Source: Thermoflexia bacterium (lineage in GTDB: Bacteria; Chloroflexota; Anaerolineae; B4-G1; DUEL01). Taken from it: 64,000 nt of DNA. Position 1 is the first letter of the stretch. Every line of letters begins with the position of its first letter. Made by a program: the position numbers and the translations under genes. The notes beneath the pieces were generated by a model, which was not told where the DNA came from, did not search any database, and saw only the letters and a list, made by a program, of their open reading frames with translations. This document shows, piece after piece, positions 1 to 64,000 of this stretch. Where the stretch lies: the NCBI GenBank assembly GCA_011192125.1, contig DUEL01000002.1, positions 52,161 to 116,160 on the forward strand. The letters are read 5' to 3'.

Positions 1-167
1 AGGAACTCCAGTTTCCGCGTCTTGTTCCCACCGGTCGCCAGCCCCGTCTGGTCGTCCCGCTTGATCCAGAGTTCCGGCCCGCCCAGCAGGCTGCTCAGCC
101 GGTGCATCGGCTCCAGCGGGGTCGGCAGGTGACCGATGTTGACCCGGTACAGCCGCTCAGTCAGCAA
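1..167 (-). CDS. PLP-dependent ACC deaminase / D-cysteine desulfhydrase family protein, N-terminal fragment (gene continues beyond window edge)
   Basis: Minus-strand translation of 167..1 reads [55 protein letters not shown]; GGNKxRKLE and LWIKRDD are hallmark N-terminal motifs of this family; TTG start inferred, overlaps upstream stop by 11 nt. Confidence 0.5.
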
Positions 168-1497
168 ACTCCACCTCCAACTGCTCCAAGAAGGCCACTA
201 CGTCTGGGATCGCCAACAGTCGTTCCCGGAAGAACCCGTTGACCAGGTCCTCCACCTTCTGACGGGATTGGGTAATGGTCTCTTCCCACCCCGCCCCCAG
301 GTCGGCCCACCCGGTCACGTCGTCCCGCAGCCGGAGGAGCGCCATCACGATCTCCTGCTCCTGGGGTCCCTCGACGGTGGCGATCACGTCCTGGATCAAC
401 TGGTCGATCTGGCGCACCACCGTCTTGTGGTCGAGCGATGAGCCTTCACAGCAGGCATCGTCGATCGTATCAAGGAGGGCCCAGACCTGGTAGAGGAGCG
501 CGGCCGGTTCGTCGAACATCTCCCGGATCAGCGCCGCCGCCTCGTGCCGGCCGGTGAGGCGGAAGATGTTGTACAGCCGCTTGGCCGCCTTGCCGTAGTT
601 GACGTGCTTGTGGGTGTACTTCCACACCTCGCCGCTCAACTGGCGGACGTACTCCTCCAGCGACTGGGGGGAGATATGCTTGGCCAGTTTGGCGAACAGC
701 GGCACCGACTCCGCCTCCAGGTAGACCTCCTGGAAGTAGGGATCGAGGAAGCCGTCCAGTGGCACGATCTCCCCGTCGGGCGTCTCCCAGGTCACGTCCA
801 GCATGTTGCTGGCGTTGACCACCCGACCTCGCTCCGGCTCGGCGATCACCCAGTCCATCTTGCACCAGCCGGGGTCCAGGCAGCCGTACTCCCACTCCAC
901 CGTCCAGGGTTCCCCGTCGGCGCGGAGCACCTCCATCCGGCCCGCCTTCACCTCCTCCGGCTCCCACGAGATGGGCGACCCGGCCTTGATCCGCTTCCCT
1001 CCCTTCACCACGTCGGTCTTCCAGGTGCCGAACTTGACCTCGATGAGTCGGTAATTCGGCCCCTCGAAGAAGGCCAGCGCCTTCTCCCGCATCAGATCGG
1101 CGAGGATGCGGCAGGCCTCCTCGCGGGTCTGGGCTTTGATGTTGACCCGCTCGAAGTAGTCGCAGTCGCCTGGGTACCGCTGGATCCGCCCCTGGGCTGC
1201 ACTACCGGCCAGACTGATCGCCGTCTCCACGTTGGGCTTGTCCGGCAGTTGGACGATGTCGGCGATGCGGCGGTACCGCTCCAGGGTCGCCGGGTCGAAA
1301 TCGAGGAGGGTGATCTTGTGGCCGTAGATCCCGGCCTCTTCATCGATCACCAGGTCCTCCTCCATCGCCTCCGCCGCCGCCATCGCCGTCAGCCACTGGG
1401 CCACGTCCGTCTCGTCCACCTCCACGCCCAACAACCGCGCCGCGCGGATGATCCGTTCCACCCGCTCCCGTGCCTCCTGTTGTTGCTCCGACATCAC
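157..1497 (-). CDS. hypothetical protein with Pol-beta-type nucleotidyltransferase motif (GS-x10-DxD)
   Basis: 446-aa ORF with strong GC3 bias, AAAGGAGGG SD 4 nt upstream of ATG 1497; motif [19 protein letters not shown] resembles the ANT/GlnE/minimal-NTase signature hG[GS]...DhD; rest of protein not recognisable. Confidence 0.6.
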
Positions 1498-1565
1498 ACC
1501 CTCCTTTCAAACCAAAGATACGGACAGCCGCACGGCGCGTCCCCACCCCAGCGGCCAGTCCGTCT

Positions 1566-1613
1566 GCCAAAACAGCAAAGGGTCGCCAACCTTCTCCGCT
1601 CTGTCGGCGACCC
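1566..1613 (-). terminator. candidate intrinsic terminator downstream of acpP
   Basis: On minus strand GGGUCGCC-18 nt loop-GGCGACCC stem followed by UUUGCUGUUUUGG U-rich tract, 30 nt after acpP stop. Confidence 0.45.
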
Positions 1614-1642
1614 CCTCCCCTGCACCTCCTTCGAGGCCCGGG

Positions 1643-1888
1643 TTACCCGACCATCTTCTCCTGGATGTAGCGGACCGCGTCGCCCACCGTCCTGATCTGC
1701 TGCGCCTCTTCGTCGGAGATCGTCCCCCCGAACTCTTCCTCGAAGGCCATCACCAGTTCGACCAGGTCCAGCGAGTCCGCCCCCAGGTCCTCCCGGAAAC
1801 TGGCCTCCATCGTGATGGTGTCCGGCTCCACCGCCAGCACCTCGACGATGATCTCCTTCACTTTTTCGAAGATTTCCTGTTCGGACAT
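1643..1888 (-). CDS. acpP: acyl carrier protein
   Basis: 81 aa, [25 protein letters not shown]...[20 protein letters not shown]; classic DSLD phosphopantetheine attachment motif and acidic helix II. Confidence 0.9.
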
Positions 1889-2046
1889 CCTGCACCTCCT
1901 CTGAATTTCTTGTTTTCACCCCAGAGCGGGCAGGGCGAGGAAGGGAGGATAAAGCCTCCGTGCCCTCCGCATCTCTGTGGTGCCCTATACCGTAAACGCC
2001 TGTATTGTATTGTTCGAGGAACCTTTGTCAAGCAGCCCGGGCCATC

Positions 2047-2074
2047 CGCGAATAGAGCACGAATGCACGAATAG
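2047..2074 (+). promoter_or_regulatory. three tandem CRCGAATRG units abutting -35 of fni promoter
   Basis: cgcgaatag/cacgaatg/cacgaatag at 2047-2074, 11 nt upstream of TTGACA; same motif family recurs at 15444-15500 and 24184-24289. Confidence 0.5.
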
Positions 2075-2085
2075 CGGTCAGCCGT

Positions 2086-2114
2086 TTGACAAACTCCCCC
2101 TCCGCAAGTATGAT
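2086..2114 (+). promoter_or_regulatory. sigma70-like promoter of fni operon (TTGACA-17-TATGAT)
   Basis: TTGACA 2086-2091, 17-nt spacer, TATGAT 2109-2114; ATG of fni 44 nt downstream. Confidence 0.55.
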
Positions 2115-2157
2115 GCCGTTAGCAAGAACACCTCTGCTACAGGAAAGTTACGAGCCG

Positions 2158-3219
2158 ATGCGCTCTCAGAACGAGGAACGAAAGTCGGAACATCTCCGCA
2201 TCAGCCTGGAGGAAGACGTCTCCTTCCACACGCTGACCGCCGGCTTCGAGCGATACCGCTTCGAGCATTGCGCCCTCCCGGAACTCGATCTGGCTGCGGT
2301 GGATCTGAGCACCTCCCTGCTGGGCAAGCGGCTGAACGCTCCCCTGTTAATCTCTTCGATGACCGGAGGGACAGCGGAGGCCCGGGATCTGAACCAACGG
2401 CTGGCCCAGGCCGCCCAGCAGGCGGGGGTCGGAATGGGGCTGGGCTCGCTGCGGGCCGCGCTGGAGGACCCCTCTCTCCTTCCCACTTACCAGGTACGAG
2501 ACGTTGCCCCCGACATTCTCCTGCTCTCCAACCTGGGAGCGGTCCAACTGAACTACGGCTACACCGTGGACCACTGTCGACGGGCGGTGGAGATGGTAGA
2601 GGCGGACGGTCTGATCCTCCACCTCAACCCGCTCCAGGAGGCTCTGCAACCAGAGGGCCAGACCGATTTCTCCGACCTCCTGCGCAAGATCGAAGCGGTC
2701 TGCCGGGCGCTGGAGGTGCCAGTGGTGGTCAAGGAAGTCGGCTGGGGGCTCTCCGCCGACGTGGCCCGCCGCCTGGCCGACGCAGGCGTGGCCGCGCTGG
2801 ACGTAGCCGGGGCCGGAGGGACCTCATGGAGCCAGGTGGAGATGTACCGATCGCACAGCGACACCGAACGGGAGGTAGCCGCCGCCTTTCGGGATTGGGG
2901 CATCCCCACCGCTGAGGCCCTCCGTCAGGTCCGCCGAGCCGTCCCTCACCTCCCCGTCATCGCCAGCGGCGGCATCCGGGACGGCATCCAGATGGCGAAG
3001 GCGATCGCCCTGGGGGCTGCGGCCTGCGGCATCGCCCACCCCTTCCTCCTCGCCGCCGCCCGGTCGGTCGAAGCGGTGGCAGAGGCCATCAACGTCGTCG
3101 TCACGCAACTGCGGGTGGCGATGTTCGCCGTCGGCGCGCAGAACCTCGCCGCCCTGGCCCGCGTGCCGCTGGTCGAGGTACCCCAACCGGGACACGGGAG
3201 CACAGAGGAGGAACGATGA
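2158..3219 (+). CDS. fni: isopentenyl-diphosphate delta-isomerase, type 2 (FMN-dependent)
   Basis: [11 protein letters not shown]..., [24 protein letters not shown] motifs typical of IDI-2; start moved from ORF-track TTG 2086 (which is the -35 box) to ATG 2158 by alignment with Bacillus Fni N-terminus. Confidence 0.85.
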
Positions 3220-4235
3220 GCCTCTCGGCCTTCACGAGCCGCTACCTTCCCGCGCTGGAAGCGGAGATGCAGGCGGTGGTGACCGCGCCGGCTCCCGAGG
3301 TGCACGACCTGTATGGATACCTCCGGTATCATCTCGGCTGGATCGACGAACACTTCCAACCCCGCCGGGGACGGACGGGCAAACGAATCCGACCGGTCCT
3401 CTGCCTCCTTTCCTGCGAGGCCTGTGGCGGGGACTGGGAACAGGCCCTCCCGGCCGCTGCCGCCGTGGAACTGCTGCACAACTTCTCCCTCATCCACGAC
3501 GACATCGAGGACCACGACGCCACTCGCCGGGGCCGGCCTACCGTCTGGGCCCTCTGGGGGGTGCCACAGGCGATCAACGCTGGCGACGCCCTCTTCATCC
3601 TGGCCCACATAGCCCTTCTGCGGTTGAGCGCACGTGGGATCCCGGCAGAGACGGTGACCGCTGCCCTCCGCATCTTCGACCACGCCTGCCTCCGGTTGAC
3701 CGAGGGACAGTTCATGGACATCCGGTTCGAGCAGGAGGAAGAGGTCAGCCTGGAGGACTACCTCTCGATGATCGAGGGAAAGACCGCCGCGCTGCTGTCC
3801 GCTGCGTGCGAACTGGGGGCACTGGTGGCTGGCGTCCCACCCGACCAGCAAGAACGACTGCGCGCCTTCGGCCGCCACCTGGGGCTGGCCTTCCAGATCC
3901 AGGACGACATCCTGGGCATCTGGGGAGATCCGGAGAAGACGGGGAAACCAGTGGGGTCGGACCTGCGCTCCCGGAAGAAGACGCTGCCCATCCTCCACGG
4001 CCTCCGGCACGACCCGGCGCTCCGCGCGCTGCTGGCCCAGCCGACGCTGGGCGAGGAAGAGATCGGACAAGCGATCCAGCGGCTGGAGGCCGCCGGTAGC
4101 CGCGCCTTCGCCGAGGAGCAGGCGCGTCGCCACATCGACCAGGCCCTCGCCGTCCTGAAGGCCGCCGACCTGCGGCCACCCGCCGCGCCCGCCCTCCACG
4201 ACCTGACGCTAAGCCTGATGGGTCGCACCCGGTAA
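3216..4235 (+). CDS. polyprenyl diphosphate synthase (GGPP/long-chain prenyl synthase family)
   Basis: Two aspartate-rich motifs LIHDDIEDHD and FQIQDDILG, KTGKPVGSDL; ATGA overlap with fni stop (translational coupling). Confidence 0.85.
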   Translation: MSLSAFTSRYLPALEAEMQAVVTAPAPEVHDLYGYLRYHLGWIDEHFQPRRGRTGKRIRPVLCLLSCEACGGDWEQALPAAAAVELLHNFSLIHDDIEDHDATRRGRPTVWALWGVPQAINAGDALFILAHIALLRLSARGIPAETVTAALRIFDHACLRLTEGQFMDIRFEQEEEVSLEDYLSMIEGKTAALLSAACELGALVAGVPPDQQERLRAFGRHLGLAFQIQDDILGIWGDPEKTGKPVGSDLRSRKKTLPILHGLRHDPALRALLAQPTLGEEEIGQAIQRLEAAGSRAFAEEQARRHIDQALAVLKAADLRPPAAPALHDLTLSLMGRTR

Positions 4236-4241
4236 GGTGAG

Positions 4242-5879
4242 ATGGCTTCCCTCCTCCTTTCATCCGGTGCGGGATATACCGCCGCGAAGACGATGAGAAC
4301 GCCGAGGGTCCTCCGCTGCTCCGCACGCCCTGACGCCGCGGAGACAAAGAGGGCCCAGGGCAAAGGCATCAGGCTCCTCCGGCACATCGCTTCCCCCTCC
4401 AGATCGCTTCCGGCGATCTTTCTCCTCTCCCTCCTGATTTACCTTCTGGCCCTGGTCATCCCCTACAACCTCTTCTCCTACGTCCACCAGGCCCCCGTCA
4501 GCCTGGGGGAGATCGCCCAGCGTCGCCCGCCGCCCGCCGCGATCTTCCTCCTAGCCTTCGCCGCCCTTTTCTGGCTGTACAGCCTGGCCTATCGAACCTG
4601 CCTCCGGAGCCCCCACAGGAATCTGGCCCTGCCGATCCTCCTCTCCGGCCTCGTCCTGGCGCTGGCCCTCAGCCTCACCTACCCCATCGGTGCGGGGGAC
4701 GTGGTGGACTACGTGAGCCACGGCGAGGAACTGGCCTATTTCGGACTGAACCCCCTGGTGGTCCCACCCGGCTACGTTCCGGGGACCACCTTCGCCCGCT
4801 ACTCCGCCTTCCGGCTGGTCCCGTCGAACTACGGCCCCCTGTGGACCTGGATCAGCGGCCTGGTGGTGGGGGCGCTAGGGCGGGAGAGCCTCGCGCTCAA
4901 CCTCCTGGGCTTCAAGGCGGTGGCGATCAGCGCCTACCTGGGACAGGCCGTGCTGATCTACACGATCCTCCGGCGACGGTCCCCCCGCTACGCCCTGCCC
5001 GGCCTTCTCTTTTTCGCCTGGAACCCCCTTATCCTCTACGAGTTCGCCGTCAACGGCCACAACGACGCGGCGATGATGTTCTTCGCCCTGCTGGGGATGT
5101 TGCTCTGGGAGCGGGGGCGACCCCTGGCGATGGCAACCGCCCTCACCCTCTCCTTCCTGATCAAGATCCCCACCATCCTTCTCCTCCCCCTCTTTCTCCT
5201 CGCCAGCGTCCGGCGATGGGGCTGGAGGGTGGGGCTTCAGGGCGGAGCACTGGCCCTCGGGTTGACCGGGCTGGCGTATCTCTCCCTTCCCGATCCGCTG
5301 GCCGCGCTGACGAACCTCTCCGGCCGCTCCGGCCTCCTCACCCACTCGCTGCCGGCGGTGGTGAGTATGGGACTGCGCCAGGCCGGCGTGCCGGAGGCGA
5401 CGGCGCGGGCTCTCGTCCAGACGGCAACCCTTCTCGCACTAGGAGGCTGGTATCTCTCCCGGCTCCGGCGGGTGTGGCGGTCCCCTTCCCACGCGCTGCC
5501 GGCCGCTTACGACGTGATCCTCTTCCTCCTCCTCTTCGCCACTCCCTGGTTCCAACCCTGGTACGTGACCTGGCTGATCGCCCTGGCCAGTCTCCACCCC
5601 CGCCGATCCGCCCCCACGCAGGCCGGACTGCTCAGTCTCACCGTCATCATCTCCTATGTTATCTACGGCTTCCTCTGGTTCTGGATCGCCCCCATCGCCA
5701 ACTGGGGCCACGGCCTCGGCATCAACCTCATCGCCGTCGGAACCACCTACCTGCTCCCCTGGGCCTACGCTGCGTGGACCTGGGGCGCGGGGAGGGACCG
5801 TACTAACGGGCCGCACAAGACGGTGGGGCTAGATCTGCGTCGGACGGACCCTTCCCCGCCCACTTCGGCGACTATATAA
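4242..5879 (+). CDS. polytopic integral membrane protein, GT-C-fold glycosyltransferase-like (DUF2029/GT87-like, inferred)
   Basis: >10 predicted TM helices, loop motifs NPLILYEFAVNGHNDAAMMFF and FLIKIPTILL reminiscent of lipid-linked-sugar glycosyltransferases; AAGGTGA SD 4 nt before ATG, 6 nt after prenyl synthase stop. Confidence 0.55.
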   Translation: MASLLLSSGAGYTAAKTMRTPRVLRCSARPDAAETKRAQGKGIRLLRHIASPSRSLPAIFLLSLLIYLLALVIPYNLFSYVHQAPVSLGEIAQRRPPPAAIFLLAFAALFWLYSLAYRTCLRSPHRNLALPILLSGLVLALALSLTYPIGAGDVVDYVSHGEELAYFGLNPLVVPPGYVPGTTFARYSAFRLVPSNYGPLWTWISGLVVGALGRESLALNLLGFKAVAISAYLGQAVLIYTILRRRSPRYALPGLLFFAWNPLILYEFAVNGHNDAAMMFFALLGMLLWERGRPLAMATALTLSFLIKIPTILLLPLFLLASVRRWGWRVGLQGGALALGLTGLAYLSLPDPLAALTNLSGRSGLLTHSLPAVVSMGLRQAGVPEATARALVQTATLLALGGWYLSRLRRVWRSPSHALPAAYDVILFLLLFATPWFQPWYVTWLIALASLHPRRSAPTQAGLLSLTVIISYVIYGFLWFWIAPIANWGHGLGINLIAVGTTYLLPWAYAAWTWGAGRDRTNGPHKTVGLDLRRTDPSPPTSATI

Positions 5880-5974
5880 TCGGATACACCCACGATCATT
5901 TATAGATCATTCACATCCACCGGTCACAGGCTGGCTTAGAACGGAGTATTCAGACAAGTGCTGAGGGAGGAAGT

Positions 5975-7066
5975 ATGGTGAAGAAATTCCGCATCCCGTT
6001 GATCATTCTGTTGGTGCTTCTGCTCATTGGCGTAGCGGTGGTCCTGATCAACCAACGGGTCCCCCTCTTCGGCGCCTCCTTCATCCAGTGCCACACCGAG
6101 GGCTGTTCTCTCGACGCCAACTGCTCCCACGCCACATCCCGCATCCGTGCTGTGTGGGGGGAGATCGACGGTCGGCTCTATGTGGACGGCGTGGAAGTGG
6201 CCTCCGTCCACGAGAACATCGGTCGTGGAACCTCTAAATGGTTCCAACTGGACGCCGACTACAGCCCCGACGTCCCCCACACCATCCATGTAGTGTGGAA
6301 GTACTGGGACATCAACGGCCGGGAGCTTCCGCAATACGGTTGTGAGCGGACCATTGTGACGGAGCCGTGCGTCACGCCGACGCCGGTGCCGCCGACCGCC
6401 ACGCCGATCCCGCCCACGCCGACGCTGATCCCACCGACGCCCACGCCGATCCCGCCCACGCCGACGGAAGTCCTGCCGACCGCCACGCCCGTGCCGCCAA
6501 CACCCACGCCCATACCCCCCACTCCGACGGAGGTCCCGCCGACCGCCACGCCCGTGCCGCCCACCCCCACGCCGATCCCGCCCACCCCAACCACGCCCCC
6601 CGAGGTAACCCCCACCCCGTTGCCGACCATCTCGGCGCCGGTGGTGGCGACACCCACACCGACACCCGTGCCGCCGACGCCGACGCCCAAGCCGCCCACG
6701 CCGACACCCATCCCGCCGACCGCTACACCCGTGCCGCCAACACCCACGCCGGTCCCGCCCACGCCGACGGAGGCACCGTCCGCGCCGCAACAGAAAGAGA
6801 CACCGACGCCGGTGCCGCCGACACAACCTCCGTCCGCGCCACAACAGGCGACCTCCACCCCCACGCCACCGCCGTCATCCCCGACGCCCGCCCCTACGAC
6901 GACACCTGAGGCAACCACGACGCCCACCACCCCCATGCCGACCCTCCCCGAGAGCGGCGGTCCCGCTCCGCTGACCGGGGTGTCGGTCAGCATCCTGAGC
7001 GCGGGCGTGCTTCTCATCCTGCTGGGCTGGCTGGCGTTCCGGAAGGAGCAGGGGACAACCCGCTGA
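5975..7066 (+). CDS. surface protein: signal/TM anchor, small 6-Cys domain, ~200-aa Pro/Thr repeat stalk, C-terminal LPESG sorting signal
   Basis: GAGGGAGGAAGT SD; N-term [25 protein letters not shown]; C-term [40 protein letters not shown] = LPXTG-like motif + hydrophobic helix + basic tail. Confidence 0.75.
6365..6965 (+). repeat. in-gene tandem repeats (63-bp / 21-aa units [21 protein letters not shown]) encoding PT linker
   Basis: Near-identical 63-nt units at ~6455-6517 and 6518-6580 plus degenerate copies through 6965. Confidence 0.7.
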
Positions 7067-7086
7067 TCGAGCCGGGAAAGAGTAGA

Positions 7087-7113
7087 GGGGCGTGGTCGGC
7101 TTGACCACGCCCC
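7087..7113. terminator. bidirectional hairpin terminator between convergent genes
   Basis: GGGGCGTGGTC-GGCTT-GACCACGCCCC perfect 11-bp stem, followed by TCCTTCCCC on plus and by T-containing tract on minus; lies between stops at 7066 (+) and 7153 (-). Confidence 0.5.
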
Positions 7114-7152
7114 TCCTTCCCCGCCAGGAAACCACGAGGGCGGACGCTCACC

Positions 7153-7383
7153 CTACTTCTCGGTGTAGAGACGGTAGGCGTCTCCCACCGTCCGGACCTG
7201 CCAGGCCTTCTCCATCGGGATCGAAACGCCCAGTTCCTCCAGTCGGAGCATCATCTCCACCAACTGGATCGAATCAGCCATCAGATCCTCCACAAAGGAG
7301 GCCTCGGGAACCACCAGGTTCTCGTCCACGTCCAGTTCCTCGGCGATGATCCGTCGGAATTCCTCGAACGTGATCTTAGGCAT
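7153..7383 (-). CDS. acyl carrier protein-like (second, dedicated carrier)
   Basis: MPKITFEEFRRIIAEELDVDENLVVPEASFVEDLMADSIQLVEMMLRLEE; DSI(Q)L Ser attachment motif; start ATG 7383 overlaps stop of upstream ligase by 8 nt. Confidence 0.8.
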   Translation of the reverse strand: MPKITFEEFRRIIAEELDVDENLVVPEASFVEDLMADSIQLVEMMLRLEELGVSIPMEKAWQVRTVGDAYRLYTEK

Positions 7384-9013
7384 GAGTTCGTCCCTCCTGC
7401 AAGGCCATCTCCCGCAGCCGAAACTTCTGCGGCTTCCCCGTGGAAGACCGGGGAAAATCGTCGACAATCCGAACGACCTGAGGGATCTCGTAGGGCTCCA
7501 GCACGCCTCGACAATGCTCCCGCACCTGGCGGGACGTGAGGTCAGTCCCATCCTCCGGGATCACGAAAGCCCAGACCTCCTCACCGCCTAACCCCCTGGG
7601 CACCCCCACCACGGCCGCCTCCCGAACGGCGGGATGGGTCATCAAGTGCCGCTCGATCTTCTCCGGGTAGATGTTCCGCCCCCCACGGATGATCATGTCT
7701 TTCTTGCGGCCGACGATCCGCAGATACCCCTCCTCGTCCATCACCGCCAGGTCCCCTGTGTGGTACCACCCCTCCTCGTCCACTACCTGGGCCGTGAGAT
7801 CGGGCGCGCCCCAGTAACCGACCATCCGGCCCTCCGTGCGCACCCAGAGTTCCCCCACCTCCCCGGGCGGCAGAGGACGGCCCTCGTCGTCCACGACGCG
7901 CACCTCCACCCCGGGCATCGGCCGTCCGACAGTCTCCGCCTGCCGGTCCTCGGGGTCGCCCAGGTCGGTGGCGGCGATCCCTCCGCCGATCTCCGTGGCC
8001 CCGAAGCCGATGTGCAGGGCACAGCCGAACCGACGCTGCACCTCACGGGCCAGTTCGGGTGGGCATGGGGCCGAGCCGGTGCCGCAGATGAGGAGAGAGG
8101 AAAGATCGTACTCGTCGAACGACTTCAGCCGCAGCATCACCGCCAGCGCCGTCGGCACGGCGACCAGGATCGTAACCCGCTCCCGCTGGATGAGTTCCAA
8201 CGCCTCCACCGGGTGGAAGCGGGGCTGGATCACCAGGGTGTCCCCCATCAGCAGGGCCTGGAGAAAGACCTCGACGCCGGTGATGGTGTGGAAGCCGACG
8301 GTGGAGAGGAAGACCTGCGGACGTCCGGCCGCCCGCAACAGCCGTTCTCCGTAGCGGGCCAGCGCCCGCCCCATCTTCGGCAGGTGGGAGAGCGTCGGTC
8401 GACGGGTCCACAGATCCCGCAGCCTCAGACTGGCGACCACCGGAGCGATCAGACTGCGGTGGGTATGCATCACGCCCTTCGGGGCCCCCGTCGTGCCGGA
8501 GGTGTAGAGGATGGCCAGGAGGTCCTCCGGCACAACATCCACCGGCGCAGGAGGCCCCTCCGCCGGTCCTGGCAGCACCTCCTCTTGCTCCTCCCCCACC
8601 ACAACGACGGACACAACCTCCGGAAGGGCTTCTTCCGCCGCGGAAGAGAGGGGCTCGTAGACGACGAGGAGGCGGGGGGAGGTCTGCTCCAGCATGCGCA
8701 CGATCCGCCGGGGGAGGGCCATCGGGTCCAGCGGAACCGCCACCGCGCCCCGCTCTGCAGCAGCGAAGAAAAGGGTGACGAAGGCGACTCCAGGAGGAAG
8801 CCAGAGGGCCACCCGGTCCCCTTTGCCGACCCCCATCCCGGCCATCGCCGCCGCGGCCCGGTCCACCCGCTCCTGAAACTCCTCATAGGTCAACCGGAGA
8901 GGGCCGCATACCAGGGCCTCCTGGCGGGGACGGTCCTTTGTGATCCGCCGCAGGGCCTCCCCCATCGTCATCTGGAGGGTGAGCGCCGGAACCCCCATCC
9001 GACCCTCCGCCAT
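7376..9013 (-). CDS. AMP-dependent synthetase/ligase (fatty acyl-AMP / acyl-CoA ligase family)
   Basis: AMP-binding box ILYTSGTTGAPKGV, TGD motif YHTGDLAVMDEEGYLRIVGRKKDMI; true start may be an internal Met (MTMGEAL) ~14 codons downstream. Confidence 0.8.
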   Translation of the reverse strand: MAEGRMGVPALTLQMTMGEALRRITKDRPRQEALVCGPLRLTYEEFQERVDRAAAAMAGMGVGKGDRVALWLPPGVAFVTLFFAAAERGAVAVPLDPMALPRRIVRMLEQTSPRLLVVYEPLSSAAEEALPEVVSVVVVGEEQEEVLPGPAEGPPAPVDVVPEDLLAILYTSGTTGAPKGVMHTHRSLIAPVVASLRLRDLWTRRPTLSHLPKMGRALARYGERLLRAAGRPQVFLSTVGFHTITGVEVFLQALLMGDTLVIQPRFHPVEALELIQRERVTILVAVPTALAVMLRLKSFDEYDLSSLLICGTGSAPCPPELAREVQRRFGCALHIGFGATEIGGGIAATDLGDPEDRQAETVGRPMPGVEVRVVDDEGRPLPPGEVGELWVRTEGRMVGYWGAPDLTAQVVDEEGWYHTGDLAVMDEEGYLRIVGRKKDMIIRGGRNIYPEKIERHLMTHPAVREAAVVGVPRGLGGEEVWAFVIPEDGTDLTSRQVREHCRGVLEPYEIPQVVRIVDDFPRSSTGKPQKFRLREMALQEGRTHA

Positions 9014-9021
9014 TCCAATCT

Positions 9022-9094
9022 CACCACAGAGGCACAGAGAGCACAGAGTCTCTCCCTCACCTCAACCCTCTGTATCCTCTGTGCCTCTGTAGTG
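9022..9094. repeat. CACAGAGG-palindrome element copy A
   Basis: caccacagaggcacagagagcacagag ... ctctgtatcctctgtgcctctgtagtg; inverted arms each of three CACAGAGG/CCTCTGTG units. Confidence 0.85.
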
Positions 9095-9099
9095 AGACA

Positions 9100-10233
9100 T
9101 CACAACGGTTTCTGGTATACCCGGAAGTGCTTGTACCGTTCTGCGCCCAACCGTTGGGCGACCAGGTTCACAATGAGATTATATTCCGAAGTGACGGAGC
9201 CGTCCAGCCACCGGTATCCTCCGGCGAGGAAGCCCTTCAGGACCTCTAGATAGAGGAGCGCGTCGATGCCCCTCTGTCGGTACTCAGGGAGGATGCCCAT
9301 CAGTTTGAAGGTCGCTACGTCCACCCGGCGGATCAGGCGGCGCAGGCGAAGCCAGTTGAAGGGGAACAACCGACCGTTCAGGTGGATCAACACCCGGTTC
9401 ACGTCCGGCAGAGCGATGCAGAAACCGACCGGCTCCCCCCCGACCTCGGCGAAGATCGCCATCCTTGGATCGACAAAGAGGCGCAGTTCATCTGCCATAC
9501 GACGGAAAGTCTCCTCGGGGATCGGGAGCCGATAGGGCAGGTGGGTCAGCGAGGCGTTGAAGAGCCGATGGAGGGTACGGACCTCCTCATCCCACGCCTC
9601 TAGCCGGACCGCGCGGGTGGTCACCCCTTGCCGTCGGGCCGCCTCCGCCACGCGACCCAACTCCGGCGGTAGGCTCTCCATCCGTTCCCCGATCTGCTCG
9701 CGGAAGGCCCGGTAGGCGTAGAGGTCCTGATGCTTCTCCATTCCATACCGCTCCAGGAAGGCGGCGTAATAAGGAGGGGTGTGGGCCTCCATCATCACCG
9801 GCGGGCAGTCGGCTCCGCCGATCAGCACACCGGGCCGGTCGCTGTTGTTGAAGTTCAGCGGCCCCCGCATCACCGTCGCCCCGTGCTCCCTCAACCACCC
9901 CGCTGCTACGTCAAGCATCCGAGCAGCGACGTCGTAATCCTCAATCACCTCGAAGAACCCAAACCCGCCCACCGCCTCCCCCAGAACTTCGATCAGCCAG
10001 CGGTCCACAAAGGCCGCCACCGTCCCCACCACCCGCCGCCCCTCCCGAGCCAGGAAGAGGGCGACGTCAGCACGCTCGAAGAAGGGATTGTGGGCCGAAT
10101 CGAGGGTGCGCATCATCTGGGAGATCAGCGGGGGGACCCAGTTGGGATCGTCCCGATACACCTGCCAGGGAAAGCGCACGAAAGCCCGCAGGTCGCGACG
10201 ATCGGACACCGGCTCGACGGTCAGTTGGGACAT
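9100..10233 (-). CDS. GNAT-fold acyltransferase, FemAB/COG3146-like (inferred)
   Basis: 377 aa; C-terminal GNAT motif A ILPEYRQRGIDALLYLEV; sits directly downstream of acyl-AMP ligase + ACP. Confidence 0.6.
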   Translation of the reverse strand: MSQLTVEPVSDRRDLRAFVRFPWQVYRDDPNWVPPLISQMMRTLDSAHNPFFERADVALFLAREGRRVVGTVAAFVDRWLIEVLGEAVGGFGFFEVIEDYDVAARMLDVAAGWLREHGATVMRGPLNFNNSDRPGVLIGGADCPPVMMEAHTPPYYAAFLERYGMEKHQDLYAYRAFREQIGERMESLPPELGRVAEAARRQGVTTRAVRLEAWDEEVRTLHRLFNASLTHLPYRLPIPEETFRRMADELRLFVDPRMAIFAEVGGEPVGFCIALPDVNRVLIHLNGRLFPFNWLRLRRLIRRVDVATFKLMGILPEYRQRGIDALLYLEVLKGFLAGGYRWLDGSVTSEYNLIVNLVAQRLGAERYKHFRVYQKPL

Positions 10234-10252
10234 CGGTCTGCACTCCTCACTT

Positions 10253-10284
10253 TCACCACAGAGACACGAAGGACGCAGAGAATC
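10253..10284. repeat. CACAGAGG element, solo left arm (copy B, degenerate)
   Basis: tcaccacagagacacgaaggacgcagagaatc without matching right arm. Confidence 0.5.
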
Positions 10285-10300
10285 TTAAGCGGTGTTCTGT

Positions 10301-12583
10301 TCAACCCTCGCCCTGCCACCACGCCAACAATCGGCCCAGCCGGGACTTCAACGGCCAGTACCGCTTGATCATTATCACCGTCTTGGGACATTCCCGGGCC
10401 ACCTTCTCCGGGATGGAGCCGAACAGCCGCTGCTCGAACAACCGCTCCGCCGACGCACCCACCATCACCAGGTTGTGATCCTCCGCCTCCTGCAGGATCC
10501 CTTCGACGACGCTGGAGGCCCGGGCCACCTTGCAGACCAGTGGGTAGTCATAGTGCCGGCTCTGCTCCTCCAGGATCCGGCAGACGCGAGCCTCCTGGGT
10601 CGGAGTGGCATCCTCAGGAAGAACGTAGAAGAGGGTGATGATGGACTCCTCCCCACTTTCCTCCCGATACTGACGGGCCTGAGCGATCGCCAGGTCGATG
10701 GCCAGGGCAGCGTGGGGTCCCCCGGCGGTGGGGATCAGAATGCGGCGAGGAGGTTCCCGGCGACGGAAACGGACGACGGCCAGATCACAGGGCGGGTTCT
10801 TCGCCACCAGGTCGATGACGCTGCCGAACGCCGCGCTCGGGTGGGTGGTGTAGCCAGGCCAGGCCAGGATCATCAGGTCGGTGCCCCGCTCGTAGGCAGT
10901 GTCGATGATCGCCGTGGCCGGATGCCGTCCCAGTCGGATCATCGTATGCACCGGCACATCGTACCGCTTCGCCTCTTCGATGACCGCCTCCAGGATCGGT
11001 TTCCCTTGCTTCAGGAAGAACCGCCCGTCGCTGATGCCCAACTGAGCCGGCACGCGGACCACGTGGAGGGCGAAGAGTTCGCCCCCCCGGTCCTTGGCGA
11101 TGGCCGCCCCGAGGATCCCCAACAGACGGGCTGTGTTGACGTCGGAGACAGGGATGAGGACCGAATACTGGGTGACGGCGACGATCTCCTCGTGGATGAT
11201 CCGCACCGGCTCCGGCAGCGCCTCCATCCGCCGGGCATAGGTGAAGTAGAAGAGCACCCCCAGCCCGATCCAGGCCAGGCTCGCGTACCAGGCGATGGGG
11301 CTAAGGTTGAACAGATAGGTGGAAAGGAAGATCTGGGAGAAGATCCCCAGGAGAGGAAAAAGGGGCAACAGAGGTACACGGAAGGGGCGACGGACGTCCG
11401 GCCGCTTCTTCCGCAAGACGATGACGGTGGCGTTGACCATCATAAACACGAGCAGGAACATAATGCTGGCCGAACTGGCGACGTCCCGGATCGGCAGAAG
11501 GACCGCCATCAGGATGACCAACCCGCCGGAGAAGAAGATGGCCCAGTGGGGGGTATGGCGCACCGGATGGACCTGACCGAAGAAGCCGGGCAGGTCGCGG
11601 TTGCGCCCCATCGCGAAGGAGACGCGGGAGGAGGAGTAGATGGTGGCGTTCAGGGCAGAAAGGGTGGACATCAAGCCGCCGAGCAGGAGGAGGAGCGAGC
11701 CGTAGGGCATCAGTTTCTCCGCCGCCTCCACCACCGCCTGTTCCTGGTAGAGGCCCAGGAACTGCCAGGAGGGGCTGCCGTCCGGAGGTTCAACCGCCCC
11801 CAAGAGCACGAAAGCGATGAGGAGGTAGATCGCGACGACGATCCCGATAGCGCCGAACATCGCCCGCGGGATGTTCCGGTCGGGATCGACCACCTCTTCG
11901 CCGGACTGAGCGATGATCTCATACCCCTGGAAAGCGATGGAGGTCAGCCCCATCGCGATGAGCACGCCGTGGAAGCCGTTGGGGAAGAAGGGGACGAACT
12001 CCGAGGTCCAGTCCGGCCGAAGGAAGAGGGCACGGAGGCCAAAGACCGCCAGCACGCCGAGGATGAGCACCTTCGCCATCGTGACGATGTTACCGACCTT
12101 GCCGGTCTCCGAGGCCCCCCGGTAATTGATGTAGGTGAAGAGGGCGGCGGCGACCACGGCCAACACCACTGACGCTTGCTCTTCGGGAAGGCCAAAGAAA
12201 GGGACCTGCGCCATCCGCAGCAGCCGGGCGGAGAAGGAACCAAAGCCCAGGGCATAGAGGCTACAGGCCACCGAATGGGCAAACCAGTCCATCCACCCGA
12301 CGAGGAAGCCGAAGAAGGGGGAGAGTCCCTCCCGCACCCACGGGTATCCCCCGCCTGCACCGGGAAAGGCGGAGCCCAGTTCGGCGTAACTGGCGGCGGT
12401 GAAGAGGGTGATCAGCCCGTTGAGGAGAAACGCCAGCATCAGGGCAGGCCCGGCCTCCCCGGCGGCGATCCCCGTCAAGACGAAAATACCGGCGCCGATC
12501 ATCCCACCGACGCCGATCATCGTGATATCGAACAGACCCAGGTCCCGGGTCAGGGTAACCTTGACCTCTTCGCGGTGGTTCAC
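10301..12583 (-). CDS. APC-family amino acid permease fused to C-terminal tandem universal stress protein (UspA) domains
   Basis: N-term DITMIGVGGMIGAGIFVLTGIAAGEAGPALMLAFLLNG with 12 TM; C-terminal ~290 aa with two USP-like Rossmann units. Confidence 0.8.
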   Translation of the reverse strand: MNHREEVKVTLTRDLGLFDITMIGVGGMIGAGIFVLTGIAAGEAGPALMLAFLLNGLITLFTAASYAELGSAFPGAGGGYPWVREGLSPFFGFLVGWMDWFAHSVACSLYALGFGSFSARLLRMAQVPFFGLPEEQASVVLAVVAAALFTYINYRGASETGKVGNIVTMAKVLILGVLAVFGLRALFLRPDWTSEFVPFFPNGFHGVLIAMGLTSIAFQGYEIIAQSGEEVVDPDRNIPRAMFGAIGIVVAIYLLIAFVLLGAVEPPDGSPSWQFLGLYQEQAVVEAAEKLMPYGSLLLLLGGLMSTLSALNATIYSSSRVSFAMGRNRDLPGFFGQVHPVRHTPHWAIFFSGGLVILMAVLLPIRDVASSASIMFLLVFMMVNATVIVLRKKRPDVRRPFRVPLLPLFPLLGIFSQIFLSTYLFNLSPIAWYASLAWIGLGVLFYFTYARRMEALPEPVRIIHEEIVAVTQYSVLIPVSDVNTARLLGILGAAIAKDRGGELFALHVVRVPAQLGISDGRFFLKQGKPILEAVIEEAKRYDVPVHTMIRLGRHPATAIIDTAYERGTDLMILAWPGYTTHPSAAFGSVIDLVAKNPPCDLAVVRFRRREPPRRILIPTAGGPHAALAIDLAIAQARQYREESGEESIITLFYVLPEDATPTQEARVCRILEEQSRHYDYPLVCKVARASSVVEGILQEAEDHNLVMVGASAERLFEQRLFGSIPEKVARECPKTVIMIKRYWPLKSRLGRLLAWWQGEG

Positions 12584-12683
12584 CTCTTGTACTCCTGGCA
12601 GGATGAAGTCAACGACAACGAAGGAAGATTATAACACAAGGTTGTAGGAAGAAAAGGAGCAGGACAGGTCGCAGAGGCGTAGG

Positions 12684-15359
12684 TCACGAGGACACGCGGC
12701 GCGAGGCGGCGCGGAGCCGCCGCTGCAGTTCGTTGAGCAGGACCAGGGCCTGCACCGGCGTCAGGTTGCCGATGTCCAGCCCGAAGATCTCCTGCACTAC
12801 CGCCCAGACCACCTCGTCGTCGGCCGGCACCAGCAGGTCTCCCCGCTCCCTGCTCACCGGATACACCGCCTCTATCTCCCTGCGCTTCCCCCTCTCCTTC
12901 ACCCCCTCCAGCCACTCCATCACCTCCCGCGCCCGCTCGACCACGTGGTCGTGGATGCCGGCCAGCCGGGCGACGTGGATGCCATAACTCTGGTCGATGC
13001 TTCCCTCGACGAGCCGGTAGAGAAACACCACGTCGCCCTCCTGTTCCCGCACCGCCATACAGACGTTGCGCGCCCCCTCCAACCGGTCGGCCAGGCCGGT
13101 CAGTTCGTGGAAGTGGGTGGCGAAGAGGGTGCGGGCGCCGATCCGGTCGTGTAACTCCTCCCCCACCGCCCACGCCAGCCCCATCCCGTCGTAGGTGGAG
13201 GTCCCACGCCCCACCTCGTCCAGCACGACCAGGCTGCGGTCGGTGGCGTGGCGGAGAATGTAGGCGGTCTCGCTCATCTCCACCAGGAAGGTGGACCGGC
13301 CCTGGGCGATGTCGTCGCTGGCCCCGGCGCGGACGAAGATGCGGTCGACCAGGCCGATGCGGGCCGACGCGGCGGGGACGAAACTGCCCATCTGAGCCAT
13401 CAGGACGATGAGGGCGACCTGGCGGATGTAGACGGACTTGCCGCTCATGTTCGGACCGGTGATGACCAGCAGGCGGCGCTCCTCCCCGTCGAGGAGGGTG
13501 TCGTTGGGGACGAAGCGGACCCCGTCCGGCAGCAGCCGCTCCACCACCGGATGACGGCCCTCCCGGATCTCGACGACGGTGCTATCGTCCACGAGGGGGC
13601 GGGTGTAGCCGTGCCGGGCGGCGACCTCCGCCAGGGTGGCCAGGACGTCCAACTCGGCGAGCACCCGCGCCGCCCGCTGGAGCCGGTCGATATGACCGGC
13701 CACCTGACGCCGCAGTTTGACGAACAGTTCGTACTCCAGTTCGTTGGCCCGGTCCTCCGCGGCCAGTATCTCCGCCTCGCGGGCCTTCAGTTCCGGCGTG
13801 GTGAACCGCTCGGCGTGGGTGATGGTGGCCTTCCGCTCGTACTCCGGCGGGACCAGGTGGGACTTGCTCCGCGGTACCTCGACGAAGAAGCCGAAGACCT
13901 GGTTGTATCGGACCCGGAGGGTGGGAATGCCGGTCCGCTCCCGCTCCCGGGCCTCGTAGGCAGTGAGCCAATCCCGCCCCTCAGCGGCGATCTGCCGGAG
14001 CCGGTCCAGTTCGGGGCTGTACCCGGCCCGGATGAGCCCGCCCTCCTTAAGGAGGTAGGGAGGGGCGTCCACCAGCGCGCGACCGATGAGAGAAGCCACG
14101 TCCCGCAGTTCGTCCAATCCTTCGTTCAGGGCCCGCAGCCGGGCGGAGTGGGCCTTGCCCAGCACCCGCTTGATGCGGGGGATGCGCTCCAGCGCCCGGC
14201 GCAGCGCGGCCAGGTCCCGGGCGTTGGCCGTGCCGAACCCCACCCGTCCCACCAGCCGCTCCACGTCGTGCAGGCCGTCGAGCAGCCGACGCAGGTCCGC
14301 CCGCAGGAACGCTCCTCCCGCTCCCCTGCTCCCTGCTTCTTGGCTTCCCACCAACTCCCCCACCGCATCCAGCCGCTCTTGGATCCGGTCCAGGTCCACC
14401 AGCGGCTGCAAGATCCACCGGCGCAGGAGCCGCGCGCCCATCGGGGTGACCGTCCGGTCGAGCACGCCCAGGAGGCTCCCTTCGACCTTCCCCTCGCGGA
14501 GGGTGCGGGTCAACTCCAGGTTGCGTCGGGTCACCCCGTCCAGGCCGAGGGTCGCCTGCGGATTATAGGTGCGCAGGCTGCGCAAATGGGCCAGGTCGGA
14601 CACCTGGCTCTCCTGGAGATAGCGGAGCGCGGCCCCGGCCGCCGCCGTCGCCAGGGGGAGGTCCTCGCAGCCATAGGGGGCCAACGTCGCCACGCCAAAG
14701 TGGTCCAGCAGCCGCTGCCGGGCCTCCTCGGGCGCGAAACCGGCGGGGTCGAGGGGGGAGATGCGGGCCGGGCGGACCCGGCGGAAGGGCGCGACCGCCG
14801 CCTCGTCGTCGGCCATCGTCGTGGGGAGGACGATCTCGCTGGGCGAGAGGAGGTCCAGTTCCTCCAGCAGCCGGTCGAGCGCGTCCGGCCCAATGAACTG
14901 GGTGGCGATGAACTCGCCGGTGGAGAGGTCTACCCCTGCCAGGCCCCACCCCTCCTTTGCAGGGGCCAGAGCGACCAGGAAGTTCTGGGCTTTCTCCTGC
15001 AGGAGGGATTCTTCGACGACGGTGCCGGGGGTGATCACGCGGACCACCTCCCGCTGGATGAGCCGTCGTCTGCCGGGGGGTTCCATCTGCTCGGCGATGG
15101 CGACCTTGTAGCCGCGGGCGAGGAGTTTGGCGACGTAGGCGTCCAGTTGGCGGTAAGGGACCCCGCACATCGGCAGTTTGACCCGCTTGGAGAACCGGCG
15201 GGAGGTGAGGACCAGGTCCAGTTCTCGGGAGGCGACGCGGGCGTCCTCCTCGAACATCTCGTAGAAATCGCCCAGGCGGAAGAGGAGGATCGCGTCCGGG
15301 AACCGGGCCTTCAGCCGTCGGTACTGGCGGAGCATCGGGGTCGCTTGCTCGGCGGTCAT
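12684..15359 (-). CDS. mutS: DNA mismatch repair protein MutS
   Basis: 891 aa; N-term MLRQYRRLKARFPDAILLFRLGDFYEMF, Walker A ITGPNMSGKS, C-terminal HTH region. Confidence 0.95.
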   Translation of the reverse strand: MTAEQATPMLRQYRRLKARFPDAILLFRLGDFYEMFEEDARVASRELDLVLTSRRFSKRVKLPMCGVPYRQLDAYVAKLLARGYKVAIAEQMEPPGRRRLIQREVVRVITPGTVVEESLLQEKAQNFLVALAPAKEGWGLAGVDLSTGEFIATQFIGPDALDRLLEELDLLSPSEIVLPTTMADDEAAVAPFRRVRPARISPLDPAGFAPEEARQRLLDHFGVATLAPYGCEDLPLATAAAGAALRYLQESQVSDLAHLRSLRTYNPQATLGLDGVTRRNLELTRTLREGKVEGSLLGVLDRTVTPMGARLLRRWILQPLVDLDRIQERLDAVGELVGSQEAGSRGAGGAFLRADLRRLLDGLHDVERLVGRVGFGTANARDLAALRRALERIPRIKRVLGKAHSARLRALNEGLDELRDVASLIGRALVDAPPYLLKEGGLIRAGYSPELDRLRQIAAEGRDWLTAYEARERERTGIPTLRVRYNQVFGFFVEVPRSKSHLVPPEYERKATITHAERFTTPELKAREAEILAAEDRANELEYELFVKLRRQVAGHIDRLQRAARVLAELDVLATLAEVAARHGYTRPLVDDSTVVEIREGRHPVVERLLPDGVRFVPNDTLLDGEERRLLVITGPNMSGKSVYIRQVALIVLMAQMGSFVPAASARIGLVDRIFVRAGASDDIAQGRSTFLVEMSETAYILRHATDRSLVVLDEVGRGTSTYDGMGLAWAVGEELHDRIGARTLFATHFHELTGLADRLEGARNVCMAVREQEGDVVFLYRLVEGSIDQSYGIHVARLAGIHDHVVERAREVMEWLEGVKERGKRREIEAVYPVSRERGDLLVPADDEVVWAVVQEIFGLDIGNLTPVQALVLLNELQRRLRAASRRVSS

Positions 15360-15392
15360 CGCGCTGGTTCTCCCTCGGTCCGTCCGTGCACG

Positions 15393-15420
15393 ATTATAGG
15401 CCGGGCGGGCGGGGCGTCAA
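15393..15420 (-). promoter_or_regulatory. sigma70-like promoter of mutS (TTGACG-16-TATAAT on minus strand)
   Basis: minus-strand TTGACG at 15420-15415, TATAAT at 15398-15393; mutS ATG 15359 ~27 nt downstream of predicted TSS. Confidence 0.55.
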
Positions 15421-15443
15421 GCCCCCCCCTCACCCATCCGCAC

Positions 15444-15500
15444 ATCCGCGCATTCGTGCATTCGCGCATTCGTACATTCGTGCATTCGTGCCCCATTCGC
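15444..15500. promoter_or_regulatory. tandem GCATTCGY octamer array (5-6 units) just upstream of mutS -35
   Basis: gcattcgt gcattcgc gcattcgt acattcgt gcattcgt gccccattcgc; 24 nt from -35 of mutS promoter; 125 nt upstream of padR -35. Confidence 0.6.
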
Positions 15501-15624
15501 GGACGGCCCCATCCTCCCGGGGATCCACGATCAGCGCCGCCGCCGAAGCGGTCACCCCCGGAGTATACCCCGGAAGCACAGGTGAGACAAACTGTCCTAC
15601 TTTCCACCTCCCACGCCTCTTACC

Positions 15625-15652
15625 TTGACAACCCATCCGATCTGGATATAAT
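15625..15652 (+). promoter_or_regulatory. consensus sigma70-like promoter of padR-ECF operon (TTGACA-16-TATAAT)
   Basis: TTGACA 15625-15630, TATAAT 15647-15652. Confidence 0.6.
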
Positions 15653-15663
15653 CTCCATCCAAG

Positions 15664-15680
15664 TATTCACATTGTGAATA
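15664..15680. promoter_or_regulatory. perfect 17-bp palindrome TATTCACATTGTGAATA: candidate PadR operator
   Basis: 8-bp arms around single central T, located +5 to +21 relative to predicted TSS and 20 nt upstream of padR ATG. Confidence 0.55.
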
Positions 15681-15700
15681 TCCACAAAGCGAGGAAGAAA

Positions 15701-16297
15701 ATGGGCCGACGGCGGCTGCCGCTAGAGAAAGTGCTCCTGGGTTTCCTGATGCAGGGCCCCCTGCACGGGTACGACCTGCACCGGCGGGTGGAGACGGAAC
15801 TGGGGAACGTCTGGCGGATGGGAATGGGGTACATCTACAACACCCTCAAGGAACTCGAGCGGGGAGGCCAGGTGGAATCGGTGGTGCTCCCCCAGGAGAA
15901 CCGCCCTCCCCGCAAGGTCTACCGCATCACCCCTGCAGGCCAGCGCAGCTTCCTGGACTGGGTCCGGCAGCCGGTGGACGCCGTGCGGGATATGCGGGTG
16001 GAGTTCCCTGCCAAACTGTACTTCTTCCACCTGCTGGACCTGGACGGCGTCTCCCGCCTTATCTCCGCCCAGGAGACCGCCTGCCGCCGTCGGTTGGAGC
16101 GGCTAGAGAAGAGCGCCGAGCGGTACGGCCCTCACGACTTCGACCGGCTGGTCTTCGACTTCCGCCGCCGTCAGATCGAGGCCGTCTTGGATTGGCTGGC
16201 CGACTGCCGTGAGACGTGGGCAGCGTGGCGCGCTGCCGCCCAAAAAGACAACCTGCGAGAGGCTCAGATGGAATGGAAGACGGACACCCCATCGTAG
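15701..16297 (+). CDS. PadR-family transcriptional regulator
   Basis: LGFLMQGPLHGYDLHRRVETELGNVWRMGMGYIYNTLKELERGGQVES winged-helix typical of PadR; GAGGA SD 8 nt before ATG 15701. Confidence 0.8.
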   Translation: MGRRRLPLEKVLLGFLMQGPLHGYDLHRRVETELGNVWRMGMGYIYNTLKELERGGQVESVVLPQENRPPRKVYRITPAGQRSFLDWVRQPVDAVRDMRVEFPAKLYFFHLLDLDGVSRLISAQETACRRRLERLEKSAERYGPHDFDRLVFDFRRRQIEAVLDWLADCRETWAAWRAAAQKDNLREAQMEWKTDTPS

Positions 16298-17664
16298 AGG
16301 TCCACAACCTGCAGGTCCGATACCCCGAGGCGGGCGCGCTGAGAGGGGTGGATCTCTCCATCGCTCCGGGCTCGTTCGTGCTGATCGGCGGTCCCTCGGG
16401 CGGGGGGAAGAGCACCCTGGCCCACACGCTGGTGGGGCTGATCCCCCAGGTCTTTCCGGCTGAGGTGGAGGGGAGCGTGCAGGTGGCGGGGCTGGACCCC
16501 TGGCGGGAGCCCATCGCGCGGGTCGCCACCCACGTCGGGTTGGTCCTCCAGAACCCGGCCACCCAATTGTTCAACGGCACAGTGGAGGAAGAAGTCGCCT
16601 TCGGTCCGCGCAATCTGGGCCTGCCGCCCGAGGAGATCGCAGCGCGGGTGGCCTACGCGCTGGAGGCGACCGGCTGCGAGCACCTGCGGCATCGCGCCGT
16701 GCGGCACCTCTCGGGTGGGGAACAACAACGGGTGGCGATCGCCGCCGTCCTGGCGATGCGCCCCTCCGTGCTGGTCCTGGATGAGCCGACGGCCAACCTG
16801 GACGAGGAGGGGGCGCGGGCGGTGGTCCACGCGCTGGACGGGCTCCGCCGACGGCTGGGCGTGACCGTGGTCGTCATCGAGCACCGGCTGGAGAAGTTTC
16901 TCCCCTATGCCGACCGGCTGGTGTGGCTGGAAGACGGCCGGGTCATCGCCGATGGGCCGCCCGCCGAGACGCTGGCCCGGGTGCTCCCGCCGCACAAGCC
17001 GCGTCGCCCTGACCGACGTCGGACCGAGGCCCCGCTGGTCTCCCTGGAGAAGGTCACCGCCGGTTACGACGGGCGGGTCGTCCTGTCCGACTGCTCTCTC
17101 ACCCTCTACCAGGGGGAGTTCGCCGCCCTGGTCGGGCCGAACGGGGCCGGGAAGACGACGCTGGCGCGGGTCCTGGCCGGCCTCTTGCGCCCTCGCGCGG
17201 GGCGGGTCGCCTGGCACGCCAACGGCCGCCAAGCGCGGGTCGGTTTCCTCCAGCAGAACGCCCTCCACCAACTGGTCTGCGACACGGTCGAGGAGGAGGT
17301 CCTCCTGGGTCCGCGGAACCTGGGCCTGGTCGGTTCCCTCGACGTGGACCGGATCTTCGAGCAGACCGGCCTGGCCGCGCTGCGCCGCCGCCCCACCTAC
17401 GCCCTCAGCGTAGGCCAACAGCAACGGACGGTCCTGGCCGCCACCCTGAGCTTGCGGCCCTCCCTGCTCATCCTGGACGAACCGACCCTGGGACAGGACC
17501 CCGTCCACCTGCAGCGGATGATGGACTTCCTGGCCGACCTGAACCGGTCCGGCCAGACGATCCTCCTGATCACCCACGACCGTCGCCTGGTCGACCAATA
17601 CGCCACCCGCGTGCTGGAGGTGAGGGAGGGACATGTATGGGAACTGGGAGACGCCGAACCTTGA
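16273..17664 (+). CDS. ECF/ABC transporter ATP-binding protein, duplicated ATPase (EcfA1-EcfA2 fusion)
   Basis: Two Walker A (GGPSGGGKST, GPNGAGKTT), two signature LSGGEQQR/LSVGQQQR, two Walker B DEPT; start ATG 16273 chosen over track start 16216 which would overlap padR by 82 nt. Confidence 0.8.
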   Translation: MEDGHPIVEVHNLQVRYPEAGALRGVDLSIAPGSFVLIGGPSGGGKSTLAHTLVGLIPQVFPAEVEGSVQVAGLDPWREPIARVATHVGLVLQNPATQLFNGTVEEEVAFGPRNLGLPPEEIAARVAYALEATGCEHLRHRAVRHLSGGEQQRVAIAAVLAMRPSVLVLDEPTANLDEEGARAVVHALDGLRRRLGVTVVVIEHRLEKFLPYADRLVWLEDGRVIADGPPAETLARVLPPHKPRRPDRRRTEAPLVSLEKVTAGYDGRVVLSDCSLTLYQGEFAALVGPNGAGKTTLARVLAGLLRPRAGRVAWHANGRQARVGFLQQNALHQLVCDTVEEEVLLGPRNLGLVGSLDVDRIFEQTGLAALRRRPTYALSVGQQQRTVLAATLSLRPSLLILDEPTLGQDPVHLQRMMDFLADLNRSGQTILLITHDRRLVDQYATRVLEVREGHVWELGDAEP

Positions 17665-17715
17665 ACCTCGAACCCTGAACCCTGAACCATAAATCTTGAA
17701 CGAGGAGGTAACACC

Positions 17716-18348
17716 GTGAACCGCTACACCGTTCGCAGTTGGGTCATCATCGGTCTGTTCGGAGCCCTTTGGGGCGTCGTCGAACTGACGCTGGGCTCGT
17801 ATCTGCACGTCATCTTCCCTCCCCAGGCCAACACCTTTCTGACCGGGGTGGTGATGGGAGGGATCGGCGCGCTGATCGCCCTCACGGGCCGCCACTTCGT
17901 GCCCAACCAGGGATCGGTCTTCCTGATCGCGGTGGTGACCGCGCTGATCAAGCTGCTCAGCCCCGGCGGGGCCCGGCTAGGGCCGTTCGTCGCCATCCTG
18001 ATGGAGGGATTGCTGATGGAAGTGGCTCTCCTGATCGCCGGTCGGCCCCGCGCCTGGGGCTTCGCCCTCGGCGGGGCGCTGGCCGTGGGGTGGAACTTCT
18101 TCCACAAGTTCGTGATGATGCGGCTGGTGTACGGCGGCAGCGTCGTCGAGGTGTACGAGAAGATGGTCAAAGAGGGCAGCCAGATGCTCGGGTTGGACGT
18201 CTCGGCCGCGCTGTTGATCCTCGGCGTGCTGCTGCTGGTCCGACTGATCGTGGGAGGGATCGCCGGATGGAGCGCGTGGGCGTTGGGTGGCGCGGTGGCC
18301 CGGCGGTTGGGGCGGCGCGTCCCCTCAGGCGAGGAAGTCGTCCGTTGA
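17716..18348 (+). CDS. ECF transporter substrate-specific (S) component-like small membrane protein
   Basis: 210 aa, ~6 TM helices, Gly-rich; position between EcfA and EcfT. Confidence 0.55.
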   Translation: MNRYTVRSWVIIGLFGALWGVVELTLGSYLHVIFPPQANTFLTGVVMGGIGALIALTGRHFVPNQGSVFLIAVVTALIKLLSPGGARLGPFVAILMEGLLMEVALLIAGRPRAWGFALGGALAVGWNFFHKFVMMRLVYGGSVVEVYEKMVKEGSQMLGLDVSAALLILGVLLLVRLIVGGIAGWSAWALGGAVARRLGRRVPSGEEVVR

Positions 18349-19013
18349 GCCCCTGGGGGTATCTGCTCTTCACCCTCTGGTCGGCCGTCCTCGCCGTCCT
18401 CCTGCACGGCTGGCAACTGGCCGGTCTGGCAGCGGTCCAGATGGCCTTCGGCTGGGCCTGGAGCCGGGAGGCGCTGCGGATGCTGCGCCGCCCCCGGTTC
18501 TGGATCTTCGTGCTGACGGCGGTGGCCGTGGGACCGTTCCTGATCGGCGAGCCGGACCTGGTCCTGGGACCGCTTCGGATCTCACGGGAGGGATGGGCTG
18601 TCGGCGTGGAGATGGCCGGGCGAGCGTTCGTCCTCACCCTGGCCTTCAGCGTGGGCATCGGCGCCCTTTCCCTTTCCGACGTGGTGGCGGTGTTCGACCG
18701 CGTCGGCCTGCGGGGGCTGGGGTTCGCCGTCGGTGTGGCGATGAACCTGTTCGGAACCCTGCGGGAGATGGCGACGGTGACCTTCCAGACCCTGTGGCTG
18801 CGCGGGGGGCGGCGGCGGCCGTGGCTGACCCTGCGGCTCTTCCTGATCACCACGGTCGCCAACACCCTCCGCTACGGGGACGAAGTCGTGAGTGCAGCCG
18901 CGATGCGGGCCTTCGATCCGACATGGGGAGGCTCGGGAGCCCTACCTCTCCGCCGGGCCGACCTGTGGCTGCTGGCCGCGCTGGCGGTCTGCACGGGGAT
19001 TTTCTTTTCGTAG
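18345..19013 (+). CDS. ECF transporter transmembrane (T) component EcfT/CbiQ family
   Basis: Only the 3' 223 codons of track ORF 17739..19013 are coding: TTGA overlap with S-component stop, GAGGA SD 9 nt upstream; sequence LWLRGG...RLFLITTVANTLRYGDEVVSAAAMRAF typical EcfT C-terminal motif. Confidence 0.7.
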   Translation: MSPWGYLLFTLWSAVLAVLLHGWQLAGLAAVQMAFGWAWSREALRMLRRPRFWIFVLTAVAVGPFLIGEPDLVLGPLRISREGWAVGVEMAGRAFVLTLAFSVGIGALSLSDVVAVFDRVGLRGLGFAVGVAMNLFGTLREMATVTFQTLWLRGGRRRPWLTLRLFLITTVANTLRYGDEVVSAAAMRAFDPTWGGSGALPLRRADLWLLAALAVCTGIFFS

Positions 19014-19064
19014 GGGCACGGCCTCGCTGGGGAGGCTGTGCCCCTACGAGGGTACCGCCTAGAA

Positions 19065-19136
19065 CACCACAGAGACACAGAGGGCACAGGGTTCTCTCTG
19101 TATTAGAGATTCCTCTGCGCCTCTGTGGTAAAACCT
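19065..19136. repeat. CACAGAGG-palindrome element copy C
   Basis: caccacagagacacagagggcacagg...cctctgcgcctctgtggtaaaacc between convergent ecfT and rtcA. Confidence 0.8.
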
Positions 19137-19143
19137 AAACCCC

Positions 19144-20199
19144 TCACGGAGCCCCTTGGATCGTGACCCTACCAGGGGCTCCTTTCTTCCCCTCCACCTC
19201 GACCTTGACGGGCAGGAACGTTTGGACGACGGAGATGTTGGTCAGCAGGTGGTCGGTGACGGCGGAGGTGACGAAGGTGGTGGTCCCCTGCGCCAGCGCG
19301 GCGGGCAACACCAGTTGGTCGGCCAGGTGGGGATCCACCGGCGCGCCGGTCCGGTGATGGGCCAGGAGTTCGTCGCAGGCCGCCTGGGCCACTTTGTCCG
19401 ACGGCAGCCCCTTGCGGCCGTAGGCGGCGAAGCCCGCGGTGGCCTGCTCGTACTCAGCGAAGAGGAAGATGGCCGCGCCGGGCCCTGCGCTCCGCACCCG
19501 GCGGGCCTGGACGTCGGCGGGGAGCCCCGCTCCCCGCAGCACGTTGCGCGCCCGGTTGGCGATCCGTTGTGGGATGTGGGAGGGCAGGTTGGCCGCCACG
19601 CCGAACCCCCAGACCCGTCGCACCGATCCCCGCTCCGTCAGGTGCAAGGGGGCAAGCGGCCCGGATCGGCCCTCGATCCGCACCTGCACCTCCCCTCCCC
19701 CCACCGGGTAGAAACCCCAGGCGACCAGCGTGATCTCGACCTGGATGCCCATCCGGGCCACGGTGGGCAGGAAAACCTCTTTCAGGTAGTCCACAGAGGG
19801 AGCCCACGGGACGTGGGTCCCGCCGCGGAGGGTCAGGTGGGATTCCCCATCGGCGAGGGCCAGGGGGAGGAGCACCGTCTGCAGCACGAGGCCTACCGCC
19901 CCCGCGCTCCCCTGCCCGGCGATCTGGGCCACGTCGAGGGTGTACCGGCCCGGTCGGGCGGGCGACTGGGGGGCGAAACGCAGGGTCCGGCTGTCCAACT
20001 CCGCTCCCTCCACCTGCGCCCCACAGACCGCCGCGGCTGCGTGCACCGCGGTCAGATGCTGGGGGCGCAGCCCCGGCTTGGGCCGCCCGGCGCGGATGTT
20101 ATGGATCTCCACCGGCATGCCGGTGAGGACGGAGAGGGTGAGCGCGGTGCGCAGGACCTGCCCCCCGCCCTCCCCTATCGAGCCGTCGATTACCACCAT
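19144..20199 (-). CDS. rtcA: RNA 3'-terminal phosphate cyclase
   Basis: MVVIDGSIGEGGGQVLRTALTLSVLTGMPVEIHNIRAGRPKPGLRPQHLTAV closely parallels E. coli RtcA N-terminus; start moved to ATG 20199. Confidence 0.8.
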   Translation of the reverse strand: MVVIDGSIGEGGGQVLRTALTLSVLTGMPVEIHNIRAGRPKPGLRPQHLTAVHAAAAVCGAQVEGAELDSRTLRFAPQSPARPGRYTLDVAQIAGQGSAGAVGLVLQTVLLPLALADGESHLTLRGGTHVPWAPSVDYLKEVFLPTVARMGIQVEITLVAWGFYPVGGGEVQVRIEGRSGPLAPLHLTERGSVRRVWGFGVAANLPSHIPQRIANRARNVLRGAGLPADVQARRVRSAGPGAAIFLFAEYEQATAGFAAYGRKGLPSDKVAQAACDELLAHHRTGAPVDPHLADQLVLPAALAQGTTTFVTSAVTDHLLTNISVVQTFLPVKVEVEGKKGAPGRVTIQGAP

Positions 20200-20242
20200 C
20201 CTCCTTCTCCCTTGCACTTCTCTCCGCGGGACACATACCCGC

Positions 20243-21010
20243 TCAACGGTCTCGCTCCGGCTTTGTGAGGAGAGTCGACCGCTGCCTGCGGACCCCAAGG
20301 GGTCGCTTCGAGGGGATTCCAGGGCGACGGGGGTACTTCTCCGGCGTCGCGGCGACCTTGTCCACGATGACCAGGTAGCGGGTCTCAGCGATGCCGTGGA
20401 GGTGGACCGGCATCAGGCGGCGCACCTCTCCCCCCAGGATACGGATCGCCTCCTCGGCGGCATGGACCTCGGCGGGGCCGCTTTCCCCTTTCTGGGCCAG
20501 GACAGCCCCGCCGACCCGGACCAGCGGGAGGAGGTACTCGACAAGGGTGGGCATCTCAGCCACAGCGCGGGCCATCGCCCAGTCGTACCGCTCCCGATGG
20601 GCCCTCTGCTGCCCGAGTTCCTCCGCCCGGGCGTGGATCACGCGGACGTCCTCCAGTCCAAGCCGACCAATGAGATGTTCCAAGAAGGCCACCTTCTTCC
20701 GTGTCGCTTCTACCAGCGTGAGGGAGATATGGGGACAGACGATCTTCAACGGGATGCCAGGGAAGCCCGCCCCCGTCCCCACGTCGACGACCCGTGCCCC
20801 TGCCCGGAGACAGGGGGTGGGGAGCGCCAGTAAGCAGGAGAGGGAATCCAGGAAATGACGCACCTGCACCGCCTCGTAGTCGGTGATGGCGGTCAGGTTG
20901 AAGCGACGGTTCCACTCGACCAACTCCCGATAGTAGATCTCGAACTGGGTGAGGTGTTCCTCACTCAGTGAGATCCCCAGTTCCTGGGTGCCTCGAATCA
21001 GCCTGTCCAT
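20243..21010 (-). CDS. rsmG: 16S rRNA (guanine527-N7)-methyltransferase RsmG/GidB
   Basis: NLTAITDYEAVQVRHFLDSL, SAM motif VVDVGTGAGFPGIPLKI; start at MDRLIRG. Confidence 0.85.
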   Translation of the reverse strand: MDRLIRGTQELGISLSEEHLTQFEIYYRELVEWNRRFNLTAITDYEAVQVRHFLDSLSCLLALPTPCLRAGARVVDVGTGAGFPGIPLKIVCPHISLTLVEATRKKVAFLEHLIGRLGLEDVRVIHARAEELGQQRAHRERYDWAMARAVAEMPTLVEYLLPLVRVGGAVLAQKGESGPAEVHAAEEAIRILGGEVRRLMPVHLHGIAETRYLVIVDKVAATPEKYPRRPGIPSKRPLGVRRQRSTLLTKPERDR

Positions 21011-21027
21011 AATTCTTCCGTCAGTTC

Positions 21028-21104
21028 CCACCACAGAGGCACTGGGGGGCAGAGTTTCTCATTCATCTCTGATCCCTCCGCGCCCTCTGTGTCTCTGTGG
21101 TTTC
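21028..21104. repeat. CACAGAGG-palindrome element copy D (overlaps 3' end of rarD)
   Basis: cccaccacagaggcactggggggcagag...ccctctgtgtctctgtggtttcac; last 15 codons and stop of rarD lie inside it. Confidence 0.8.
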
Positions 21105-21979
21105 ACAAGAATCCGTGCCCGGCGGGTCAGTCCCGCGTCCAGCGCCAGGATGGCGAGGGCGATCCAGACGAGGCTGAAGCCGATGAGCCGAGCGGGTGGA
21201 AAAGGCTCCCGGTACACCAGGACCCCGAGGAGGAACTGAAGCGTCGGAGCGATGTACTGGAGGATGCCGACGAGGGAGAGAGGGATACGCTGAGCCGCCG
21301 CGGCGAACAGGAGGAGCGGAACCGCCGTGATCGGCCCCGCACCGACCATCAGCAGGTCGAAAAGGAAACCTGTGTGGAGGAAGGCACCCTCTCCTCGGAC
21401 CTCGCAAAACAGGAGATACCCCAGCGTAGGAAGGAGCAGGACGCCGGTCTCCAGGGTCAATCCGTAGAGCGATCCCAACGGAGCGGTCTTCTTCACCAGC
21501 CCGTAGAAGCCGAAGGCCAGTGCCAGGGTGATGGCGATCCAGGGGAAAGCGCCGTAGACAAAGGTGAGGTAGAAAACGCCCACCCCCGCGATGCCGACCG
21601 CCGTCCATTGGAGGGGCCGCAGCCGTTCGCGCAGGAAGACGACACCCATCGCGACGCTCAACAGAGGGTTGATAAAATACCCCAGGCTGGTCTCGACGAT
21701 AAACCCGGCGTTGACCGCCCACACGTAGGTCAGCCAATTGACCCCGATCAGCGCGGCCGTGATGAGGTGGGTGCGCAAGACGCGCCGCTCGCCGATCGCA
21801 GCGCGGAAGCGGGACCACCGTCGTGTGAGGACGAGGAAGGTGCACAGGGACACGAAGGACCAGACGACGCGGTGGCTCATCAGTTGGAGGGCGGGGACGT
21901 GCTGCAGCCGCTTCCAGTAGACGGGCAGCAGGCCCCATAGGGTGTAGGCACCGATGGCGTACCAGATTCCCGTGTTCAT
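21059..21979 (-). CDS. rarD: EamA/RarD-family DMT superfamily transporter
   Basis: 10 TM helices, MNTGIWYAIGAYTLWGLLPVYWK... typical RarD; start at ATG 21979. Confidence 0.75.
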   Translation of the reverse strand: MNTGIWYAIGAYTLWGLLPVYWKRLQHVPALQLMSHRVVWSFVSLCTFLVLTRRWSRFRAAIGERRVLRTHLITAALIGVNWLTYVWAVNAGFIVETSLGYFINPLLSVAMGVVFLRERLRPLQWTAVGIAGVGVFYLTFVYGAFPWIAITLALAFGFYGLVKKTAPLGSLYGLTLETGVLLLPTLGYLLFCEVRGEGAFLHTGFLFDLLMVGAGPITAVPLLLFAAAAQRIPLSLVGILQYIAPTLQFLLGVLVYREPFPPARLIGFSLVWIALAILALDAGLTRRARILVKPQRHRGRGGIRDE

Positions 21980-21987
21980 CGCCCTCC

Positions 21988-24120
21988 CTACGGACCGGTG
22001 GGGATGGGGGTCGGAGTCGTCTGCGCTCCCGGCGGCAGCGGCGTGAGCGGCAGGCCGTAGTAGGCCTCCACCACCTGCCGCACCATCGGCGCGGCGACGG
22101 TCGATCCCTCCCCGGCGTTCTCCACCATCACGACGACGGCGATCTCCGGCTGGTCCGCCGGGGCGTAGGCGGCGAACCAAGAGTGGGGGAGGGATTCGGC
22201 CCCCGGTGCCTGTGCTGTGCCCGTCTTCCCCGCCACCGGAATGCTCATCCCCACGAACCGGTGGGCTGCCGTGCCGATGGGGGAGGTGGTCACTCCAGCC
22301 AGGGCCTCTCGGATGGTCTGGAGGTGCTCCGGCGAGACAGGGAGGCTCCCCGTCGCCTCCGGCTGGAAGACGATCTCCGGGTACTCATCACCGCCCGCAC
22401 CGATCCGAGCCACGACGTAGGGCCGGTAAAGAGTGCCCCCGTTAGCGACGGCTGCCATCATCCGGGCCACCTGCAGCGGGGTCACCAGCAGGTACCCCTG
22501 CCCGATCGCCAGGTTGACGCTGTCGCCGGGCCACCAGGCCTCTCCATATGCCGCCTGCTTCCACTCGGGATCGGGCATCAGGCCAGAGAACTCCGGAATC
22601 TCCTGCAGCCCCGTCGGCACACCGAGGCCGAACGCCCGACCGAAGGTGGGGAGGATGTTCGGGTCGATACCGTCCAGGGCGAGTCCTACGGCGTAGAAAG
22701 TGACATCGCACGAGGCGGTGAGGGCGTCCTTCAGGTTGATGCTACCGTGGCCGTCCGCCTTCCAGCAGGTCTTCCGGTAGGCGGACCCCAATCCCTCCCA
22801 GTAGCCAGGACAGAAGAAGATGGTATCCGCGGTCATCCCCCCCGCCTCCAGCGCGGCGGCCATCGTCACGATCTTAAAGACCGATCCGCAGGGATAGCCA
22901 CCCTGGGTGGCCCGATTCAGGAGGGGACGGTCGGGATCGGCCAGGATGGCAAACCGCTCCGGCTCGCTGCCCGGACCGACGAAGACGTTGGGATCGAAAG
23001 AGGGACCGCTGGCCATCGCCAGGATCGCCCCTGTGTGCACGTCCATCACCACGATGGCCCCCCGTCGGTCTCCCAGGATCTGCTGGACCCTCGCCTGGAG
23101 TTCCCGGTCGATGGTTGTGTAGATGGGACGGCTGGGGACGGCGTCACGACGGGCGACGACGGAGATGATCTGCCCGGTGGGGTCCATCAGGTAAAGGGTC
23201 CCCCCATGCCGACCAGCCAGATAAGGCTCTCCCCACTTCTCCAGGCCGGCCACACCCACCCACTCGTCCCCGCGGTAGCCCTGGGCGCGGTAGGTCTCGA
23301 TCTCCTCGGCCGGGATGGGGGCCACCCAGCCGACGATGTGAGGGGCGACACCTCCGCCCCAGTAGGTACGGCCCTCCTTCTGCCGTGCCTCGATGCCGGG
23401 GATGTCGAACAGGTCGGCGTAGTCCACACTCACCTCCACAGGGATGTCGGCGATGGGGGTCCACCAGTCGGCCGGACGGCCCGCGTATCGGGCCCGGACC
23501 TCCTCAGGTGGCAGGCCGGTCAGCGTAGTCAGTGCCGAAAGGACCTCCGCCTCGTCCTCGATCTTCCCCGGCACCACGCCGACGGTGACGATAATCCCTT
23601 TGGTCGCCAGCGCCAGGCCGTTTCGGTCGTAGATGTTGGCCCGGGCGGGTATCTGGTATTCCATATAGAAGTAGTTGTTGTCCCCCAACCCCGGCCAGAT
23701 CAGGTTGCCGGACCACTCGACACCCCACCGGTCGCCGTAGAGGGATAGGGGCATCAGCGTCTCCGTGATCAGCGTGCCGACCAGCGCGGTCTCCCAGGTG
23801 ATCTGGTAGGTCGCCTGGGCGTGGGTCCCTTCCTGGAGCACAGCCCGCAGGTCGGCGGTGAGGGTGAGGACGGTCGCCGTCTGGAGGGCGGCCTGGTAGC
23901 GATGGGCGAACGTCTCCAGGTCGACAGCGGCGCGGCTGGAGGGAGAGAGCAGCCCATACATCGTCTCGTAATCCCCCTGCTCCCAGGCGTCGAGGAAGGC
24001 GACGGCAGTGGCCTCGGGGGCGTGAGGGTTGGGAGGCAAGGTGGGAGTAGGCGGAGGAAGCGTGGGCATGGGGCTGACGGACGAACCACGACAGCCACTC
24101 GCCAGCATCGTCAACAGCAT
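21988..24120 (-). CDS. penicillin-binding protein (class B transpeptidase) with lipoprotein-type signal and NTF2-like N-domain
   Basis: Transpeptidase motifs VFKIVTMAAALEAG (SxxK), SCD, KTGTAQ; N-term MLLTMLASGC lipobox; alternative leaderless GTG start at 24144 (MRRILTVGMLLTMLASGC) possible. Confidence 0.85.
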   Translation of the reverse strand: MLLTMLASGCRGSSVSPMPTLPPPTPTLPPNPHAPEATAVAFLDAWEQGDYETMYGLLSPSSRAAVDLETFAHRYQAALQTATVLTLTADLRAVLQEGTHAQATYQITWETALVGTLITETLMPLSLYGDRWGVEWSGNLIWPGLGDNNYFYMEYQIPARANIYDRNGLALATKGIIVTVGVVPGKIEDEAEVLSALTTLTGLPPEEVRARYAGRPADWWTPIADIPVEVSVDYADLFDIPGIEARQKEGRTYWGGGVAPHIVGWVAPIPAEEIETYRAQGYRGDEWVGVAGLEKWGEPYLAGRHGGTLYLMDPTGQIISVVARRDAVPSRPIYTTIDRELQARVQQILGDRRGAIVVMDVHTGAILAMASGPSFDPNVFVGPGSEPERFAILADPDRPLLNRATQGGYPCGSVFKIVTMAAALEAGGMTADTIFFCPGYWEGLGSAYRKTCWKADGHGSINLKDALTASCDVTFYAVGLALDGIDPNILPTFGRAFGLGVPTGLQEIPEFSGLMPDPEWKQAAYGEAWWPGDSVNLAIGQGYLLVTPLQVARMMAAVANGGTLYRPYVVARIGAGGDEYPEIVFQPEATGSLPVSPEHLQTIREALAGVTTSPIGTAAHRFVGMSIPVAGKTGTAQAPGAESLPHSWFAAYAPADQPEIAVVVMVENAGEGSTVAAPMVRQVVEAYYGLPLTPLPPGAQTTPTPIPTGP

Positions 24121-24152
24121 TCCGACCGTCAAAATCCTCCTCACGGGAGGGA

Positions 24153-24180
24153 TTATAACGGGGAACGGGCCGAATGTCCA
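24153..24180 (-). promoter_or_regulatory. sigma70-like promoter of PBP gene (TGGACA-17-TATAAT, minus strand)
   Basis: minus-strand TGGACA 24180-24175, TATAAT 24158-24153; predicted TSS ~24146. Confidence 0.5.
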
Positions 24181-24183
24181 GGC

Positions 24184-24289
24184 CACGAATGGACACGAAT
24201 GCACGAATGTACGCATTCGTGATTCGCGATTCGTGATTCGCGATTCGTGATTCGTGATTCGTGATTCGTGTATTCGTGCCCTATTCGTG
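24184..24289. promoter_or_regulatory. symmetric repeat array: 3x CACGAATG, centre TACG, then ~10x ATTCGYG heptamers
   Basis: Occupies the whole space between the -35 boxes of the divergent PBP and cvpA promoters (3 nt and 15 nt away respectively). Confidence 0.65.
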
Positions 24290-24304
24290 GACAGCAGCGT
24301 TCCC

Positions 24305-24332
24305 TTGTCCAATTTTGCGTCTGTGGTATAGT
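24305..24332 (+). promoter_or_regulatory. sigma70-like promoter of cvpA-mutS2 (TTGTCC-16-TGgTATAGT)
   Basis: TTGTCC 24305-24310; extended -10 TGGTATAGT 24324-24332. Confidence 0.5.
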
Positions 24333-24388
24333 AATCCAGCCCGACGGGAGGGAGGCGAGCAGGCTGAATCCACCCAGGAGAGCAATCG

Positions 24389-24934
24389 ATGACAGGGCTG
24401 GACATCTTCCTCATCTTAGTTTTCGTAGGCGTCTGCATCGCGGCGGCGGTCCAGGGGTTCATCCGCCAACTGATGAGCCTGGGGGTGCTCTTCATCGTCA
24501 CCGCCATCGTTGGAAGCACCTACCCCTACGGCGCGATAGCCCTCGCCTGGGTTCAGGAACGGGCGCCCACCCTCGCCGACGGCCTCGCCTTCCTGATCAT
24601 GTTTCTCTTCTTCACCATCGCACTAGAAGCCCTCCTGCGACGCGGTTTCCCGGTGACCCGCCTGCCGAAACTGAAGGCGCTGGACAACATCCTGGGCCTT
24701 CTCGTGGGCGTCATCAACGGTCTGATCATCGTCAGCCTGCTCCTCACCCTCATCGGCCACTCCGCCCACCGCTCGTGGGGAGAGATCGCCCCGCGGGTCC
24801 GCCGGATCTTGATCCGTGCCTACCGAGACGCCATGCTGCACCCCTACCTGGCGGCCTTCTGGGAGGGGTACCTGGCCACCCACTCCCTCTGGTTCCGCCG
24901 GACGCCACCGCTGCTGGGCTACCTGCTCCGATGA
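24389..24934 (+). CDS. cvpA: CvpA-family membrane protein (colicin V production protein homologue)
   Basis: 181 aa, 4 TM, MTGLDIFLILVFVGVCIAAAVQGFIRQL typical CvpA; stop overlaps mutS2 ATG (ATGA). Confidence 0.8.
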   Translation: MTGLDIFLILVFVGVCIAAAVQGFIRQLMSLGVLFIVTAIVGSTYPYGAIALAWVQERAPTLADGLAFLIMFLFFTIALEALLRRGFPVTRLPKLKALDNILGLLVGVINGLIIVSLLLTLIGHSAHRSWGEIAPRVRRILIRAYRDAMLHPYLAAFWEGYLATHSLWFRRTPPLLGYLLR

Positions 24935-27297
24935 TGGACCCGAAGCACTGGCAGACCCTCGAACTCCCCAAGATCCTGGAGCGGCTGGCTTCCTACACCA
25001 CGTTCTCCGCGGGGGCGGAGAAGGCCCGCAATCTGACCCCGAGCACTGACCCAGGGGAGATCCGCGCCCGTCTGGAGGTCACTACCGAGGCCCGGGCCCT
25101 GCTGACCAGCCGCCCCCAGACCAGCCTGGGGGGAGCACGGGACGTCCGCCCCCTGGTCGACGCGGCGCGGCGGGGGGTGACGCTGGCTCCGGCCGAACTG
25201 CTGGACGTCCGTCAGACGTTGATGGCGGCCCGCACCCTCCACAACCTGCTCACCCGGCTCCGGCCCCAGTTCCCCCGCCTGGCAGCCATCGCCGGTCGGA
25301 TCGCGTTCTGTCCGGACCTGATCGAGGCCATCGGCCGCTGCCTGGACGAGCGGGGGGAGGTCCGGGATACGGCGTCGGACGCGCTGCAGCGCATCCGGCG
25401 GGACCTGCGGGTGGCCCACGAGCGGGTGTTGCGCCACCTGGAACGGCTCGTCTCTTCCCCGGAAAACCATCCGTTCCTCCAGGAACCCCTCGTCACCCAG
25501 CGGGCCGGCCGGTACGTCGTCCCCCTCAAGGCCGACTTCAAGGGCCGCATCCCGGGCATCGTCCACGACCGGTCCGCCTCCGGGGCCACCCTCTTCGTCG
25601 AGCCGCTGAGCGCGGTGGAGTTGAACAACGCCTGGCGGGAACTCCAGATCGAGGAGGAACAGGAGGTCCACCGCATCCTCGCCGGCCTCTCGGCCCAGGT
25701 CGCCTCCTGCGGGGAGGAGATCGAAACAACGGTAGACGCACTGGCCGATCTAGACCTGGCCTTCGCCAAAGCGCTGTACGCCGAGGACCTGGAGGCCACC
25801 GCGCCGGAGCTGGTCCCCTTCCGGGAGGCCTCCCCGGGCGCGCGGGCCGCCCTCCGGCTGGTGCAGGCCCGCCACCCCCTGCTCGACCCCGAGACGGTGG
25901 TCCCCATCGACGTGGTGCTGGACGACGAGACCCACGTCCTGGTCATCACCGGCCCGAACACCGGCGGCAAGACGGTGACGTTGAAGACGGTGGGGCTGTT
26001 GACCCTGATGGCCCAGGCAGGGCTGCACATCCCCGTCGCCCCTGGCTCCGGTCTCTCCCCCTTCGCCGCCGTCTACGCCGACATCGGGGACGAGCAATCC
26101 ATCGAGCAATCCCTCTCCACCTTCTCCGCCCACCTGACCAATATCCTCTCCTTTATCCACCAGGCCGACGACCGCTCGCTGGTCCTTCTGGACGAACTGG
26201 GGGCCGGGACCGACCCGGCGGAGGGCTCCGCGCTGGCGCGGGCGCTCCTGGAGACGTTCCGCCGGAGCGGGGCGACCACGCTGGTCGCCACCCACTATCC
26301 GGAGCTGAAGGCCTACGCCCAGATGACGGAGGGGGTGCGGAACGCGTGTGTCGAGTTCGACCCCGAGACGCTGCGCCCCACCTACCACCTGACCATCGGC
26401 CTGCCAGGACGGTCCAACGCCTTCGCCATCGCCCGGCGGTTGGGGTTGGACGAGGAGATCGTCCGTGCCGCCGAGGCGCTGGTCTCCCGGGAGGACCGGC
26501 AGACGGAGGCGCTGCTGGCGGACATCCACCGGCTGCGGCTCCAGGCGGTCCAGGAGCGGGATGCAGCCCACGCCGCCCGGCGGGAGGCAGAGCGGCTGGC
26601 GGAGGAACTGCGGGAGCGGCTGGCCCAGATCGAGGAGGAGCGGGCGGAGATCCTGCGGGCCGCGCGGGAGGAGGCGGAGGCGGAACTGGAAGCGCTGCGC
26701 GAGGAGATCCGCGCCCTCCGTCGACGGCTCCGGGCGGCGGCCGAGCCGCTGGCGGAGGTGGCGGCCGTCGAGGAGGAACTGAAGGAACTGGAGGAGCGGG
26801 TCGAGGAGGAATTGGAGGTCGAGCCAGAGTCGGTGGCGATCCTCTCTCCCCCGTCCCGCCCGGTGCGGGTCGGCGACCGGGTCTGGGTGAAGCCGCTGCA
26901 GGCGGAAGGGGAGGTGCTGGCGCTGGGGGAGACGGTGGAGGTGCAGGTCGGACCGGCCCGGGTGCAGGTCGCGCCGGAGCAGGTGGAACTGCGCGGCGCT
27001 GCCCCTCCCCCGCCGGAGCCCACCCTGCCCTCCTACCGCCCGCCCCCTGTCCAGACCCGCCTCGACCTGCGGGGGTGCACCGTGGAGGAGGCGCTGGAGC
27101 GGCTGGACCGGTACCTGGACGCGGCCTCGCTGGCGGGCCTCACCCGTGTGGAGATCGTGCACGGGAAAGGGACCGGCGCGCTCCGTCGGGCGGTGCGGGA
27201 GTTCCTGCGCGGCCATCCCCACGTGGAGACGTACCGGGCCGGGGAGGATGGAGAGGGAGGGGAGGGGGTGACGGTTGTGACATTGGTAGGTGACTAG
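24931..27297 (+). CDS. mutS2: endonuclease MutS2 (MutS domain + C-terminal Smr domain)
   Basis: MMDPKHWQTLELPKILERLAS..., Walker A ITGPNTGGKT, C-terminal Smr LDLRGCTVEEALERLDRYLD...VEIVHGKGTGALR. Confidence 0.9.
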   Translation: MMDPKHWQTLELPKILERLASYTTFSAGAEKARNLTPSTDPGEIRARLEVTTEARALLTSRPQTSLGGARDVRPLVDAARRGVTLAPAELLDVRQTLMAARTLHNLLTRLRPQFPRLAAIAGRIAFCPDLIEAIGRCLDERGEVRDTASDALQRIRRDLRVAHERVLRHLERLVSSPENHPFLQEPLVTQRAGRYVVPLKADFKGRIPGIVHDRSASGATLFVEPLSAVELNNAWRELQIEEEQEVHRILAGLSAQVASCGEEIETTVDALADLDLAFAKALYAEDLEATAPELVPFREASPGARAALRLVQARHPLLDPETVVPIDVVLDDETHVLVITGPNTGGKTVTLKTVGLLTLMAQAGLHIPVAPGSGLSPFAAVYADIGDEQSIEQSLSTFSAHLTNILSFIHQADDRSLVLLDELGAGTDPAEGSALARALLETFRRSGATTLVATHYPELKAYAQMTEGVRNACVEFDPETLRPTYHLTIGLPGRSNAFAIARRLGLDEEIVRAAEALVSREDRQTEALLADIHRLRLQAVQERDAAHAARREAERLAEELRERLAQIEEERAEILRAAREEAEAELEALREEIRALRRRLRAAAEPLAEVAAVEEELKELEERVEEELEVEPESVAILSPPSRPVRVGDRVWVKPLQAEGEVLALGETVEVQVGPARVQVAPEQVELRGAAPPPPEPTLPSYRPPPVQTRLDLRGCTVEEALERLDRYLDAASLAGLTRVEIVHGKGTGALRRAVREFLRGHPHVETYRAGEDGEGGEGVTVVTLVGD

Positions 27298-27317
27298 GTA
27301 ACTGGGTGACTGGGTGA

Positions 27318-28919
27318 TTGGGGGAGATGGAGGGATTCTTACACGCGCAGGGGTTGATCATCCTGTTGGTGCTGGTGGCGACGTTGGTCGCCATCGTCGT
27401 CCGCCGGATCCGTTTTCCCTACACGGTGAGTCTGGTGCTGGTCGGGCTGTTCCTCTCCGTCCAGCGGCCGTTGGACGTGGAGGTGACGCCGGAACTCATC
27501 CTGGCGATCTTCGTCCCGCCCCTGATCTTCGAGGCCGCATTCCACCTGGACTTCAGCCTGTTGCGGGAGAACCTGACGCCGATCCTGGTGCTGGCCGTGC
27601 CGGGCGTCGCGCTGACCACGCTGATCGTCGGGGGGATCGTGGCGGCGGGGACGGGGATGGACCTGGGCGCAGCGTCGGTCTTCGGCGCGCTGATCGCCGC
27701 GACGGACCCGGTGGCGGTGATCGCCCTCTTCCGCGCGCTGGGGGTCTCCCGTCGGCTGGCGGTGGCGCTGGAGGGGGAGAGCCTCTTCAACGACGGCACG
27801 GCCATCGTCCTCTTCCGCATCGCGCTGGCGGCCGCCCTCTCCGGCTATTTCAGCCCGGTGGAAGGCCTCTTCGACTTCACGGAGGTGGCGCTGGGCGGGA
27901 TCGCCATCGGCACGGCCCTGGGGTGGCTGACGGCGCAACTGATCGCCCGCCTGGAGGACCGGCTGGTGGTGACCACGCTGACCACCCTCCTGGCCTACGG
28001 GGCCTACCTGTCCGCCGAACAGCTCCACGTCAGCGGGGTGCTGGCGGTGGTGATGGCGGGGCTGGTCTGCGGGAACGTCGGTCTGGCCGGAGCCTCCCCC
28101 ACGACCAAGATCATGCTCTTCAACCTGTGGGAGTATCTGGCCTTCCTGGCCAACTCCCTGGTCTTCCTTCTCATTGGGCTGACGGTGGACCTGGCTCAAC
28201 TGGCGACCAACCTGGGTCCCATCGGTGTGGCCGTAGCGGCGGTGCTGATCAGCCGGGTGGTGGTGGTGTACGGCCTCTCCTGGCTGGCCCACGCCGGTCG
28301 GAGCCGGCCCCACATCCCGCTCCGTTGGCGGCACGTCCTCTTCTGGGGCGGGCTGCGGGGAGCGATCAGCCTGGCGCTGGCGCTGAGCCTCCCCGCGGTC
28401 CTGCCGGAGCGGGAGACGCTGCAGGCGATGGCCTTTGGGGTGATGCTGTTCACCCTCCTGGGTCAGGGCACCACCATCCACTTCCTGCTGCGGAAGTTGG
28501 GACTGATCTCCCTGCCCCAGCACCGATTGGCGCGGGAGAAGCGGCTGGGGCGGCTGTTCGCCGCCCAGGCGGGCCTCCGGCGGCTGGAGCGGCTCCATCG
28601 GGAGGGGCTACTGACCGACGAGATGTGGGCCGGGCTGCGGGACGACTACCACCAAGCACGGCAGAGGTTGATCGAGGAGATGAACCGGCTGTTCCGTGAG
28701 CACGCCGAACTGGAGCGGGAGATGCTGATCCAGGCCCGACGGGAGGCGCTGCAGGCGGAGCGGGGAGCGCTGGGCGACGCCCTGCGGCGAGGGTTGATCT
28801 CAACGGTGGTGTACGAGGAGTTGACGGAAGAGGTAGACCGCCGCCTGGAAGCGCTGGAGATGATCCAGGCGGCCCTGCACGGGGAGAGGGCCGGGGAGTT
28901 GGAGAGGGATGGAGCGTAG
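27318..28919 (+). CDS. Na+/H+ antiporter, CPA1 (NhaP-type) with cytoplasmic C-terminal domain
   Basis: GALIAATDPVAVIALFRALGV, LEGESLFNDGTAIVLF motifs; start TTG 27318 or ATG 27327. Confidence 0.85.
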   Translation: MGEMEGFLHAQGLIILLVLVATLVAIVVRRIRFPYTVSLVLVGLFLSVQRPLDVEVTPELILAIFVPPLIFEAAFHLDFSLLRENLTPILVLAVPGVALTTLIVGGIVAAGTGMDLGAASVFGALIAATDPVAVIALFRALGVSRRLAVALEGESLFNDGTAIVLFRIALAAALSGYFSPVEGLFDFTEVALGGIAIGTALGWLTAQLIARLEDRLVVTTLTTLLAYGAYLSAEQLHVSGVLAVVMAGLVCGNVGLAGASPTTKIMLFNLWEYLAFLANSLVFLLIGLTVDLAQLATNLGPIGVAVAAVLISRVVVVYGLSWLAHAGRSRPHIPLRWRHVLFWGGLRGAISLALALSLPAVLPERETLQAMAFGVMLFTLLGQGTTIHFLLRKLGLISLPQHRLAREKRLGRLFAAQAGLRRLERLHREGLLTDEMWAGLRDDYHQARQRLIEEMNRLFREHAELEREMLIQARREALQAERGALGDALRRGLISTVVYEELTEEVDRRLEALEMIQAALHGERAGELERDGA

Positions 28920-29340
28920 ACCGATCGTGTGTGCCACGCGCGGCGGGGAGGCCAGCCGACGCACCCAGGAGCGGGCGATCGCGCTGGCGAAGGAGCGGGG
29001 CGCCGACCTGATCTTCCTGTACGTCGTGGACCCCACGTTCGCCGGTCCGGTCAGCGACACGCTGGCGGCGGCGATGGAGGACGAGTTGAAGCGGCTGGGG
29101 AGGTCGCTCCTCTCCATCGCCCAGGCGCGCGCCCAGGAGCGGGGGGTCCGGGCCCGGACGGTCGTCCGCGCCGGGCCGGTGTGGGAGACCATCAAGGCCT
29201 ACCTGAACGAGGCGGGGGCCGAGACGCTGGTCCTCGGCGCGCCGGGGGACAAGGTGGACGAGGCCGCCGACGTCGGGGACGTGGGCCGGCTCGCCGAGGA
29301 GGTACGGCGAGATACCGGCGTGGAGGTCGTGGTGGTTTGA
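28909..29340 (+). CDS. universal stress protein (UspA family)
   Basis: 143 aa; RPIVCATRGGEASRRTQERAIALAKERGADLIFLYVVD...; 11-nt overlap with antiporter. Confidence 0.8.
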   Translation: MERRPIVCATRGGEASRRTQERAIALAKERGADLIFLYVVDPTFAGPVSDTLAAAMEDELKRLGRSLLSIAQARAQERGVRARTVVRAGPVWETIKAYLNEAGAETLVLGAPGDKVDEAADVGDVGRLAEEVRRDTGVEVVVV

Positions 29341-29344
29341 GGTT

Positions 29345-29574
29345 CCCACCACAGAGGCACAGACGATACGGAGAAGAAGATATCTGGAGAAACTGGCTAC
29401 CTGACAGTTTGCCAGCCTCCCGCAGGTTTATGCACGGCTTAACAGCGCAAGCGACCAGCCAGGGCACCCTTTACGGCGCGTTCGGGTGCGTCGTAGGGAA
29501 CCTGCGGGAGGCTCCCTTCAAAAGTGTCAGGGGACTGATTGGAGAAACTCTGTGCTCTCTGTGCCTCTGTGGTT

Positions 29575-29576
<2 letters not shown>
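29345..29576. repeat. CACAGAGG-palindrome element copy E, split by a nested insertion
   Basis: left arm cccaccacagaggcacagacg 29345-29365; right arm ctctgtgctctctgtgcctctgtggtttc 29548-29576. Confidence 0.8.
29395..29540. mobile_element. 146-bp hairpin element (MITE-like) inserted in loop of copy E, flanked by 9-10 bp direct repeat (T)GGAGAAACT
   Basis: Direct repeats at 29386-29394 and 29541-29549; element has stem gcctcccgcaggtt/aacctgcgggaggc and outer stem cctgacag/ctgtcagg; homologous 80-bp copy at 48550-48632. Confidence 0.6.
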
Positions 29577-31608
<2,032 letters not shown>

Positions 31609-31635
31609 CGACAGACCCTCGTTCGAGTGCAGGGG

Positions 31636-31685
31636 ACCACAAAGACGCGGAGGGCGCGGAGAAACCCAGCGCCCCCCGCGCCTCC
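31636..31685 (-). terminator. candidate hairpin terminator downstream of dodecin gene
   Basis: GGAGGCGCGG/CCGCGCCCTCC GC stem followed on minus strand by GCGUCUUUGUGG. Confidence 0.35.
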
Positions 31686-31693
31686 CCGGTGGT

Positions 31694-31912
31694 TCAGTCC
31701 TCTTCCTGGTGATACTTGAAGGAGACCTTTACCTTCGTGCGATAGGCGATCACCCTCCCGTCCTCGATCTGCATATCCATAGCGACCACCTCGGCGATGC
31801 GGAGGTCCCGCAGGCTCTTGGCGGCGGTTTCCACAGCGGCCGCGGCGGCCTTCTCCCACGACTCGGTGCTGGTCCCGACCAACTCGATGATCTTATAGAC
31901 GCTTTCCGACAT
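31694..31912 (-). CDS. dodecin family flavin-binding protein
   Basis: 72 aa [42 protein letters not shown]... aligns with bacterial dodecins. Confidence 0.8.
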
Positions 31913-32058
31913 TTTAACCCTCCTTTCGCTAAAACGAGACGCGCCAGGCCCCCGCCGTCGGGTGTCGAGGGGGAGGTGATGGTGAGAAATGGAAACAGGG
32001 GGCTTTACAGATTATACTCCGCCGGAGCGGTGCTGGCAAGGTGGTCCACGGTGGTCAT

Positions 32059-32087
32059 TTGGGCTTTCCCGTCCTCTGTGCTAAAAT
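32059..32087 (+). promoter_or_regulatory. promoter of ferredoxin-AOR operon (TTGGGC-17-TGcTAAAAT extended -10)
   Basis: TTGGGC 32059-32064, TAAAAT 32082-32087 with TG at -14/-15. Confidence 0.45.
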
Positions 32088-32139
32088 ATTGTGCGCTCGG
32101 ACGTTTCCATCCACCATCCCATCTTGAGGGAGAGAGCCG

Positions 32140-32574
32140 ATGAAAGTTCTAGCCTTCGACCAAGAGCGTTGTGTCGGTTGCCACATCTGTGAAGAAGTCT
32201 GCTCCGATACGTGGTTCAAGACGACCGACGTGGAGAAGTCCAGCATCCGCATCCTCGACGAAGGGACGGGTCCCCTCAAGGCGGTCTTCTGCGTCCAATG
32301 TGGCGAGTGCATCGACGTCTGCCCCACCAAAGCGCTCTACCGGGACCGGAAGGGGATCGTCCGCCTGAAGAAGAAACTCTGCGTCGGTTGCCTCTCGTGC
32401 GTGGGGTTCTGCCCCTACGAGGCGATGTTCTACCACCCCGACCACCTGGAGCCCTTCAAGTGCATCGTCTGCGGGCAGTGCGTCAAGGAGTGCCCGGCTG
32501 AGGCCCTCTCCATCGTCGAGGAGGCAGCCCCCGCGCCGACCGTGACTGAGCAGTGGGAGACGGTGGTCGGGTAA
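32140..32574 (+). CDS. 4x[4Fe-4S] ferredoxin-type iron-sulfur protein (AOR partner)
   Basis: Four CxxCxxCxxxCP cluster motifs (CVGCHICEEVC, CVQCGECIDVCP, CVGCLSCVGFCP, CIVCGQCVKECP). Confidence 0.8.
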   Translation: MKVLAFDQERCVGCHICEEVCSDTWFKTTDVEKSSIRILDEGTGPLKAVFCVQCGECIDVCPTKALYRDRKGIVRLKKKLCVGCLSCVGFCPYEAMFYHPDHLEPFKCIVCGQCVKECPAEALSIVEEAAPAPTVTEQWETVVG

Positions 32575-32640
32575 TGCGTCTTACGGCCTGCGACGTGAAG
32601 CGTGGGACGGAATGTGCGTATGCGTGAGACGTGATAAGGA

Positions 32641-34794
32641 GTGAGGAGAATGACCGCGCAAGGTTCCCGTCGTGTGTTGGCAGAGTTTGCCTACGAGGTC
32701 CCTCCTGTGGAGCGAGGGTACACGAACCAGACCCTCTACGTCAACCTGTCCGACAATACCATCACCGCCAAGCCGGTCACCGAGGAGATGAAGGAAAAGT
32801 TCATCGGCGGCCGAGGGTTCGGGCTGTGGCTGCTGTGGCACGCGGTAAAGGACGATACGAAGTGGAACGACCCCGAGAACGAGATCATCATCTCCTCCGG
32901 CCCCTGCGGCGGCATCACCCAGTACCCCGGCTCGGGCAAGTCGCTGGTGGTCACCATCTCCCCGCTGACCGACATCCCCATCGACTCCAACGTCGGCGGC
33001 CACTTTGGCCCGCTGTTGAAGTTCTCCGGGTGGGACGCGCTGGAGATCCAGGGGAAGGCGGAGAAGGACGTCATCGTGGTGATCGACGGGCAGAACGGCC
33101 GGGTCACCATCGAGGAGGCGGACGGCGTGCCGGTCGATTCCCACCTGGTCGGCCACTGGCTCATCGAGGAGATGGCCGAGAAGGAGGAGGACCGGTATTT
33201 CATGTCGGTGGTCGCCGCGGGGAGCGGGGCCGAGCACACCCGCATCGGCTGCCTTAACTTCAGTTTCTACGACCGGCGGCGGAAGGCCCCGCGGTTCAAG
33301 CAGGCCGGGCGGGGCGGCATCGGCACGGTCTTCCGGGATAAGCGGATCAAGGCGATCGTGGTGAAGAGCCCGCCGGTGCGGGGCGATTCCAACCGCCCGG
33401 CCGACCCCGAGCGGATCGCCCGCGCCGGACTGCGGCTCCACAAGGAGATCCACGACTATGATGACCAGCAGAACCGGATGCGGAAACGGGGCACCCCCTA
33501 CCTGGTCCAGATTATGGACGACTACGACCTGCTGCCGGTGCACAACTTCAAGTTCGGCTCCCACCCGGACACGCCCAAGATCAACGGGGACGTGTGGGAG
33601 GGCCGGTTCAGCCAGGGGCTGCCCGACGGCTGCTGGTACGGCTGCACGATGTCCTGCTCCCACGCGGTGGACCACTACACGGTCCGCACCGGCCCCTACA
33701 AGGGTCAGAAGGTCATCGTGGACGGGCCGGAGTACGAGACCATCGCCGGGGTCGGCTCCAATTGTGGCATCTTCGACCCCGACGCCATCCTGGAGATCAA
33801 CTTCTACTGCGACACCTACGGCATCGACACCATCTCCTTCGGCACCCTCACCGCCTTCGTGATGGAGTGCTACGAGGCGGGGATCCTCGACAAGGAGAAG
33901 ACCGGCGGGCTGGAACTCCGGTTCGGCAACGCCGACGCAGCCATCGAACTCCTCCACCAAATGGCCCGCGGCGAGGGGTTCGGCAAGATCGCCGGGCAGG
34001 GGGTCCGCCGGATGAAGGAGTACTTCGTCAAGGAGTTCGGGGCCGATCCGCAGTTCGTGCAGGACATCGGGATGGAGGCCAAAGGGCTGGAGTACTCCGA
34101 GTACGTCTGCAAGGAGTCGCTGGCCCAGCAGGGCGGCTACGGCCTCACCAACAAGGGTCCCCAGCACGACGAGGCGTGGCTGATCTTTATGGACATGGTC
34201 AGCAACCTCCTGCCGACCTTCGAGGACAAGGCGGAGGCGCTGCACTACTTCCCGATGTGGCGGACCTGGTTCGGCCTCTGCGGCTTCTGCAAACTGCCGT
34301 GGAACGACATCGTTCCGCCCGATAACGCGATGACGGACGAGCCGGCCAAGATCCCGGCCCACGTCCAGAACTACGTGGAGATCTTCTCCGGCGTCACCGG
34401 CAAAGAGGTTACGGCCGACGACCTGATCACGATGTCCGAGCGGGTGTACAACTTCCAGCGGGTGTTCAACATCCGGCTGGGCAAGGGGCTGCGGGAGCAC
34501 GACGCGGTCCCCTACCGCTCGATGGGGCCGGTGACGGTGGAGGAGTACGAGTCTCGGGCGGAGCGGTACGATAAGCAACTGCGGGAACTGCTGGGGCTCG
34601 ACCCGGAGAAGATGACCACCGAGGAGAAACTGGCCGCGCTGCGGAAGTACCGGGAGGAGCAGTACGAGAAACTGATCGACGCGGTGTACGCCCGGCGCGG
34701 CTGGACGAAGGACGGGGTCCCCACGCTGGAGACGCTGAAGCGGCTGGGGATCGACTACCCCGACGTGGTCGAGGTGGTCAAGCGGCATCTCTAG
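32641..34794 (+). CDS. aldehyde:ferredoxin oxidoreductase (tungsten/molybdopterin AOR family)
   Basis: 717 aa; N-domain GYTNQTLYVNLS..., GGRGFGLWLLW, conserved AOR C-terminal domains; start GTG 32641 or ATG 32650. Confidence 0.85.
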   Translation: MRRMTAQGSRRVLAEFAYEVPPVERGYTNQTLYVNLSDNTITAKPVTEEMKEKFIGGRGFGLWLLWHAVKDDTKWNDPENEIIISSGPCGGITQYPGSGKSLVVTISPLTDIPIDSNVGGHFGPLLKFSGWDALEIQGKAEKDVIVVIDGQNGRVTIEEADGVPVDSHLVGHWLIEEMAEKEEDRYFMSVVAAGSGAEHTRIGCLNFSFYDRRRKAPRFKQAGRGGIGTVFRDKRIKAIVVKSPPVRGDSNRPADPERIARAGLRLHKEIHDYDDQQNRMRKRGTPYLVQIMDDYDLLPVHNFKFGSHPDTPKINGDVWEGRFSQGLPDGCWYGCTMSCSHAVDHYTVRTGPYKGQKVIVDGPEYETIAGVGSNCGIFDPDAILEINFYCDTYGIDTISFGTLTAFVMECYEAGILDKEKTGGLELRFGNADAAIELLHQMARGEGFGKIAGQGVRRMKEYFVKEFGADPQFVQDIGMEAKGLEYSEYVCKESLAQQGGYGLTNKGPQHDEAWLIFMDMVSNLLPTFEDKAEALHYFPMWRTWFGLCGFCKLPWNDIVPPDNAMTDEPAKIPAHVQNYVEIFSGVTGKEVTADDLITMSERVYNFQRVFNIRLGKGLREHDAVPYRSMGPVTVEEYESRAERYDKQLRELLGLDPEKMTTEEKLAALRKYREEQYEKLIDAVYARRGWTKDGVPTLETLKRLGIDYPDVVEVVKRHL

Positions 34795-34879
34795 GATGGA
34801 TGCATCCCTAGAGGGACGCGCGTTGGACCTCCCGCAGGGCCCTCTCCCCTGCGGGAGGTTTTTTCTACAGGGAGATAGG

Positions 34880-37144
34880 ATGCGGAACCGATCTTTGCTC
34901 CTGTTCCTGGTCCTGCTGGCGGGCCTCCTCGTGCCGGCCCCGCCCCCCGCCCACGCCGCCGCACTGGAACTCTACGGCACCTTCCACGCGATGGGGGTCA
35001 TCGTCACCCTGGACCCCGCCGACGATCCTGATGAGGACGCGACGGCCTACGTCGAATACCGGGTCAGCGGAAGCGATCCCTACCGCCAGGGCTTCCCCCT
35101 CTCCCGCGTCGACGCGGCCCGGTTCGTCGGGAGCCTCTTCTGGCTGGAGCCGGGCACCGCCTACGACGTGCGCGTCACCTTCAGCGACCCCGACGGCGAC
35201 CCGCTGGACGGCGTCGTTCTCACCGGCACCGGTTCCACCCACGCGGAGATCGTTATCCCCGCGCCACTCCACTCCTACTACGTCGCCCCCACGGGGAGCG
35301 GGACGGCCTGCACCCTCGCCGCCCCCTGCTCCCTGGCCGAGGGGCTGAGCCAGGCCGGGCCGGGCGACGAGGTCGTGTTGCGCGGCGGGGTCTACTACCA
35401 GGGCGAGATCGCTCTCCCTCGCTCCGGCACGGTCGGCGCGCCCATCCTCGTCCGTGCCTACCCCGGCGAGACGGTGGTGCTGGACGGGGCCGATCCGGCG
35501 ACCTTCACCTGGACGAACGTCAGCGGCGGGGTCTGGCGCACCACGGTCAACGCGTCCGACCCCCACCTGGTCCTGGCCGACGGTCAGCGCCTCTACCCCT
35601 ACCAGAGCCTCGCCGACCTCCAGAACCTCGCCTGGTCCATCCCTGGCTTCTACGCCGACGGCACGACCCTCTACGTCCGCCTGGCGGGGGACGCCGACCC
35701 CAACGGTGCCACAATGGTCGTCTCTCGGTATAACTATGCCTTCTACGTCGAGCAGGATTTCGTCTATTTCCTGGACCTGACCTTCCGCCACTACGGGCGG
35801 GGAAGTTACGCCAAGGCCATCTACTTCAACAACGCCAGCGACAACCTGGTGCAGGGGTGCACCTTCGCCGTCAACGACCTGGGGATCGGCATCAAGCGGG
35901 ATTCCCACCGCAACGTCATCCAAGATAGCGAGTTCTACGACACCATCTTCGACTGGCCCTGGGACGCGGTCAAGGCGGGCAGCGGGCTGGAGACCGGGGG
36001 CGTCCGCTTCTACGATCCGACCACGGGGCGGGGCAATGTCATCCGGCGCAACACCTTCCACGACTACTTCGACGGCTTCGGCGTCTGCCCTTCGTGGACG
36101 GCGGGGGTGACCAACGAGACCGACGTCTACGAGAACTTGGTCTACCGCGTCGGCGACGACGGGATGGAGACCGACGGCCAGTGCAGCAACGTGCGCATCT
36201 GGTCCAACACCTTCCACGACGTCCTGATGGGGATCTCTCTGGCCCCCGCCTACACCGGCCCGGTCTACGCCATCCGCAACCTGATCTACCGGACCGGCGT
36301 GGGGAACAACGACTACTCCGGCAGCCCCTTCAAGTTCAACAGCGGCTACGGCACCTCCGGCCCGATGTATCTCTTCCACAACACCTCGGACGCCGTCCTG
36401 CCGGGCAACAACGGCCTCTACGTCAAAGCGCCGGGCACCTGGAGCCTGATCTACGCCCGCAACAACATCTGGGCCGGGACCGCCTACGCGGTGAACAACT
36501 ACAACGCGGGCCAGCCCATCGACCTGGATTACGATGACCTGTGGAACGGAGGCAGCGGCGATCTGGTGTACTGGGGTGGTGTGCATTATGCCACCCTCTC
36601 CGTGTTCACCGCGGGCACGGGCCAGGAGCCGCACGGGATGAGCGTCGATCCGGGTTTCGCCGATGCGGGGAGCGGCGACTACACGCTGGCCCCCACCAGC
36701 GGCCTGGTCGATGCGGGCCTCCTCATCCCCGGCATCAACGACGACTATGTGGGGAACGCGCCCGACATCGGCGCGTTCGAGTACCCGGGCTACGGCTTCA
36801 CGCTGACCGCAGATCCCCCCTTCCGCGCCGTCTCCCCTGGCGGTGTCGCCACCTACACCCTCTCCGTCCGGCCCATCGGCCGGTTCACCGCCCCCGTCAC
36901 GCTGACCGGCGCCAGTCCCTCTCCCAGCCTGACCCTGGGCCTGGCCCCCACCGTCGTCGTCCCGCCCGGACAGGCCTTCCTCACCCTGACCGACACCCAC
37001 ACCGGCCCCGTGCTCCTGCCCGGTCTGTGGTATAATATCCCCGTCACCGGCACCGGCGGCACCGTCACCGAGACCACGACCGTCCGTCTCCTGGTCGGCG
37101 GGGCGCGCCTCTACCTGCCGGTGGTGATGAGAGGGAATTCATGA
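34880..37144 (+). CDS. secreted right-handed beta-helix (pectate-lyase-fold) protein with N-terminal FN3-like and C-terminal Ig-like domains
   Basis: Signal peptide MRNRSLLLFLVLLAGLLVPAPPPAHAAA after GGAGATAGG SD; parallel beta-helix repeats (NxxxxN/ASDN, hNNxIWxxT); YYVAPTGSGTACTLAAPCSL motif. Confidence 0.75.
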   Translation: MRNRSLLLFLVLLAGLLVPAPPPAHAAALELYGTFHAMGVIVTLDPADDPDEDATAYVEYRVSGSDPYRQGFPLSRVDAARFVGSLFWLEPGTAYDVRVTFSDPDGDPLDGVVLTGTGSTHAEIVIPAPLHSYYVAPTGSGTACTLAAPCSLAEGLSQAGPGDEVVLRGGVYYQGEIALPRSGTVGAPILVRAYPGETVVLDGADPATFTWTNVSGGVWRTTVNASDPHLVLADGQRLYPYQSLADLQNLAWSIPGFYADGTTLYVRLAGDADPNGATMVVSRYNYAFYVEQDFVYFLDLTFRHYGRGSYAKAIYFNNASDNLVQGCTFAVNDLGIGIKRDSHRNVIQDSEFYDTIFDWPWDAVKAGSGLETGGVRFYDPTTGRGNVIRRNTFHDYFDGFGVCPSWTAGVTNETDVYENLVYRVGDDGMETDGQCSNVRIWSNTFHDVLMGISLAPAYTGPVYAIRNLIYRTGVGNNDYSGSPFKFNSGYGTSGPMYLFHNTSDAVLPGNNGLYVKAPGTWSLIYARNNIWAGTAYAVNNYNAGQPIDLDYDDLWNGGSGDLVYWGGVHYATLSVFTAGTGQEPHGMSVDPGFADAGSGDYTLAPTSGLVDAGLLIPGINDDYVGNAPDIGAFEYPGYGFTLTADPPFRAVSPGGVATYTLSVRPIGRFTAPVTLTGASPSPSLTLGLAPTVVVPPGQAFLTLTDTHTGPVLLPGLWYNIPVTGTGGTVTETTTVRLLVGGARLYLPVVMRGNS

Positions 37145-37217
37145 TTTCACCACAGAGTCACAGAGGGCACAGAGGGAAAATCTAAATCTCTGTGTTCTCT
37201 GTGTCTCGGTGGTGAAA
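37145..37217. repeat. CACAGAGG-palindrome element copy F
   Basis: tttcaccacagagtcacagagggcacagaggg...ctctgtgttctctgtgtctcggtggtgaaa. Confidence 0.85.
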
Positions 37218-37243
37218 TACTTCAGGACCGAGGAGACGCATCG

Positions 37244-37444
37244 GTGATCCGGGTCAACAACCGGGACGAGGTCGAATGGGAGGAGGGAATGACCGTATCC
37301 GACCTTCTGGAGCGGATGCGGTACACCTTCCCGCACATCATCGTCAAGGTCGACGGGGAGGTCGTCCCTCGGGAGGAGTACCCCACCCGCACCATACCGG
37401 ACGGGGCGGACGTGCGGGTGATCCACCTGATCGCGGGGGGATAG
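37244..37444 (+). CDS. ThiS/MoaD-family sulfur carrier protein
   Basis: 66 aa ending ...VRVIHLIAGG (C-terminal Gly-Gly), beta-grasp-size. Confidence 0.7.
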   Translation: MIRVNNRDEVEWEEGMTVSDLLERMRYTFPHIIVKVDGEVVPREEYPTRTIPDGADVRVIHLIAGG

Positions 37445-37450
37445 ATTTTT

Positions 37451-37530
37451 ACCACAGAGGCACAGAGGACACAGAGTTTTCTCTCTCTTTTTTCAGAGAT
37501 TCCTCTGTGTCCTCTGCGTCTCTGGGGTTT
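37451..37530. repeat. CACAGAGG-palindrome element copy G
   Basis: accacagaggcacagaggacacagagttttctctctcttttttcagagattcctctgtgtcctctgcgtctctggggttt. Confidence 0.85.
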
Positions 37531-37571
37531 TCCCCTACGTCCTGCGCGGTCGGGCGGTGGTGCTGATCAGG

Positions 37572-39041
37572 TCATTCGCTTGTTCGCTCCCCCAGTCGTC
37601 GAACCATCTCCCCCGCATACCCCGCCAGGTCCTCCCGGCCCTGCCGACCCCACCATCCCCGCCACACCCCCAACTCCTCGACCAGTTCTGCCCGGTCGTC
37701 GAGACGGGATAGAAGTTCCTCCGCCGGGTCCAGCCAGCCGGTCCACAGGTAGGCGTAGCCCAGCCCCTTCCACGTCGCCGGGTTGCCCGGCTGCCGCTGA
37801 TAGGCCCGCTCCAGGTAGGCCACGGCCGCGTCGAAGTCCTCCCGCTCCAGGGCCATCAGCCCCAACCGGCGGTTGGCCGTCGGCTGGAGGGGGTCCCAGG
37901 CCAGCGCGCGCTCGAAGCAGGCGACGGCCCGCCCCGTGGCGGCCTCCCGCGCTGACCTTTCCAGATGAGGCGCGAGGTCGGCCCGGGCCTGCCAGAGGGC
38001 CCCCGCGTTGGCGTACCCCATCCCGAGGAGGGGCTGCCGGAGGAGCAGGAGGCCGGTGACCAGAAGAACGACCACGGCCACCAGGCCCCACCGCCAAGGG
38101 CGGGTCTGCCGTCTTTCGCTGACCCGTCCCGTCGCCACGGCAATCCCCATCAGGCCGAACCCCATCGCTGCCAGCCACAGCCCAAGGGGGAACGGCGGGG
38201 AGTCGATCAGGCCGTGGGCGAGGGCGGCGGTCGTCCCCAGCCAGGCGGCGCGGAACAGCGCGGGGGAGGGGCCCGACCGTTCCACTCGGACGACGAACCG
38301 GTAGAACGTCGCCAACAGCCAGACCACCGCTGCTAGGCCTATCACTCCCATCCCCAACCCGACCGCCAGGAGGAGGTTGTGCGGGGTGGTGAGGAAGGAG
38401 ACCGGGATCAGCAACTGGTAGCGGGAGTAGGCCAGGGCGAAGGTGTCCCCCAGGCCGACGCCGGTGAGGGGATAGTCGGTCAGGAGGTAGAGGCTGTTGC
38501 GGAAGAGATGAAGCCGGTCGATGGCGACCTGCTGTACCGGATGGAGGCTTGCCATCAGCGCAAGCCCTGTGGCCCCCGTCCCGATCAGCGCCCAGCGGAG
38601 CGGCCGACGACGGAGCCGTAGCAGTGCTGCCACCACCGCCGCCACGACCAACCCCACCCACGAGCCGAGGGAGCCGGAGCCCGCCAGCCCGACGACGACG
38701 AGGGCCATCGCCGCGCCCCAGGCCCACCGCCGCCACCCCCGCCCCGACCCGGTCAGCAAGAGACCCAGCGGGACCATCGCCTCGAGGAAGCCATCGCCCG
38801 CGTCAAAAGGGGCCTGGGGGAGGAAGGAGCCCACCGCCAGCAGGGCGGCGAGGAGGAGAAGCGCCGTTCCCGTTCGGCGCGGGGGGATCGCTCCGTGGGC
38901 GGCGATGAAGAAGAGGACAACACTTCCCAGAAGGGCCAGCAGCGCGGGCCAGCCGAGGGTCGGGTTGTAGGTGACCAGTGCCCCGATCAACCCGGCGATG
39001 GAGAGGAGAACCAGCGGGCCTCGAAAGATCGTTTTCATCAT
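37572..39041 (-). CDS. O-antigen ligase (Wzy_C)-family polytopic membrane protein with C-terminal TPR repeats
   Basis: ~11 TM helices with large periplasmic loop, C-terminal ALEREDFDAAVAYLERAYQRQPGNPATWKGLGYAY TPR units; strong GC3 bias. Confidence 0.75.
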   Translation of the reverse strand: MMKTIFRGPLVLLSIAGLIGALVTYNPTLGWPALLALLGSVVLFFIAAHGAIPPRRTGTALLLLAALLAVGSFLPQAPFDAGDGFLEAMVPLGLLLTGSGRGWRRWAWGAAMALVVVGLAGSGSLGSWVGLVVAAVVAALLRLRRRPLRWALIGTGATGLALMASLHPVQQVAIDRLHLFRNSLYLLTDYPLTGVGLGDTFALAYSRYQLLIPVSFLTTPHNLLLAVGLGMGVIGLAAVVWLLATFYRFVVRVERSGPSPALFRAAWLGTTAALAHGLIDSPPFPLGLWLAAMGFGLMGIAVATGRVSERRQTRPWRWGLVAVVVLLVTGLLLLRQPLLGMGYANAGALWQARADLAPHLERSAREAATGRAVACFERALAWDPLQPTANRRLGLMALEREDFDAAVAYLERAYQRQPGNPATWKGLGYAYLWTGWLDPAEELLSRLDDRAELVEELGVWRGWWGRQGREDLAGYAGEMVRRLGERTSE

Positions 39042-39046
39042 TCTCT

Positions 39047-39126
39047 ACCACAGAGGCACGGAGGGCACAGAGTTTTCTCCCATTTTTCAGAGATTCCTCT
39101 GTGTCCTCCGTGTCTTTGTGGTTTTA
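39047..39126. repeat. CACAGAGG-palindrome element copy H
   Basis: accacagaggcacggagggcacagagttttctcccatttttcagagattcctctgtgtcctccgtgtctttgtggtttt. Confidence 0.85.
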
Positions 39127-39135
39127 CCGCTTCCA

Positions 39136-40167
39136 CTACCGTGCCGGGTCCGGATAAAGGTCGGCGATCGGCTCGGGGACGACGAAGGCGATGGCGGCGG
39201 CACGGCCGCGCACCGCGTCCGGCACGAGGGTCGCTCCCGAGGCCCGCGCCACCTCATCCCGCAGGGTCGCCAGCGGCACCGCCAGGCCGATCAGCCGTCG
39301 GTCCTCGCTCAAGAAGAACCGCACATCGGCCGGGACGCTGACGAACGCTTCCTGGACCGGGTCCCACACGGAGAGGAACGGCGCATACGTTCCGGTCTCC
39401 AGGGTGTAGTACAGCCCTACCGCCGCCTCGTCCCCCAGGTCGGTGTTGATGGGCCGGGTGCCCGGTGGACGGCCGGTGGTCGGGTCCCCATCCACGTCCA
39501 GCACGAACAGCCAGTCGGCGTTCACCAGCGGGGTCTCCGGCAGCGGGTCGTAGAGGATGATCCAGAGGACCGCCTCCCCCTCCTGCGCCCACTCGTCCAG
39601 TCCGGCGGGCAGGCTCTCCCGCGCGGTCAGTGCTATCCGCAGGTCCGGCGCGACGCTCGCGTTCTGGATGTCGAGCCCAGGCATCGGCGGCTCCACCGGC
39701 TCGCCGCTGGTGTAGTAGGCCACGTCCCCCTGGGGATCGGCCGGCGGGAGGGGGGTCGGTGTGGGGACCGGGGTAGGCGGTGGCGTGGGGGTCGGCGGGA
39801 GGGTAGGAGTGGGGGTCGGGGTGCAGGGGATGACGTGGACCAGGGCCCGCCCACGCTCTCCCCCGGGCCCGGCCGCCTGCACCTCATAGTCGCCCGGGAC
39901 GTCTCCGGCGACGTAGTGGCCCTCCGGTGAGATCTCCCCGCCCCCCGTGGCCGCCCACTGCACGTCGCTGAGCGGCGGATCGGTCTCGAAGTCCACCGCC
40001 TGACCGGGGCACAGGTTCGCTTCCGGCGGGACAATCTGGAGGGCGCGGGCCACGGCGCGGGGGCGGGAGAGAAGTTGCACGACGCTGGCGACCGCGCCGA
40101 TGACGACGACGGCAGCCACTGCAATGGTGATCCAGGCGAGAATCCGACGGACGGGTCCTTTTAGCAC
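39136..40167 (-). CDS. hypothetical N-terminally anchored extracytoplasmic protein with PT-rich linker
   Basis: TM anchor RRILAWITIAVAAVVVIGAVASVV, linker CTPTPTPTLPPTPTPPPTPVPTPTPLPP, C-terminal domain of unknown function. Confidence 0.65.
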   Translation of the reverse strand: MLKGPVRRILAWITIAVAAVVVIGAVASVVQLLSRPRAVARALQIVPPEANLCPGQAVDFETDPPLSDVQWAATGGGEISPEGHYVAGDVPGDYEVQAAGPGGERGRALVHVIPCTPTPTPTLPPTPTPPPTPVPTPTPLPPADPQGDVAYYTSGEPVEPPMPGLDIQNASVAPDLRIALTARESLPAGLDEWAQEGEAVLWIILYDPLPETPLVNADWLFVLDVDGDPTTGRPPGTRPINTDLGDEAAVGLYYTLETGTYAPFLSVWDPVQEAFVSVPADVRFFLSEDRRLIGLAVPLATLRDEVARASGATLVPDAVRGRAAAIAFVVPEPIADLYPDPAR

Positions 40168-40190
40168 GATCCACCTCGCAAGATGTGCTA

Positions 40191-40266
40191 ACCACAGAGG
40201 CGCAGAGGACTCAGGGTTTTCTCCAAATTATGGAGTTTCCTCTGTGCCCTCCGCGTCTCCACGGTT
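40191..40266. repeat. CACAGAGG-palindrome element copy I (overlaps 3' end of tilS)
   Basis: accacagaggcgcagaggactcagggttttctccaaattatggagtttcctctgtgccctccgcgtctccacggttttt; tilS last 13 codons + stop inside. Confidence 0.8.
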
Positions 40267-41742
40267 TTTCTCGACAAAGCGGAAGCGGGCGACGCGGCGG
40301 GTCTCCGGGCCGACGATGGCCGTCTCCGCCACCCGCCACCCGCACACCCAGACGACCTCCCCACCAGCCACGAGCAGGGGGAGTCGGTCCCGCCAGGCGC
40401 GGGGGACCTTGGCGTTGATCATCCAGTCGGTCAGGCGGGGGCCGTGCCCCCCCATCCCCTGCGGACGGAACCGATCGCCCGACCGACGGGTCCGTAGCAC
40501 CAGCGGTTTTTCCAGCCGATCAGCGTCCAGGTAGGCGGTCCATCGATCCGGGTTGACCTCCACCTCCTCCAGCGTCCAGGTCTCCAGGATCTCCGCCTCC
40601 AGCGCCCAGCCGGCCTCGGGCAAAGGAGTGATCCCGGGCAGAGCGACCTCCGTTTCGACGCCTGGGGGCATAGTTGGCCCCTCGGGCGGCGGTTCGTAAC
40701 CCGCTTCGGCGATGGTCAGCGTGTCGTACCCCACCGTGAGCATCAGCCCACCAGGGAGGGTGGCCTGCGCGCCGGTGGTCCCTTCCTCCGCCACGCGGCG
40801 GGCGTCCTCCACGTGGACGAAGTCCACGTCCCGCAGGGTGGGGCGGAGGTGGTAGGCCGCCTTCCGGATCAGCGCCCGCCGGAGGGAGAGGGGCTGGTCC
40901 CGCCACCCGGCCCGGTCGAAGACGACGGCTTGCTCCGTCTCCTCCTGCACCACCTCGTCCCAGGCCCGGTCCCGCAGTTCCTCCAAGAGAGCGTAGTCGG
41001 CGGCGACCACGTGAGCGGTGTGGCAGAGGCGGCGGCGGATGTTGGGGTTGTAGGTCTCCAGCAAGGGAAGCAGTTCGTGCCGCAGCCGGTTGCGGAAGTA
41101 GGTGGTGTCCAGGTTGGACCGGTCGAAGCGGGGTTCCAGGCCATAGGCGGCGCAGTAGGCTTCGATCCCGGCGCGGGGGACGTCGAGCAGGGGGCGGATG
41201 AGGAGCGGGAGTGGGGAGGGGAGCGGGCCGTCGGCGACCGGTTCCAGGAGACGGTAGTCGGATAGAGGGGTAACGGGGAGCATCCCCCGCAGACCGGCCG
41301 GTCCCGCCCCGCGCAGGAAGTGCATCAGCACCGTCTCCGCCTGGTCGTCGGCGTTGTGGCCCACGGCGATCTTGGAGGCCCCCACGTCGCCGGCCACGCG
41401 AGCCAGGAAGGCGTACCGCACCCGTCGGGCCGCCTCCTCGAAGGCCAGTTTGTGCGCGCGGGCGATGGCGGGCACATCTTTCTTGGCGATGGTCGCGGGC
41501 AGCCCCCACCGCCGGGCCAGGTCGGCCACGAAGGCGGCGTCGGCATCCGCCTCCTCCCCCCGTGCCCCGTGGTGGAGGTGGGCGACGTGCAGGCGAAGGT
41601 GGTACTCCTCCCGCAGCCGGACCAGCAGGTGGAGCAGGCAGAGAGAGTCCGGCCCTCCGGAGACGCCGACCACCACCGCGTCGCCGGGGGAGAGCAGGCT
41701 GTGCCGCCGGATGAACTCCTGGACCCTGCGCAGGATATCCAT
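40228..41742 (-). CDS. tilS: tRNA(Ile)-lysidine synthetase
   Basis: PP-loop AVVVGVSGGPDSLCLLHLL, conserved N-terminal ATP-pyrophosphatase domain, 504 aa. Confidence 0.85.
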   Translation of the reverse strand: MDILRRVQEFIRRHSLLSPGDAVVVGVSGGPDSLCLLHLLVRLREEYHLRLHVAHLHHGARGEEADADAAFVADLARRWGLPATIAKKDVPAIARAHKLAFEEAARRVRYAFLARVAGDVGASKIAVGHNADDQAETVLMHFLRGAGPAGLRGMLPVTPLSDYRLLEPVADGPLPSPLPLLIRPLLDVPRAGIEAYCAAYGLEPRFDRSNLDTTYFRNRLRHELLPLLETYNPNIRRRLCHTAHVVAADYALLEELRDRAWDEVVQEETEQAVVFDRAGWRDQPLSLRRALIRKAAYHLRPTLRDVDFVHVEDARRVAEEGTTGAQATLPGGLMLTVGYDTLTIAEAGYEPPPEGPTMPPGVETEVALPGITPLPEAGWALEAEILETWTLEEVEVNPDRWTAYLDADRLEKPLVLRTRRSGDRFRPQGMGGHGPRLTDWMINAKVPRAWRDRLPLLVAGGEVVWVCGWRVAETAIVGPETRRVARFRFVEKNRGDAEGTEETP

Positions 41743-41748
41743 AGGTCT

Positions 41749-41807
41749 TCACCACAGAGACACAGAGGGCACAGAGTTTCCTCTGTGTCCTCTGTGCCTC
41801 TGTGGTT
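41749..41807. repeat. CACAGAGG-palindrome element copy J (compact, 3-nt loop)
   Basis: accacagagacacagagggcacagagtttcctctgtgtcctctgtgcctctgtggtttt. Confidence 0.9.
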
Positions 41808-41815
41808 TTCCCCCC

Positions 41816-43030
41816 TCACAACCGAATGACCGTGCCGCAGTACTCGCAGGTGATCTCCCGCATCCCTTTCACAATCGGGGTGGTGAGGATCGCGCCGCAG
41901 TTGGGGCACTTGGTGGGGACCTCGGCGGGAGCCACCGGCTCCGCCTCGGCGGCCTCTTCTCCCTCGACCTGCACCCGTTCCTTCTCGATGTCGCCGGAGC
42001 GCACCCGACCGATCAGCGCGGCCCACTCCTCGTTGTCCGCCCCGCCCAGGAGCCGCAGCCGGGCCTCGGAGATGTCGGCCTCGGGGGCGAAGAGGACCTC
42101 CAGCATCTCCTTCCGCCCCAGGAAGCCGGACTGGCTGGCCTTGACCTCCTCGATGTGGCCGATGGGAACCTGGAAGATCAACTCCTGGACCGTCTTCTTC
42201 TCGGTGGTGATGAAGAGGATCTTCTTGGTGGCGACCTCCTCCTTGCGCTCGAAGATCAGGCGGCCGTCGGTGAGGAAGAGGATCCCCTCCGGACCTTCCT
42301 TCTTCGTCTCCAGGAACTGGGCCCGGCAGGCGGCGACCAGGTTCTCGTCGGGGTAGAAATCGAAGGAGGCCTGGTCCGCCTGCTCCAGCGCCCACTCGAT
42401 CTCCTCCACCTGGGCGCGGGTCTGGGTGACGTTCTGGTCGAGGGTGTCGAACATCGCCTCCAGCGCGTCCTGGGCGGCGGAGACCTTCCCCTCCAGGGTG
42501 CGGACCACGCTCTCGGCGCGGGCGATCCGGGCGGGGTCGCCGGAGGCGGCCTGCTGCACCGCCCGCTCCGCATCGCGCAGCGCCCGGGAGAGTTCAGCGC
42601 CGCGCCGTTCCACCTCCCGTCGCACCCGGTCCTGCATATCGGCCCACTGCTTGGAGAGGACCTCCACCTTCCGCTCCAGGTAGTTGCGGAAGACGTACCC
42701 CCGCGAACGCAGGGTCTCGATCTCGGCGGGGAGGGTGGTCAGCATCGCCTCGATGTCCGCCAGGTCGTCGTAGATGTCGGAGAGGGAGGCAGCCTCCTGG
42801 AGCCGTTCCAGTTTCCAGGAGAGCGACTCCAACTGGCTCTTGGCCTCCTCTGTGGCTGCGCCGACGGCGGGGGCCGCCGCGACGTAGGCTCGCCGTTCCT
42901 TGCGACGGGTCTCCCGCCTCTTCATCCGTTCTACCGCCGAGAGGGGGACCGACTTCTTCTTCGACTTCACACTGCCCTTGGTCGATCGCTTCTTCGGTCG
43001 CCGGGCCACTTCCTTTTCAACGGGTGTCAT
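41816..43030 (-). CDS. hypothetical protein: basic N-terminus, long coiled-coil, PH-like beta domain, C-terminal CxxC...CxxC zinc ribbon
   Basis: 404 aa; CPNCGAILTTPIVKGMREITCEYCG zinc-ribbon; starts 1 nt after prfB stop. Confidence 0.65.
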   Translation of the reverse strand: MTPVEKEVARRPKKRSTKGSVKSKKKSVPLSAVERMKRRETRRKERRAYVAAAPAVGAATEEAKSQLESLSWKLERLQEAASLSDIYDDLADIEAMLTTLPAEIETLRSRGYVFRNYLERKVEVLSKQWADMQDRVRREVERRGAELSRALRDAERAVQQAASGDPARIARAESVVRTLEGKVSAAQDALEAMFDTLDQNVTQTRAQVEEIEWALEQADQASFDFYPDENLVAACRAQFLETKKEGPEGILFLTDGRLIFERKEEVATKKILFITTEKKTVQELIFQVPIGHIEEVKASQSGFLGRKEMLEVLFAPEADISEARLRLLGGADNEEWAALIGRVRSGDIEKERVQVEGEEAAEAEPVAPAEVPTKCPNCGAILTTPIVKGMREITCEYCGTVIRL

Positions 43031-43031
43031 C

Positions 43032-44133
43032 TTACCCTCCTTTCACCTCACCTCCTACGGTGGCCCGCAGGTAGGCCTCCATAAACTCGTCCAGCCGCCC
43101 GTCCAGCACCGCCTGGGCGTTGCCGGTCTCGTACCCAGTACGGTGGTCTTTTACCATCTGGTAGGGATGGAGGACGTAGGAGCGGATCTGATTCCCCCAC
43201 CCGGCCTCGACGTGCTCCCCCTTGATCCGCGCCAGTTCCTCGCGCCGTTTCTTCTCCTCCAGTTCCATCAGCCGCGCCCGGAGGATGCGCATCGCCGTCT
43301 CCCGATTCTGGGTCTGCGATCGCTCGTTCTGGCAGGAGACGACGATACCGGTGGGGAGGTGGGTGATGCGGACGGCAGTCTCGTTCTTCTGCATGTGCTG
43401 ACCGCCAGCGCTGGAGGCGCGGAAGGTCTCGATCTTCAGATCGTTGGGGTCGATGCGGACCGCTTCAGCCTCGGGCAGATCGGGCCAGACCTCCACCAGG
43501 ACGAAGGAGGTGTGGCGGCGGTGGGCGGCGTCGAAGGGGGAGAGGCGGACCAGCCGGTGGACCCCCCGTTCGGACCGGAGGTAGCCGTAGGCGTAGGGGC
43601 CGGAGATGGCGACGGTAGCCCGCTTGATGCCGGCCTCCTCGCCGTAGAGCCGGTCCACCAGCTCCGCCCGGTAGCCCCGCGACTCGGCCCAGCGGAGGTA
43701 CATCCGCAGGAGCATCTCGGCAAAGTCCTGGGCGTCGATCCCACCCGCCCCGGCATGCAGGGCGAGGAAGGCGCTGCTCCGGTCGTAAGGGCCGGAGAGG
43801 AGGACGCGGAACTCCAACTGGTCCAGTTCCCTCTCGATCGCCTCCGCCTCGGCGACCAACTCTTCGATCAGATCCTCACCCTCCAGTTCGGCCAGCTCCA
43901 ACACGTCGGCCACCCGCTGCTCCAGAGCCAGCCACGGCTCTATCTCCTCCCGCAGGTCGGCCAGCCGTTGCATCGTCCGCTGAGCCGTCTCCGGGTCGTC
44001 CCAAAGGTCCGGCCGAGCGGCCTCCTTCTCCAACCTGGCGATCTCTTCTTCCTTCGCCGCTAAGTCAAAGACGCCTCCGGAAGTCGGAGAGTTGGGCCTG
44101 AAGTGCCTTGAGGCGTGCTCGCAGTTCGTCCAT
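43032..44133 (-). CDS. prfB: peptide chain release factor 2, requires programmed +1 frameshift at 44067
   Basis: ORF0 44133..44068 (MDELRARLKALQAQLSDFRRRL) ends CUU UGA C; +1 frame continues DLAAKEEEIARLEK...; RHTSFVLVEV and SSAGGQHMQK (GGQ) motifs; GGAGG SD-like stimulator 3 nt upstream of CUU. Confidence 0.9.
44062..44076 (-). other. RF2 autoregulatory +1 frameshift site (CGGAGGCGUCUU UGA C)
   Basis: Internal SD-like GGAGG, slippery CUU, in-frame UGA followed by C. Confidence 0.85.
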
Positions 44134-44769
44134 CGGTCGATACTTTCCTCCGTATTGCGTGATGTGTGTTGCGTGTTCCGCTTTCCTGCTCCTTGTCTCT
44201 TGCCTCTCTTCATCTTGATGATAACATAGAACCCCCGATTCCGCCAACGGAAGAGGCTCTGGACAGCGCGCCTCAGGTTGTGATGGAGCGGCGAGATCGC
44301 CAGTTTGACTTTTCCCAACACCTATGCTATTCTCTCCTCCACCGCTCTTTCATAGGACTTTCATAAAGACCCACGGGTACGGTCGTAAGCCCCCTCCGGC
44401 GGGGGAAATGGCAGGAGACGACCGACAACCCCGCTTCGGTCTACGCTGGTCCCCTGTCGGTATTCCCCCAACCATTGACTCCTCCCTGAGAGGAAACCCA
44501 ACATCTGCGCTATACGGGTATCCCCCAGAGCGACCGCGCCTGAAGGTTGATGAGCACCTTCATTCCGCCCAGGGCCTGCCTCCCCCACTCCCGCGCCAGA
44601 ACAGCACTCCGGTGAACCTGGAATCGCTACTGGCGCAACTGCGGGAGGGGGCCCAGGGGGACATCCGCATCTCGTACCACGCCGAAAGATGGGGCCTGGG
44701 CAGCCACGATAGACGGAGCACCACGGAGGCGCGGAGGGTACAGAGGAGCCTGATCGAGGGAGGTGGCTT

Positions 44770-45399
44770 GTGAGACGTATGGTTGCATTGCTGACGAGTT
44801 TGGCATTAGTGAGTCTGCTGTCGACCACGATATTCACCTCATCCCTCTACGCCCAACAACCACCCCCATCGTTCGCTGGTCACTGGCGCGTGCAGCAGAC
44901 GACCTACGACGAGGGCTATGTCTACATCGCAGTAGCAGGCATCAACGCCAAGATGTACCTGACGGACGAAAACGCGACCTTCTATGAACACAACCTGGTC
45001 GCAGAGGGCACAATCAATGGCAACCAACTGACTCTCTTCTTCACACCAGACTGGTATCCCGGATGCACCGCTTCCCTCACGCTCGGCGACGATGGGAACT
45101 CCTTCACGGGCAATGTCACGGGTGAGAACTGCGGGCAATTCCTGGGACCCATCACAGGTGTACGGGTGAGCACCGGCCGCAGCCTCGAACTTCACGTCTC
45201 CCCAGAGAACCTCTCCGCAGGCGGGATCGCCTATCTCGACCTGCGGGCCTTCCGCGGCGGTGAGCCGATCGCGGGCATGGAGATCCCAGTGGTGGCGACG
45301 GAGGTCCAGATCGAGCAGAATCCCATCATCCAGGAGCCCTACATCGGAGTCGTAGCCGACGGCGCCAGCACCCTCGACATCTTCCTTCACCTCCCCTAA
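44770..45399 (+). CDS. secreted hypothetical protein (possibly N-terminal part of a longer disrupted gene)
   Basis: GTG start after GGAGG SD; signal peptide MRRMVALLTSLALVSLLSTTIFTSSLYA; ends at TAA 45397-45399, same frame continues at 45460. Confidence 0.6.
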   Translation: MRRMVALLTSLALVSLLSTTIFTSSLYAQQPPPSFAGHWRVQQTTYDEGYVYIAVAGINAKMYLTDENATFYEHNLVAEGTINGNQLTLFFTPDWYPGCTASLTLGDDGNSFTGNVTGENCGQFLGPITGVRVSTGRSLELHVSPENLSAGGIAYLDLRAFRGGEPIAGMEIPVVATEVQIEQNPIIQEPYIGVVADGASTLDIFLHLP

Positions 45400-45459
45400 C
45401 TGGCAGGCCAGCCGATCCCCTTCACACCTCCGGCGCTCGGGACCCTTGAGGGAGACGCT

Positions 45460-46487
45460 GTGGTCGATACGGGCGGTCAGCCCGCTGTCCTGCTGTCTGA
45501 GGACCTTGTGATCAGAAACACCTCCTCGCACCTCAACGGAGTCGTGGAGTACCTCTTCGACAACAGAGTGCATGCACCAGGAGTGCCCTTCACCCCGGAC
45601 GGCAACACCCCCCTGACCAGGGATCCGGGCGTATGGGCCAAGATCGTGGAACTGCTGCTCCAGGACATCCACCGCGTCCCCCTGGAATCCACTCGCGTGG
45701 GGATCCTTCGGGGCGCGGGGGAGGTTTACATCCGATCGTCGGATGGGACCCTCCAGCCGGTGACGACCTACCCGATCGGCTTCCGCCCGACTGAGGCTGT
45801 TCAGACCGGGCAGGGGCGCGCGGTCGTGGGAATCTACCTGAACGACGCCCTCTGGGGGTTCATCGCCGCCCGCGAGAACACCCGGTTCGTCATAGAACAT
45901 GTTTCTCCCTATCAGGTCGTACCGACTCCCCCGCCACCGACACAGCCCCCACCTTCTCCCCAGACCAACACGGTCACCCTGACCCTGATCAACCGTTTCG
46001 ACCGAGACGTGTGCTACGTCTACATCTCGCCTGTCGATAGCGAGACCTGGGGCGCAGACTGGCTGGGTGAATCCGAGACGATCCCTCCAGGGGCCAGCCG
46101 CACCTTCGACCTCACCCCCGGCACCTACGATCTGCTGGCGACCGACTGCAACGAGGAGACACTGGTGGAGACCTACGGCCTCGACCTCTCTCGGTCTGGG
46201 ACGTGGGAACTTGTGCCCACTCCGTCCACGCCGGGCGGTGTCACGCTGACGGCCATCAACGGTACCGACACCCCGGTCTGTTACATCCTCATCTCTCCGT
46301 CCGACAGCGAGGAGTGGGAGAGGACTGGCTGGGCCCCGAGGAGACCCTCCAGCCCGGCGGAACGCGCACCTTCCAGGTCCCGCCCGGAACCTACGACCTG
46401 GCCGCCCTTGACTGCGACCAGAACTTCTTGAGCGAGACCTACGGCGTCGTCATCACCGAAGGGACAGAATGGAGAATTGAGCCATAG
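45460..46487 (+). pseudogene. secreted repeat-domain protein gene, disrupted (in-frame TAA upstream, and -1 frameshift at G-run near 46312)
   Basis: Two ~85-aa repeats VTLT(L/A)IN..CY(V/I)(Y/L)ISP.DSE.W..DWLG..ET..PG..RTF...PGTYDL.A.DC...; second repeat only restored by inserting one G in tggg-agag (compare tgggg in repeat 1); no own signal peptide. Confidence 0.55.
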
Positions 46488-46514
46488 GGAATTGAACTAC
46501 GAACTCCCAACCCT

Positions 46515-46543
46515 TTGCCCATCCAGCCCACCCCTGCTATAAT
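46515..46543 (+). promoter_or_regulatory. promoter TTGCCC-17-TATAAT giving a near-leaderless transcript for lipid kinase gene
   Basis: TATAAT 46538-46543 ends 10 nt before ATG 46554; no SD. Confidence 0.45.
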
Positions 46544-46553
46544 CCCTTTCACG

Positions 46554-47492
46554 ATGAAGGGGCGCATCATCTACAACCCCACCGCCGGCCCGCGGGACGT
46601 GGAGCGGGAACTGCGCCGGGTGCGGAAAACGCTGGCGAAACGGGGATGGGAGGTCGAGATCACCACCACCCACAACCCCGGCGACGCCAAACGGCTGGCG
46701 CGGGAGGCGGCCCAGGCCGGGATGGACGGCGTGTGGGTCGCCGGGGGGGACGGCACCATCAATGAAGCGGTCAACGGGCTTGTGGGCAGCCGGACCGCTT
46801 TAGGCATCCTCCCGGTCGGAACCGGTAACATGTGGGCCCGGCAACTCCACCTTCCCATCTACACCCTCGCCAACCCGTTCCGCCTGCGGGAGGCCGCCAC
46901 TGCCCAGTTGGAAGGACGGGTCCACGCCGTCGACGTCGGGCGGATCGGCAACCGGTACTTCCTCCTCTGGGCGGGCATCGGCTTCGACGCCCTCATCACC
47001 GCCGAACTGGAACCCCGGTCTCGGCCTATCAAGCGGCTGGGCGCGCTTCCCTACATCGTCGCCGCCGTCACCCTAGCCCGCAACTACTCCGGCGTGCGGG
47101 CCCGCGTGGCACTGGACGGGCGAATGGTGCGCGGCCGGATGCTCCTGGTCCTGGTCAGCAACATCCAAACCTACGCCTTTTTCCCCATCGCCCGCCAGGC
47201 CCGCCTGGACGATGGGCGGCTCGACGTGCTGGTCTTCAAGGGTCTGGGACTTTCCTACATCGCCCGCCACCTGGTCCGCGCCTTCAGCAACAAGCCCCTC
47301 CAAGATCCACGGACCGTCTACCGCCAGGTTCAACGGATCACGGTGGATACGGAAATCCCTATCTCGGTCCAGGTGGACGGCGATCCATTGGGGACCACCC
47401 CCGTCGCCATCAGCGTCGTGCCGAGGTCGCTGCGAGTGATGGTTCCCCCTCAGGCCCCTACCGATCTCTTCACCGAAGGAGTGGATGAATGA
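46554..47492 (+). CDS. diacylglycerol/lipid kinase catalytic-domain protein (DAGK_cat, YegS/BmrU-like)
   Basis: MKGRIIYNPTAG...GVWVAGGDGTINEAVNGL...GILPVGTGNMWARQL motifs. Confidence 0.8.
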   Translation: MKGRIIYNPTAGPRDVERELRRVRKTLAKRGWEVEITTTHNPGDAKRLAREAAQAGMDGVWVAGGDGTINEAVNGLVGSRTALGILPVGTGNMWARQLHLPIYTLANPFRLREAATAQLEGRVHAVDVGRIGNRYFLLWAGIGFDALITAELEPRSRPIKRLGALPYIVAAVTLARNYSGVRARVALDGRMVRGRMLLVLVSNIQTYAFFPIARQARLDDGRLDVLVFKGLGLSYIARHLVRAFSNKPLQDPRTVYRQVQRITVDTEIPISVQVDGDPLGTTPVAISVVPRSLRVMVPPQAPTDLFTEGVDE

Positions 47493-48532
47493 AGTACTTG
47501 ATGATCCTTCTTGTCTTCGTTCCCATCGCTCTGCTTTCCCGATATCTTGGCGGACCGCCGTTACTGACCCTCACCGCCGCCGCCCTGGGGATCATCCCCC
47601 TCTCTGGCCTAATGGGGCGGGGCACGGAGGAACTTTCCGTCCGGGCCGGGCCACGGGTGAGCGGGCTGGTGAACGGGACGCTGGGCAACGCGGCGGAGTT
47701 GATCATCACCTTCTTCGCCATCCGCGCCGGCCTGCTGGAACTGGTCAAAGCGTCCATCACCGGCTCCATCCTGGGCAACCTCCTCCTGGTGATGGGCTTC
47801 AGCCTCCTCGTCGGCGGGCTGCGCCACGGGGTGCAGCGATTCGACCGCTCGCAGGCCGGGCTGGACGCTACGATGCTCATTCTGGCTATCATCGCCCTGG
47901 CGATCCCCTCCCTCTTCGGCCACTCCATCGAGGCGGTCAATCACGACGCGGTGGAGTACCTCAGCCTGGGCGTCGCCGGGATGATGATCCTGGTCTACGT
48001 CCTCGGGCTGATCTACAGTTTCCGCGCCACCGCCGGGGCGACCGAAGCGCCCCACGCGGAACCAACCTGGTCCCCGGCCAAGGCAGGGCTCGTACTGGGG
48101 ATCTCCACCATCCTGGTGGCCTGGCTGAGCGAGGTGCTGGTGGCGGTCGTGGAGCCTGCGCTGGAGCACCTGGGCTGGTCGGAGTTCTTCCTGGGGATCG
48201 TGATCGTCCCCATCGTGGGCAACGTGGCCGAGCACCTGGTCGCCGTCCAGGTGGCAGCCGAGGATCAGATGGACCTCAGCCTGGGGATCTCGGTCGGTTC
48301 GAGCCTGCAGATCGCCCTGCTCGTGGCCCCGGTGCTGGTCTTCCTGAGCCTGGCGATGGGGAACCCGCTCACCCTCGTCTTCAACGAATTCGAACTGATC
48401 GCCCTGGTCGCCGCCGCGCTGATCGCCGCCCTCGTCGCTCTCGACGGGGAATCCAACTGGATGGAGGGGGTCCAACTCCTGGTAGTCTACGCCATCCTGG
48501 CCCTGGCCTTCTTCTACCTCCCCCTGGGATAG
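47489..48532 (+). CDS. Ca2+/H+ antiporter (CaCA/CAX family)
   Basis: Two alpha-repeat motifs GNAAELIITFFAI and GNVAEHLVAVQVA; ATGA overlap with kinase gene. Confidence 0.85.
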   Translation: MKYLMILLVFVPIALLSRYLGGPPLLTLTAAALGIIPLSGLMGRGTEELSVRAGPRVSGLVNGTLGNAAELIITFFAIRAGLLELVKASITGSILGNLLLVMGFSLLVGGLRHGVQRFDRSQAGLDATMLILAIIALAIPSLFGHSIEAVNHDAVEYLSLGVAGMMILVYVLGLIYSFRATAGATEAPHAEPTWSPAKAGLVLGISTILVAWLSEVLVAVVEPALEHLGWSEFFLGIVIVPIVGNVAEHLVAVQVAAEDQMDLSLGISVGSSLQIALLVAPVLVFLSLAMGNPLTLVFNEFELIALVAAALIAALVALDGESNWMEGVQLLVVYAILALAFFYLPLG

Positions 48533-48549
48533 AGCACCTCTCCACTGCA

Positions 48550-48632
48550 CTGGCTACCCGACAGTCAGCCAGCCTCCCGCAGGTTAGGGAACCTGCGGGA
48601 GGCCCCTTTCAACAGCGTCAAGTAGCTGATCC
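48550..48632. repeat. second copy of hairpin element (minimal loop form)
   Basis: ctggctacccgacagtcagccagcctcccgcaggttagggaacctgcgggaggcccctttcaacagcgtcaagtagctgat; 14-bp perfect GC-rich stem with 4-nt loop; between convergent genes. Confidence 0.6.
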
Positions 48633-48679
48633 ATCGCAGAAGAGAAGCACAGAGTCTTGCAACAGTGCTCTCAGTGTTC

Positions 48680-49393
48680 TCAGTGATCCCCCCCTCTTCG
48701 TGGTGAGACACGGTCGATCAACCGCAAGACCCCCCGCTCCAGCCGGGCCTGGTAGCGGGCGAACAGGACGGCGAGGGCCGCACCACCGATCCCCAGCCCA
48801 ACCCATCCCCACCACGGCAAGGTGGTGGCGTTCGCGCCCACCCAACTGGCGATCCACAGGCCGGGCAGCCGCCCGACCGCCGCCAGGATCAGCATATAGG
48901 GAATCGGCAAAGGACTCAGGCCGATGAGGAAACAGAGCAAATCGTCGGGGAGGAAGGGGAGCAGAAAGGCGAGGAAAAAGAACACCGGACCCCGCCGCCG
49001 GGCGACCCGGTCCCACTTCGACAACCGTTCCGCCCCGACCAGGCGGGCCACCAATGGCCGACCAAACCACCGGGCCAGCCCCATCGCCAGCGCGGAGCCG
49101 AGCATCACCCCGATCAGACTGTAGAGGGTCCCCAGGCCAACGCCATAGAGATACCCGGCGACCAAGCCGACCGTCTGGCCGGGGATAGGGGCCAGGAGGA
49201 CCTGGAGGGTGTGGAGGAGGATCGCGACCACCGGCCCCCAGGGTCCGAACCCCGCCACCCAGGCTTGCACCGCCTCCTGATCCGCCAGGAGCCGGTACAG
49301 GTCGTCCCCCCACAGCAGGCCGACTGCCAGGAGGGAGAGGACCACGACCGCCAACCCGACCACCCGGCCGGTGGTCCAATCCTTTCGCTCCAC
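48680..49393 (-). CDS. TVP38/TMEM64 (DedA/SNARE-associated) family membrane protein
   Basis: LLAPIPGQTVGLVAGYLYG and FLPFLPDDLLCFLIGL motifs; start GTG 49393 (AGGGGGG SD) preferred over ATG 49477. Confidence 0.65.
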   Translation of the reverse strand: MERKDWTTGRVVGLAVVVLSLLAVGLLWGDDLYRLLADQEAVQAWVAGFGPWGPVVAILLHTLQVLLAPIPGQTVGLVAGYLYGVGLGTLYSLIGVMLGSALAMGLARWFGRPLVARLVGAERLSKWDRVARRRGPVFFFLAFLLPFLPDDLLCFLIGLSPLPIPYMLILAAVGRLPGLWIASWVGANATTLPWWGWVGLGIGGAALAVLFARYQARLERGVLRLIDRVSPRRGGDH

Positions 49394-49517
49394 GCGCCCC
49401 CCTATCAAGAAGCCCGGCTCCTTGCGGAGACCGGGCTCCTTCGCTCGAACCGGTTGGATGGGGCTGTCGGCCCCCATCCGCTACACGCCACGATCACCAA
49501 CCACGGCCCAAAGGGAA

Positions 49518-49919
49518 CTACCGCTTGGTGTACTGAGGGGCCTTCCGCGCCCGCTTGAGACCGGGCTTCTTCCGCTCCTTCACTCGGGCGTCCCGCGTGA
49601 GGAAACCGCCCTTACGCAGAATCGGCCGCAGTTCGGGATCCCACTTCAGAAGCGCGCGGGCGATCCCTAGCCGGACGGCCCCAGCCTGCCCGCTGATCCC
49701 ACCACCCCGGACCTTGACCGAGATGTCGAACCGGCCGTCGAGGCCGGTGGCCTTCAACGGCTCCAACAGGTGGATGATGTCCACCTCGCGGACGAAATAC
49801 TCCCGCAAGGGGCGGTCGTTGACCACGAACTCCCCCTTCCCGTCCGGGTACAGGCGGACGCGCGCCGTCGCCGTCTTCCTCCGTCCTACGCCTTCATAAT
49901 ACACTCGCTGCTCTGCCAT
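49518..49919 (-). CDS. rpsI: 30S ribosomal protein S9
   Basis: ...[23 protein letters not shown]... C-terminal KAPQYTKR. Confidence 0.95.
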
Positions 49920-49942
49920 CCCCGATCTTCTCCTCCTTCACC

Positions 49943-50371
49943 CTAGAGGTCTAGAGGCTTGGGCCGTTGGGCTTTGTGCGGATGGTCCGGCCCGGCGTAC
50001 ACCTTCAACTTCTTGAACATCCGCCGCCCGAGCCGGTTCTTGGGCAACATTCCCCGTACCGCGTGCTCGATCACCCGGGTGGGGTGCCTGGCCAGCATAT
50101 CCCGCAACCGGACCGCCTTGAGGCCACCCGGATAACCCGAGTGGCGGTAGTAGTACTTCTGATCCAGTTTGCGCCCGGTCACCCGGATCTTCTCCGCGTT
50201 GATCACGATCACGTAGTCCCCCACGTCCACGGAGGGGGAGTAGTTCGGCTTGTGCTTGCCGCGGAGGATCTTGGCGATCTCACTCGCCAGACGCCCCAAC
50301 GTCTTCCCCTCGGCGTCGACGACAAACCACTCGCGTTCTACCTCGCTCGGTTTCGTTACGTAGGTCTTCAC
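49943..50371 (-). CDS. rplM: 50S ribosomal protein L13
   Basis: [30 protein letters not shown]; 142 aa; GTG start. Confidence 0.9.
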
Positions 50372-50403
50372 CTTTCGCTCACTCCCGACAGAAATCGACT
50401 CGA

Positions 50404-51132
50404 TCAATACCTCACCTCGACAAGACACAACCCCTGGGGCGGGGCCGCCGGTCCGGCCTTGGACCGATCCCGCGAGGCCAGGACCTGAACAAACTCCTCT
50501 ACCGTCATCTGGCCCCGGCCCACCAGGAGCATCGTTCCCACCAACCGACGGACCATCCGGTAGAGAAAGGCGTTAGCCTCGATGTCGAAGTAGAGCCACG
50601 GCGGCTCGCCGCTCCACTCCGCCCGGAGCACTCGCCGCACGGTGTTGTTCCCCTTAGGAGGCCAGCCGAAGGCGGCGAAATCGTGCTCTCCCACGATCCT
50701 TCGCGCCGCCTCCTGCATCGCCTTCAGGTCCAGACGGTGCGGCTCGTGCATGCTGATCCGCCGGACCAACGGCGAACGGACCGGATGGTTGTACACCGTG
50801 TACCGGTAGTGCCGGCTGCGGGCGTCATATCGGGGGTGAAAGTCGGGCGATGCCTCCGCCACCTCCCAGATCGCTACGTCCGGCGGCAGCACCGCGTTCA
50901 ACGCCCGCTGGAGGTCCTCCAGCGAGTGCCGCCATTCGGTGTCGAAGGCGATCACCTGGCCTTCCGCATGGACCCCCGTGTCGGTGCGCCCTGCCGCCAG
51001 GATCTTCACCGGCTCTCCGGTAACTTTTGTTAAGGCTCGCTCCAGCGCTTCTTGAACCGTTGGACCGTTCGGCTGGCGCTGGAAACCCTGGTAATCGGTG
51101 CCGTCGTAAGCGACGACAGCCCGTATCCGCAT
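50404..51132 (-). CDS. truA: tRNA pseudouridine(38-40) synthase
   Basis: [34 protein letters not shown]...[15 protein letters not shown] catalytic Asp motif. Confidence 0.9.
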
Positions 51133-51202
51133 ACCCTTTTCCGTTCCGCCGTGCGGTGAACCGCGCGGCTCCGTACGGGCGCAGCTTATCGCGCCCTCTA
51201 CC

Positions 51203-51224
51203 GCCGCGCGACAAATCGCGCGGC
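51203..51224 (-). terminator. GC-rich hairpin immediately after rplQ stop (end of alpha operon)
   Basis: On minus strand GCCGCGCGA-UUUG-UCGCGCGGC perfect 9-bp stem; no U-tract. Confidence 0.4.
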
Positions 51225-51637
51225 TACTCCTCCACCAACTCCAGGATCGCCATCGGGGCGGCGTCTCCCTTGCGCGGCCCCAACTTGATGATCCGCGTGT
51301 ACCCACCCGGACGGTCCATATAACGCGGGGCGATCTCGTCGAACAACTTCCGCACCAGATCCACCCGCGTCCCGTCCGGCTCTGTGACCCACCGGTTCAG
51401 CCGGGCCGCCGCCAGCCGCCGGGCGTGAACCCCGCGGGCGGGATCCTCCTTCTCCGCTGCCAGCCCCCGCTTCGCCAGGGTGATCAACTTCTCCACGTGG
51501 CGACGGACCGCCCGGGCCTTTGCCTCGGTCGTCTCGATCCGCTCGTGATAGATCACTGCCGAAACCAGGTTCCGAAACAACGCGCGGCGGTGGCCGCTCG
51601 ATCGGTTCAACTTCTTCCCTGCGACCCGATGTCGCAT
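51224..51637 (-). CDS. rplQ: 50S ribosomal protein L17
   Basis: [24 protein letters not shown]. Confidence 0.95.
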
Positions 51638-51639
51638 CC

Positions 51640-52614
51640 CTACACCTCCGCCTCGGTCTCCCTCGACTCAGCCTGCTCTTCCAGATACGCCAGGTATCCC
51701 AACTCTTCCAACCGATCCTTCAACTCTTGCAGCGACTTGGCGCCGAAGTTGCGGATGCGAAGGACGGCGTTCTCGCCCTCCCTCAGCATATCCAGCACCT
51801 CACCCACCTTGGAGATGCCCGCCCGTCGCAGGGCGTTAAAGACCCGCACCCCCAACTGCAGATCCTCCAACGGCTTGTCATAGATACTCGCCGGGATCCC
51901 GGCCTCTTCCTCCTCCTCGACGACCACGACCTCTTCCTCCGTGATCCCCGCGATGAGCCGGAAGTGAGTGACCAGGATGCGGGCCGCCTCCTTCAGCGCC
52001 TCCATCGGCGCGATCCGACCGTCCGTCCATATCTCCATCGTCAGACGGTCGTAATCCGTCATCTGCCCCACCCGTGCCTTCTCCACATCGAAGGCGACAC
52101 GCCGGACGGGGCTGAAAATGGCGTCGACCGGCAGTTCGCCGATGCCCCTCCGGCCGCGCTCCTCGGCCGGTGAGTATCCCCGTCCCCACTCGACGGTGAA
52201 CTCCATCTCCACCCGCGCCTCGTCGGAGTCGGTGGTGAACAGGTAGAGATCGGGGTTGAGGATCTCGATCTCAGGAGGAGCCTGGATGTCGCCCGCTGTC
52301 ACGACGCCCTCGCCTCGGGCCTCCAAGTACATCCGCAGCGGCCCCTCCCCTTCCATCTTCAGCCGCAGTTTCTTGACCTGCAGGATGATCCGGACCACAT
52401 CCTCCCGCACGTGAGGGATCGTCGTGAACTCGTGCGGGACGTCGATGATCCGAACCGAGGTCACCGCTGCGCCGGGGAGCGAGGAAAGCAACACACGACG
52501 CAAGGCGTTCCCCAGGGTGACGCCGTAACCACTCTCCAGTGGGCCGATGATGTATCGGCCGTACTGTTGAGAGGTCGCATCAATTTCAATCTTGGGCAGT
52601 ACCGATGAGACCAC
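51640..52614 (-). CDS. rpoA: DNA-directed RNA polymerase subunit alpha
   Basis: [22 protein letters not shown]..., C-terminal alphaCTD. Confidence 0.95.
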
Positions 52615-52646
52615 CCCCTACCTCCCTTTCAAATCCGAACCGGGCC

Positions 52647-53285
52647 TTACCGTGAGTAGAACTCCACGACCAACTGCTCGTTGATCGGAATGTCGATATC
52701 CTCCCGGCGAGGCATCGCCAGCACCCGCGCAGAGAGGTTCTCCGGATCCAACTGCAACCACTCCGGAACCTTCTGGGCGTCCAGCACCTGTGCCCGTTCC
52801 TTAAAGTACGTGCGCTTTCGACTTCCCTCACGGACCGCGATGACGTCGTTGGGGCGCACCAGCATCGAGGGAATCGTCACCCGCCGGCCGTTGACGGTGA
52901 AATGGCCGTGTTGCACCAACTGGCGAGCCTGCGCCCGGGAGTCGGCGAACCCCAGCCGATAGATCACGTTGTCCAAACGCCGCTCCAGCAGGATGAGCAG
53001 GTTCTCGCCGGTGAGGCCAGGCATCCGCTCCGCCTCGCGGAAGTAGCGGCGGAACTGGCGCTCCAGCACGCCGTAGATCCGGCGGACCTTCTGCTTCTCC
53101 CGCAACTGGAGAGCGTAGTCGGACGGCCGCTGGCGCCGGAAGCGGGTGGTTATCCCGTGCTCGCCCGGCGGATAATCCCGCCGCTCCAGCGCGCACTTCG
53201 GCGAGTAGCAACGCATCCCCTTCAGATATAACTTCTGTCCCTCTCGACGGCACAGTTTGCAAACAGGGCCGATGTATCTGGCCAT
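52647..53285 (-). CDS. rpsD: 30S ribosomal protein S4
   Basis: [23 protein letters not shown]. Confidence 0.95.
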
Positions 53286-53311
53286 ACTTCCTCCCAACAC
53301 TCCTCGTTCTG

Positions 53312-53707
53312 TTACACGCGCCGTTTCTTCGGCGGACGGCAGCCGTTATGCGGGATAGGTGTCACGTCGGTGATGGAGAGGATCTTCAACCCAGCCGCCT
53401 GGAGGGCCCGGATGGCCGCCTCCCGACCGGGGCCGGGCCCCTTCACGAACACGTCCACCTCCACCATCCCGTTCTCCATCGCGTCCCTCGCCGCCCGCTG
53501 GGCAGCCAGACGGGCAGCATACGGGGTGCTCTTCTTGGCTCCCTTGAACCCCACGGAGCCTGCGCTGGCCCAGTTGATCGTGTTCCCATTCGGGTCGGTG
53601 ATCGTGATGATCGTGTTGTTGAACGTCGCGTGGATATGGGCATGTCCCCGGGGGACGTTCCGCTTCACCCGGCGAGCCCCACGCCTCCTACCTCTCTGTC
53701 GCGCCAT
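53312..53707 (-). CDS. rpsK: 30S ribosomal protein S11
   Basis: [29 protein letters not shown]. Confidence 0.95.
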
Positions 53708-53837
53708 ATTCCCTCCGTCCGTAATTCCCTTTCCGACTCCGGCGCAATGAATTGCGCTCCAGTGCAGTGTGACGAACTGCGCCGCTGACGGGGGACACGA
53801 TGAACCGCATCCCCGTGGGCACAATGAACCGCGCCTG

Positions 53838-54227
53838 CTACTTCTTCTTCATCCCACGGCGGCGGCCCCGACCCGGAACGGTCTTGCGCGGGCCGCGCTT
53901 CGTGCGGGCATTGGTGCGGGTCCGCTGCCCTCGCACCGGCAGGTTCATCCGATGACGCAACCCTCGGTAGCAACCGATCTCGATGAGGCGCTTGATGTTC
54001 ATCTGCACCTCACGCCGAAGGTCGCCCTCCACCGTATACTCCCGGTCGATGATCTCGCGGATTCGGGAGATCTCCGTCTCGGTCAGATCCTTCACCCGCT
54101 TGTTCGGATCGACCCCGGCCTTGCGCAGGATCTCGTTGCTCCGGGTCCTGCCGATGCCATAGATGTACGTCAGCCCAATCTCCACCCGCTTGTTTCGGGG
54201 CAGGTCCACACCTGCAATACGCGCCAT
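53838..54227 (-). CDS. rpsM: 30S ribosomal protein S13
   Basis: [26 protein letters not shown]. Confidence 0.95.
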
Positions 54228-54247
54228 ACCTTCCCTCCGTCGTCTCC

Positions 54248-54361
54248 TTACCCTTGACGCTGCTTATGTTTTGGATTCTCGCAGATCACCCGCACCACGC
54301 CCTTCCGGCGGATGATCTTGCACTTCGGACAACGCCGTTTCACAGACGGTGATACCTTCAT
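54248..54361 (-). CDS. rpmJ: 50S ribosomal protein L36
   Basis: Manual translation of minus strand: [37 protein letters not shown]; not in ORF track as own entry. Confidence 0.9.
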
Positions 54362-54409
54362 TTCTTCTGCTCCTTACTTCCCTGCTTCCTCGCTTCCTCA
54401 AATAAACCG

Positions 54410-55171
54410 CTACAATCTGGTCAGAATCTCTGCTTCTCCGTCCCGCACGAGGATCGTGTGCTCGAAATGAGCGGTGAGCCGTCCGTCGGCGGAAACCACG
54501 GTCCAATGATCGTCCAGCACCCGCACGTGGTAATCACCAGCCAGCACCATTGGCTCCAGGGCGATGGTCATTCCGGATCGGAGTAGCACCCCGTGCCCCG
54601 GCTGACCAAAATTCGGCACCTGCGGGTCCTCGTGCATCCGCCGGCCGATCCCGTGTCCGGTGTACTCCCGAACGACGTTGAAGCCGTGCCGCTCCACGTA
54701 CCGCTGGATGGCAGCGGAGACATCGCCAGTCCGGTTCCCCGCCCGCGCCTGGGCGATGCCGGCGTACAGCGCCCCCTCCGTCACCTCCAGCAACCGCCGG
54801 GCCTCCTCGCCGATCTCCCCCACCGGGAAGGTCCGGGCCGCGTCCCCGTGGTATCCCTCGTAAATGGCCCCCACATCCACGCTCAGGATATCACCCTCCC
54901 GCAGGACCCGAGGGCCCGGGATCCCGTGGACCAGCTCCTCGTTCACCGACGCGCAGATGGCCGCTGGAAACGGGTATGGACCACCCGGCGGGTACCCCTT
55001 GAAAGAGGGGATCGCGTTATACCGCCGGATCACTTCCTCTGCCAGCACGTTCAACTCCGCCGTCGTGACCCCCGGAGCCACCCGCTCCCCGATCCGCGCC
55101 AGGACCTCGGCCACGATCCGACCGGCGCGGCGCATCTTCTCCACTTCCGACGGTGTCTTGATGTGGATCAT
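54410..55171 (-). CDS. map: methionine aminopeptidase type I
   Basis: MIHIKTPSEVEKMRRAGRIVAEVL..., metal ligands D..D..H..E..E pattern. Confidence 0.9.
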   Translation of the reverse strand: MIHIKTPSEVEKMRRAGRIVAEVLARIGERVAPGVTTAELNVLAEEVIRRYNAIPSFKGYPPGGPYPFPAAICASVNEELVHGIPGPRVLREGDILSVDVGAIYEGYHGDAARTFPVGEIGEEARRLLEVTEGALYAGIAQARAGNRTGDVSAAIQRYVERHGFNVVREYTGHGIGRRMHEDPQVPNFGQPGHGVLLRSGMTIALEPMVLAGDYHVRVLDDHWTVVSADGRLTAHFEHTILVRDGEAEILTRL

Positions 55172-55833
55172 CCCACCCCGCAGGCCGACCGGACAGCCGA
55201 CCAGAGGTCCGCCTGGACGTCCTCGATGGACTGCTCCCCGTTGATCTCGACCAACAGGCCCGCCTGGCGGTAGTAATCCACCAACGGCGCCGTCTGCTCT
55301 TTGTAGACCTCCAGCCGACGCCGATGGGCCTCGGGGGTCTCGTCCGAACGCTGGTACAGTTCCCCTCCGCAGGCGTCGCAGACGCCAGGCTGCTTCGGCG
55401 GGTTGAACAGGGTGTGATACACCACCCCACACTTCCGGCAGGTCCACCGCCCGGCCAACCGGGCCAGCGCCACCTCCTCGCTGACCCGGATCAGCGGAAC
55501 GATGTCCAACCCCGTTCCCATCTGGTCCAGGACGCGCTCCAGCGCCTCCGCCTGGGCCACCGTGCGGGGGAAACCGTCCAGCACGAACCCGTCGGCGCAG
55601 TCGGGGCGGGCCAGCCGCTCGGCGACCATCCCGATGGTGATCTCGTCGGGGACCAGGTCCCCGCGGTCGATGTAGGCCCGCGCCTGCAGACCCAACTCCG
55701 TTCCTTTGTTTAGGTGCTCACGAAACAGATCGCCGCTTGCCACGTGGGGCACTCCCAACGATGCGGCGAGCCGCTCAGCCTGCGTGCCCTTGCCCGCACC
55801 GGGCAATCCCAGCAGGACGACTCGACAACCCAT
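55168..55833 (-). CDS. adk: adenylate kinase (zinc-lid type)
   Basis: LLGLPGAGKGTQAERL, lid CRKCG...CDACGG. Confidence 0.95.
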   Translation of the reverse strand: MGCRVVLLGLPGAGKGTQAERLAASLGVPHVASGDLFREHLNKGTELGLQARAYIDRGDLVPDEITIGMVAERLARPDCADGFVLDGFPRTVAQAEALERVLDQMGTGLDIVPLIRVSEEVALARLAGRWTCRKCGVVYHTLFNPPKQPGVCDACGGELYQRSDETPEAHRRRLEVYKEQTAPLVDYYRQAGLLVEINGEQSIEDVQADLWSAVRSACGVG

Positions 55834-55843
55834 TCCGGCTCCT

Positions 55844-57178
55844 CTACTTCTTGATGAACCCCTCGTAGTGACGCATCAACAACTGGGCCTCCAACTGCCG
55901 CATCGTGTCCACCACGACGCCGACCACGATGAGGAGACCCGCCGAGGTGATGATCAAGACGCGCGTGTTCATCATCAACTGGGTGATGAAGGGCAACACG
56001 GCCACACCACCCAGAAAGAGCGCACCGGCCAGCGTGATCCGCTGGTACACCTTGTTAATGTACTCCTCCGTCCGCTTACCCGGCCGGACACCCGGGATGG
56101 AGCCGCCCTGTCTGCGCAACGCCTCGGCAAGGTTCTGCTGCTCGATCAGAACGAAGGTGTAGAAGTACGTGAACCCGACGACGGCGAAAAAGTAGAGCAG
56201 ACCGTAGAGCAACGTCGTATACCACTCGGTCGTCGCGCCACTGAAGAAGTTCATGATGTTGCGAGCGGTCTCCGCCACGCTCGGGTTCTCCGACCCGGCG
56301 AAGAACTGGGCGATGACGGCCGGGAAGGTCAGGATCGACTGGGCGAAGATCAGCGGGATCATCCCCGCCGTGTTCACCCGCAGGGGGATGTAGGTGGCCC
56401 CCCCGGCGTACATCCGCCGCCCGCGCACCCGCTTGCCGTATTGGACCGGGATCCGCCGCTGGCCCTCCTGCACGTAGACGATCACGAACACCGTCAGCGC
56501 GGTGATGATGGCGAAGAACAGGATCCCCATCCACCCGTCCGTCGTGTAGATCCGCGCGATATTGACCGGCGCTCGGGCGACGATCCCACCGAAGATGATC
56601 AGGGAAAGCCCGTTGCCAATGCCCTGCTCACTGATCAGATCGCCCAACCAGATGGCGAACATCGTTCCGGCGGTCATCGCCACCAGAACCGAGATGGTCG
56701 GTAAGACATAATCCGGCCGGTGGAAGCCGAACCGCGGCAGGATCGGCGTCCCTCCGGCGGCCTGGGTGAACAACTGGGCCTGTCCCCAAGCCTGCAGTGC
56801 TGCCAGCGGGATCGTGATGTAGTACGTCCACTGGTTCAACTTCCGCTGACCCGCTTCTCCCTCCTCCTCGATCATCCGCTGCAGGCTCGGGATGACCGGG
56901 ACCAACAACTGGAGGATAATAGAAGCGTTGATGTAGGGGTAGACCCCGTTAGCCAGGATGGAGTAATAGGCCACTGCGCCGCCGGAAAGCATATCCAGCA
57001 GGTTGACCAACTGGGCCGCCCCGCCGGTCCCTGCCAGCAACTGCTCGAGGGCATCCCGGTTGATCCCCGGCACCGGCACATGGGCGGCGGCCCGGAAGAT
57101 CACCAGCAGGAGCAGCGTATAGAACAGCCGCCGTCGCAGGTCGGGCAGACGCAGGGCATTGCGCAACGCTTCGATCAT
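55844..57178 (-). CDS. secY: preprotein translocase subunit SecY
   Basis: 444 aa, 10 TM, conserved SecY motifs. Confidence 0.95.
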   Translation of the reverse strand: MIEALRNALRLPDLRRRLFYTLLLLVIFRAAAHVPVPGINRDALEQLLAGTGGAAQLVNLLDMLSGGAVAYYSILANGVYPYINASIILQLLVPVIPSLQRMIEEEGEAGQRKLNQWTYYITIPLAALQAWGQAQLFTQAAGGTPILPRFGFHRPDYVLPTISVLVAMTAGTMFAIWLGDLISEQGIGNGLSLIIFGGIVARAPVNIARIYTTDGWMGILFFAIITALTVFVIVYVQEGQRRIPVQYGKRVRGRRMYAGGATYIPLRVNTAGMIPLIFAQSILTFPAVIAQFFAGSENPSVAETARNIMNFFSGATTEWYTTLLYGLLYFFAVVGFTYFYTFVLIEQQNLAEALRRQGGSIPGVRPGKRTEEYINKVYQRITLAGALFLGGVAVLPFITQLMMNTRVLIITSAGLLIVVGVVVDTMRQLEAQLLMRHYEGFIKK

Positions 57179-57208
57179 CGTCGCTCCCCCTCTCCTCTAT
57201 CCCCGGCG

Positions 57209-57694
57209 CTACCGGGTCCTCCGACCGCCCCGCTGCCAGGGCAGTTCCACTACCGTCCCCCCGGCCGCCTCGATCTTCTCCCGCGCGCTGGCGGAGAACC
57301 GGTGGGCCTTGAAGGTCAGGGGGCGATCGATCTCCCCGCGGCCCAGGATGACCACCAACTCGTCCGCCCGCTTGATGATGCGGGCTTCCGCCAGCGTCTC
57401 CGGCGAGACCTCGCTCCCCGCCGGGAACCGCTCCGGATCTAACCGGTCCAGGTTGACCGGGGTGAAGCGGACCCGCCAGGGGTCGCGGAAGCCGACGCCT
57501 CGGGCGAAGGGGAGCCGTCGCACCAGCGGCAACTGACCGCCTTCGAAGTACGGAGGCAGGCTGCCACCGCTGCGCGCCTTCTGCCCCTTGGTGCCCCGGC
57601 CCGCCGTCTTCCCCTGCCCGGCGGCGATCCCGCGGCCGACCCGCTTACGACGCTTCTTCGATCCCTTGGCCGGACGCAACTCGTGCAACTTCAT
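57209..57694 (-). CDS. rplO: 50S ribosomal protein L15
   Basis: [22 protein letters not shown]. Confidence 0.95.
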
Positions 57695-57897
57695 ACTTCG
57701 ACCTCTTCCACCTTGACCAGATGTTGGACCTTCGCCACCATCCCACGGATGACCGGCGTGTCCTCTTTCTCCACCGTCTGGTGCATCCGGCGCAGGCCCA
57801 ACGCCCGCACCGTCCCCTTCTGCCGCTTGGAATAGCCGATGGGGCTCTTGACCAGCGTGATGCGCAGTACCTTCTTCTTGCTCTTTCCCTTGCTCAT
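57691..57897 (-). CDS. rpmD: 50S ribosomal protein L30
   Basis: [27 protein letters not shown]. Confidence 0.9.
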
Positions 57898-58433
57898 CGT
57901 CTCCGCATCCAGAAGGGCATCACTCGGGCCTCCGGGAGCCCGCGCTCCCGGGCGACCTCCTCCACGCTGCGCAACTGGCTCAGCGCGTCCATCGTGGCCT
58001 TGACCACGTTCAGGATGTTCGAACTACCCAGCGACTTGGTCAGCACGTCGCGGACCCCAGCCGCCTCCAGCACGGCGCGGACACCGCCGCCGGCGATGAC
58101 GCCCGTACCAGGGGAGGCGGGCTTCAGGAGCACCCTCGCCCCGCCGCAGCGCCCGATCACCTCGTGGGGGATGGTCGTCCCCACCAGGGGGATGGGGCGC
58201 ATCGACCGGCGCGCCCGCTCCAGCGCCTTCCGAATGGCATCGGGCACGCCGCGGGCCTTCCCCACGCCGATGCCCACCTGCCCGTTGTTATCGCCCACGG
58301 CGACGACCACGCGGAAGGAGAAGTGCCGTCCCCCCTTCACCACCTTTGACACACGGGTGATGTCGATGACCCGCTCGTCCAGTTCCTGCTGTTCGGTCTC
58401 AAATACCTCCCGGTCACGCAAAGGGCCTTCCAT
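57894..58433 (-). CDS. rpsE: 30S ribosomal protein S5
   Basis: [34 protein letters not shown]. Confidence 0.95.
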
Positions 58434-58451
58434 AAATCCTTTCTCCCGTGG

Positions 58452-58817
58452 CTAAAACTCCAGGCCCCCCTCGCGGGCGCCGTCGGCCAGGGCCTTCACC
58501 CGGCCATGGTACTTGTAGCCAGCGCGGTCGAAGACGACCTTGGTGATTCCCTTCTCCAGCGCGCGGGCCGCGACAACCTTGCCCACGATCCGCGCCTGTT
58601 CGACCTTGCTGAGCCCATCCAACTGTGGACGCACCTCCGGGTCCAGCGTCGAGGCGGACGCCAGGGTGTGCCCCTTGGTGTCGTCGATGACCTGGGCGTA
58701 GATGTGGCGCAGGCTGCGGAAAACGTTCAGACGCGGACGCTCCGGCGTCCCAAAGACCTTCTTCCGCACGTGCTTGCGCCGTCTTTCCCTTCCCAAACGC
58801 CGATCTTTCTCCGCCAT
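58452..58817 (-). CDS. rplR: 50S ribosomal protein L18
   Basis: [18 protein letters not shown]. Confidence 0.95.
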
Positions 58818-58830
58818 TCCGACCTCACTC

Positions 58831-59361
58831 CTACGCCATCTTGCCGGCTTTGCCGCTCTTCCGTCGGATCTGTTCGCCGACGTAGCGGATGCCCTTGCCC
58901 TTGTACGGCTCCGGCGGGCGCTTGGCCCGGATCTCCGCCGCGACCCGCCCCACCAGTTCCTTGTCGATGCCCCGCACAGTGATCACCCGCGATCGGGAGT
59001 CCACCTCGAACTGGATCCCCTCCGGCGGCTTGACGTACACCGGGTGCGAGAAGCCCAGATGCATCACCAGACTACCGTCGGACTGGAGGTCCACCCGATA
59101 CCCCACCCCGTGCACCTCCAACTGCTTCTCGAACCCCTGGGAGACCCCGATCACCATGTTGTTCAACAGGGCGCGGGTCAGCCCGTGCAGGGCCTTGTGG
59201 TGGCGCTGGTCGGTCGGACGATAGACCCGCAGGACGTTGTCCTCCAGCACGATCCGCATCGCCGGATCGAAGGTCCGGGTCAGCTCTCCCTTTGGACCCC
59301 GGACCGTCACCCGGCTCCCCTGAATTTCCACCGTTACCCCTTCCGGAAGGGGGATCGGCAT
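58831..59361 (-). CDS. rplF: 50S ribosomal protein L6
   Basis: [25 protein letters not shown]. Confidence 0.95.
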
Positions 59362-59398
59362 GCGTCCAATACGAGACACGGGAACCTCCCTCGCTGGT

Positions 59399-59812
59399 CT
59401 ACCACACGTAGCAGATGATCTCACCGCCGACGCCCAACCGGCGGGCCTGCTGGCCGGTGAGCACGCCCTTGGGTGTGGTCAGAATGGCGATGCCCATCCC
59501 GCTCTTCACCCAGGGGATGTCCTTCGCCTTGGTGTAGATGCGGCGACCGGGCTTGCTCACCCGCTTCAGCCCTCGGATCACCGGGCGCCGGTTCCGGCGC
59601 TCACCCACGTACTTCAGGCGAATCAACAGGCGGTAGCGCGGCTGTTCGTCGTACTCACGAACCTCGTAGTCCTCGATGAACCCCTCTTCTTTCAATATCC
59701 GCGCGATCGCCACCTTCATCTTCGATGAGGGCATCTCAACGGTCGGATGCCCCACCGCAATGGCGTTGCGGATGCGTGTGAGCATGTCGGCAATCGGGTC
59801 TGTCACAGTCAT
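59399..59812 (-). CDS. rpsH: 30S ribosomal protein S8
   Basis: [17 protein letters not shown]. Confidence 0.95.
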
Positions 59813-59822
59813 CGGTCCGCCC

Positions 59823-60005
59823 CTACCAACTCGCCTTAGCCAAACCTGGGATCTTTCCTTCCAAAGCCAACTCGCGCAGACAGATCCGACAGAGGCCGAA
59901 CTTCCGGTAATAGCCACGCGGTCGGCCACAGCGCTTGCACCGATTGCGCACCTGCACCTTGTACTTTCGCCGCAACTCTCGATATGGCAGGCACTTCCTC
60001 GTCAT
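59823..60005 (-). CDS. rpsZ: 30S ribosomal protein S14 type Z (zinc-binding)
   Basis: 60 aa, [20 protein letters not shown]. Confidence 0.9.
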
Positions 60006-60019
60006 ACCTTCCTCCGTCC

Positions 60020-60562
60020 TCAACTTTCCCGGCGAAACGGCATTCCCAAAAGTTCCAACAGCCGTCGCCCTTCCTCGTCCGTCTTAGCCGTGGTCACGAT
60101 ACTGATCTCCATCCCCCGTACCTTGTCGATCTTATCGTAGTCGATCTCGGGGAAGATCAGCTGCTCCCGCAGGCCGATGGTGATGTTCCCCCGGCCGTCG
60201 AAGCGGGCCGCCACGCCCCGGAAGTCCCTCTGCCGGGGCAGGGCGACGTTGCACAGCCGATCCAGGAAGGCCCACATCCGGTCCTTCCGCAACGTCACCT
60301 TGACGCCAATCGCCCGACCGGCCCGGAGTTTAAACCCCGCGATCGACTTCCGGGCGCGGGTGATGACCGGCCGCTGCCCGGTGATCGTCATCAGGTCCTG
60401 CACCACATAGTCCAACGCCTTGGGGTTGTCCAACGCCTCCCCCACGCCCACGTTGATGACGATCTTCTGCACCGTGGGCACCTCCATGATGTTCCGGTAC
60501 CCAAACTCCTTCATCAAGGTCGGGCGAACGTGTTCCCGGTAATACGCCTGCAACCGTTGCAT
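60020..60562 (-). CDS. rplE: 50S ribosomal protein L5
   Basis: [29 protein letters not shown]. Confidence 0.95.
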
Positions 60563-60578
60563 CCTCTTCACCCCACGG

Positions 60579-60905
60579 TTAGTCTATCGGCTCGCCGCAC
60601 TTCTTGCACACCCGCACCTTGCGACCGTCCTCCTGGATGGTGAACCCGACGCGGGTCCGCCGGTCGCAGTGGGGGCAGACGGGCATCACGTTGGAGATGT
60701 GAATAGGTGCTTCGAACTCGATGATGCCCGGCTGCACCTGCGCTCGTCCGGCGCGCACCGGTCGCTGGTGCTTCTTGACGATGTTCACACCGCTGACGAC
60801 GACGCGCTGCTTCTTCGGGAGCACGCGCAGGACACGGCCGCGCACCCCCCGGTCGTCACCGGTGATAACCTCAACCAAGTCCCCTTTCTTGATCCGGTTG
60901 CCCAC
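60579..60905 (-). CDS. rplX: 50S ribosomal protein L24
   Basis: [20 protein letters not shown] (KOW). Confidence 0.95.
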
Positions 60906-60927
60906 AGTCCGTCCTCCGTACCTGGCC

Positions 60928-61299
60928 CTAAAGGACCTCAGGGGCCAGGGAGATGATCTTCATAAAGCCCTTTTCCCGCAGTTCCCTGGCCACGGGACCG
61001 AAGATGCGGGTGCCCCGCGGATTCCTGCCGGTGTGGTCCAGGAGCACCGCCGCGTTGTCGTCGAAGCGGATGGTGGAGCCGTCCGGACGGCGGTAGGGTT
61101 TCTTGGTGCGGACGATCACCGCACGCACGATCTCCCCCTTCTTGACCGGGGAGTTCGGCACCGCCTGTTTCACCGTCGCGACGATGACGTCCCCCACGCC
61201 GCCGTACCGCCGCTTCGACCCTCCCAGGACGCGGATACAGAGGATCTCCTTGGCGCCGGTGTTATCGGCTACGCGCAGGCGACTTTCCTGCTGGATCAT
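60928..61299 (-). CDS. rplN: 50S ribosomal protein L14
   Basis: [27 protein letters not shown]; 123 aa; ATGA overlap with rpsQ. Confidence 0.95.
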
Positions 61300-61559
61300 C
61301 CCGTCACCTCCTCGGCCCGTTCGAGGATCTCTTCCACAACCCAACGCTTCAGGCGGCTGAGGGGGCGCGACTCGACGATCCGCACCAGGTCCCCTTCCCG
61401 ACAGGTGTTCTCCTCGTCGTGGGCGTAGAACTTCTTTCGCTTCCGGATCACCTTCCCGTAGAGGGGGTGACGCTGGGTCCGTTCTACCAGCACCACGACG
61501 GTCTTATCCATCTTGTCGCTGACGACGCGCCCCACCAGTCGTTTCCGACGCTCCCTCAC
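61296..61559 (-). CDS. rpsQ: 30S ribosomal protein S17
   Basis: [35 protein letters not shown]. Confidence 0.95.
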
Positions 61560-61780
61560 TGCGCGCCTCCTTGCTGCTTCTGCATCTCTCTCGCCAACTC
61601 CCGCTCGCGCAGGATGGTCTTCATCCGGGCGATGTCCCGCTTCACCGCGGTAATCCGGTTATGGTCCTCCAGCCTCCCCAGGTACCACTGCTGGCGGAGG
61701 TTGAACAGTTCCTGATACGCCTCCTCCAGGCGTGCACGGATCTCTTCGTCGGTCCACTGGCGAATCTCTCTGGCCTGCAT
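61556..61780 (-). CDS. rpmC: 50S ribosomal protein L29
   Basis: [31 protein letters not shown]. Confidence 0.9.
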
Positions 61781-61781
61781 C

Positions 61782-62204
61782 TCACGACTCCCCTGTCTCG
61801 TGGCGTACCACGAATTTGCACTTGATGGGCAGTTTGTGAGCAGCCAGCCGCATCGCCTCGCGGGCCTGCTCTTCCGAGACACCCGCCAACTCAAAGAGGA
61901 TCCGTCCCGGCTTGACCACGGCGACCCAATGGTCCACCGCGCCCTTCCCTTTCCCCATCCGCGTCTCCGCCGGCTTGGCGGTCACCGGCTTGTCGGGGAA
62001 GATGCGGATCCAATACTTGCCACGCCGTCGGACGTGGCGGACGATCGCCCGCCGCGCCGCCTCGATCTGGCGGGCCGTGATCCAGGCCGGCTCCAACGCC
62101 TGCAGACCGTAGTCGCCGAAGGCCACCTCCGTTCCACGGGAGGCCTTCCCCTTCAACCGTCCCCGCATCTGCTTGCGGTACTTCACCCGCTTTGGCATCA
62201 ACAT
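61782..62204 (-). CDS. rplP: 50S ribosomal protein L16
   Basis: [24 protein letters not shown]. Confidence 0.95.
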
Positions 62205-62247
62205 AGTTCGTCTCCCATACCCTCGGTATGCTCCCGGAGGCCCGGAA

Positions 62248-62916
62248 TCAGACCACGAAGGGCTCTTCCTCTTCTTCCTCTTCCGCCTCCGGCAACACGT
62301 CCCCTTTGTAAATCCAAACCTTCACCCCGATCCGGCCGAAGGTCGTGTGGGCCTCTTCCACCGCGTAGTCGATGTCGGCCCGGAGGGTCTGCAAAGGCAC
62401 GCGGCCTTCCCGCATCCAGACGGCCCGGGCCATCTCCGCGCCGCCGATCCGGCCCTTGCACATCACCTTGATCCCCTGCGCGCCGGCCCGCATCGCCTGC
62501 TGGATCGCCCGCTTCATCGCCCGCCCGTGGGAGATCCGGCGCTCCAACTGGGCGACGATGTTCTGGGCCACCAGCCGGGCATCCAGTTCCGGCTGCTCGA
62601 CCTCCTGCACCTCCACGCGCACGTGCTTGCCGGTCATCTTCTCCAGGGCCTCCCGCAGGGCCTTGACCGAGGCCCCCTTGCGGCCGATGACGATCCCCGG
62701 CCGCGCCGTCCAGATGGTCACCTGGACCTGCCCCGGGAACCGCTCGATCTCTACCCGCGAGATCCCGGCGTGCGCCAGCTCCTTCTCAACGTAGTCCCGG
62801 ATCGCCAGGTCCTCTTGCAGGAGTTCGGTGTACTTCCGTCCCTCCGCGTACCAGCGCGCCTGCCAGTCGCGGATGATCTTCAACCGGAAACCGTAAGGGT
62901 GAACCTTGCGTCCCAA
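62248..62916 (-). CDS. rpsC: 30S ribosomal protein S3
   Basis: [26 protein letters not shown] domain. Confidence 0.95.
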
Positions 62917-62943
62917 GCGAAGCCTCCTCTCAGAACTCGAACG

Positions 62944-63297
62944 CTACTCCGTCCGCTCGTCCAACACGACGGTGATGTGGGACGACCGCTTGCGGATCGG
63001 CCGGTACCGCCCCCGCGCGCCGTACCGGGGCCGCCACCCCTTGCCCGGGGCGACGCCCGGCCCCTCGTCGGCGACGATGTGGGCGATGTACAGGTCCTCC
63101 CGCGACAACCCGAAGTTCTCCTCCGCGTTGGCGACCGCGGAGCGGATCAGTTTCTCCACCGGTCGGGCCGCGGCGTGGGGCAGGAAGCGGAGCACCTCCA
63201 GCGCCGTCTCCACATCCATCCCCCGTACCTGGTCGATCACCCGACGCACCTTCCGCGCCGACATCGGTATATGTCTTGCCTTCGCGCGAACCTCCAT
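62944..63297 (-). CDS. rplV: 50S ribosomal protein L22
   Basis: MEVRAKARHIPMSARKVRRVIDQVRG. Confidence 0.95.
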   Translation of the reverse strand: MEVRAKARHIPMSARKVRRVIDQVRGMDVETALEVLRFLPHAAARPVEKLIRSAVANAEENFGLSREDLYIAHIVADEGPGVAPGKGWRPRYGARGRYRPIRKRSSHITVVLDERTE

Positions 63298-63322
63298 CCT
63301 CTCTCGCTCCTATCGCCCGCTG

Positions 63323-63610
63323 CTACTTCCTCCGAACCTTCCCCTTCTTCTCCTTCACGATATGCCCACGGAAGGTCCGGGTGGGGGCGAACTCCCCCAG
63401 TTTGTGGCCGACCATGTTCTCGGTGATGTAGATGGGCACGTGCCGTCGCCCGTCGTGGACGGCGATGGTATGGCCCACCATCTGGGGGAAGATGGTCGAA
63501 TCGCGCGACCAGGTGCGGATGACCCGCTTCTCCCCCGTCCGGTTCATCTCTTCGATCTTTCGTAGCAACTTCGGATCTACGTACGGACCCTTTTTCAGTG
63601 ACCGCGACAT
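63323..63610 (-). CDS. rpsS: 30S ribosomal protein S19
   Basis: [23 protein letters not shown]...[16 protein letters not shown]. Confidence 0.95.
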
Positions 63611-63637
63611 CTCACCACTCTCCGATCCACAACCAGA

Positions 63638-64000
63638 CTACCGTCTCTTGGCGCCACGACGGCGGATGATGTACTTGTCCGTCGCCTTGTTGCGCCGGGT
63701 CTTCTTACCCAGGGTCGGCTTGCCCCACGGGGACTTCGGCCCCGGCAGGCCGATGGGGGTGCGCCCCTCGCCACCGCCGTGGGGGTGGTCCCGCGGGCTC
63801 ATCGCCGAGCCGCGCACGTGGGGCCGCCGCCCCAACCATCGCTTCCGGCCCGCCTTGCCCAACTTGATGTTCCCATGCTCTACGTTCCCCACCTGGCCGA
63901 TGGTCGCCATACACTCCTTTCGGACCAGGCGGACCTCCCCACTGGGCAGACGGAGGGTCACGTAGTTCCCCTCCTTCGCCAGCACCTGGGCGGAGGTCCC
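63638..64000 (-). CDS. rplB: 50S ribosomal protein L2 (C-terminal part; gene continues beyond window end)
   Basis: ...[41 protein letters not shown]. Confidence 0.9.

Follow-up and report, generated by a model that had tools for sequence, protein, structure and literature searches.

Palindromic elements between genes of a Thermoflexia genome are probably ORF-less members of a widespread insertion family linked to GxxExxY genes

Several described systems resemble the elements reported here. MITEs such as the Correia/NEMIS elements of Neisseria are short, high-copy sequences with terminal inverted repeats, which are co-transcribed and form long hairpins; autonomous transposons are their longer, gene-carrying partners with the same ends. 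The REP/BIME/REPIN-RAYT systems of E. coli and Pseudomonas are extragenic palindromes, excluded from promoter-only spacers, with compensatory changes between their arms and genome-specific variants; REP families are species-specific. Rickettsia palindromic elements (RPE), which occur in a single genus and are not accompanied by a gene, are able to sit in frame in coding genes. Of a different kind are the PD-(D/E)XK homing endonuclease genes, for example I-Ssp6803I, where a small nuclease gene lies in a selfish insertion and homing consists of cleavage followed by gene conversion. The 23S rRNA intervening sequences of Leptospira and Coxiella (PMC4990558) form a terminal-inverted-repeat stem that encloses a small S23p ORF.

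The window analysed here, a 64-kb stretch of DNA (64,000 nucleotides) from a Thermoflexia (Chloroflexota) MAG, contains a dispersed family of palindromes. The 15-mer CACAGAGGCACAGAG, with up to two mismatches allowed, matches the window 15 times, compared with an expectation of 0.16. The ten copies listed in the initial annotation are all present, with coordinates now refined, and include one copy in each of five successive spacers between 37.1 and 41.8 kb; four further copies, decayed or reduced to solo arms, are marked as new below. Coordinates are those of the window, no strand is assigned, and ΔG is in kcal/mol.

1907–1983 (new): decayed, though both arms can still be recognised; lies upstream of an ACP gene, in a divergent spacer; right arm CCTCCGTGCCCTCCGCATCTCTGTGGTG
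9019–9097: intact hairpin between two minus-strand genes, with the GNAT stop at 9100 and the AMP-ligase start at 9013; ΔG −42.7, z −7.7
10253–10282: solo left arm TCACCACAGAGACACGAAGGACGCAGAG between a permease stop and a GNAT start
19066–19129: intact hairpin 14 nt past the RtcA stop, where the flanking genes converge
21030–21101: hairpin between an EamA transporter gene and rsmG; the EamA ORF extends into the right arm
29345–29575: composite copy in the convergent uvrB/usp spacer; arms at about 29347–29373 and 29545–29573
31636–31693 (new): old decayed copy with both arms present, between dodecin and uvrB; orthologous copy in relative L264 (about 8124–8198)
37144–37218: intact hairpin that lies 25 nt upstream of thiS and starts at the stop codon of the gene for a beta-helix protein; ΔG −48.8, z −9.95
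37451–37528: intact hairpin in a convergent spacer, 6 nt past the thiS stop, followed by TTTT on the thiS strand
39047–39122: intact hairpin that fills the spacer separating the 343-aa gene from the Wzy_C gene; ΔG −54, z −12
40191–40265: hairpin overlapping the 3' end of tilS
41749–41808: best-preserved copy, 26-bp arms with 92% complementarity, 6 nt upstream of the tilS start; ΔG −46.8
44718–44746 (new): solo arm ACCACGGAGGCGCGGAGGGTACAGAGG immediately upstream of a plus-strand gene start
48634–48687 (new): strongly decayed copy adjoining a palindrome of a second family (48572–48603)

The part of the window from 49 to 64 kb holds no copies; its genes lie on the minus strand and are tightly packed. 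Besides its occurrence at 48572–48603, the second palindromic family is nested in the composite copy at 29345–29575, the arms of which enclose a member of about 170 nt, GCCTCCCGCAGGTT...AACCTGCGGGAGGC. A further, unrelated palindrome (19008–19049) adjoins the copy at 19066–19129.

Each arm is a direct array of three heptamers with the consensus CACAGAG and gaps of 1 and 2 nt between them, beginning (T)CACCACAGAG. TCACC...GGTGA frames the array, and in all copies the purine-rich arm precedes the other. Membership of the family was defined by three C[AG]CN[AG]AG heptamers per arm with 1- and 2-nt gaps, arranged in inverted pairs with the purine-rich arm first, within a (T)CACC...GGTG(A) frame. 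The window copies are heptamer-array hairpins of this kind, most of their arms being CACAGAGnCACAGAGGnCACAGAG with 0–3 mismatches, and they have in common the loop motifs TTTTCTC...GAGATT; the A2 consensus is nnTTnACCACAGAGGCACAGAGGnCACAGAG...CTCTGTGTCCTCTGTGCCTCTGTGGTnAA. Short copies measure 60–79 bp, with arms of 18–34 bp, and have no coding capacity. The hairpin folding proposed earlier is confirmed for eight short copies, which form stems of 18–30 bp (ΔG −31 to −54 kcal/mol, z −4.5 to −12). The arms also covary, with double changes in 18 of 33 pairs and a score that none of 500 shuffles reached. The palindrome is maintained.

All intact copies start 0–14 nt past a stop codon or overlap one, in agreement with the earlier placement of the elements directly 3' of genes. 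Copies occupy three of the five convergent spacers, and most have co-directional genes on either side, often inside apparent operons, with the next start codon 5–25 nt downstream. The copy at 40191–40265 provides roughly the last 10 codons and the stop of tilS, and TilS is 504 aa long here compared with 494–497 aa in relatives; that at 41749–41808 occupies the position of an 86-aa gene in relatives. Short forms have been gained and lost since the split from related genomes, and the presence/absence comparison suggested in the initial annotation does reveal polymorphism. The uvrB–usp spacer is 9 nt in relative L263 but 234 nt here, and the gap from the 343-aa gene to wzy measures 11 nt in relative L265, where the element is missing, but 94 nt here; the dodecin–uvrB copy is common to the window and L264.

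The elements were originally described as a REP/MITE-like family of dispersed, degenerate inverted repeats rather than a CRISPR array, and this description stands: the units are inverted, irregularly spaced (0.3–10 kb) and placed one per intergenic spacer. Their flanking contexts are all different, which excludes segmental duplication. The Rfam search that had been recommended gave no match at gathering score, a relaxed E-value yielding only sub-threshold microRNA-precursor hairpins, and we found no earlier description of the element in Rfam or the searchable literature. The suggestion that the family is specific to this genome or lineage has to be abandoned. The motif is not limited to the window, since at least 120 genome stretches, spread over more than 15 phylum-level groups, contain the 24-nt arm CACAGAGnCACAGAGGnCACAGAG. 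Among the matches listed are Planctomycetota, Acidobacteriota, Chloroflexota, Myxococcota (complete Sorangium genomes), Desulfobacterota, Bacteroidota, Cyanobacteria, Verrucomicrobiota, Gemmatimonadota, Nitrospirota, Chlamydiota and one archaeal Methanothrix MAG, and 60 stretches of viral contigs match the arm. Cultured organisms that carry it are Bacteroides, Sorangium, Kallotenue, Gemmatirosa and Scytonema; in Bacteroides, Gemmatirosa and Scytonema there are matches on plasmids. None of 5,426 E. coli genomes has it. Apart from the element, the window and the matching loci of other genomes have no sequence in common. Three copies lie in frame within a 1417-aa MmeI-like ORF of Kallotenue.

What accompanies these arms elsewhere? 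In other genomes they flank a GxxExxY gene of about 125 aa (PF13366, an uncharacterised family with a minimal PD-(D/E)XK nuclease fold), giving a full-length cassette of 0.45–0.6 kb with arms on both sides of the gene. This link had been overlooked when the copies were first read as a dispersed repeat family. TIGR04256 genes are bracketed by arms at loci L032 and L035, and one is adjoined by an arm at L096 (E 1e-43 to 1e-45). An all-against-all comparison of the 1,793 ORFs within 1.2 kb of arms at 120 loci found GxxExxY to be the only small family that recurs near them. Conversely, a CACAGAG-type arm is present at 30 of 80 metagenomic GxxExxY loci, with one on each side at 14, although these loci were the best matches to a profile seeded from motif-selected genes and the association may therefore hold for a subfamily only. 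At about 60 of 79 such best-match loci the inverted repeat from flank to flank is significant, nearly always of the C[AG]CN[AG]AG x3 type, and arms occur at 3.73 per kb up to 200 nt from the GxxExxY ORF but at 0.166 per kb in the rest of the same loci, a 22-fold difference.

The gene-bearing and gene-less forms have common ends and a common genome-specific heptamer variant. Contig L127 carries one ORF-bearing and one ORF-less element, their ends being alike over about 95 nt (5') and 90 nt (3') at more than 90% identity. All six heptamers within one cassette are of the same variant, and ORF-less hairpins match the variant of the cassette on the same contig at 21 of 30 heptamers (permutation p 0.001). 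The heptamer variant tracks GxxExxY protein similarity only weakly (60.7% versus 59.1% identity, p 0.03), which argues against tight co-evolution of protein and site.

We conclude that the window elements are probably ORF-less, MITE-like members of a widespread palindromic insertion family linked to GxxExxY. Like MITEs, the short copies are small and numerous, have terminal inverted repeats, lack coding capacity, are co-transcribed with adjacent genes and form long hairpins, and a longer partner with the same ends exists, as in the L127 pair. They differ from MITEs in that this partner encodes a predicted PD-(D/E)XK nuclease of 125 aa and not a known transposase, in their three-heptamer arms and in the conservation of one arm sequence across phyla. 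Nor could a target-site duplication be defined: the window flanks and the two L127 elements show no evident direct repeat, and the available empty sites are too diverged for base-by-base alignment. The extragenic palindromes, exclusion from promoter-only spacers, compensatory changes and genome-specific variants of the REP/BIME/REPIN-RAYT systems recur here. The present arm, however, is not itself a palindrome and has no GTAG-type head, no RAYT was found near arms, and the family spans phyla. The RPE-like ability to sit in frame is seen in the Kallotenue ORF and at the ends of TilS and EamA, but the present family has an associated gene and no apparent sequence relationship to RPE. The 23S rRNA intervening sequences (PMC4990558) are likewise selfish-like insertions in transcribed DNA with a long inverted-repeat stem around a small ORF, but this encodes the four-helix-bundle S23p rather than GxxExxY, and they lie in rRNA helices rather than mRNA spacers.

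For the way in which the elements may move, possibly with the help of GxxExxY, we propose the following. Short forms may arise from the cassette by internal deletion, and the nuclease may help to spread or homogenise them. This could happen if the nuclease cut the palindrome and gene conversion then mended the break, using the arms of about 30 bp as homology; gene-less hairpins would on this view be both derivatives of the ORF-bearing form and landing sites for the ORF. Neither the 64-kb window nor 98 kb from six relatives contains a GxxExxY gene, so a copy acting in trans is assumed in this genome; the viral contigs dense in hairpins lack the gene as well. Stems of 26–30 bp in host transcripts would be passive RNA structures, perhaps serving as processing or stability sites. 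They could mask the GGTGA Shine-Dalgarno-like end, which lies 5–8 nt before several downstream start codons, and are probably not dedicated terminators.

An unlikely alternative is that the hairpins are RNA elements selected by the host, such as intrinsic terminators, stabilisers of mRNA 3' ends or RNase III sites, and exist because of that function. The great stability of the stems and their position after stop codons and in convergent spacers would suit such a role, the better-folding strand is the sense strand in five of seven tandem copies, and the dodecin–uvrB copy folds at −44.3 kcal/mol in sense versus −32.1. The terminator-like role suggested earlier nevertheless fits only copy 37451, where the TTTT on the thiS strand gives the canonical appearance of a G+C-rich stem with a U-tract on the transcribed strand. 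A consensus terminator scan of 28–43 kb, covering six copies, calls none of the elements, four tandem spacers (21030, 39047, 40191 and 41749) have the T-run antisense to their genes, and most copies lie within apparent operons just ahead of the next start. Mismatches on the cassette sense strand include 62 G·U, not above 76 A·C, so an RNA-level role is not demonstrated. Features typical of selfish repeats are seen instead: a primary sequence that barely differs between phyla, solo arms, decayed copies, insertions nested in one another, and presence/absence in relatives.

It is equally improbable that the short hairpins are immobile, each being the scar of a GxxExxY cassette whose ORF was deleted between the arms, while in intact cassettes the arms fold back to silence a potentially toxic nuclease gene. 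In cassettes the arm ends a median of 10 nt from the start codon, often as GAG|ATG directly, placing the second heptamer's GAGG at Shine-Dalgarno distance, and pairing with the CCUC-rich 3' arm would hide this ribosome-binding site. Internal deletion does occur, to judge from the L127 pair, and the TTTTCTC...GAGATT loop motifs could be retained subterminal bases. Yet neither the window nor the relatives' 98 kb holds an intact cassette, and to account for 13–14 scars within 49 kb would take improbably many independent insertions and deletions; the hairpin-dense viral contigs have no GxxExxY gene either. Least probable of all is that a conventional enzyme elsewhere in the genome (a DDE or RAYT/IS200-like Y1 transposase) moves the elements as MITEs or REPINs with GxxExxY as a frequent passenger or neighbour, for although terminal inverted repeats, small size, high copy number, extragenic location and a genome fragment without GxxExxY fit this generally, no transposase recurs among the 1,793 ORFs near arms or appears among the window ORFs searched against Pfam/NCBIfam, the arms are headless direct arrays and not REP-type palindromes, and target-site duplication was not found.

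Returning to the GxxExxY-linked family, we raise more tentatively the idea that hairpin and nuclease together form an unrecognised selfish class without a transposase. The palindrome, as cruciform, hairpin or CACAGAG array, would be what the nuclease recognises or cleaves. Repair or gene conversion by way of the arms would spread it and homogenise it throughout the genome, and hairpins without the gene would be at once deletion derivatives of the ORF and sites to which it homes. Such spread would resemble that of the PD-(D/E)XK homing endonucleases, which also place a small nuclease gene in a selfish insertion; here, by contrast, the nuclease is putative, there is no intron or intein host, and the presumed target is a dispersed palindrome rather than a unique allele. 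PD-(D/E)XK proteins of such a size are not known to move DNA on their own. If the idea is correct, the class has spread to many bacterial phyla, to viruses and to at least one lineage of archaea, littering operons, and sometimes reading frames, with 30-bp stems. One Kallotenue GxxExxY gene lies in a restriction/helicase neighbourhood, which hints at a role in host defence instead.

The palindromic element of the initial annotation, in which a purine-rich arm comes first and each arm carries three CACAGAG-type heptamers, is a real feature whose anatomy had been correctly read: all ten of the copies then listed were recovered by motif scan, inverted-repeat finder and reading of the sequence. The 15-mer CACAGAGGCACAGAG has 15 matches in the window at up to two mismatches, against 0.16 expected. 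The inverted-repeat finder returned the palindromes at 9019, 19066, 21030, 37144, 37451 and 41751, and two more copies (39047 and 40191), a solo arm (10253) and a wide pair (29345/29575) were confirmed by reading. Folding of the eight short copies gives stems of 18-30 bp, with ΔG of -31 to -54 kcal/mol and z of -4.5 to -12. Four copies beyond the original list were found by relaxed searches and comparison with relatives:

1907-1983, decayed copy
31636-31693, decayed copy in the dodecin-uvrB spacer
44718-44746, solo arm
48634-48687, decayed copy

The tightly packed minus-strand gene cluster at 49-64 kb holds no copy. The window has a G+C content of 66%, and its UvrB and TilS match proteins of a Thermoflexia MAG (Chloroflexota) at 100% identity. 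The genes scanned in it are all housekeeping genes, including those for ACP, MutS, MutS2, a PBP, RtcA, RsmG, UvrB, ThiS, TilS, PrfB and methionine aminopeptidase, with no transposase or integrase among them; a tRNA/tmRNA scan returned nothing.

Every intact copy either overlaps the stop codon of the gene before it or starts 0-14 nt past that stop. Six lie in tandem spacers (two overlapping gene ends included), three in convergent and none in divergent spacers, and between tandem genes the element makes up nearly the entire gap. For the copies at 9019, 39047 and 41749 the next start codon is found 5-8 nt past the ...CTGTGGTGA end, so that this GGTGA/GGTAG end is the sole Shine-Dalgarno-like sequence available. 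The tilS and EamA reading frames extend into the right arms of their elements (40228-40265 and 21059-21101, respectively); since TilS has 504 residues here, compared with 494-497 in relatives, the element provides its C-terminal codons and stop.

Comparison with loci from the window's relatives shows that insertions are polymorphic.

Spacers compared between the window and its relatives (L262-L267)
uvrB-usp spacer: window, 234 nt with a nested element; L263 (uvrB 88% nucleotide identity), 9 nt; L262 (93.5%), 261 nt with decayed arms and other palindromes
Spacer between a 343-aa gene and wzy: window, 94 nt with the element; L265, 11 nt without it
Upstream of tilS: window, hairpin 41749-41808 (region 41743-41815); three relatives, an 86-89-aa gene in its place
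dodecin-uvrB spacer: window, decayed copy; L264 (85%), orthologous copy present

The orthologous dodecin-uvrB copy implies that some insertions are old. Empty and filled sites in the relatives are too diverged for a target-site duplication to be demonstrable. The 86-89-aa gene, which gives a weak match to EF-Tu domain 2 and lies between a 404-aa gene and tilS (L265 7684-8000, L266 1466-1726, L267 7548-7817), is absent from the window.

The element had been thought specific to this genome or lineage, and this is not borne out. When one genome per GTDB species was scanned for CACAGAGnCACAGAGGnCACAGAG, at least 120 stretches matched, where chance would give ∼0.07 by our arithmetic (22 fixed bases in 596 Gb). 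By record title, the matches listed include Planctomycetota (among them Gemmataceae, Isosphaeraceae, Pirellula and Phycisphaerae), Acidobacteriota, Chloroflexota, Desulfobacterota, SAR324, Myxococcota (with two complete Sorangium chromosomes), Bacteroidota, Cyanobacteria, Verrucomicrobiota, Gemmatimonadota, Nitrospirota, Armatimonadota, Sumerlaeia, Calditrichaceae, Rhabdochlamydiaceae, Hydrogenedentes, Gamma- and Betaproteobacteria, and one Methanothrix MAG. Many matches have a partner arm 2-220 nt downstream in the identical frame TTCACC...GGTGAA, and the element is the only sequence that these loci have in common with the window. Among IMG/VR viral contigs 60 stretches also have the motif, some at a density equal to that of the window. 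It is carried, too, by plasmids or secondary replicons of Bacteroides ovatus, B. finegoldii, Gemmatirosa kalamazoonensis and Scytonema; it was found in none of 5,426 complete E. coli genomes. In B. ovatus an unannotated copy lies between gmd and the GDP-fucose synthase gene of the gmd-fcl operon. For annotation, this means that a repeat so far unannotated is present in cultured, tractable organisms such as B. ovatus, Sorangium and Kallotenue.

What the element belongs to is indicated by loci in which its arms stand further apart. In a Phycisphaerales locus (L035) and a Flavobacteriales locus (L032) the arms are 420-500 nt apart and enclose an ORF of ∼125 residues, and an ORF of the same kind lies beside hairpins in L096; all three encode TIGR04256 'GxxExxY protein' (E 1e-43 to 1e-45). 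In the reverse direction, 80 metagenomic GxxExxY loci were fetched with a profile from these three proteins, a profile thus seeded from motif-selected genes, so that the arm association may describe only a subfamily of PF13366. A CACAGAG-type arm (up to five mismatches) is present in 30 of the 80 loci, and in 14 the ORF has an arm on each side at no more than 150 nt, plus on the upstream side and minus on the downstream side. When the upstream flank was compared with the reverse-complemented downstream flank, ∼60 of 79 loci gave an inverted repeat scoring above every shuffle; nearly all are of one type, TTCAC-C[AG]CN[AG]AG x3, with variants that include CGCAGAG, CACGGAG, CGCCGAG, CGCAAAG and CACCAAG. 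Near the GxxExxY ORF (up to 200 nt away) arms number 3.73 per kb, compared with 0.166 per kb in the rest of these loci. The ends of the element are the ends of GxxExxY cassettes, and a palindromic repeat family that crosses phyla exists. Clustering of the ORFs near arms gave no recurrent transposase, and no GxxExxY gene was seen in the window, in the Thermoflexia relatives examined or in the viral loci examined.

The two forms coexist, with common ends and common heptamer variants. Locus L127 carries an element with the ORF (275-855) and one without it (2023-2318), which are more than 90% identical over their first ∼95 and last ∼90 nt. These common ends take in subterminal secondary hairpins, and the interiors are unlike; in this the pair follows the classical picture of an autonomous element with a deletion derivative. 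One variant usually occupies all six heptamers of a cassette (six CGCAAAG, six CGCCGAG or six CACGGAG, for example), and ORF-less hairpins elsewhere on a contig match the variant of that contig's cassette (21 of 30 heptamers on seven contigs, permutation p 0.001). In a test of protein/heptamer co-evolution the variant tracked protein similarity only weakly; homogenisation therefore seems to be genome-wide rather than by protein lineage. The cultured Chloroflexota Kallotenue papyrolyticum similarly has one GxxExxY cassette and several short hairpins, with a CACAAAG/CACGAAG variant common to them. The short forms probably derive from, or co-evolve with, the cassettes as MITE-like derivatives.

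In the Kallotenue locus (L270, JAGA01000003.1), hairpins at 12061-12119, 13680-13745 and 14424-14487, with CACAAAG/CACGGAG variants, lie in frame within an uninterrupted 1417-aa MmeI-type methyltransferase/restriction ORF and encode peptides such as HKGTKDTKEDPKENLRDLRASV. The cassette there (10001-10405) has a SNF2-family helicase gene on one side and the MmeI-like enzyme gene on the other, with Cas10/Cmr2 and PDDEXK_1 genes near, a neighbourhood that is defence-island-like. The repeat fills operon spacers, gives host genes stop codons and Shine-Dalgarno-like ends, and can sit in frame in ORFs. Loci L272 and L273 agree fully in their GxxExxY protein (P0265) and in the genes downstream but differ in upstream context, the two contexts parting exactly at ...ATTCACCACAGAGG, the left end of the cassette (∼2960-2975); this switch has two readings: the element end recombined or was mobile, or the metagenome assembly made a chimera at the repeat. 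An aldehyde dehydrogenase gene that seemed to be split by a cassette proved on inspection to be two adjacent complete or partial genes. At L096 6727-6990, four to five left arms stand in tandem with a 48-nt period and a similar ∼18-nt spacer after each, closed by a single right arm; the likeness to CRISPR is superficial, since the near-identical spacers indicate tandem duplication.

The GxxExxY family is very large, with no fewer than 7,981 clusters at 90% identity, all with PF13366, of the PD-(D/E)XK nuclease fold. An AlphaFold model is confident (pLDDT 90.9), the D...ExK residues are invariant, and a PDB sequence search found no match and thus no close solved relative by sequence. PADLOC and PHROGs returned only a marginal Cas4 match, in PADLOC for the L032 protein alone, the Kallotenue protein having none. 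In the searchable literature the family receives passing mentions in a few papers, and the sole functional statement found lists PF13366 as 'Unknown' in function, present in prokaryotes and viruses, with a phylogeny of 'multiple transfers' (PMC3424549). A conserved palindromic DNA element gives this family a concrete, testable substrate, and the link to it is a likely explanation for the horizontal spread of GxxExxY genes. The start codon lies a median of 10 nt from the 5' arm end and often abuts it directly (GAG|ATG), in which case the GAGG of the second heptamer is at Shine-Dalgarno distance. Pairing with the 3' arm would then hide the ribosome-binding site of the cassette, for which the fold-back inhibition of IS10 and hok is an analogue.

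Constraint on the palindrome was analysed across many taxa in a set of 74 distinct short hairpins. Most heptamer positions reach 90% conservation or more; the bases of the linkers and of the outer frame vary, and do so in a correlated way. In column pair 5/66, 21 hairpins have AU, 21 CG, 5 UA and 3 GC, and in pair 15/56, 25 have GC, 14 AU, 10 GU and 7 UA; double changes occur in 18 of 33 pairs, and the observed covariation scores were reached by none of 500 shuffles and by no slid register. That the six repeats of the heptamer are conserved in primary sequence speaks for sequence-specific recognition, not pairing alone. G.U mismatches number 62 on the sense strand of the cassettes and do not outnumber the 76 A.C mismatches; maintenance of the palindrome for the sake of the sense RNA is therefore not demonstrable. 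A purine arm upstream of the ORF was rejected as an orientation signal because both strands read CACAGAGG...CCTCTGTG, a matter of geometry; the real constraint is the purine-first configuration, seen in 57 of 62.

We conclude that the elements of the window are gene-less members of a cross-phylum family of hairpin cassettes linked to the GxxExxY nuclease, a description that replaces that of a lineage-specific, terminator-like REP. The nuclease may be involved in the spread or homogenisation of the elements, conceivably by a homing-like route in which the palindrome is cleaved and gene conversion follows through the arms; such a route would explain both genome-wide concerted evolution and the appearance of ORFs inside resident hairpins. 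If true, mobile-element biology would gain a new mechanism, in which a minimal PD-(D/E)XK nuclease moves a cassette. Within host mRNAs the stems probably behave as passive structures that may incidentally affect how the transcript is processed, how stable it is or how the next gene is translated. They are unlikely to be dedicated terminators: a terminator scan of 28-43 kb, which takes in six of the copies, calls none, four copies have their T-run antisense, and a U-tract on the strand of a gene is found at 37451 only. The sense strand folds better in five of seven tandem copies, which is a hint only; in the old dodecin-uvrB copy it folds much better (-44.3 kcal/mol, compared with -32.1 antisense).

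Among known families, the REP/MITE-like assignment stands in so far as this is a dispersed palindromic repeat resembling both. The element works like these, but a target-site duplication or transposase, as a canonical MITE requires, is not demonstrable for it, and it falls outside the REP/RAYT definition, its arms being neither palindromic units nor headed by GTAG, with no RAYT gene found. Like the Rickettsia RPEs it tolerates in-frame residence in ORFs (in Kallotenue), and its architecture resembles that of ORF-bearing 23S rRNA intervening sequences. Rfam, which the initial annotation had suggested consulting, holds no family at gathering score, and a relaxed E-value gave only spurious microRNA hairpin matches; searches of the literature with the arm sequences and their variants returned no relevant paper. 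The kind of element is thus already known, and its partner gene, heptamer-array arms and phylogenetic breadth appear to be new.

Other palindromes share these spacers. A second family, GCCTCCCGCAGGTT...AACCTGCGGGAGGC, with outer sequence CTGGCTACCyGACAGT...GTCA, has a copy at 29415-29512, nested in the loop of the CACAGAGG element 29345-29575, and another at 48572-48603, adjoining a decayed CACAGAGG copy in the convergent spacer 48532-48680; its arms have four exact matches in the window, and 11 at up to two mismatches against 1.18 expected. A third palindrome, TCGTAGGGGCACGGCCTC-gctggg-GAGGCTGTGCCCCTACGA (19008-19049), has a REP-like GTAG head, lies directly 5' of the element 19066-19129 and is single-copy in the window; similar palindromes, GTAGGGGC..., fill the uvrB-usp spacer of the relative L262 (∼4000-4110). 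Finally, the prfB ORF as listed (43032-44321) encodes 429 residues, with the NCBIfam match beginning only at residue 83; the long N-terminal extension may represent a wrong choice of start or the usual programmed frameshift region.

Follow-up and report, generated by a model that had tools for sequence, protein, structure and literature searches.

Probable insertion of a MITE with 9-bp target-site duplications into a palindromic repeat element of a Thermoflexia bacterium

The repeat complex between the Usp gene and uvrB

The window analysed in this study is a stretch of 64,000 nt from the genome of a hot-spring Thermoflexia bacterium (Chloroflexota). Within it, a universal-stress-protein (Usp) gene and uvrB run towards each other, and the 234 nt between them (29341-29574) are filled entirely by a complex of repeats. 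The G+C content of the window is 66%. The complex is composed of an outer palindromic element of the CACAGAGG type and an inner element of 146 bp, which is most likely a MITE (copy A). A second and shorter copy (copy B) is located elsewhere in the window (Table 1). The composite spacer is carried by two independent JGI assemblies and is therefore no assembly artefact. One of them (L001; loci fetched from related genomes and metagenomes carry the prefix L) is 99.9% identical with the window over 10.2 kb, the other (L002) shows 100% identity and its contig begins within copy A.

Table 1. Features of the repeat complex around copy A, of the site of copy B and of the other palindromic elements in the window (window coordinates).
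Feature	Position	Strand	Remark
Universal-stress-protein (Usp) gene	28909-29340	+	convergent with uvrB
Left arm of the host CACAGAGG-type palindromic element, ACCACAGAGGCACAGA	29348-29363		perfect inverted repeat with 29558-29573; aligns with the left arms of the eight other window elements
Host loop remnant	29364-29383		directly after the left host arm
Left 9-bp target-site duplication of copy A, CTGGAGAAA	29384-29392		8/9 against 29539-29547 in the family register
MITE copy A, full-length 146-bp form	29393-29538	+	boundaries from the duplication register of the family; aligns with 19 other copies
Left TIR of copy A	29393-29428	+	
70-nt core of copy A	29429-29498	+	
Right TIR of copy A	29499-29538	+	
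Inner 15-bp perfect hairpin of copy A, AGCCTCCCGCAGGTT / AACCTGCGGGAGGCT	29414-29513	+	arms are the inner part of the TIRs, 70-nt core between them
Right 9-bp target-site duplication of copy A, TTGGAGAAA	29539-29547		family register
Right arm of the host CACAGAGG element, CTCTGTGCTCTCTGTGCCTCTGTGGTTTC	29548-29576		reverse complement is a full canonical arm
uvrB	29575-31608	-	convergent with the Usp gene
Left target-site duplication of copy B, TCCACTGCA	48541-48549		7/9 against 48630-48638
MITE copy B, 80-bp internal-deletion derivative	48550-48629	+	both TIRs kept; core cut to the 4-nt loop AGGG
Right target-site duplication of copy B, TCCATCGCA	48630-48638		family register
Degenerate CACAGAG/CTCAGTG-type short-repeat array	48648-48688		directly downstream of copy B; read from the sequence
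Eight other CACAGAGG elements	9019-9097, 19062-19135, 21026-21101, 37147-37215, 37447-37528, 39043-39122, 40187-40262, 41750-41812		host element of copy A at 29345-29576

With 25 occurrences in the window, the motif CACAGAGG is more frequent than expected (2.9). The elements built from it are palindromes of ~70 nt, with arms of 2-3 tandem units of 8-9 nt (CACAGAGG/C) and an AT-rich loop, and they nearly fill several gene spacers (e.g., 9014-9099, 37145-37221, 39042-39135 and 41743-41815). They were also found at related MAG and metagenome loci (L016, L038, L117, L121, L122 and L132). In the eight other elements of the window, only about 10-30 nt lie between the two arms. In the host of copy A, however, the arms 29348-29363 and 29558-29573, which are perfectly complementary, are separated by 194 nt.

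The first-pass annotation of this DNA had taken the wide separation of the arms and a direct repeat around the extra DNA as signs of an insertion, and both are seen in the sequence. The direct repeat, TGGAGAAACT, is located at 29385-29394 and 29540-29549 and matches at 10/10 positions. The proposed duplication of 9-10 bp is present as described, but in the register shared by the whole family it amounts to 9 bp, of which 8/9 agree here. The longer match is due to a CT that both opens the element and follows in the right flank. After excision of 29393-29538 together with one duplicate, an 87-nt stretch is restored (the element and a few flanking bases), which aligns end to end with the eight other elements (stretches of 70-89 nt). 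The target of the insertion, (C/T)TGGAGAAA, is the junction of the host loop with the host right arm, and the insertion increased the distance between the host arms to 194 nt, where 10-30 nt are usual. We conclude, with a probability of about 0.9, that 29393-29538 is a MITE which duplicated a 9-bp target and landed in a pre-existing CACAGAGG-type palindromic repeat.

Copies in related genomes and their target-site duplications

In a first scan, the 18-mer GCCAGCCTCCCGCAGGTT was compared with one genome per species. At least 99 matching stretches were obtained, which comprise two repeat families and scattered chance matches in coding DNA. A second scan, with a 34-nt degenerate left-end pattern, was applied to metagenome contigs and added 24 further contigs. 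Dozens of copies of the window type, named Family 1, were found in MAGs and metagenomes of related Thermoflexia/Anaerolineae, at sites that are unrelated to each other; MAG CAZOLN01, which shares ~89% nucleotide identity with the window where the two overlap, has at least 12 of them. Over its full length, copy A is 88-96% identical to copies at unrelated loci. Many matches sit at contig ends, as would be expected of a repeat that breaks assemblies through its many copies.

For the analysis of target-site duplications, each copy was taken to run from CTGGC... to ...GCTGG, the ends common to the family, and its two flanking 9-mers were compared. The flanking 9-mers agree at 7/9 positions or more in 20 of 24 complete Family 1 copies and are identical in 10 of the 24, and the remaining 4 copies have no recognisable duplication. 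In a shifted control, 7/9 or more was reached in 0.15% of comparisons. The duplicated 9-mer differs from copy to copy (e.g., ATCACAGGT, TATTGGGTA, AACGGTAGA and ATCCCTCAT). Copy-specific duplications of this kind are what transposition with target cuts staggered by 9 bp leaves behind. According to the first-pass annotation, the nested-insertion reading would fail if the element were found nowhere else; it is found at many loci of related genomes that are unrelated to each other, each time with a 9-bp duplication of its own. Together, the multi-copy loci and the copy-specific duplications support the proposed nested insertion of a second, distinct non-autonomous family with target-site duplication.

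It might be argued that the TGGAGAAACT repeat belongs to the structure of the CACAGAGG element itself, or arose by local slippage, and that the hairpin DNA arrived by recombination. The motif GGAG(A/T)(A/T)(A/T)C is indeed a normal part of the inner ends of CACAGAGG arms, and no empty site was recovered (see below). In each of the eight other elements, however, a single copy of the motif sits at the inner end of the right arm and is matched by its complement in the left arm; the two are inverted, and a GGAGAAACT-type direct repeat never occurs. The duplication is thus not an ordinary part of the CACAGAGG loop. Moreover, the repeat abuts the exact ends of an element whose other copies carry unrelated 9-bp duplications in the same register. 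This explanation is therefore close to refuted, and the insertion of a MITE is retained.

According to a rough GC3-based gene call, all Family 1 sites are intergenic and their orientation is unbiased with respect to the flanking genes. The flanks differ from copy to copy. The length of the element is 144-147 bp in 17 of the 24 copies; deletion derivatives measure 80-136 bp. One copy (L128 745-~845 and L131) has lost most of the right TIR and kept a perfect 9-bp duplication, TTTGGAGGT, which shows that the deletion followed the insertion. Another copy (L127 351-495) has no matching duplication. Its right flank, TTGGAACGT, is the left flank of a contig-end copy (L065 1-54), which can be explained either by an assembly collapse across two MITE copies or by recombination of two copies.

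Anatomy and predicted fold of Family 1

From 20 aligned copies, the consensus of Family 1 was determined as CTGGCTACCTGACAGTTTGCCAGCCTCCCGCAGGTT, a 70-nt core and AACCTGCGGGAGGCTCCTTTCAAAAGTGTCAGGTGGCTGG. The first-pass annotation had seen no obvious terminal inverted repeats, but in the family consensus imperfect TIRs (CTGGCTACCTGACAG.../...GTGTCAGGTGGCTGG) of ~36-40 bp are clear. They are composed of an outer part (CTGGCTACCTGACAGTTT / AAAGTGTCAGGTGGCTGG) and an inner, perfect 15-bp repeat of the GCCTCCCGCAGGTT type. In the consensus of the 20 copies, the pairing joins alignment columns 2-36 to columns 108-148; of the outer 18 nt, 14/18 are complementary, with mismatches of the wobble type, and the inner 15 nt are perfect. 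The predicted consensus fold is one long hairpin with two small apical hairpins. In copy A itself, the inner arms (29414-29428 and 29499-29513) form 15 perfect base pairs with 70 nt between them. The outer stem (29400-29410 and 29521-29531) has 11 nt and is 91% complementary, and its right half reads GTGTCAGG and not CTGTCAGG as given before. The family alignment also replaced the earlier boundaries of both window copies by those in Table 1.

The 70-nt core is non-coding and too small for a transposase gene. In agreement with the earlier statement that the element has no ORF, it is crossed only by long spurious frames, which are typical of high-G+C DNA. The first-pass annotation could not assign the element to a known class. 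With its small size, TIRs around a core, a duplication of fixed length, no transposase gene and multiple copies, it falls under the definition of a MITE. The right tip of copy A has diverged from the consensus by three substitutions (GGGGACTGA versus GGTGGCTGG). Because of these substitutions and the one mismatch in the duplication, copy A is probably an old insertion that is no longer mobile.

We also considered that the copies are kept for an RNA function, as a structured ncRNA gene or a cis-regulatory RNA (terminator or stabiliser), and are not selfish DNA. The predicted fold of the composite spacer is very stable (-114 kcal/mol, z = -7.6), several of the terminal pairs are G.U wobbles on the + strand only, both window copies lie between convergent genes, and the core hairpin is found again in a second family of elements as well as in stand-alone T-tailed hairpins of other Chloroflexota MAGs. 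Such a function does not account well for the copy-specific 9-bp duplications that flank the copies, and a strand-specific role of the RNA is made less likely by the unbiased orientation of the copies with respect to neighbouring genes. A compensatory change was found in only 2 of 46 predicted pairs; covariation is nearly absent because the copies are 88-96% identical. A scan of the Usp-UvrB spacer for promoters and terminators found nothing, and no T-run follows the hairpin. No Rfam family matched the whole window at gathering thresholds, and a permissive scan of 29100-29800 gave two chance-level matches only (E = 0.59 and 6.3), far below threshold. Taken as the primary reason for the copies, an RNA function is therefore very unlikely, but it could be a secondary, exapted effect of the MITE.

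Copy B and the short forms of the element

The two window copies share 92% identity between 29392-29428 and 48549-48585 and 93% identity between 29494-29521 and 48585-48612. The core is reduced to AGGG in copy B and in the copies of two other loci (L012 at position 1945, and L034). These are the very four bases with which the full core ends, and the short form is therefore an internal-deletion derivative. Copy A had been described as the form with a 78-nt insert in its loop. The loop measures 70 nt, which is 66 nt longer than that of copy B, and the polarity is reversed: the 146-bp form is canonical and the 80-bp copy B is derived from it by deletion.

An ortholog of copy B is present in MAG CAZOLN01 (L009 1600-1683, matching 48550-48638 of the window), and copy B is thus old. 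The ortholog has the apical loop CTCTAT instead of AGGG and lacks 37 nt, including the right tip and the right duplication. These were apparently lost by a deletion between CAACAG/CACAG short repeats. It is followed by a CTCAGTG/TTCAGCG heptamer array that is longer than that in the window.

Insertion sites and recurrent nesting in palindromic repeats

It had been proposed that the inserted family targets the first family or tolerates landing in it. In line with this, CACAGAGG-type elements contain or adjoin at least six further copies. Three of them (L132, L117 and L121) occupy the central loop of a CACAGAGG element, and a partial copy is located centrally in another one (L016). In the remaining cases, the right flank of the copy is a CACAGAGG arm (L038), or the copy sits at the outer end of an arm (L122) or a few nucleotides outside of it (L119). 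Other short repeats are also adjoined: one copy lies within a GCAGGAT heptamer array (L113), and copy B and its ortholog abut the CTCAGTG-type array. Most Family 1 copies are located outside CACAGAGG elements.

The duplicated 9-mers have a mean G+C content of 48%, compared to 66% in the window and 60% in short spacers (Mann-Whitney p = 6e-5). Family 1 thus prefers AT-rich 9-mers. The loops of the CACAGAGG elements have 36% G+C. AT-rich 9-mers are concentrated in spacers and especially in these loops, so that the preference for A+T suffices to explain the nesting and is likely the reason why it recurs. Based on the rough gene call, CACAGAGG elements represent ~7-12% of the non-coding DNA and hold ~23-29% of the insertion sites. 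Compared with intergenic DNA as a whole, the estimated enrichment amounts to no more than ~2-3 fold, which is marginal in statistical terms, and specific targeting of CACAGAGG elements can therefore not be claimed. A less likely alternative is that the MITE recognises the tips of CACAGAGG hairpins or cruciforms by their structure and not by their A+T content.

Orthologous spacers

The spacer between the Usp gene and uvrB was compared in relatives of the window genome. Two loci (L102 3869-4129 and L103 5035-5295) with 98% UvrB identity and ~88-93% nucleotide identity contain an unrelated spacer of 261 nt, which is highly structured (-130 kcal/mol) and has kept only a degenerate left CACAGAGG arm. 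At a third locus (L104 5044-5052), where UvrB is 91% identical, the spacer comprises just 9 nt, which shows that the whole repeat complex is added DNA. More distant UvrB relatives have a different gene order. The repeat complex is thus lineage-specific added DNA in a spacer with fast turnover. The empty site is predicted to read ...GATATCTGGAGAAACTCTGTGC...; a clean empty CACAGAGG site was not present among the orthologous spacers of UvrB relatives, and the predicted empty junction GATATCTGGAGAAACTCTGTGCTCTC is not matched exactly anywhere in the metagenome collection. More generally, the short intergenic spacers of these genomes are layered mosaics of small repeats, which turn over between close relatives.

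Possible mechanism and search for a transposase partner

A DDE transposase supplied in trans would bind both ends of the MITE (the TIRs) and would cut the target with a 9-bp stagger; repair of the gaps would then duplicate the 9-bp target. We searched for an autonomous partner at several levels. Within the window, there is no autonomous element with Family 1 ends and there are no long-range inverted repeats of the IS type. A BLAST search with the TIRs against all fetched loci (~0.9 Mb) returned only MITE copies, and a generic search of the same loci for IS-like inverted repeats with 8-9-bp duplications gave nothing credible. No plasmid record matched the element, no viral contig matched the outer TIR, and no full-length IS was present among the 24 metagenome matches. 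Six left ends of the second family (Family 2, described below) run into non-element DNA, and no right end follows within 3 kb; at two of these (L018 and L056), where the ORFs were read, the left ends adjoin ordinary genes. Family 1 combines a 9-bp duplication with 5'-CT(G) ends, both of which are traits of the IS10 subgroup of the IS4 family. A derivative of that group would also have a cognate DDE (DDE_Tnp_1) transposase with matching TIRs, which the above searches did not reveal. The likeness concerns the two traits named and serves as a lead only.

A hairpin-dependent single-strand system, such as a REP/REPIN moved by RAYT or a palindrome-associated element of the IS200/IS605 type, would fit the dominant, perfectly conserved GC-rich hairpin and the association with REP-like repeats. 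REP/REPIN and IS200/IS605-type elements are not known to have target-site duplications or TIRs, and their short hairpin is recognised by a Y1 transposase. Family 1, in contrast, has both a target-site duplication and TIRs, and no Y1 transposase gene was found among the adjacent ORFs read at the Family 2 loci L018 and L056. We give this possibility almost no credence and keep to a MITE that is probably mobilised through its TIRs. Integron attC sites, group II intron fragments and retrons were set aside on anatomy only, in view of the copy-specific 9-bp duplications and because no integrase or reverse-transcriptase genes are in the neighbourhood.

Comparison with known elements

Bacterial MITEs are generally <200 bp in size (up to ~400 bp), have TIRs around a core and generate target-site duplications; examples are Correia, ERIC and Nezha (Delihas, 2011, PMC3184786). 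Family 1 resembles them in its size of <200 bp, its TIRs with a non-coding core, its duplication, its multiple intergenic copies and the long stable stem-loop at the RNA level. It differs from the known bacterial MITEs in having no sequence similarity to Rfam or plasmid records, in its host lineage, the thermophilic Thermoflexia/Anaerolineae, and in its unusually long TIRs (~36-40 bp) with a perfectly conserved, GC-rich inner repeat of 15 bp. By its behaviour, the closest analogue is MITEAba12 of Acinetobacter, which has 113 bp, 78% A+T, 16-bp TIRs, 9-bp duplications and the parent ISAba12 (PMC6382973). Both are non-autonomous elements of about 100-150 bp with imperfect TIRs and 9-bp duplications, whereas Family 1 has 146 bp, is G+C-rich, carries TIRs of 36-40 bp, has no parent that was found and shares no sequence similarity with MITEAba12.

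For the nesting, the closest analogue are IS elements which use REP elements as targets, several of them with high sequence selectivity (Tobes and Pareja, 2006, PMC1525189). Like these, Family 1 is found repeatedly inside extragenic palindromic repeats, which act as hot spots or safe havens. Unlike these autonomous elements, it is a MITE with a moderate association that is explicable by the preference for AT-rich 9-mers.

No description of MITEs in Thermoflexia or Chloroflexota was found in the searchable literature. Family 1 is new, but the kind of element is well known: MITEs, their duplications and nesting in palindromic repeats are already established, and no concept is changed by our findings. 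They add to an under-studied thermophilic lineage of the Chloroflexota a MITE family for which the consensus, the ends, the length of the duplication and the preferred targets are described. Elements of this kind break MAG assemblies. As strain markers, the element and its host repeat are of practical use; annotators should mask both.

A second MITE family and the shared core hairpin

From the GCCAGCCTCCCGCAGGTT scan, a second MITE family of 154 bp (Family 2) was obtained in the MAGs CAZXVB01 (binchicken_co256_477) and JAOZOT01. Its loci fall within L006-L100, e.g., L017 2344-2497 and L040 3770-3923. The tips (GGGTCAACG...; GGGTCAACGTGGATTCGTGGGG... / ...CCCCTCGAATCCGTGTAGAGCC) are of the GGGTC... 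type, compared to CTGG... in Family 1. Family 2 has an AT-rich duplication of 8 bp, which is perfect in 10 of 21 copies; in the 9-bp register, 0 copies reach 8/9. Many copies are internal-deletion derivatives of 93-126 bp, and many are located at contig ends.

Essentially the sole sequence common to Families 1 and 2 is the core hairpin GCCAGCCTCCCGCAGGTT / CCTGCGGGAGGCT. Its left arm is identical in both by construction of the search, but the match of the right arm is unforced. GCCAGCCTCCCGCAGGTT and its complement also occur as a stand-alone hairpin with a short loop in other Chloroflexota MAGs (L073 at ~124, L074 at ~273, L090 at ~1237 and L101 at ~1176); two of these four (L073 and L090) are T-tailed and terminator-like. 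In the window, an ordinary intrinsic terminator at 34826-34866 (GACCTCCCGCAGGG...CCCTGCGGGAGGTTTTTT) has the same 11-nt stem core, CCTCCCGCAGG. The other CCTCCCGCAGG matches in the window are chance matches in coding DNA or this one terminator, and none of them is a copy of the element. These observations hint that the MITE core may be derived from, or mimic, a host terminator stem.

The hairpin is common to two otherwise different MITE families and to the stand-alone hairpins. It is conceivable, though unlikely, that GCCAGCCTCCCGCAGGTT ... AACCTGCGGGAGGCT is a functional module itself, for example a host-factor or RNA-level signal, beyond its place as the inner TIR. If it were true, different transposition systems would spread one selected hairpin through these genomes.

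One Family 2 left end (L097, position 155) was found on a contig binned as a 'Deltaproteobacteria' MAG from the Guaymas Basin, which represents either a mis-binned Anaerolineae contig or horizontal spread.
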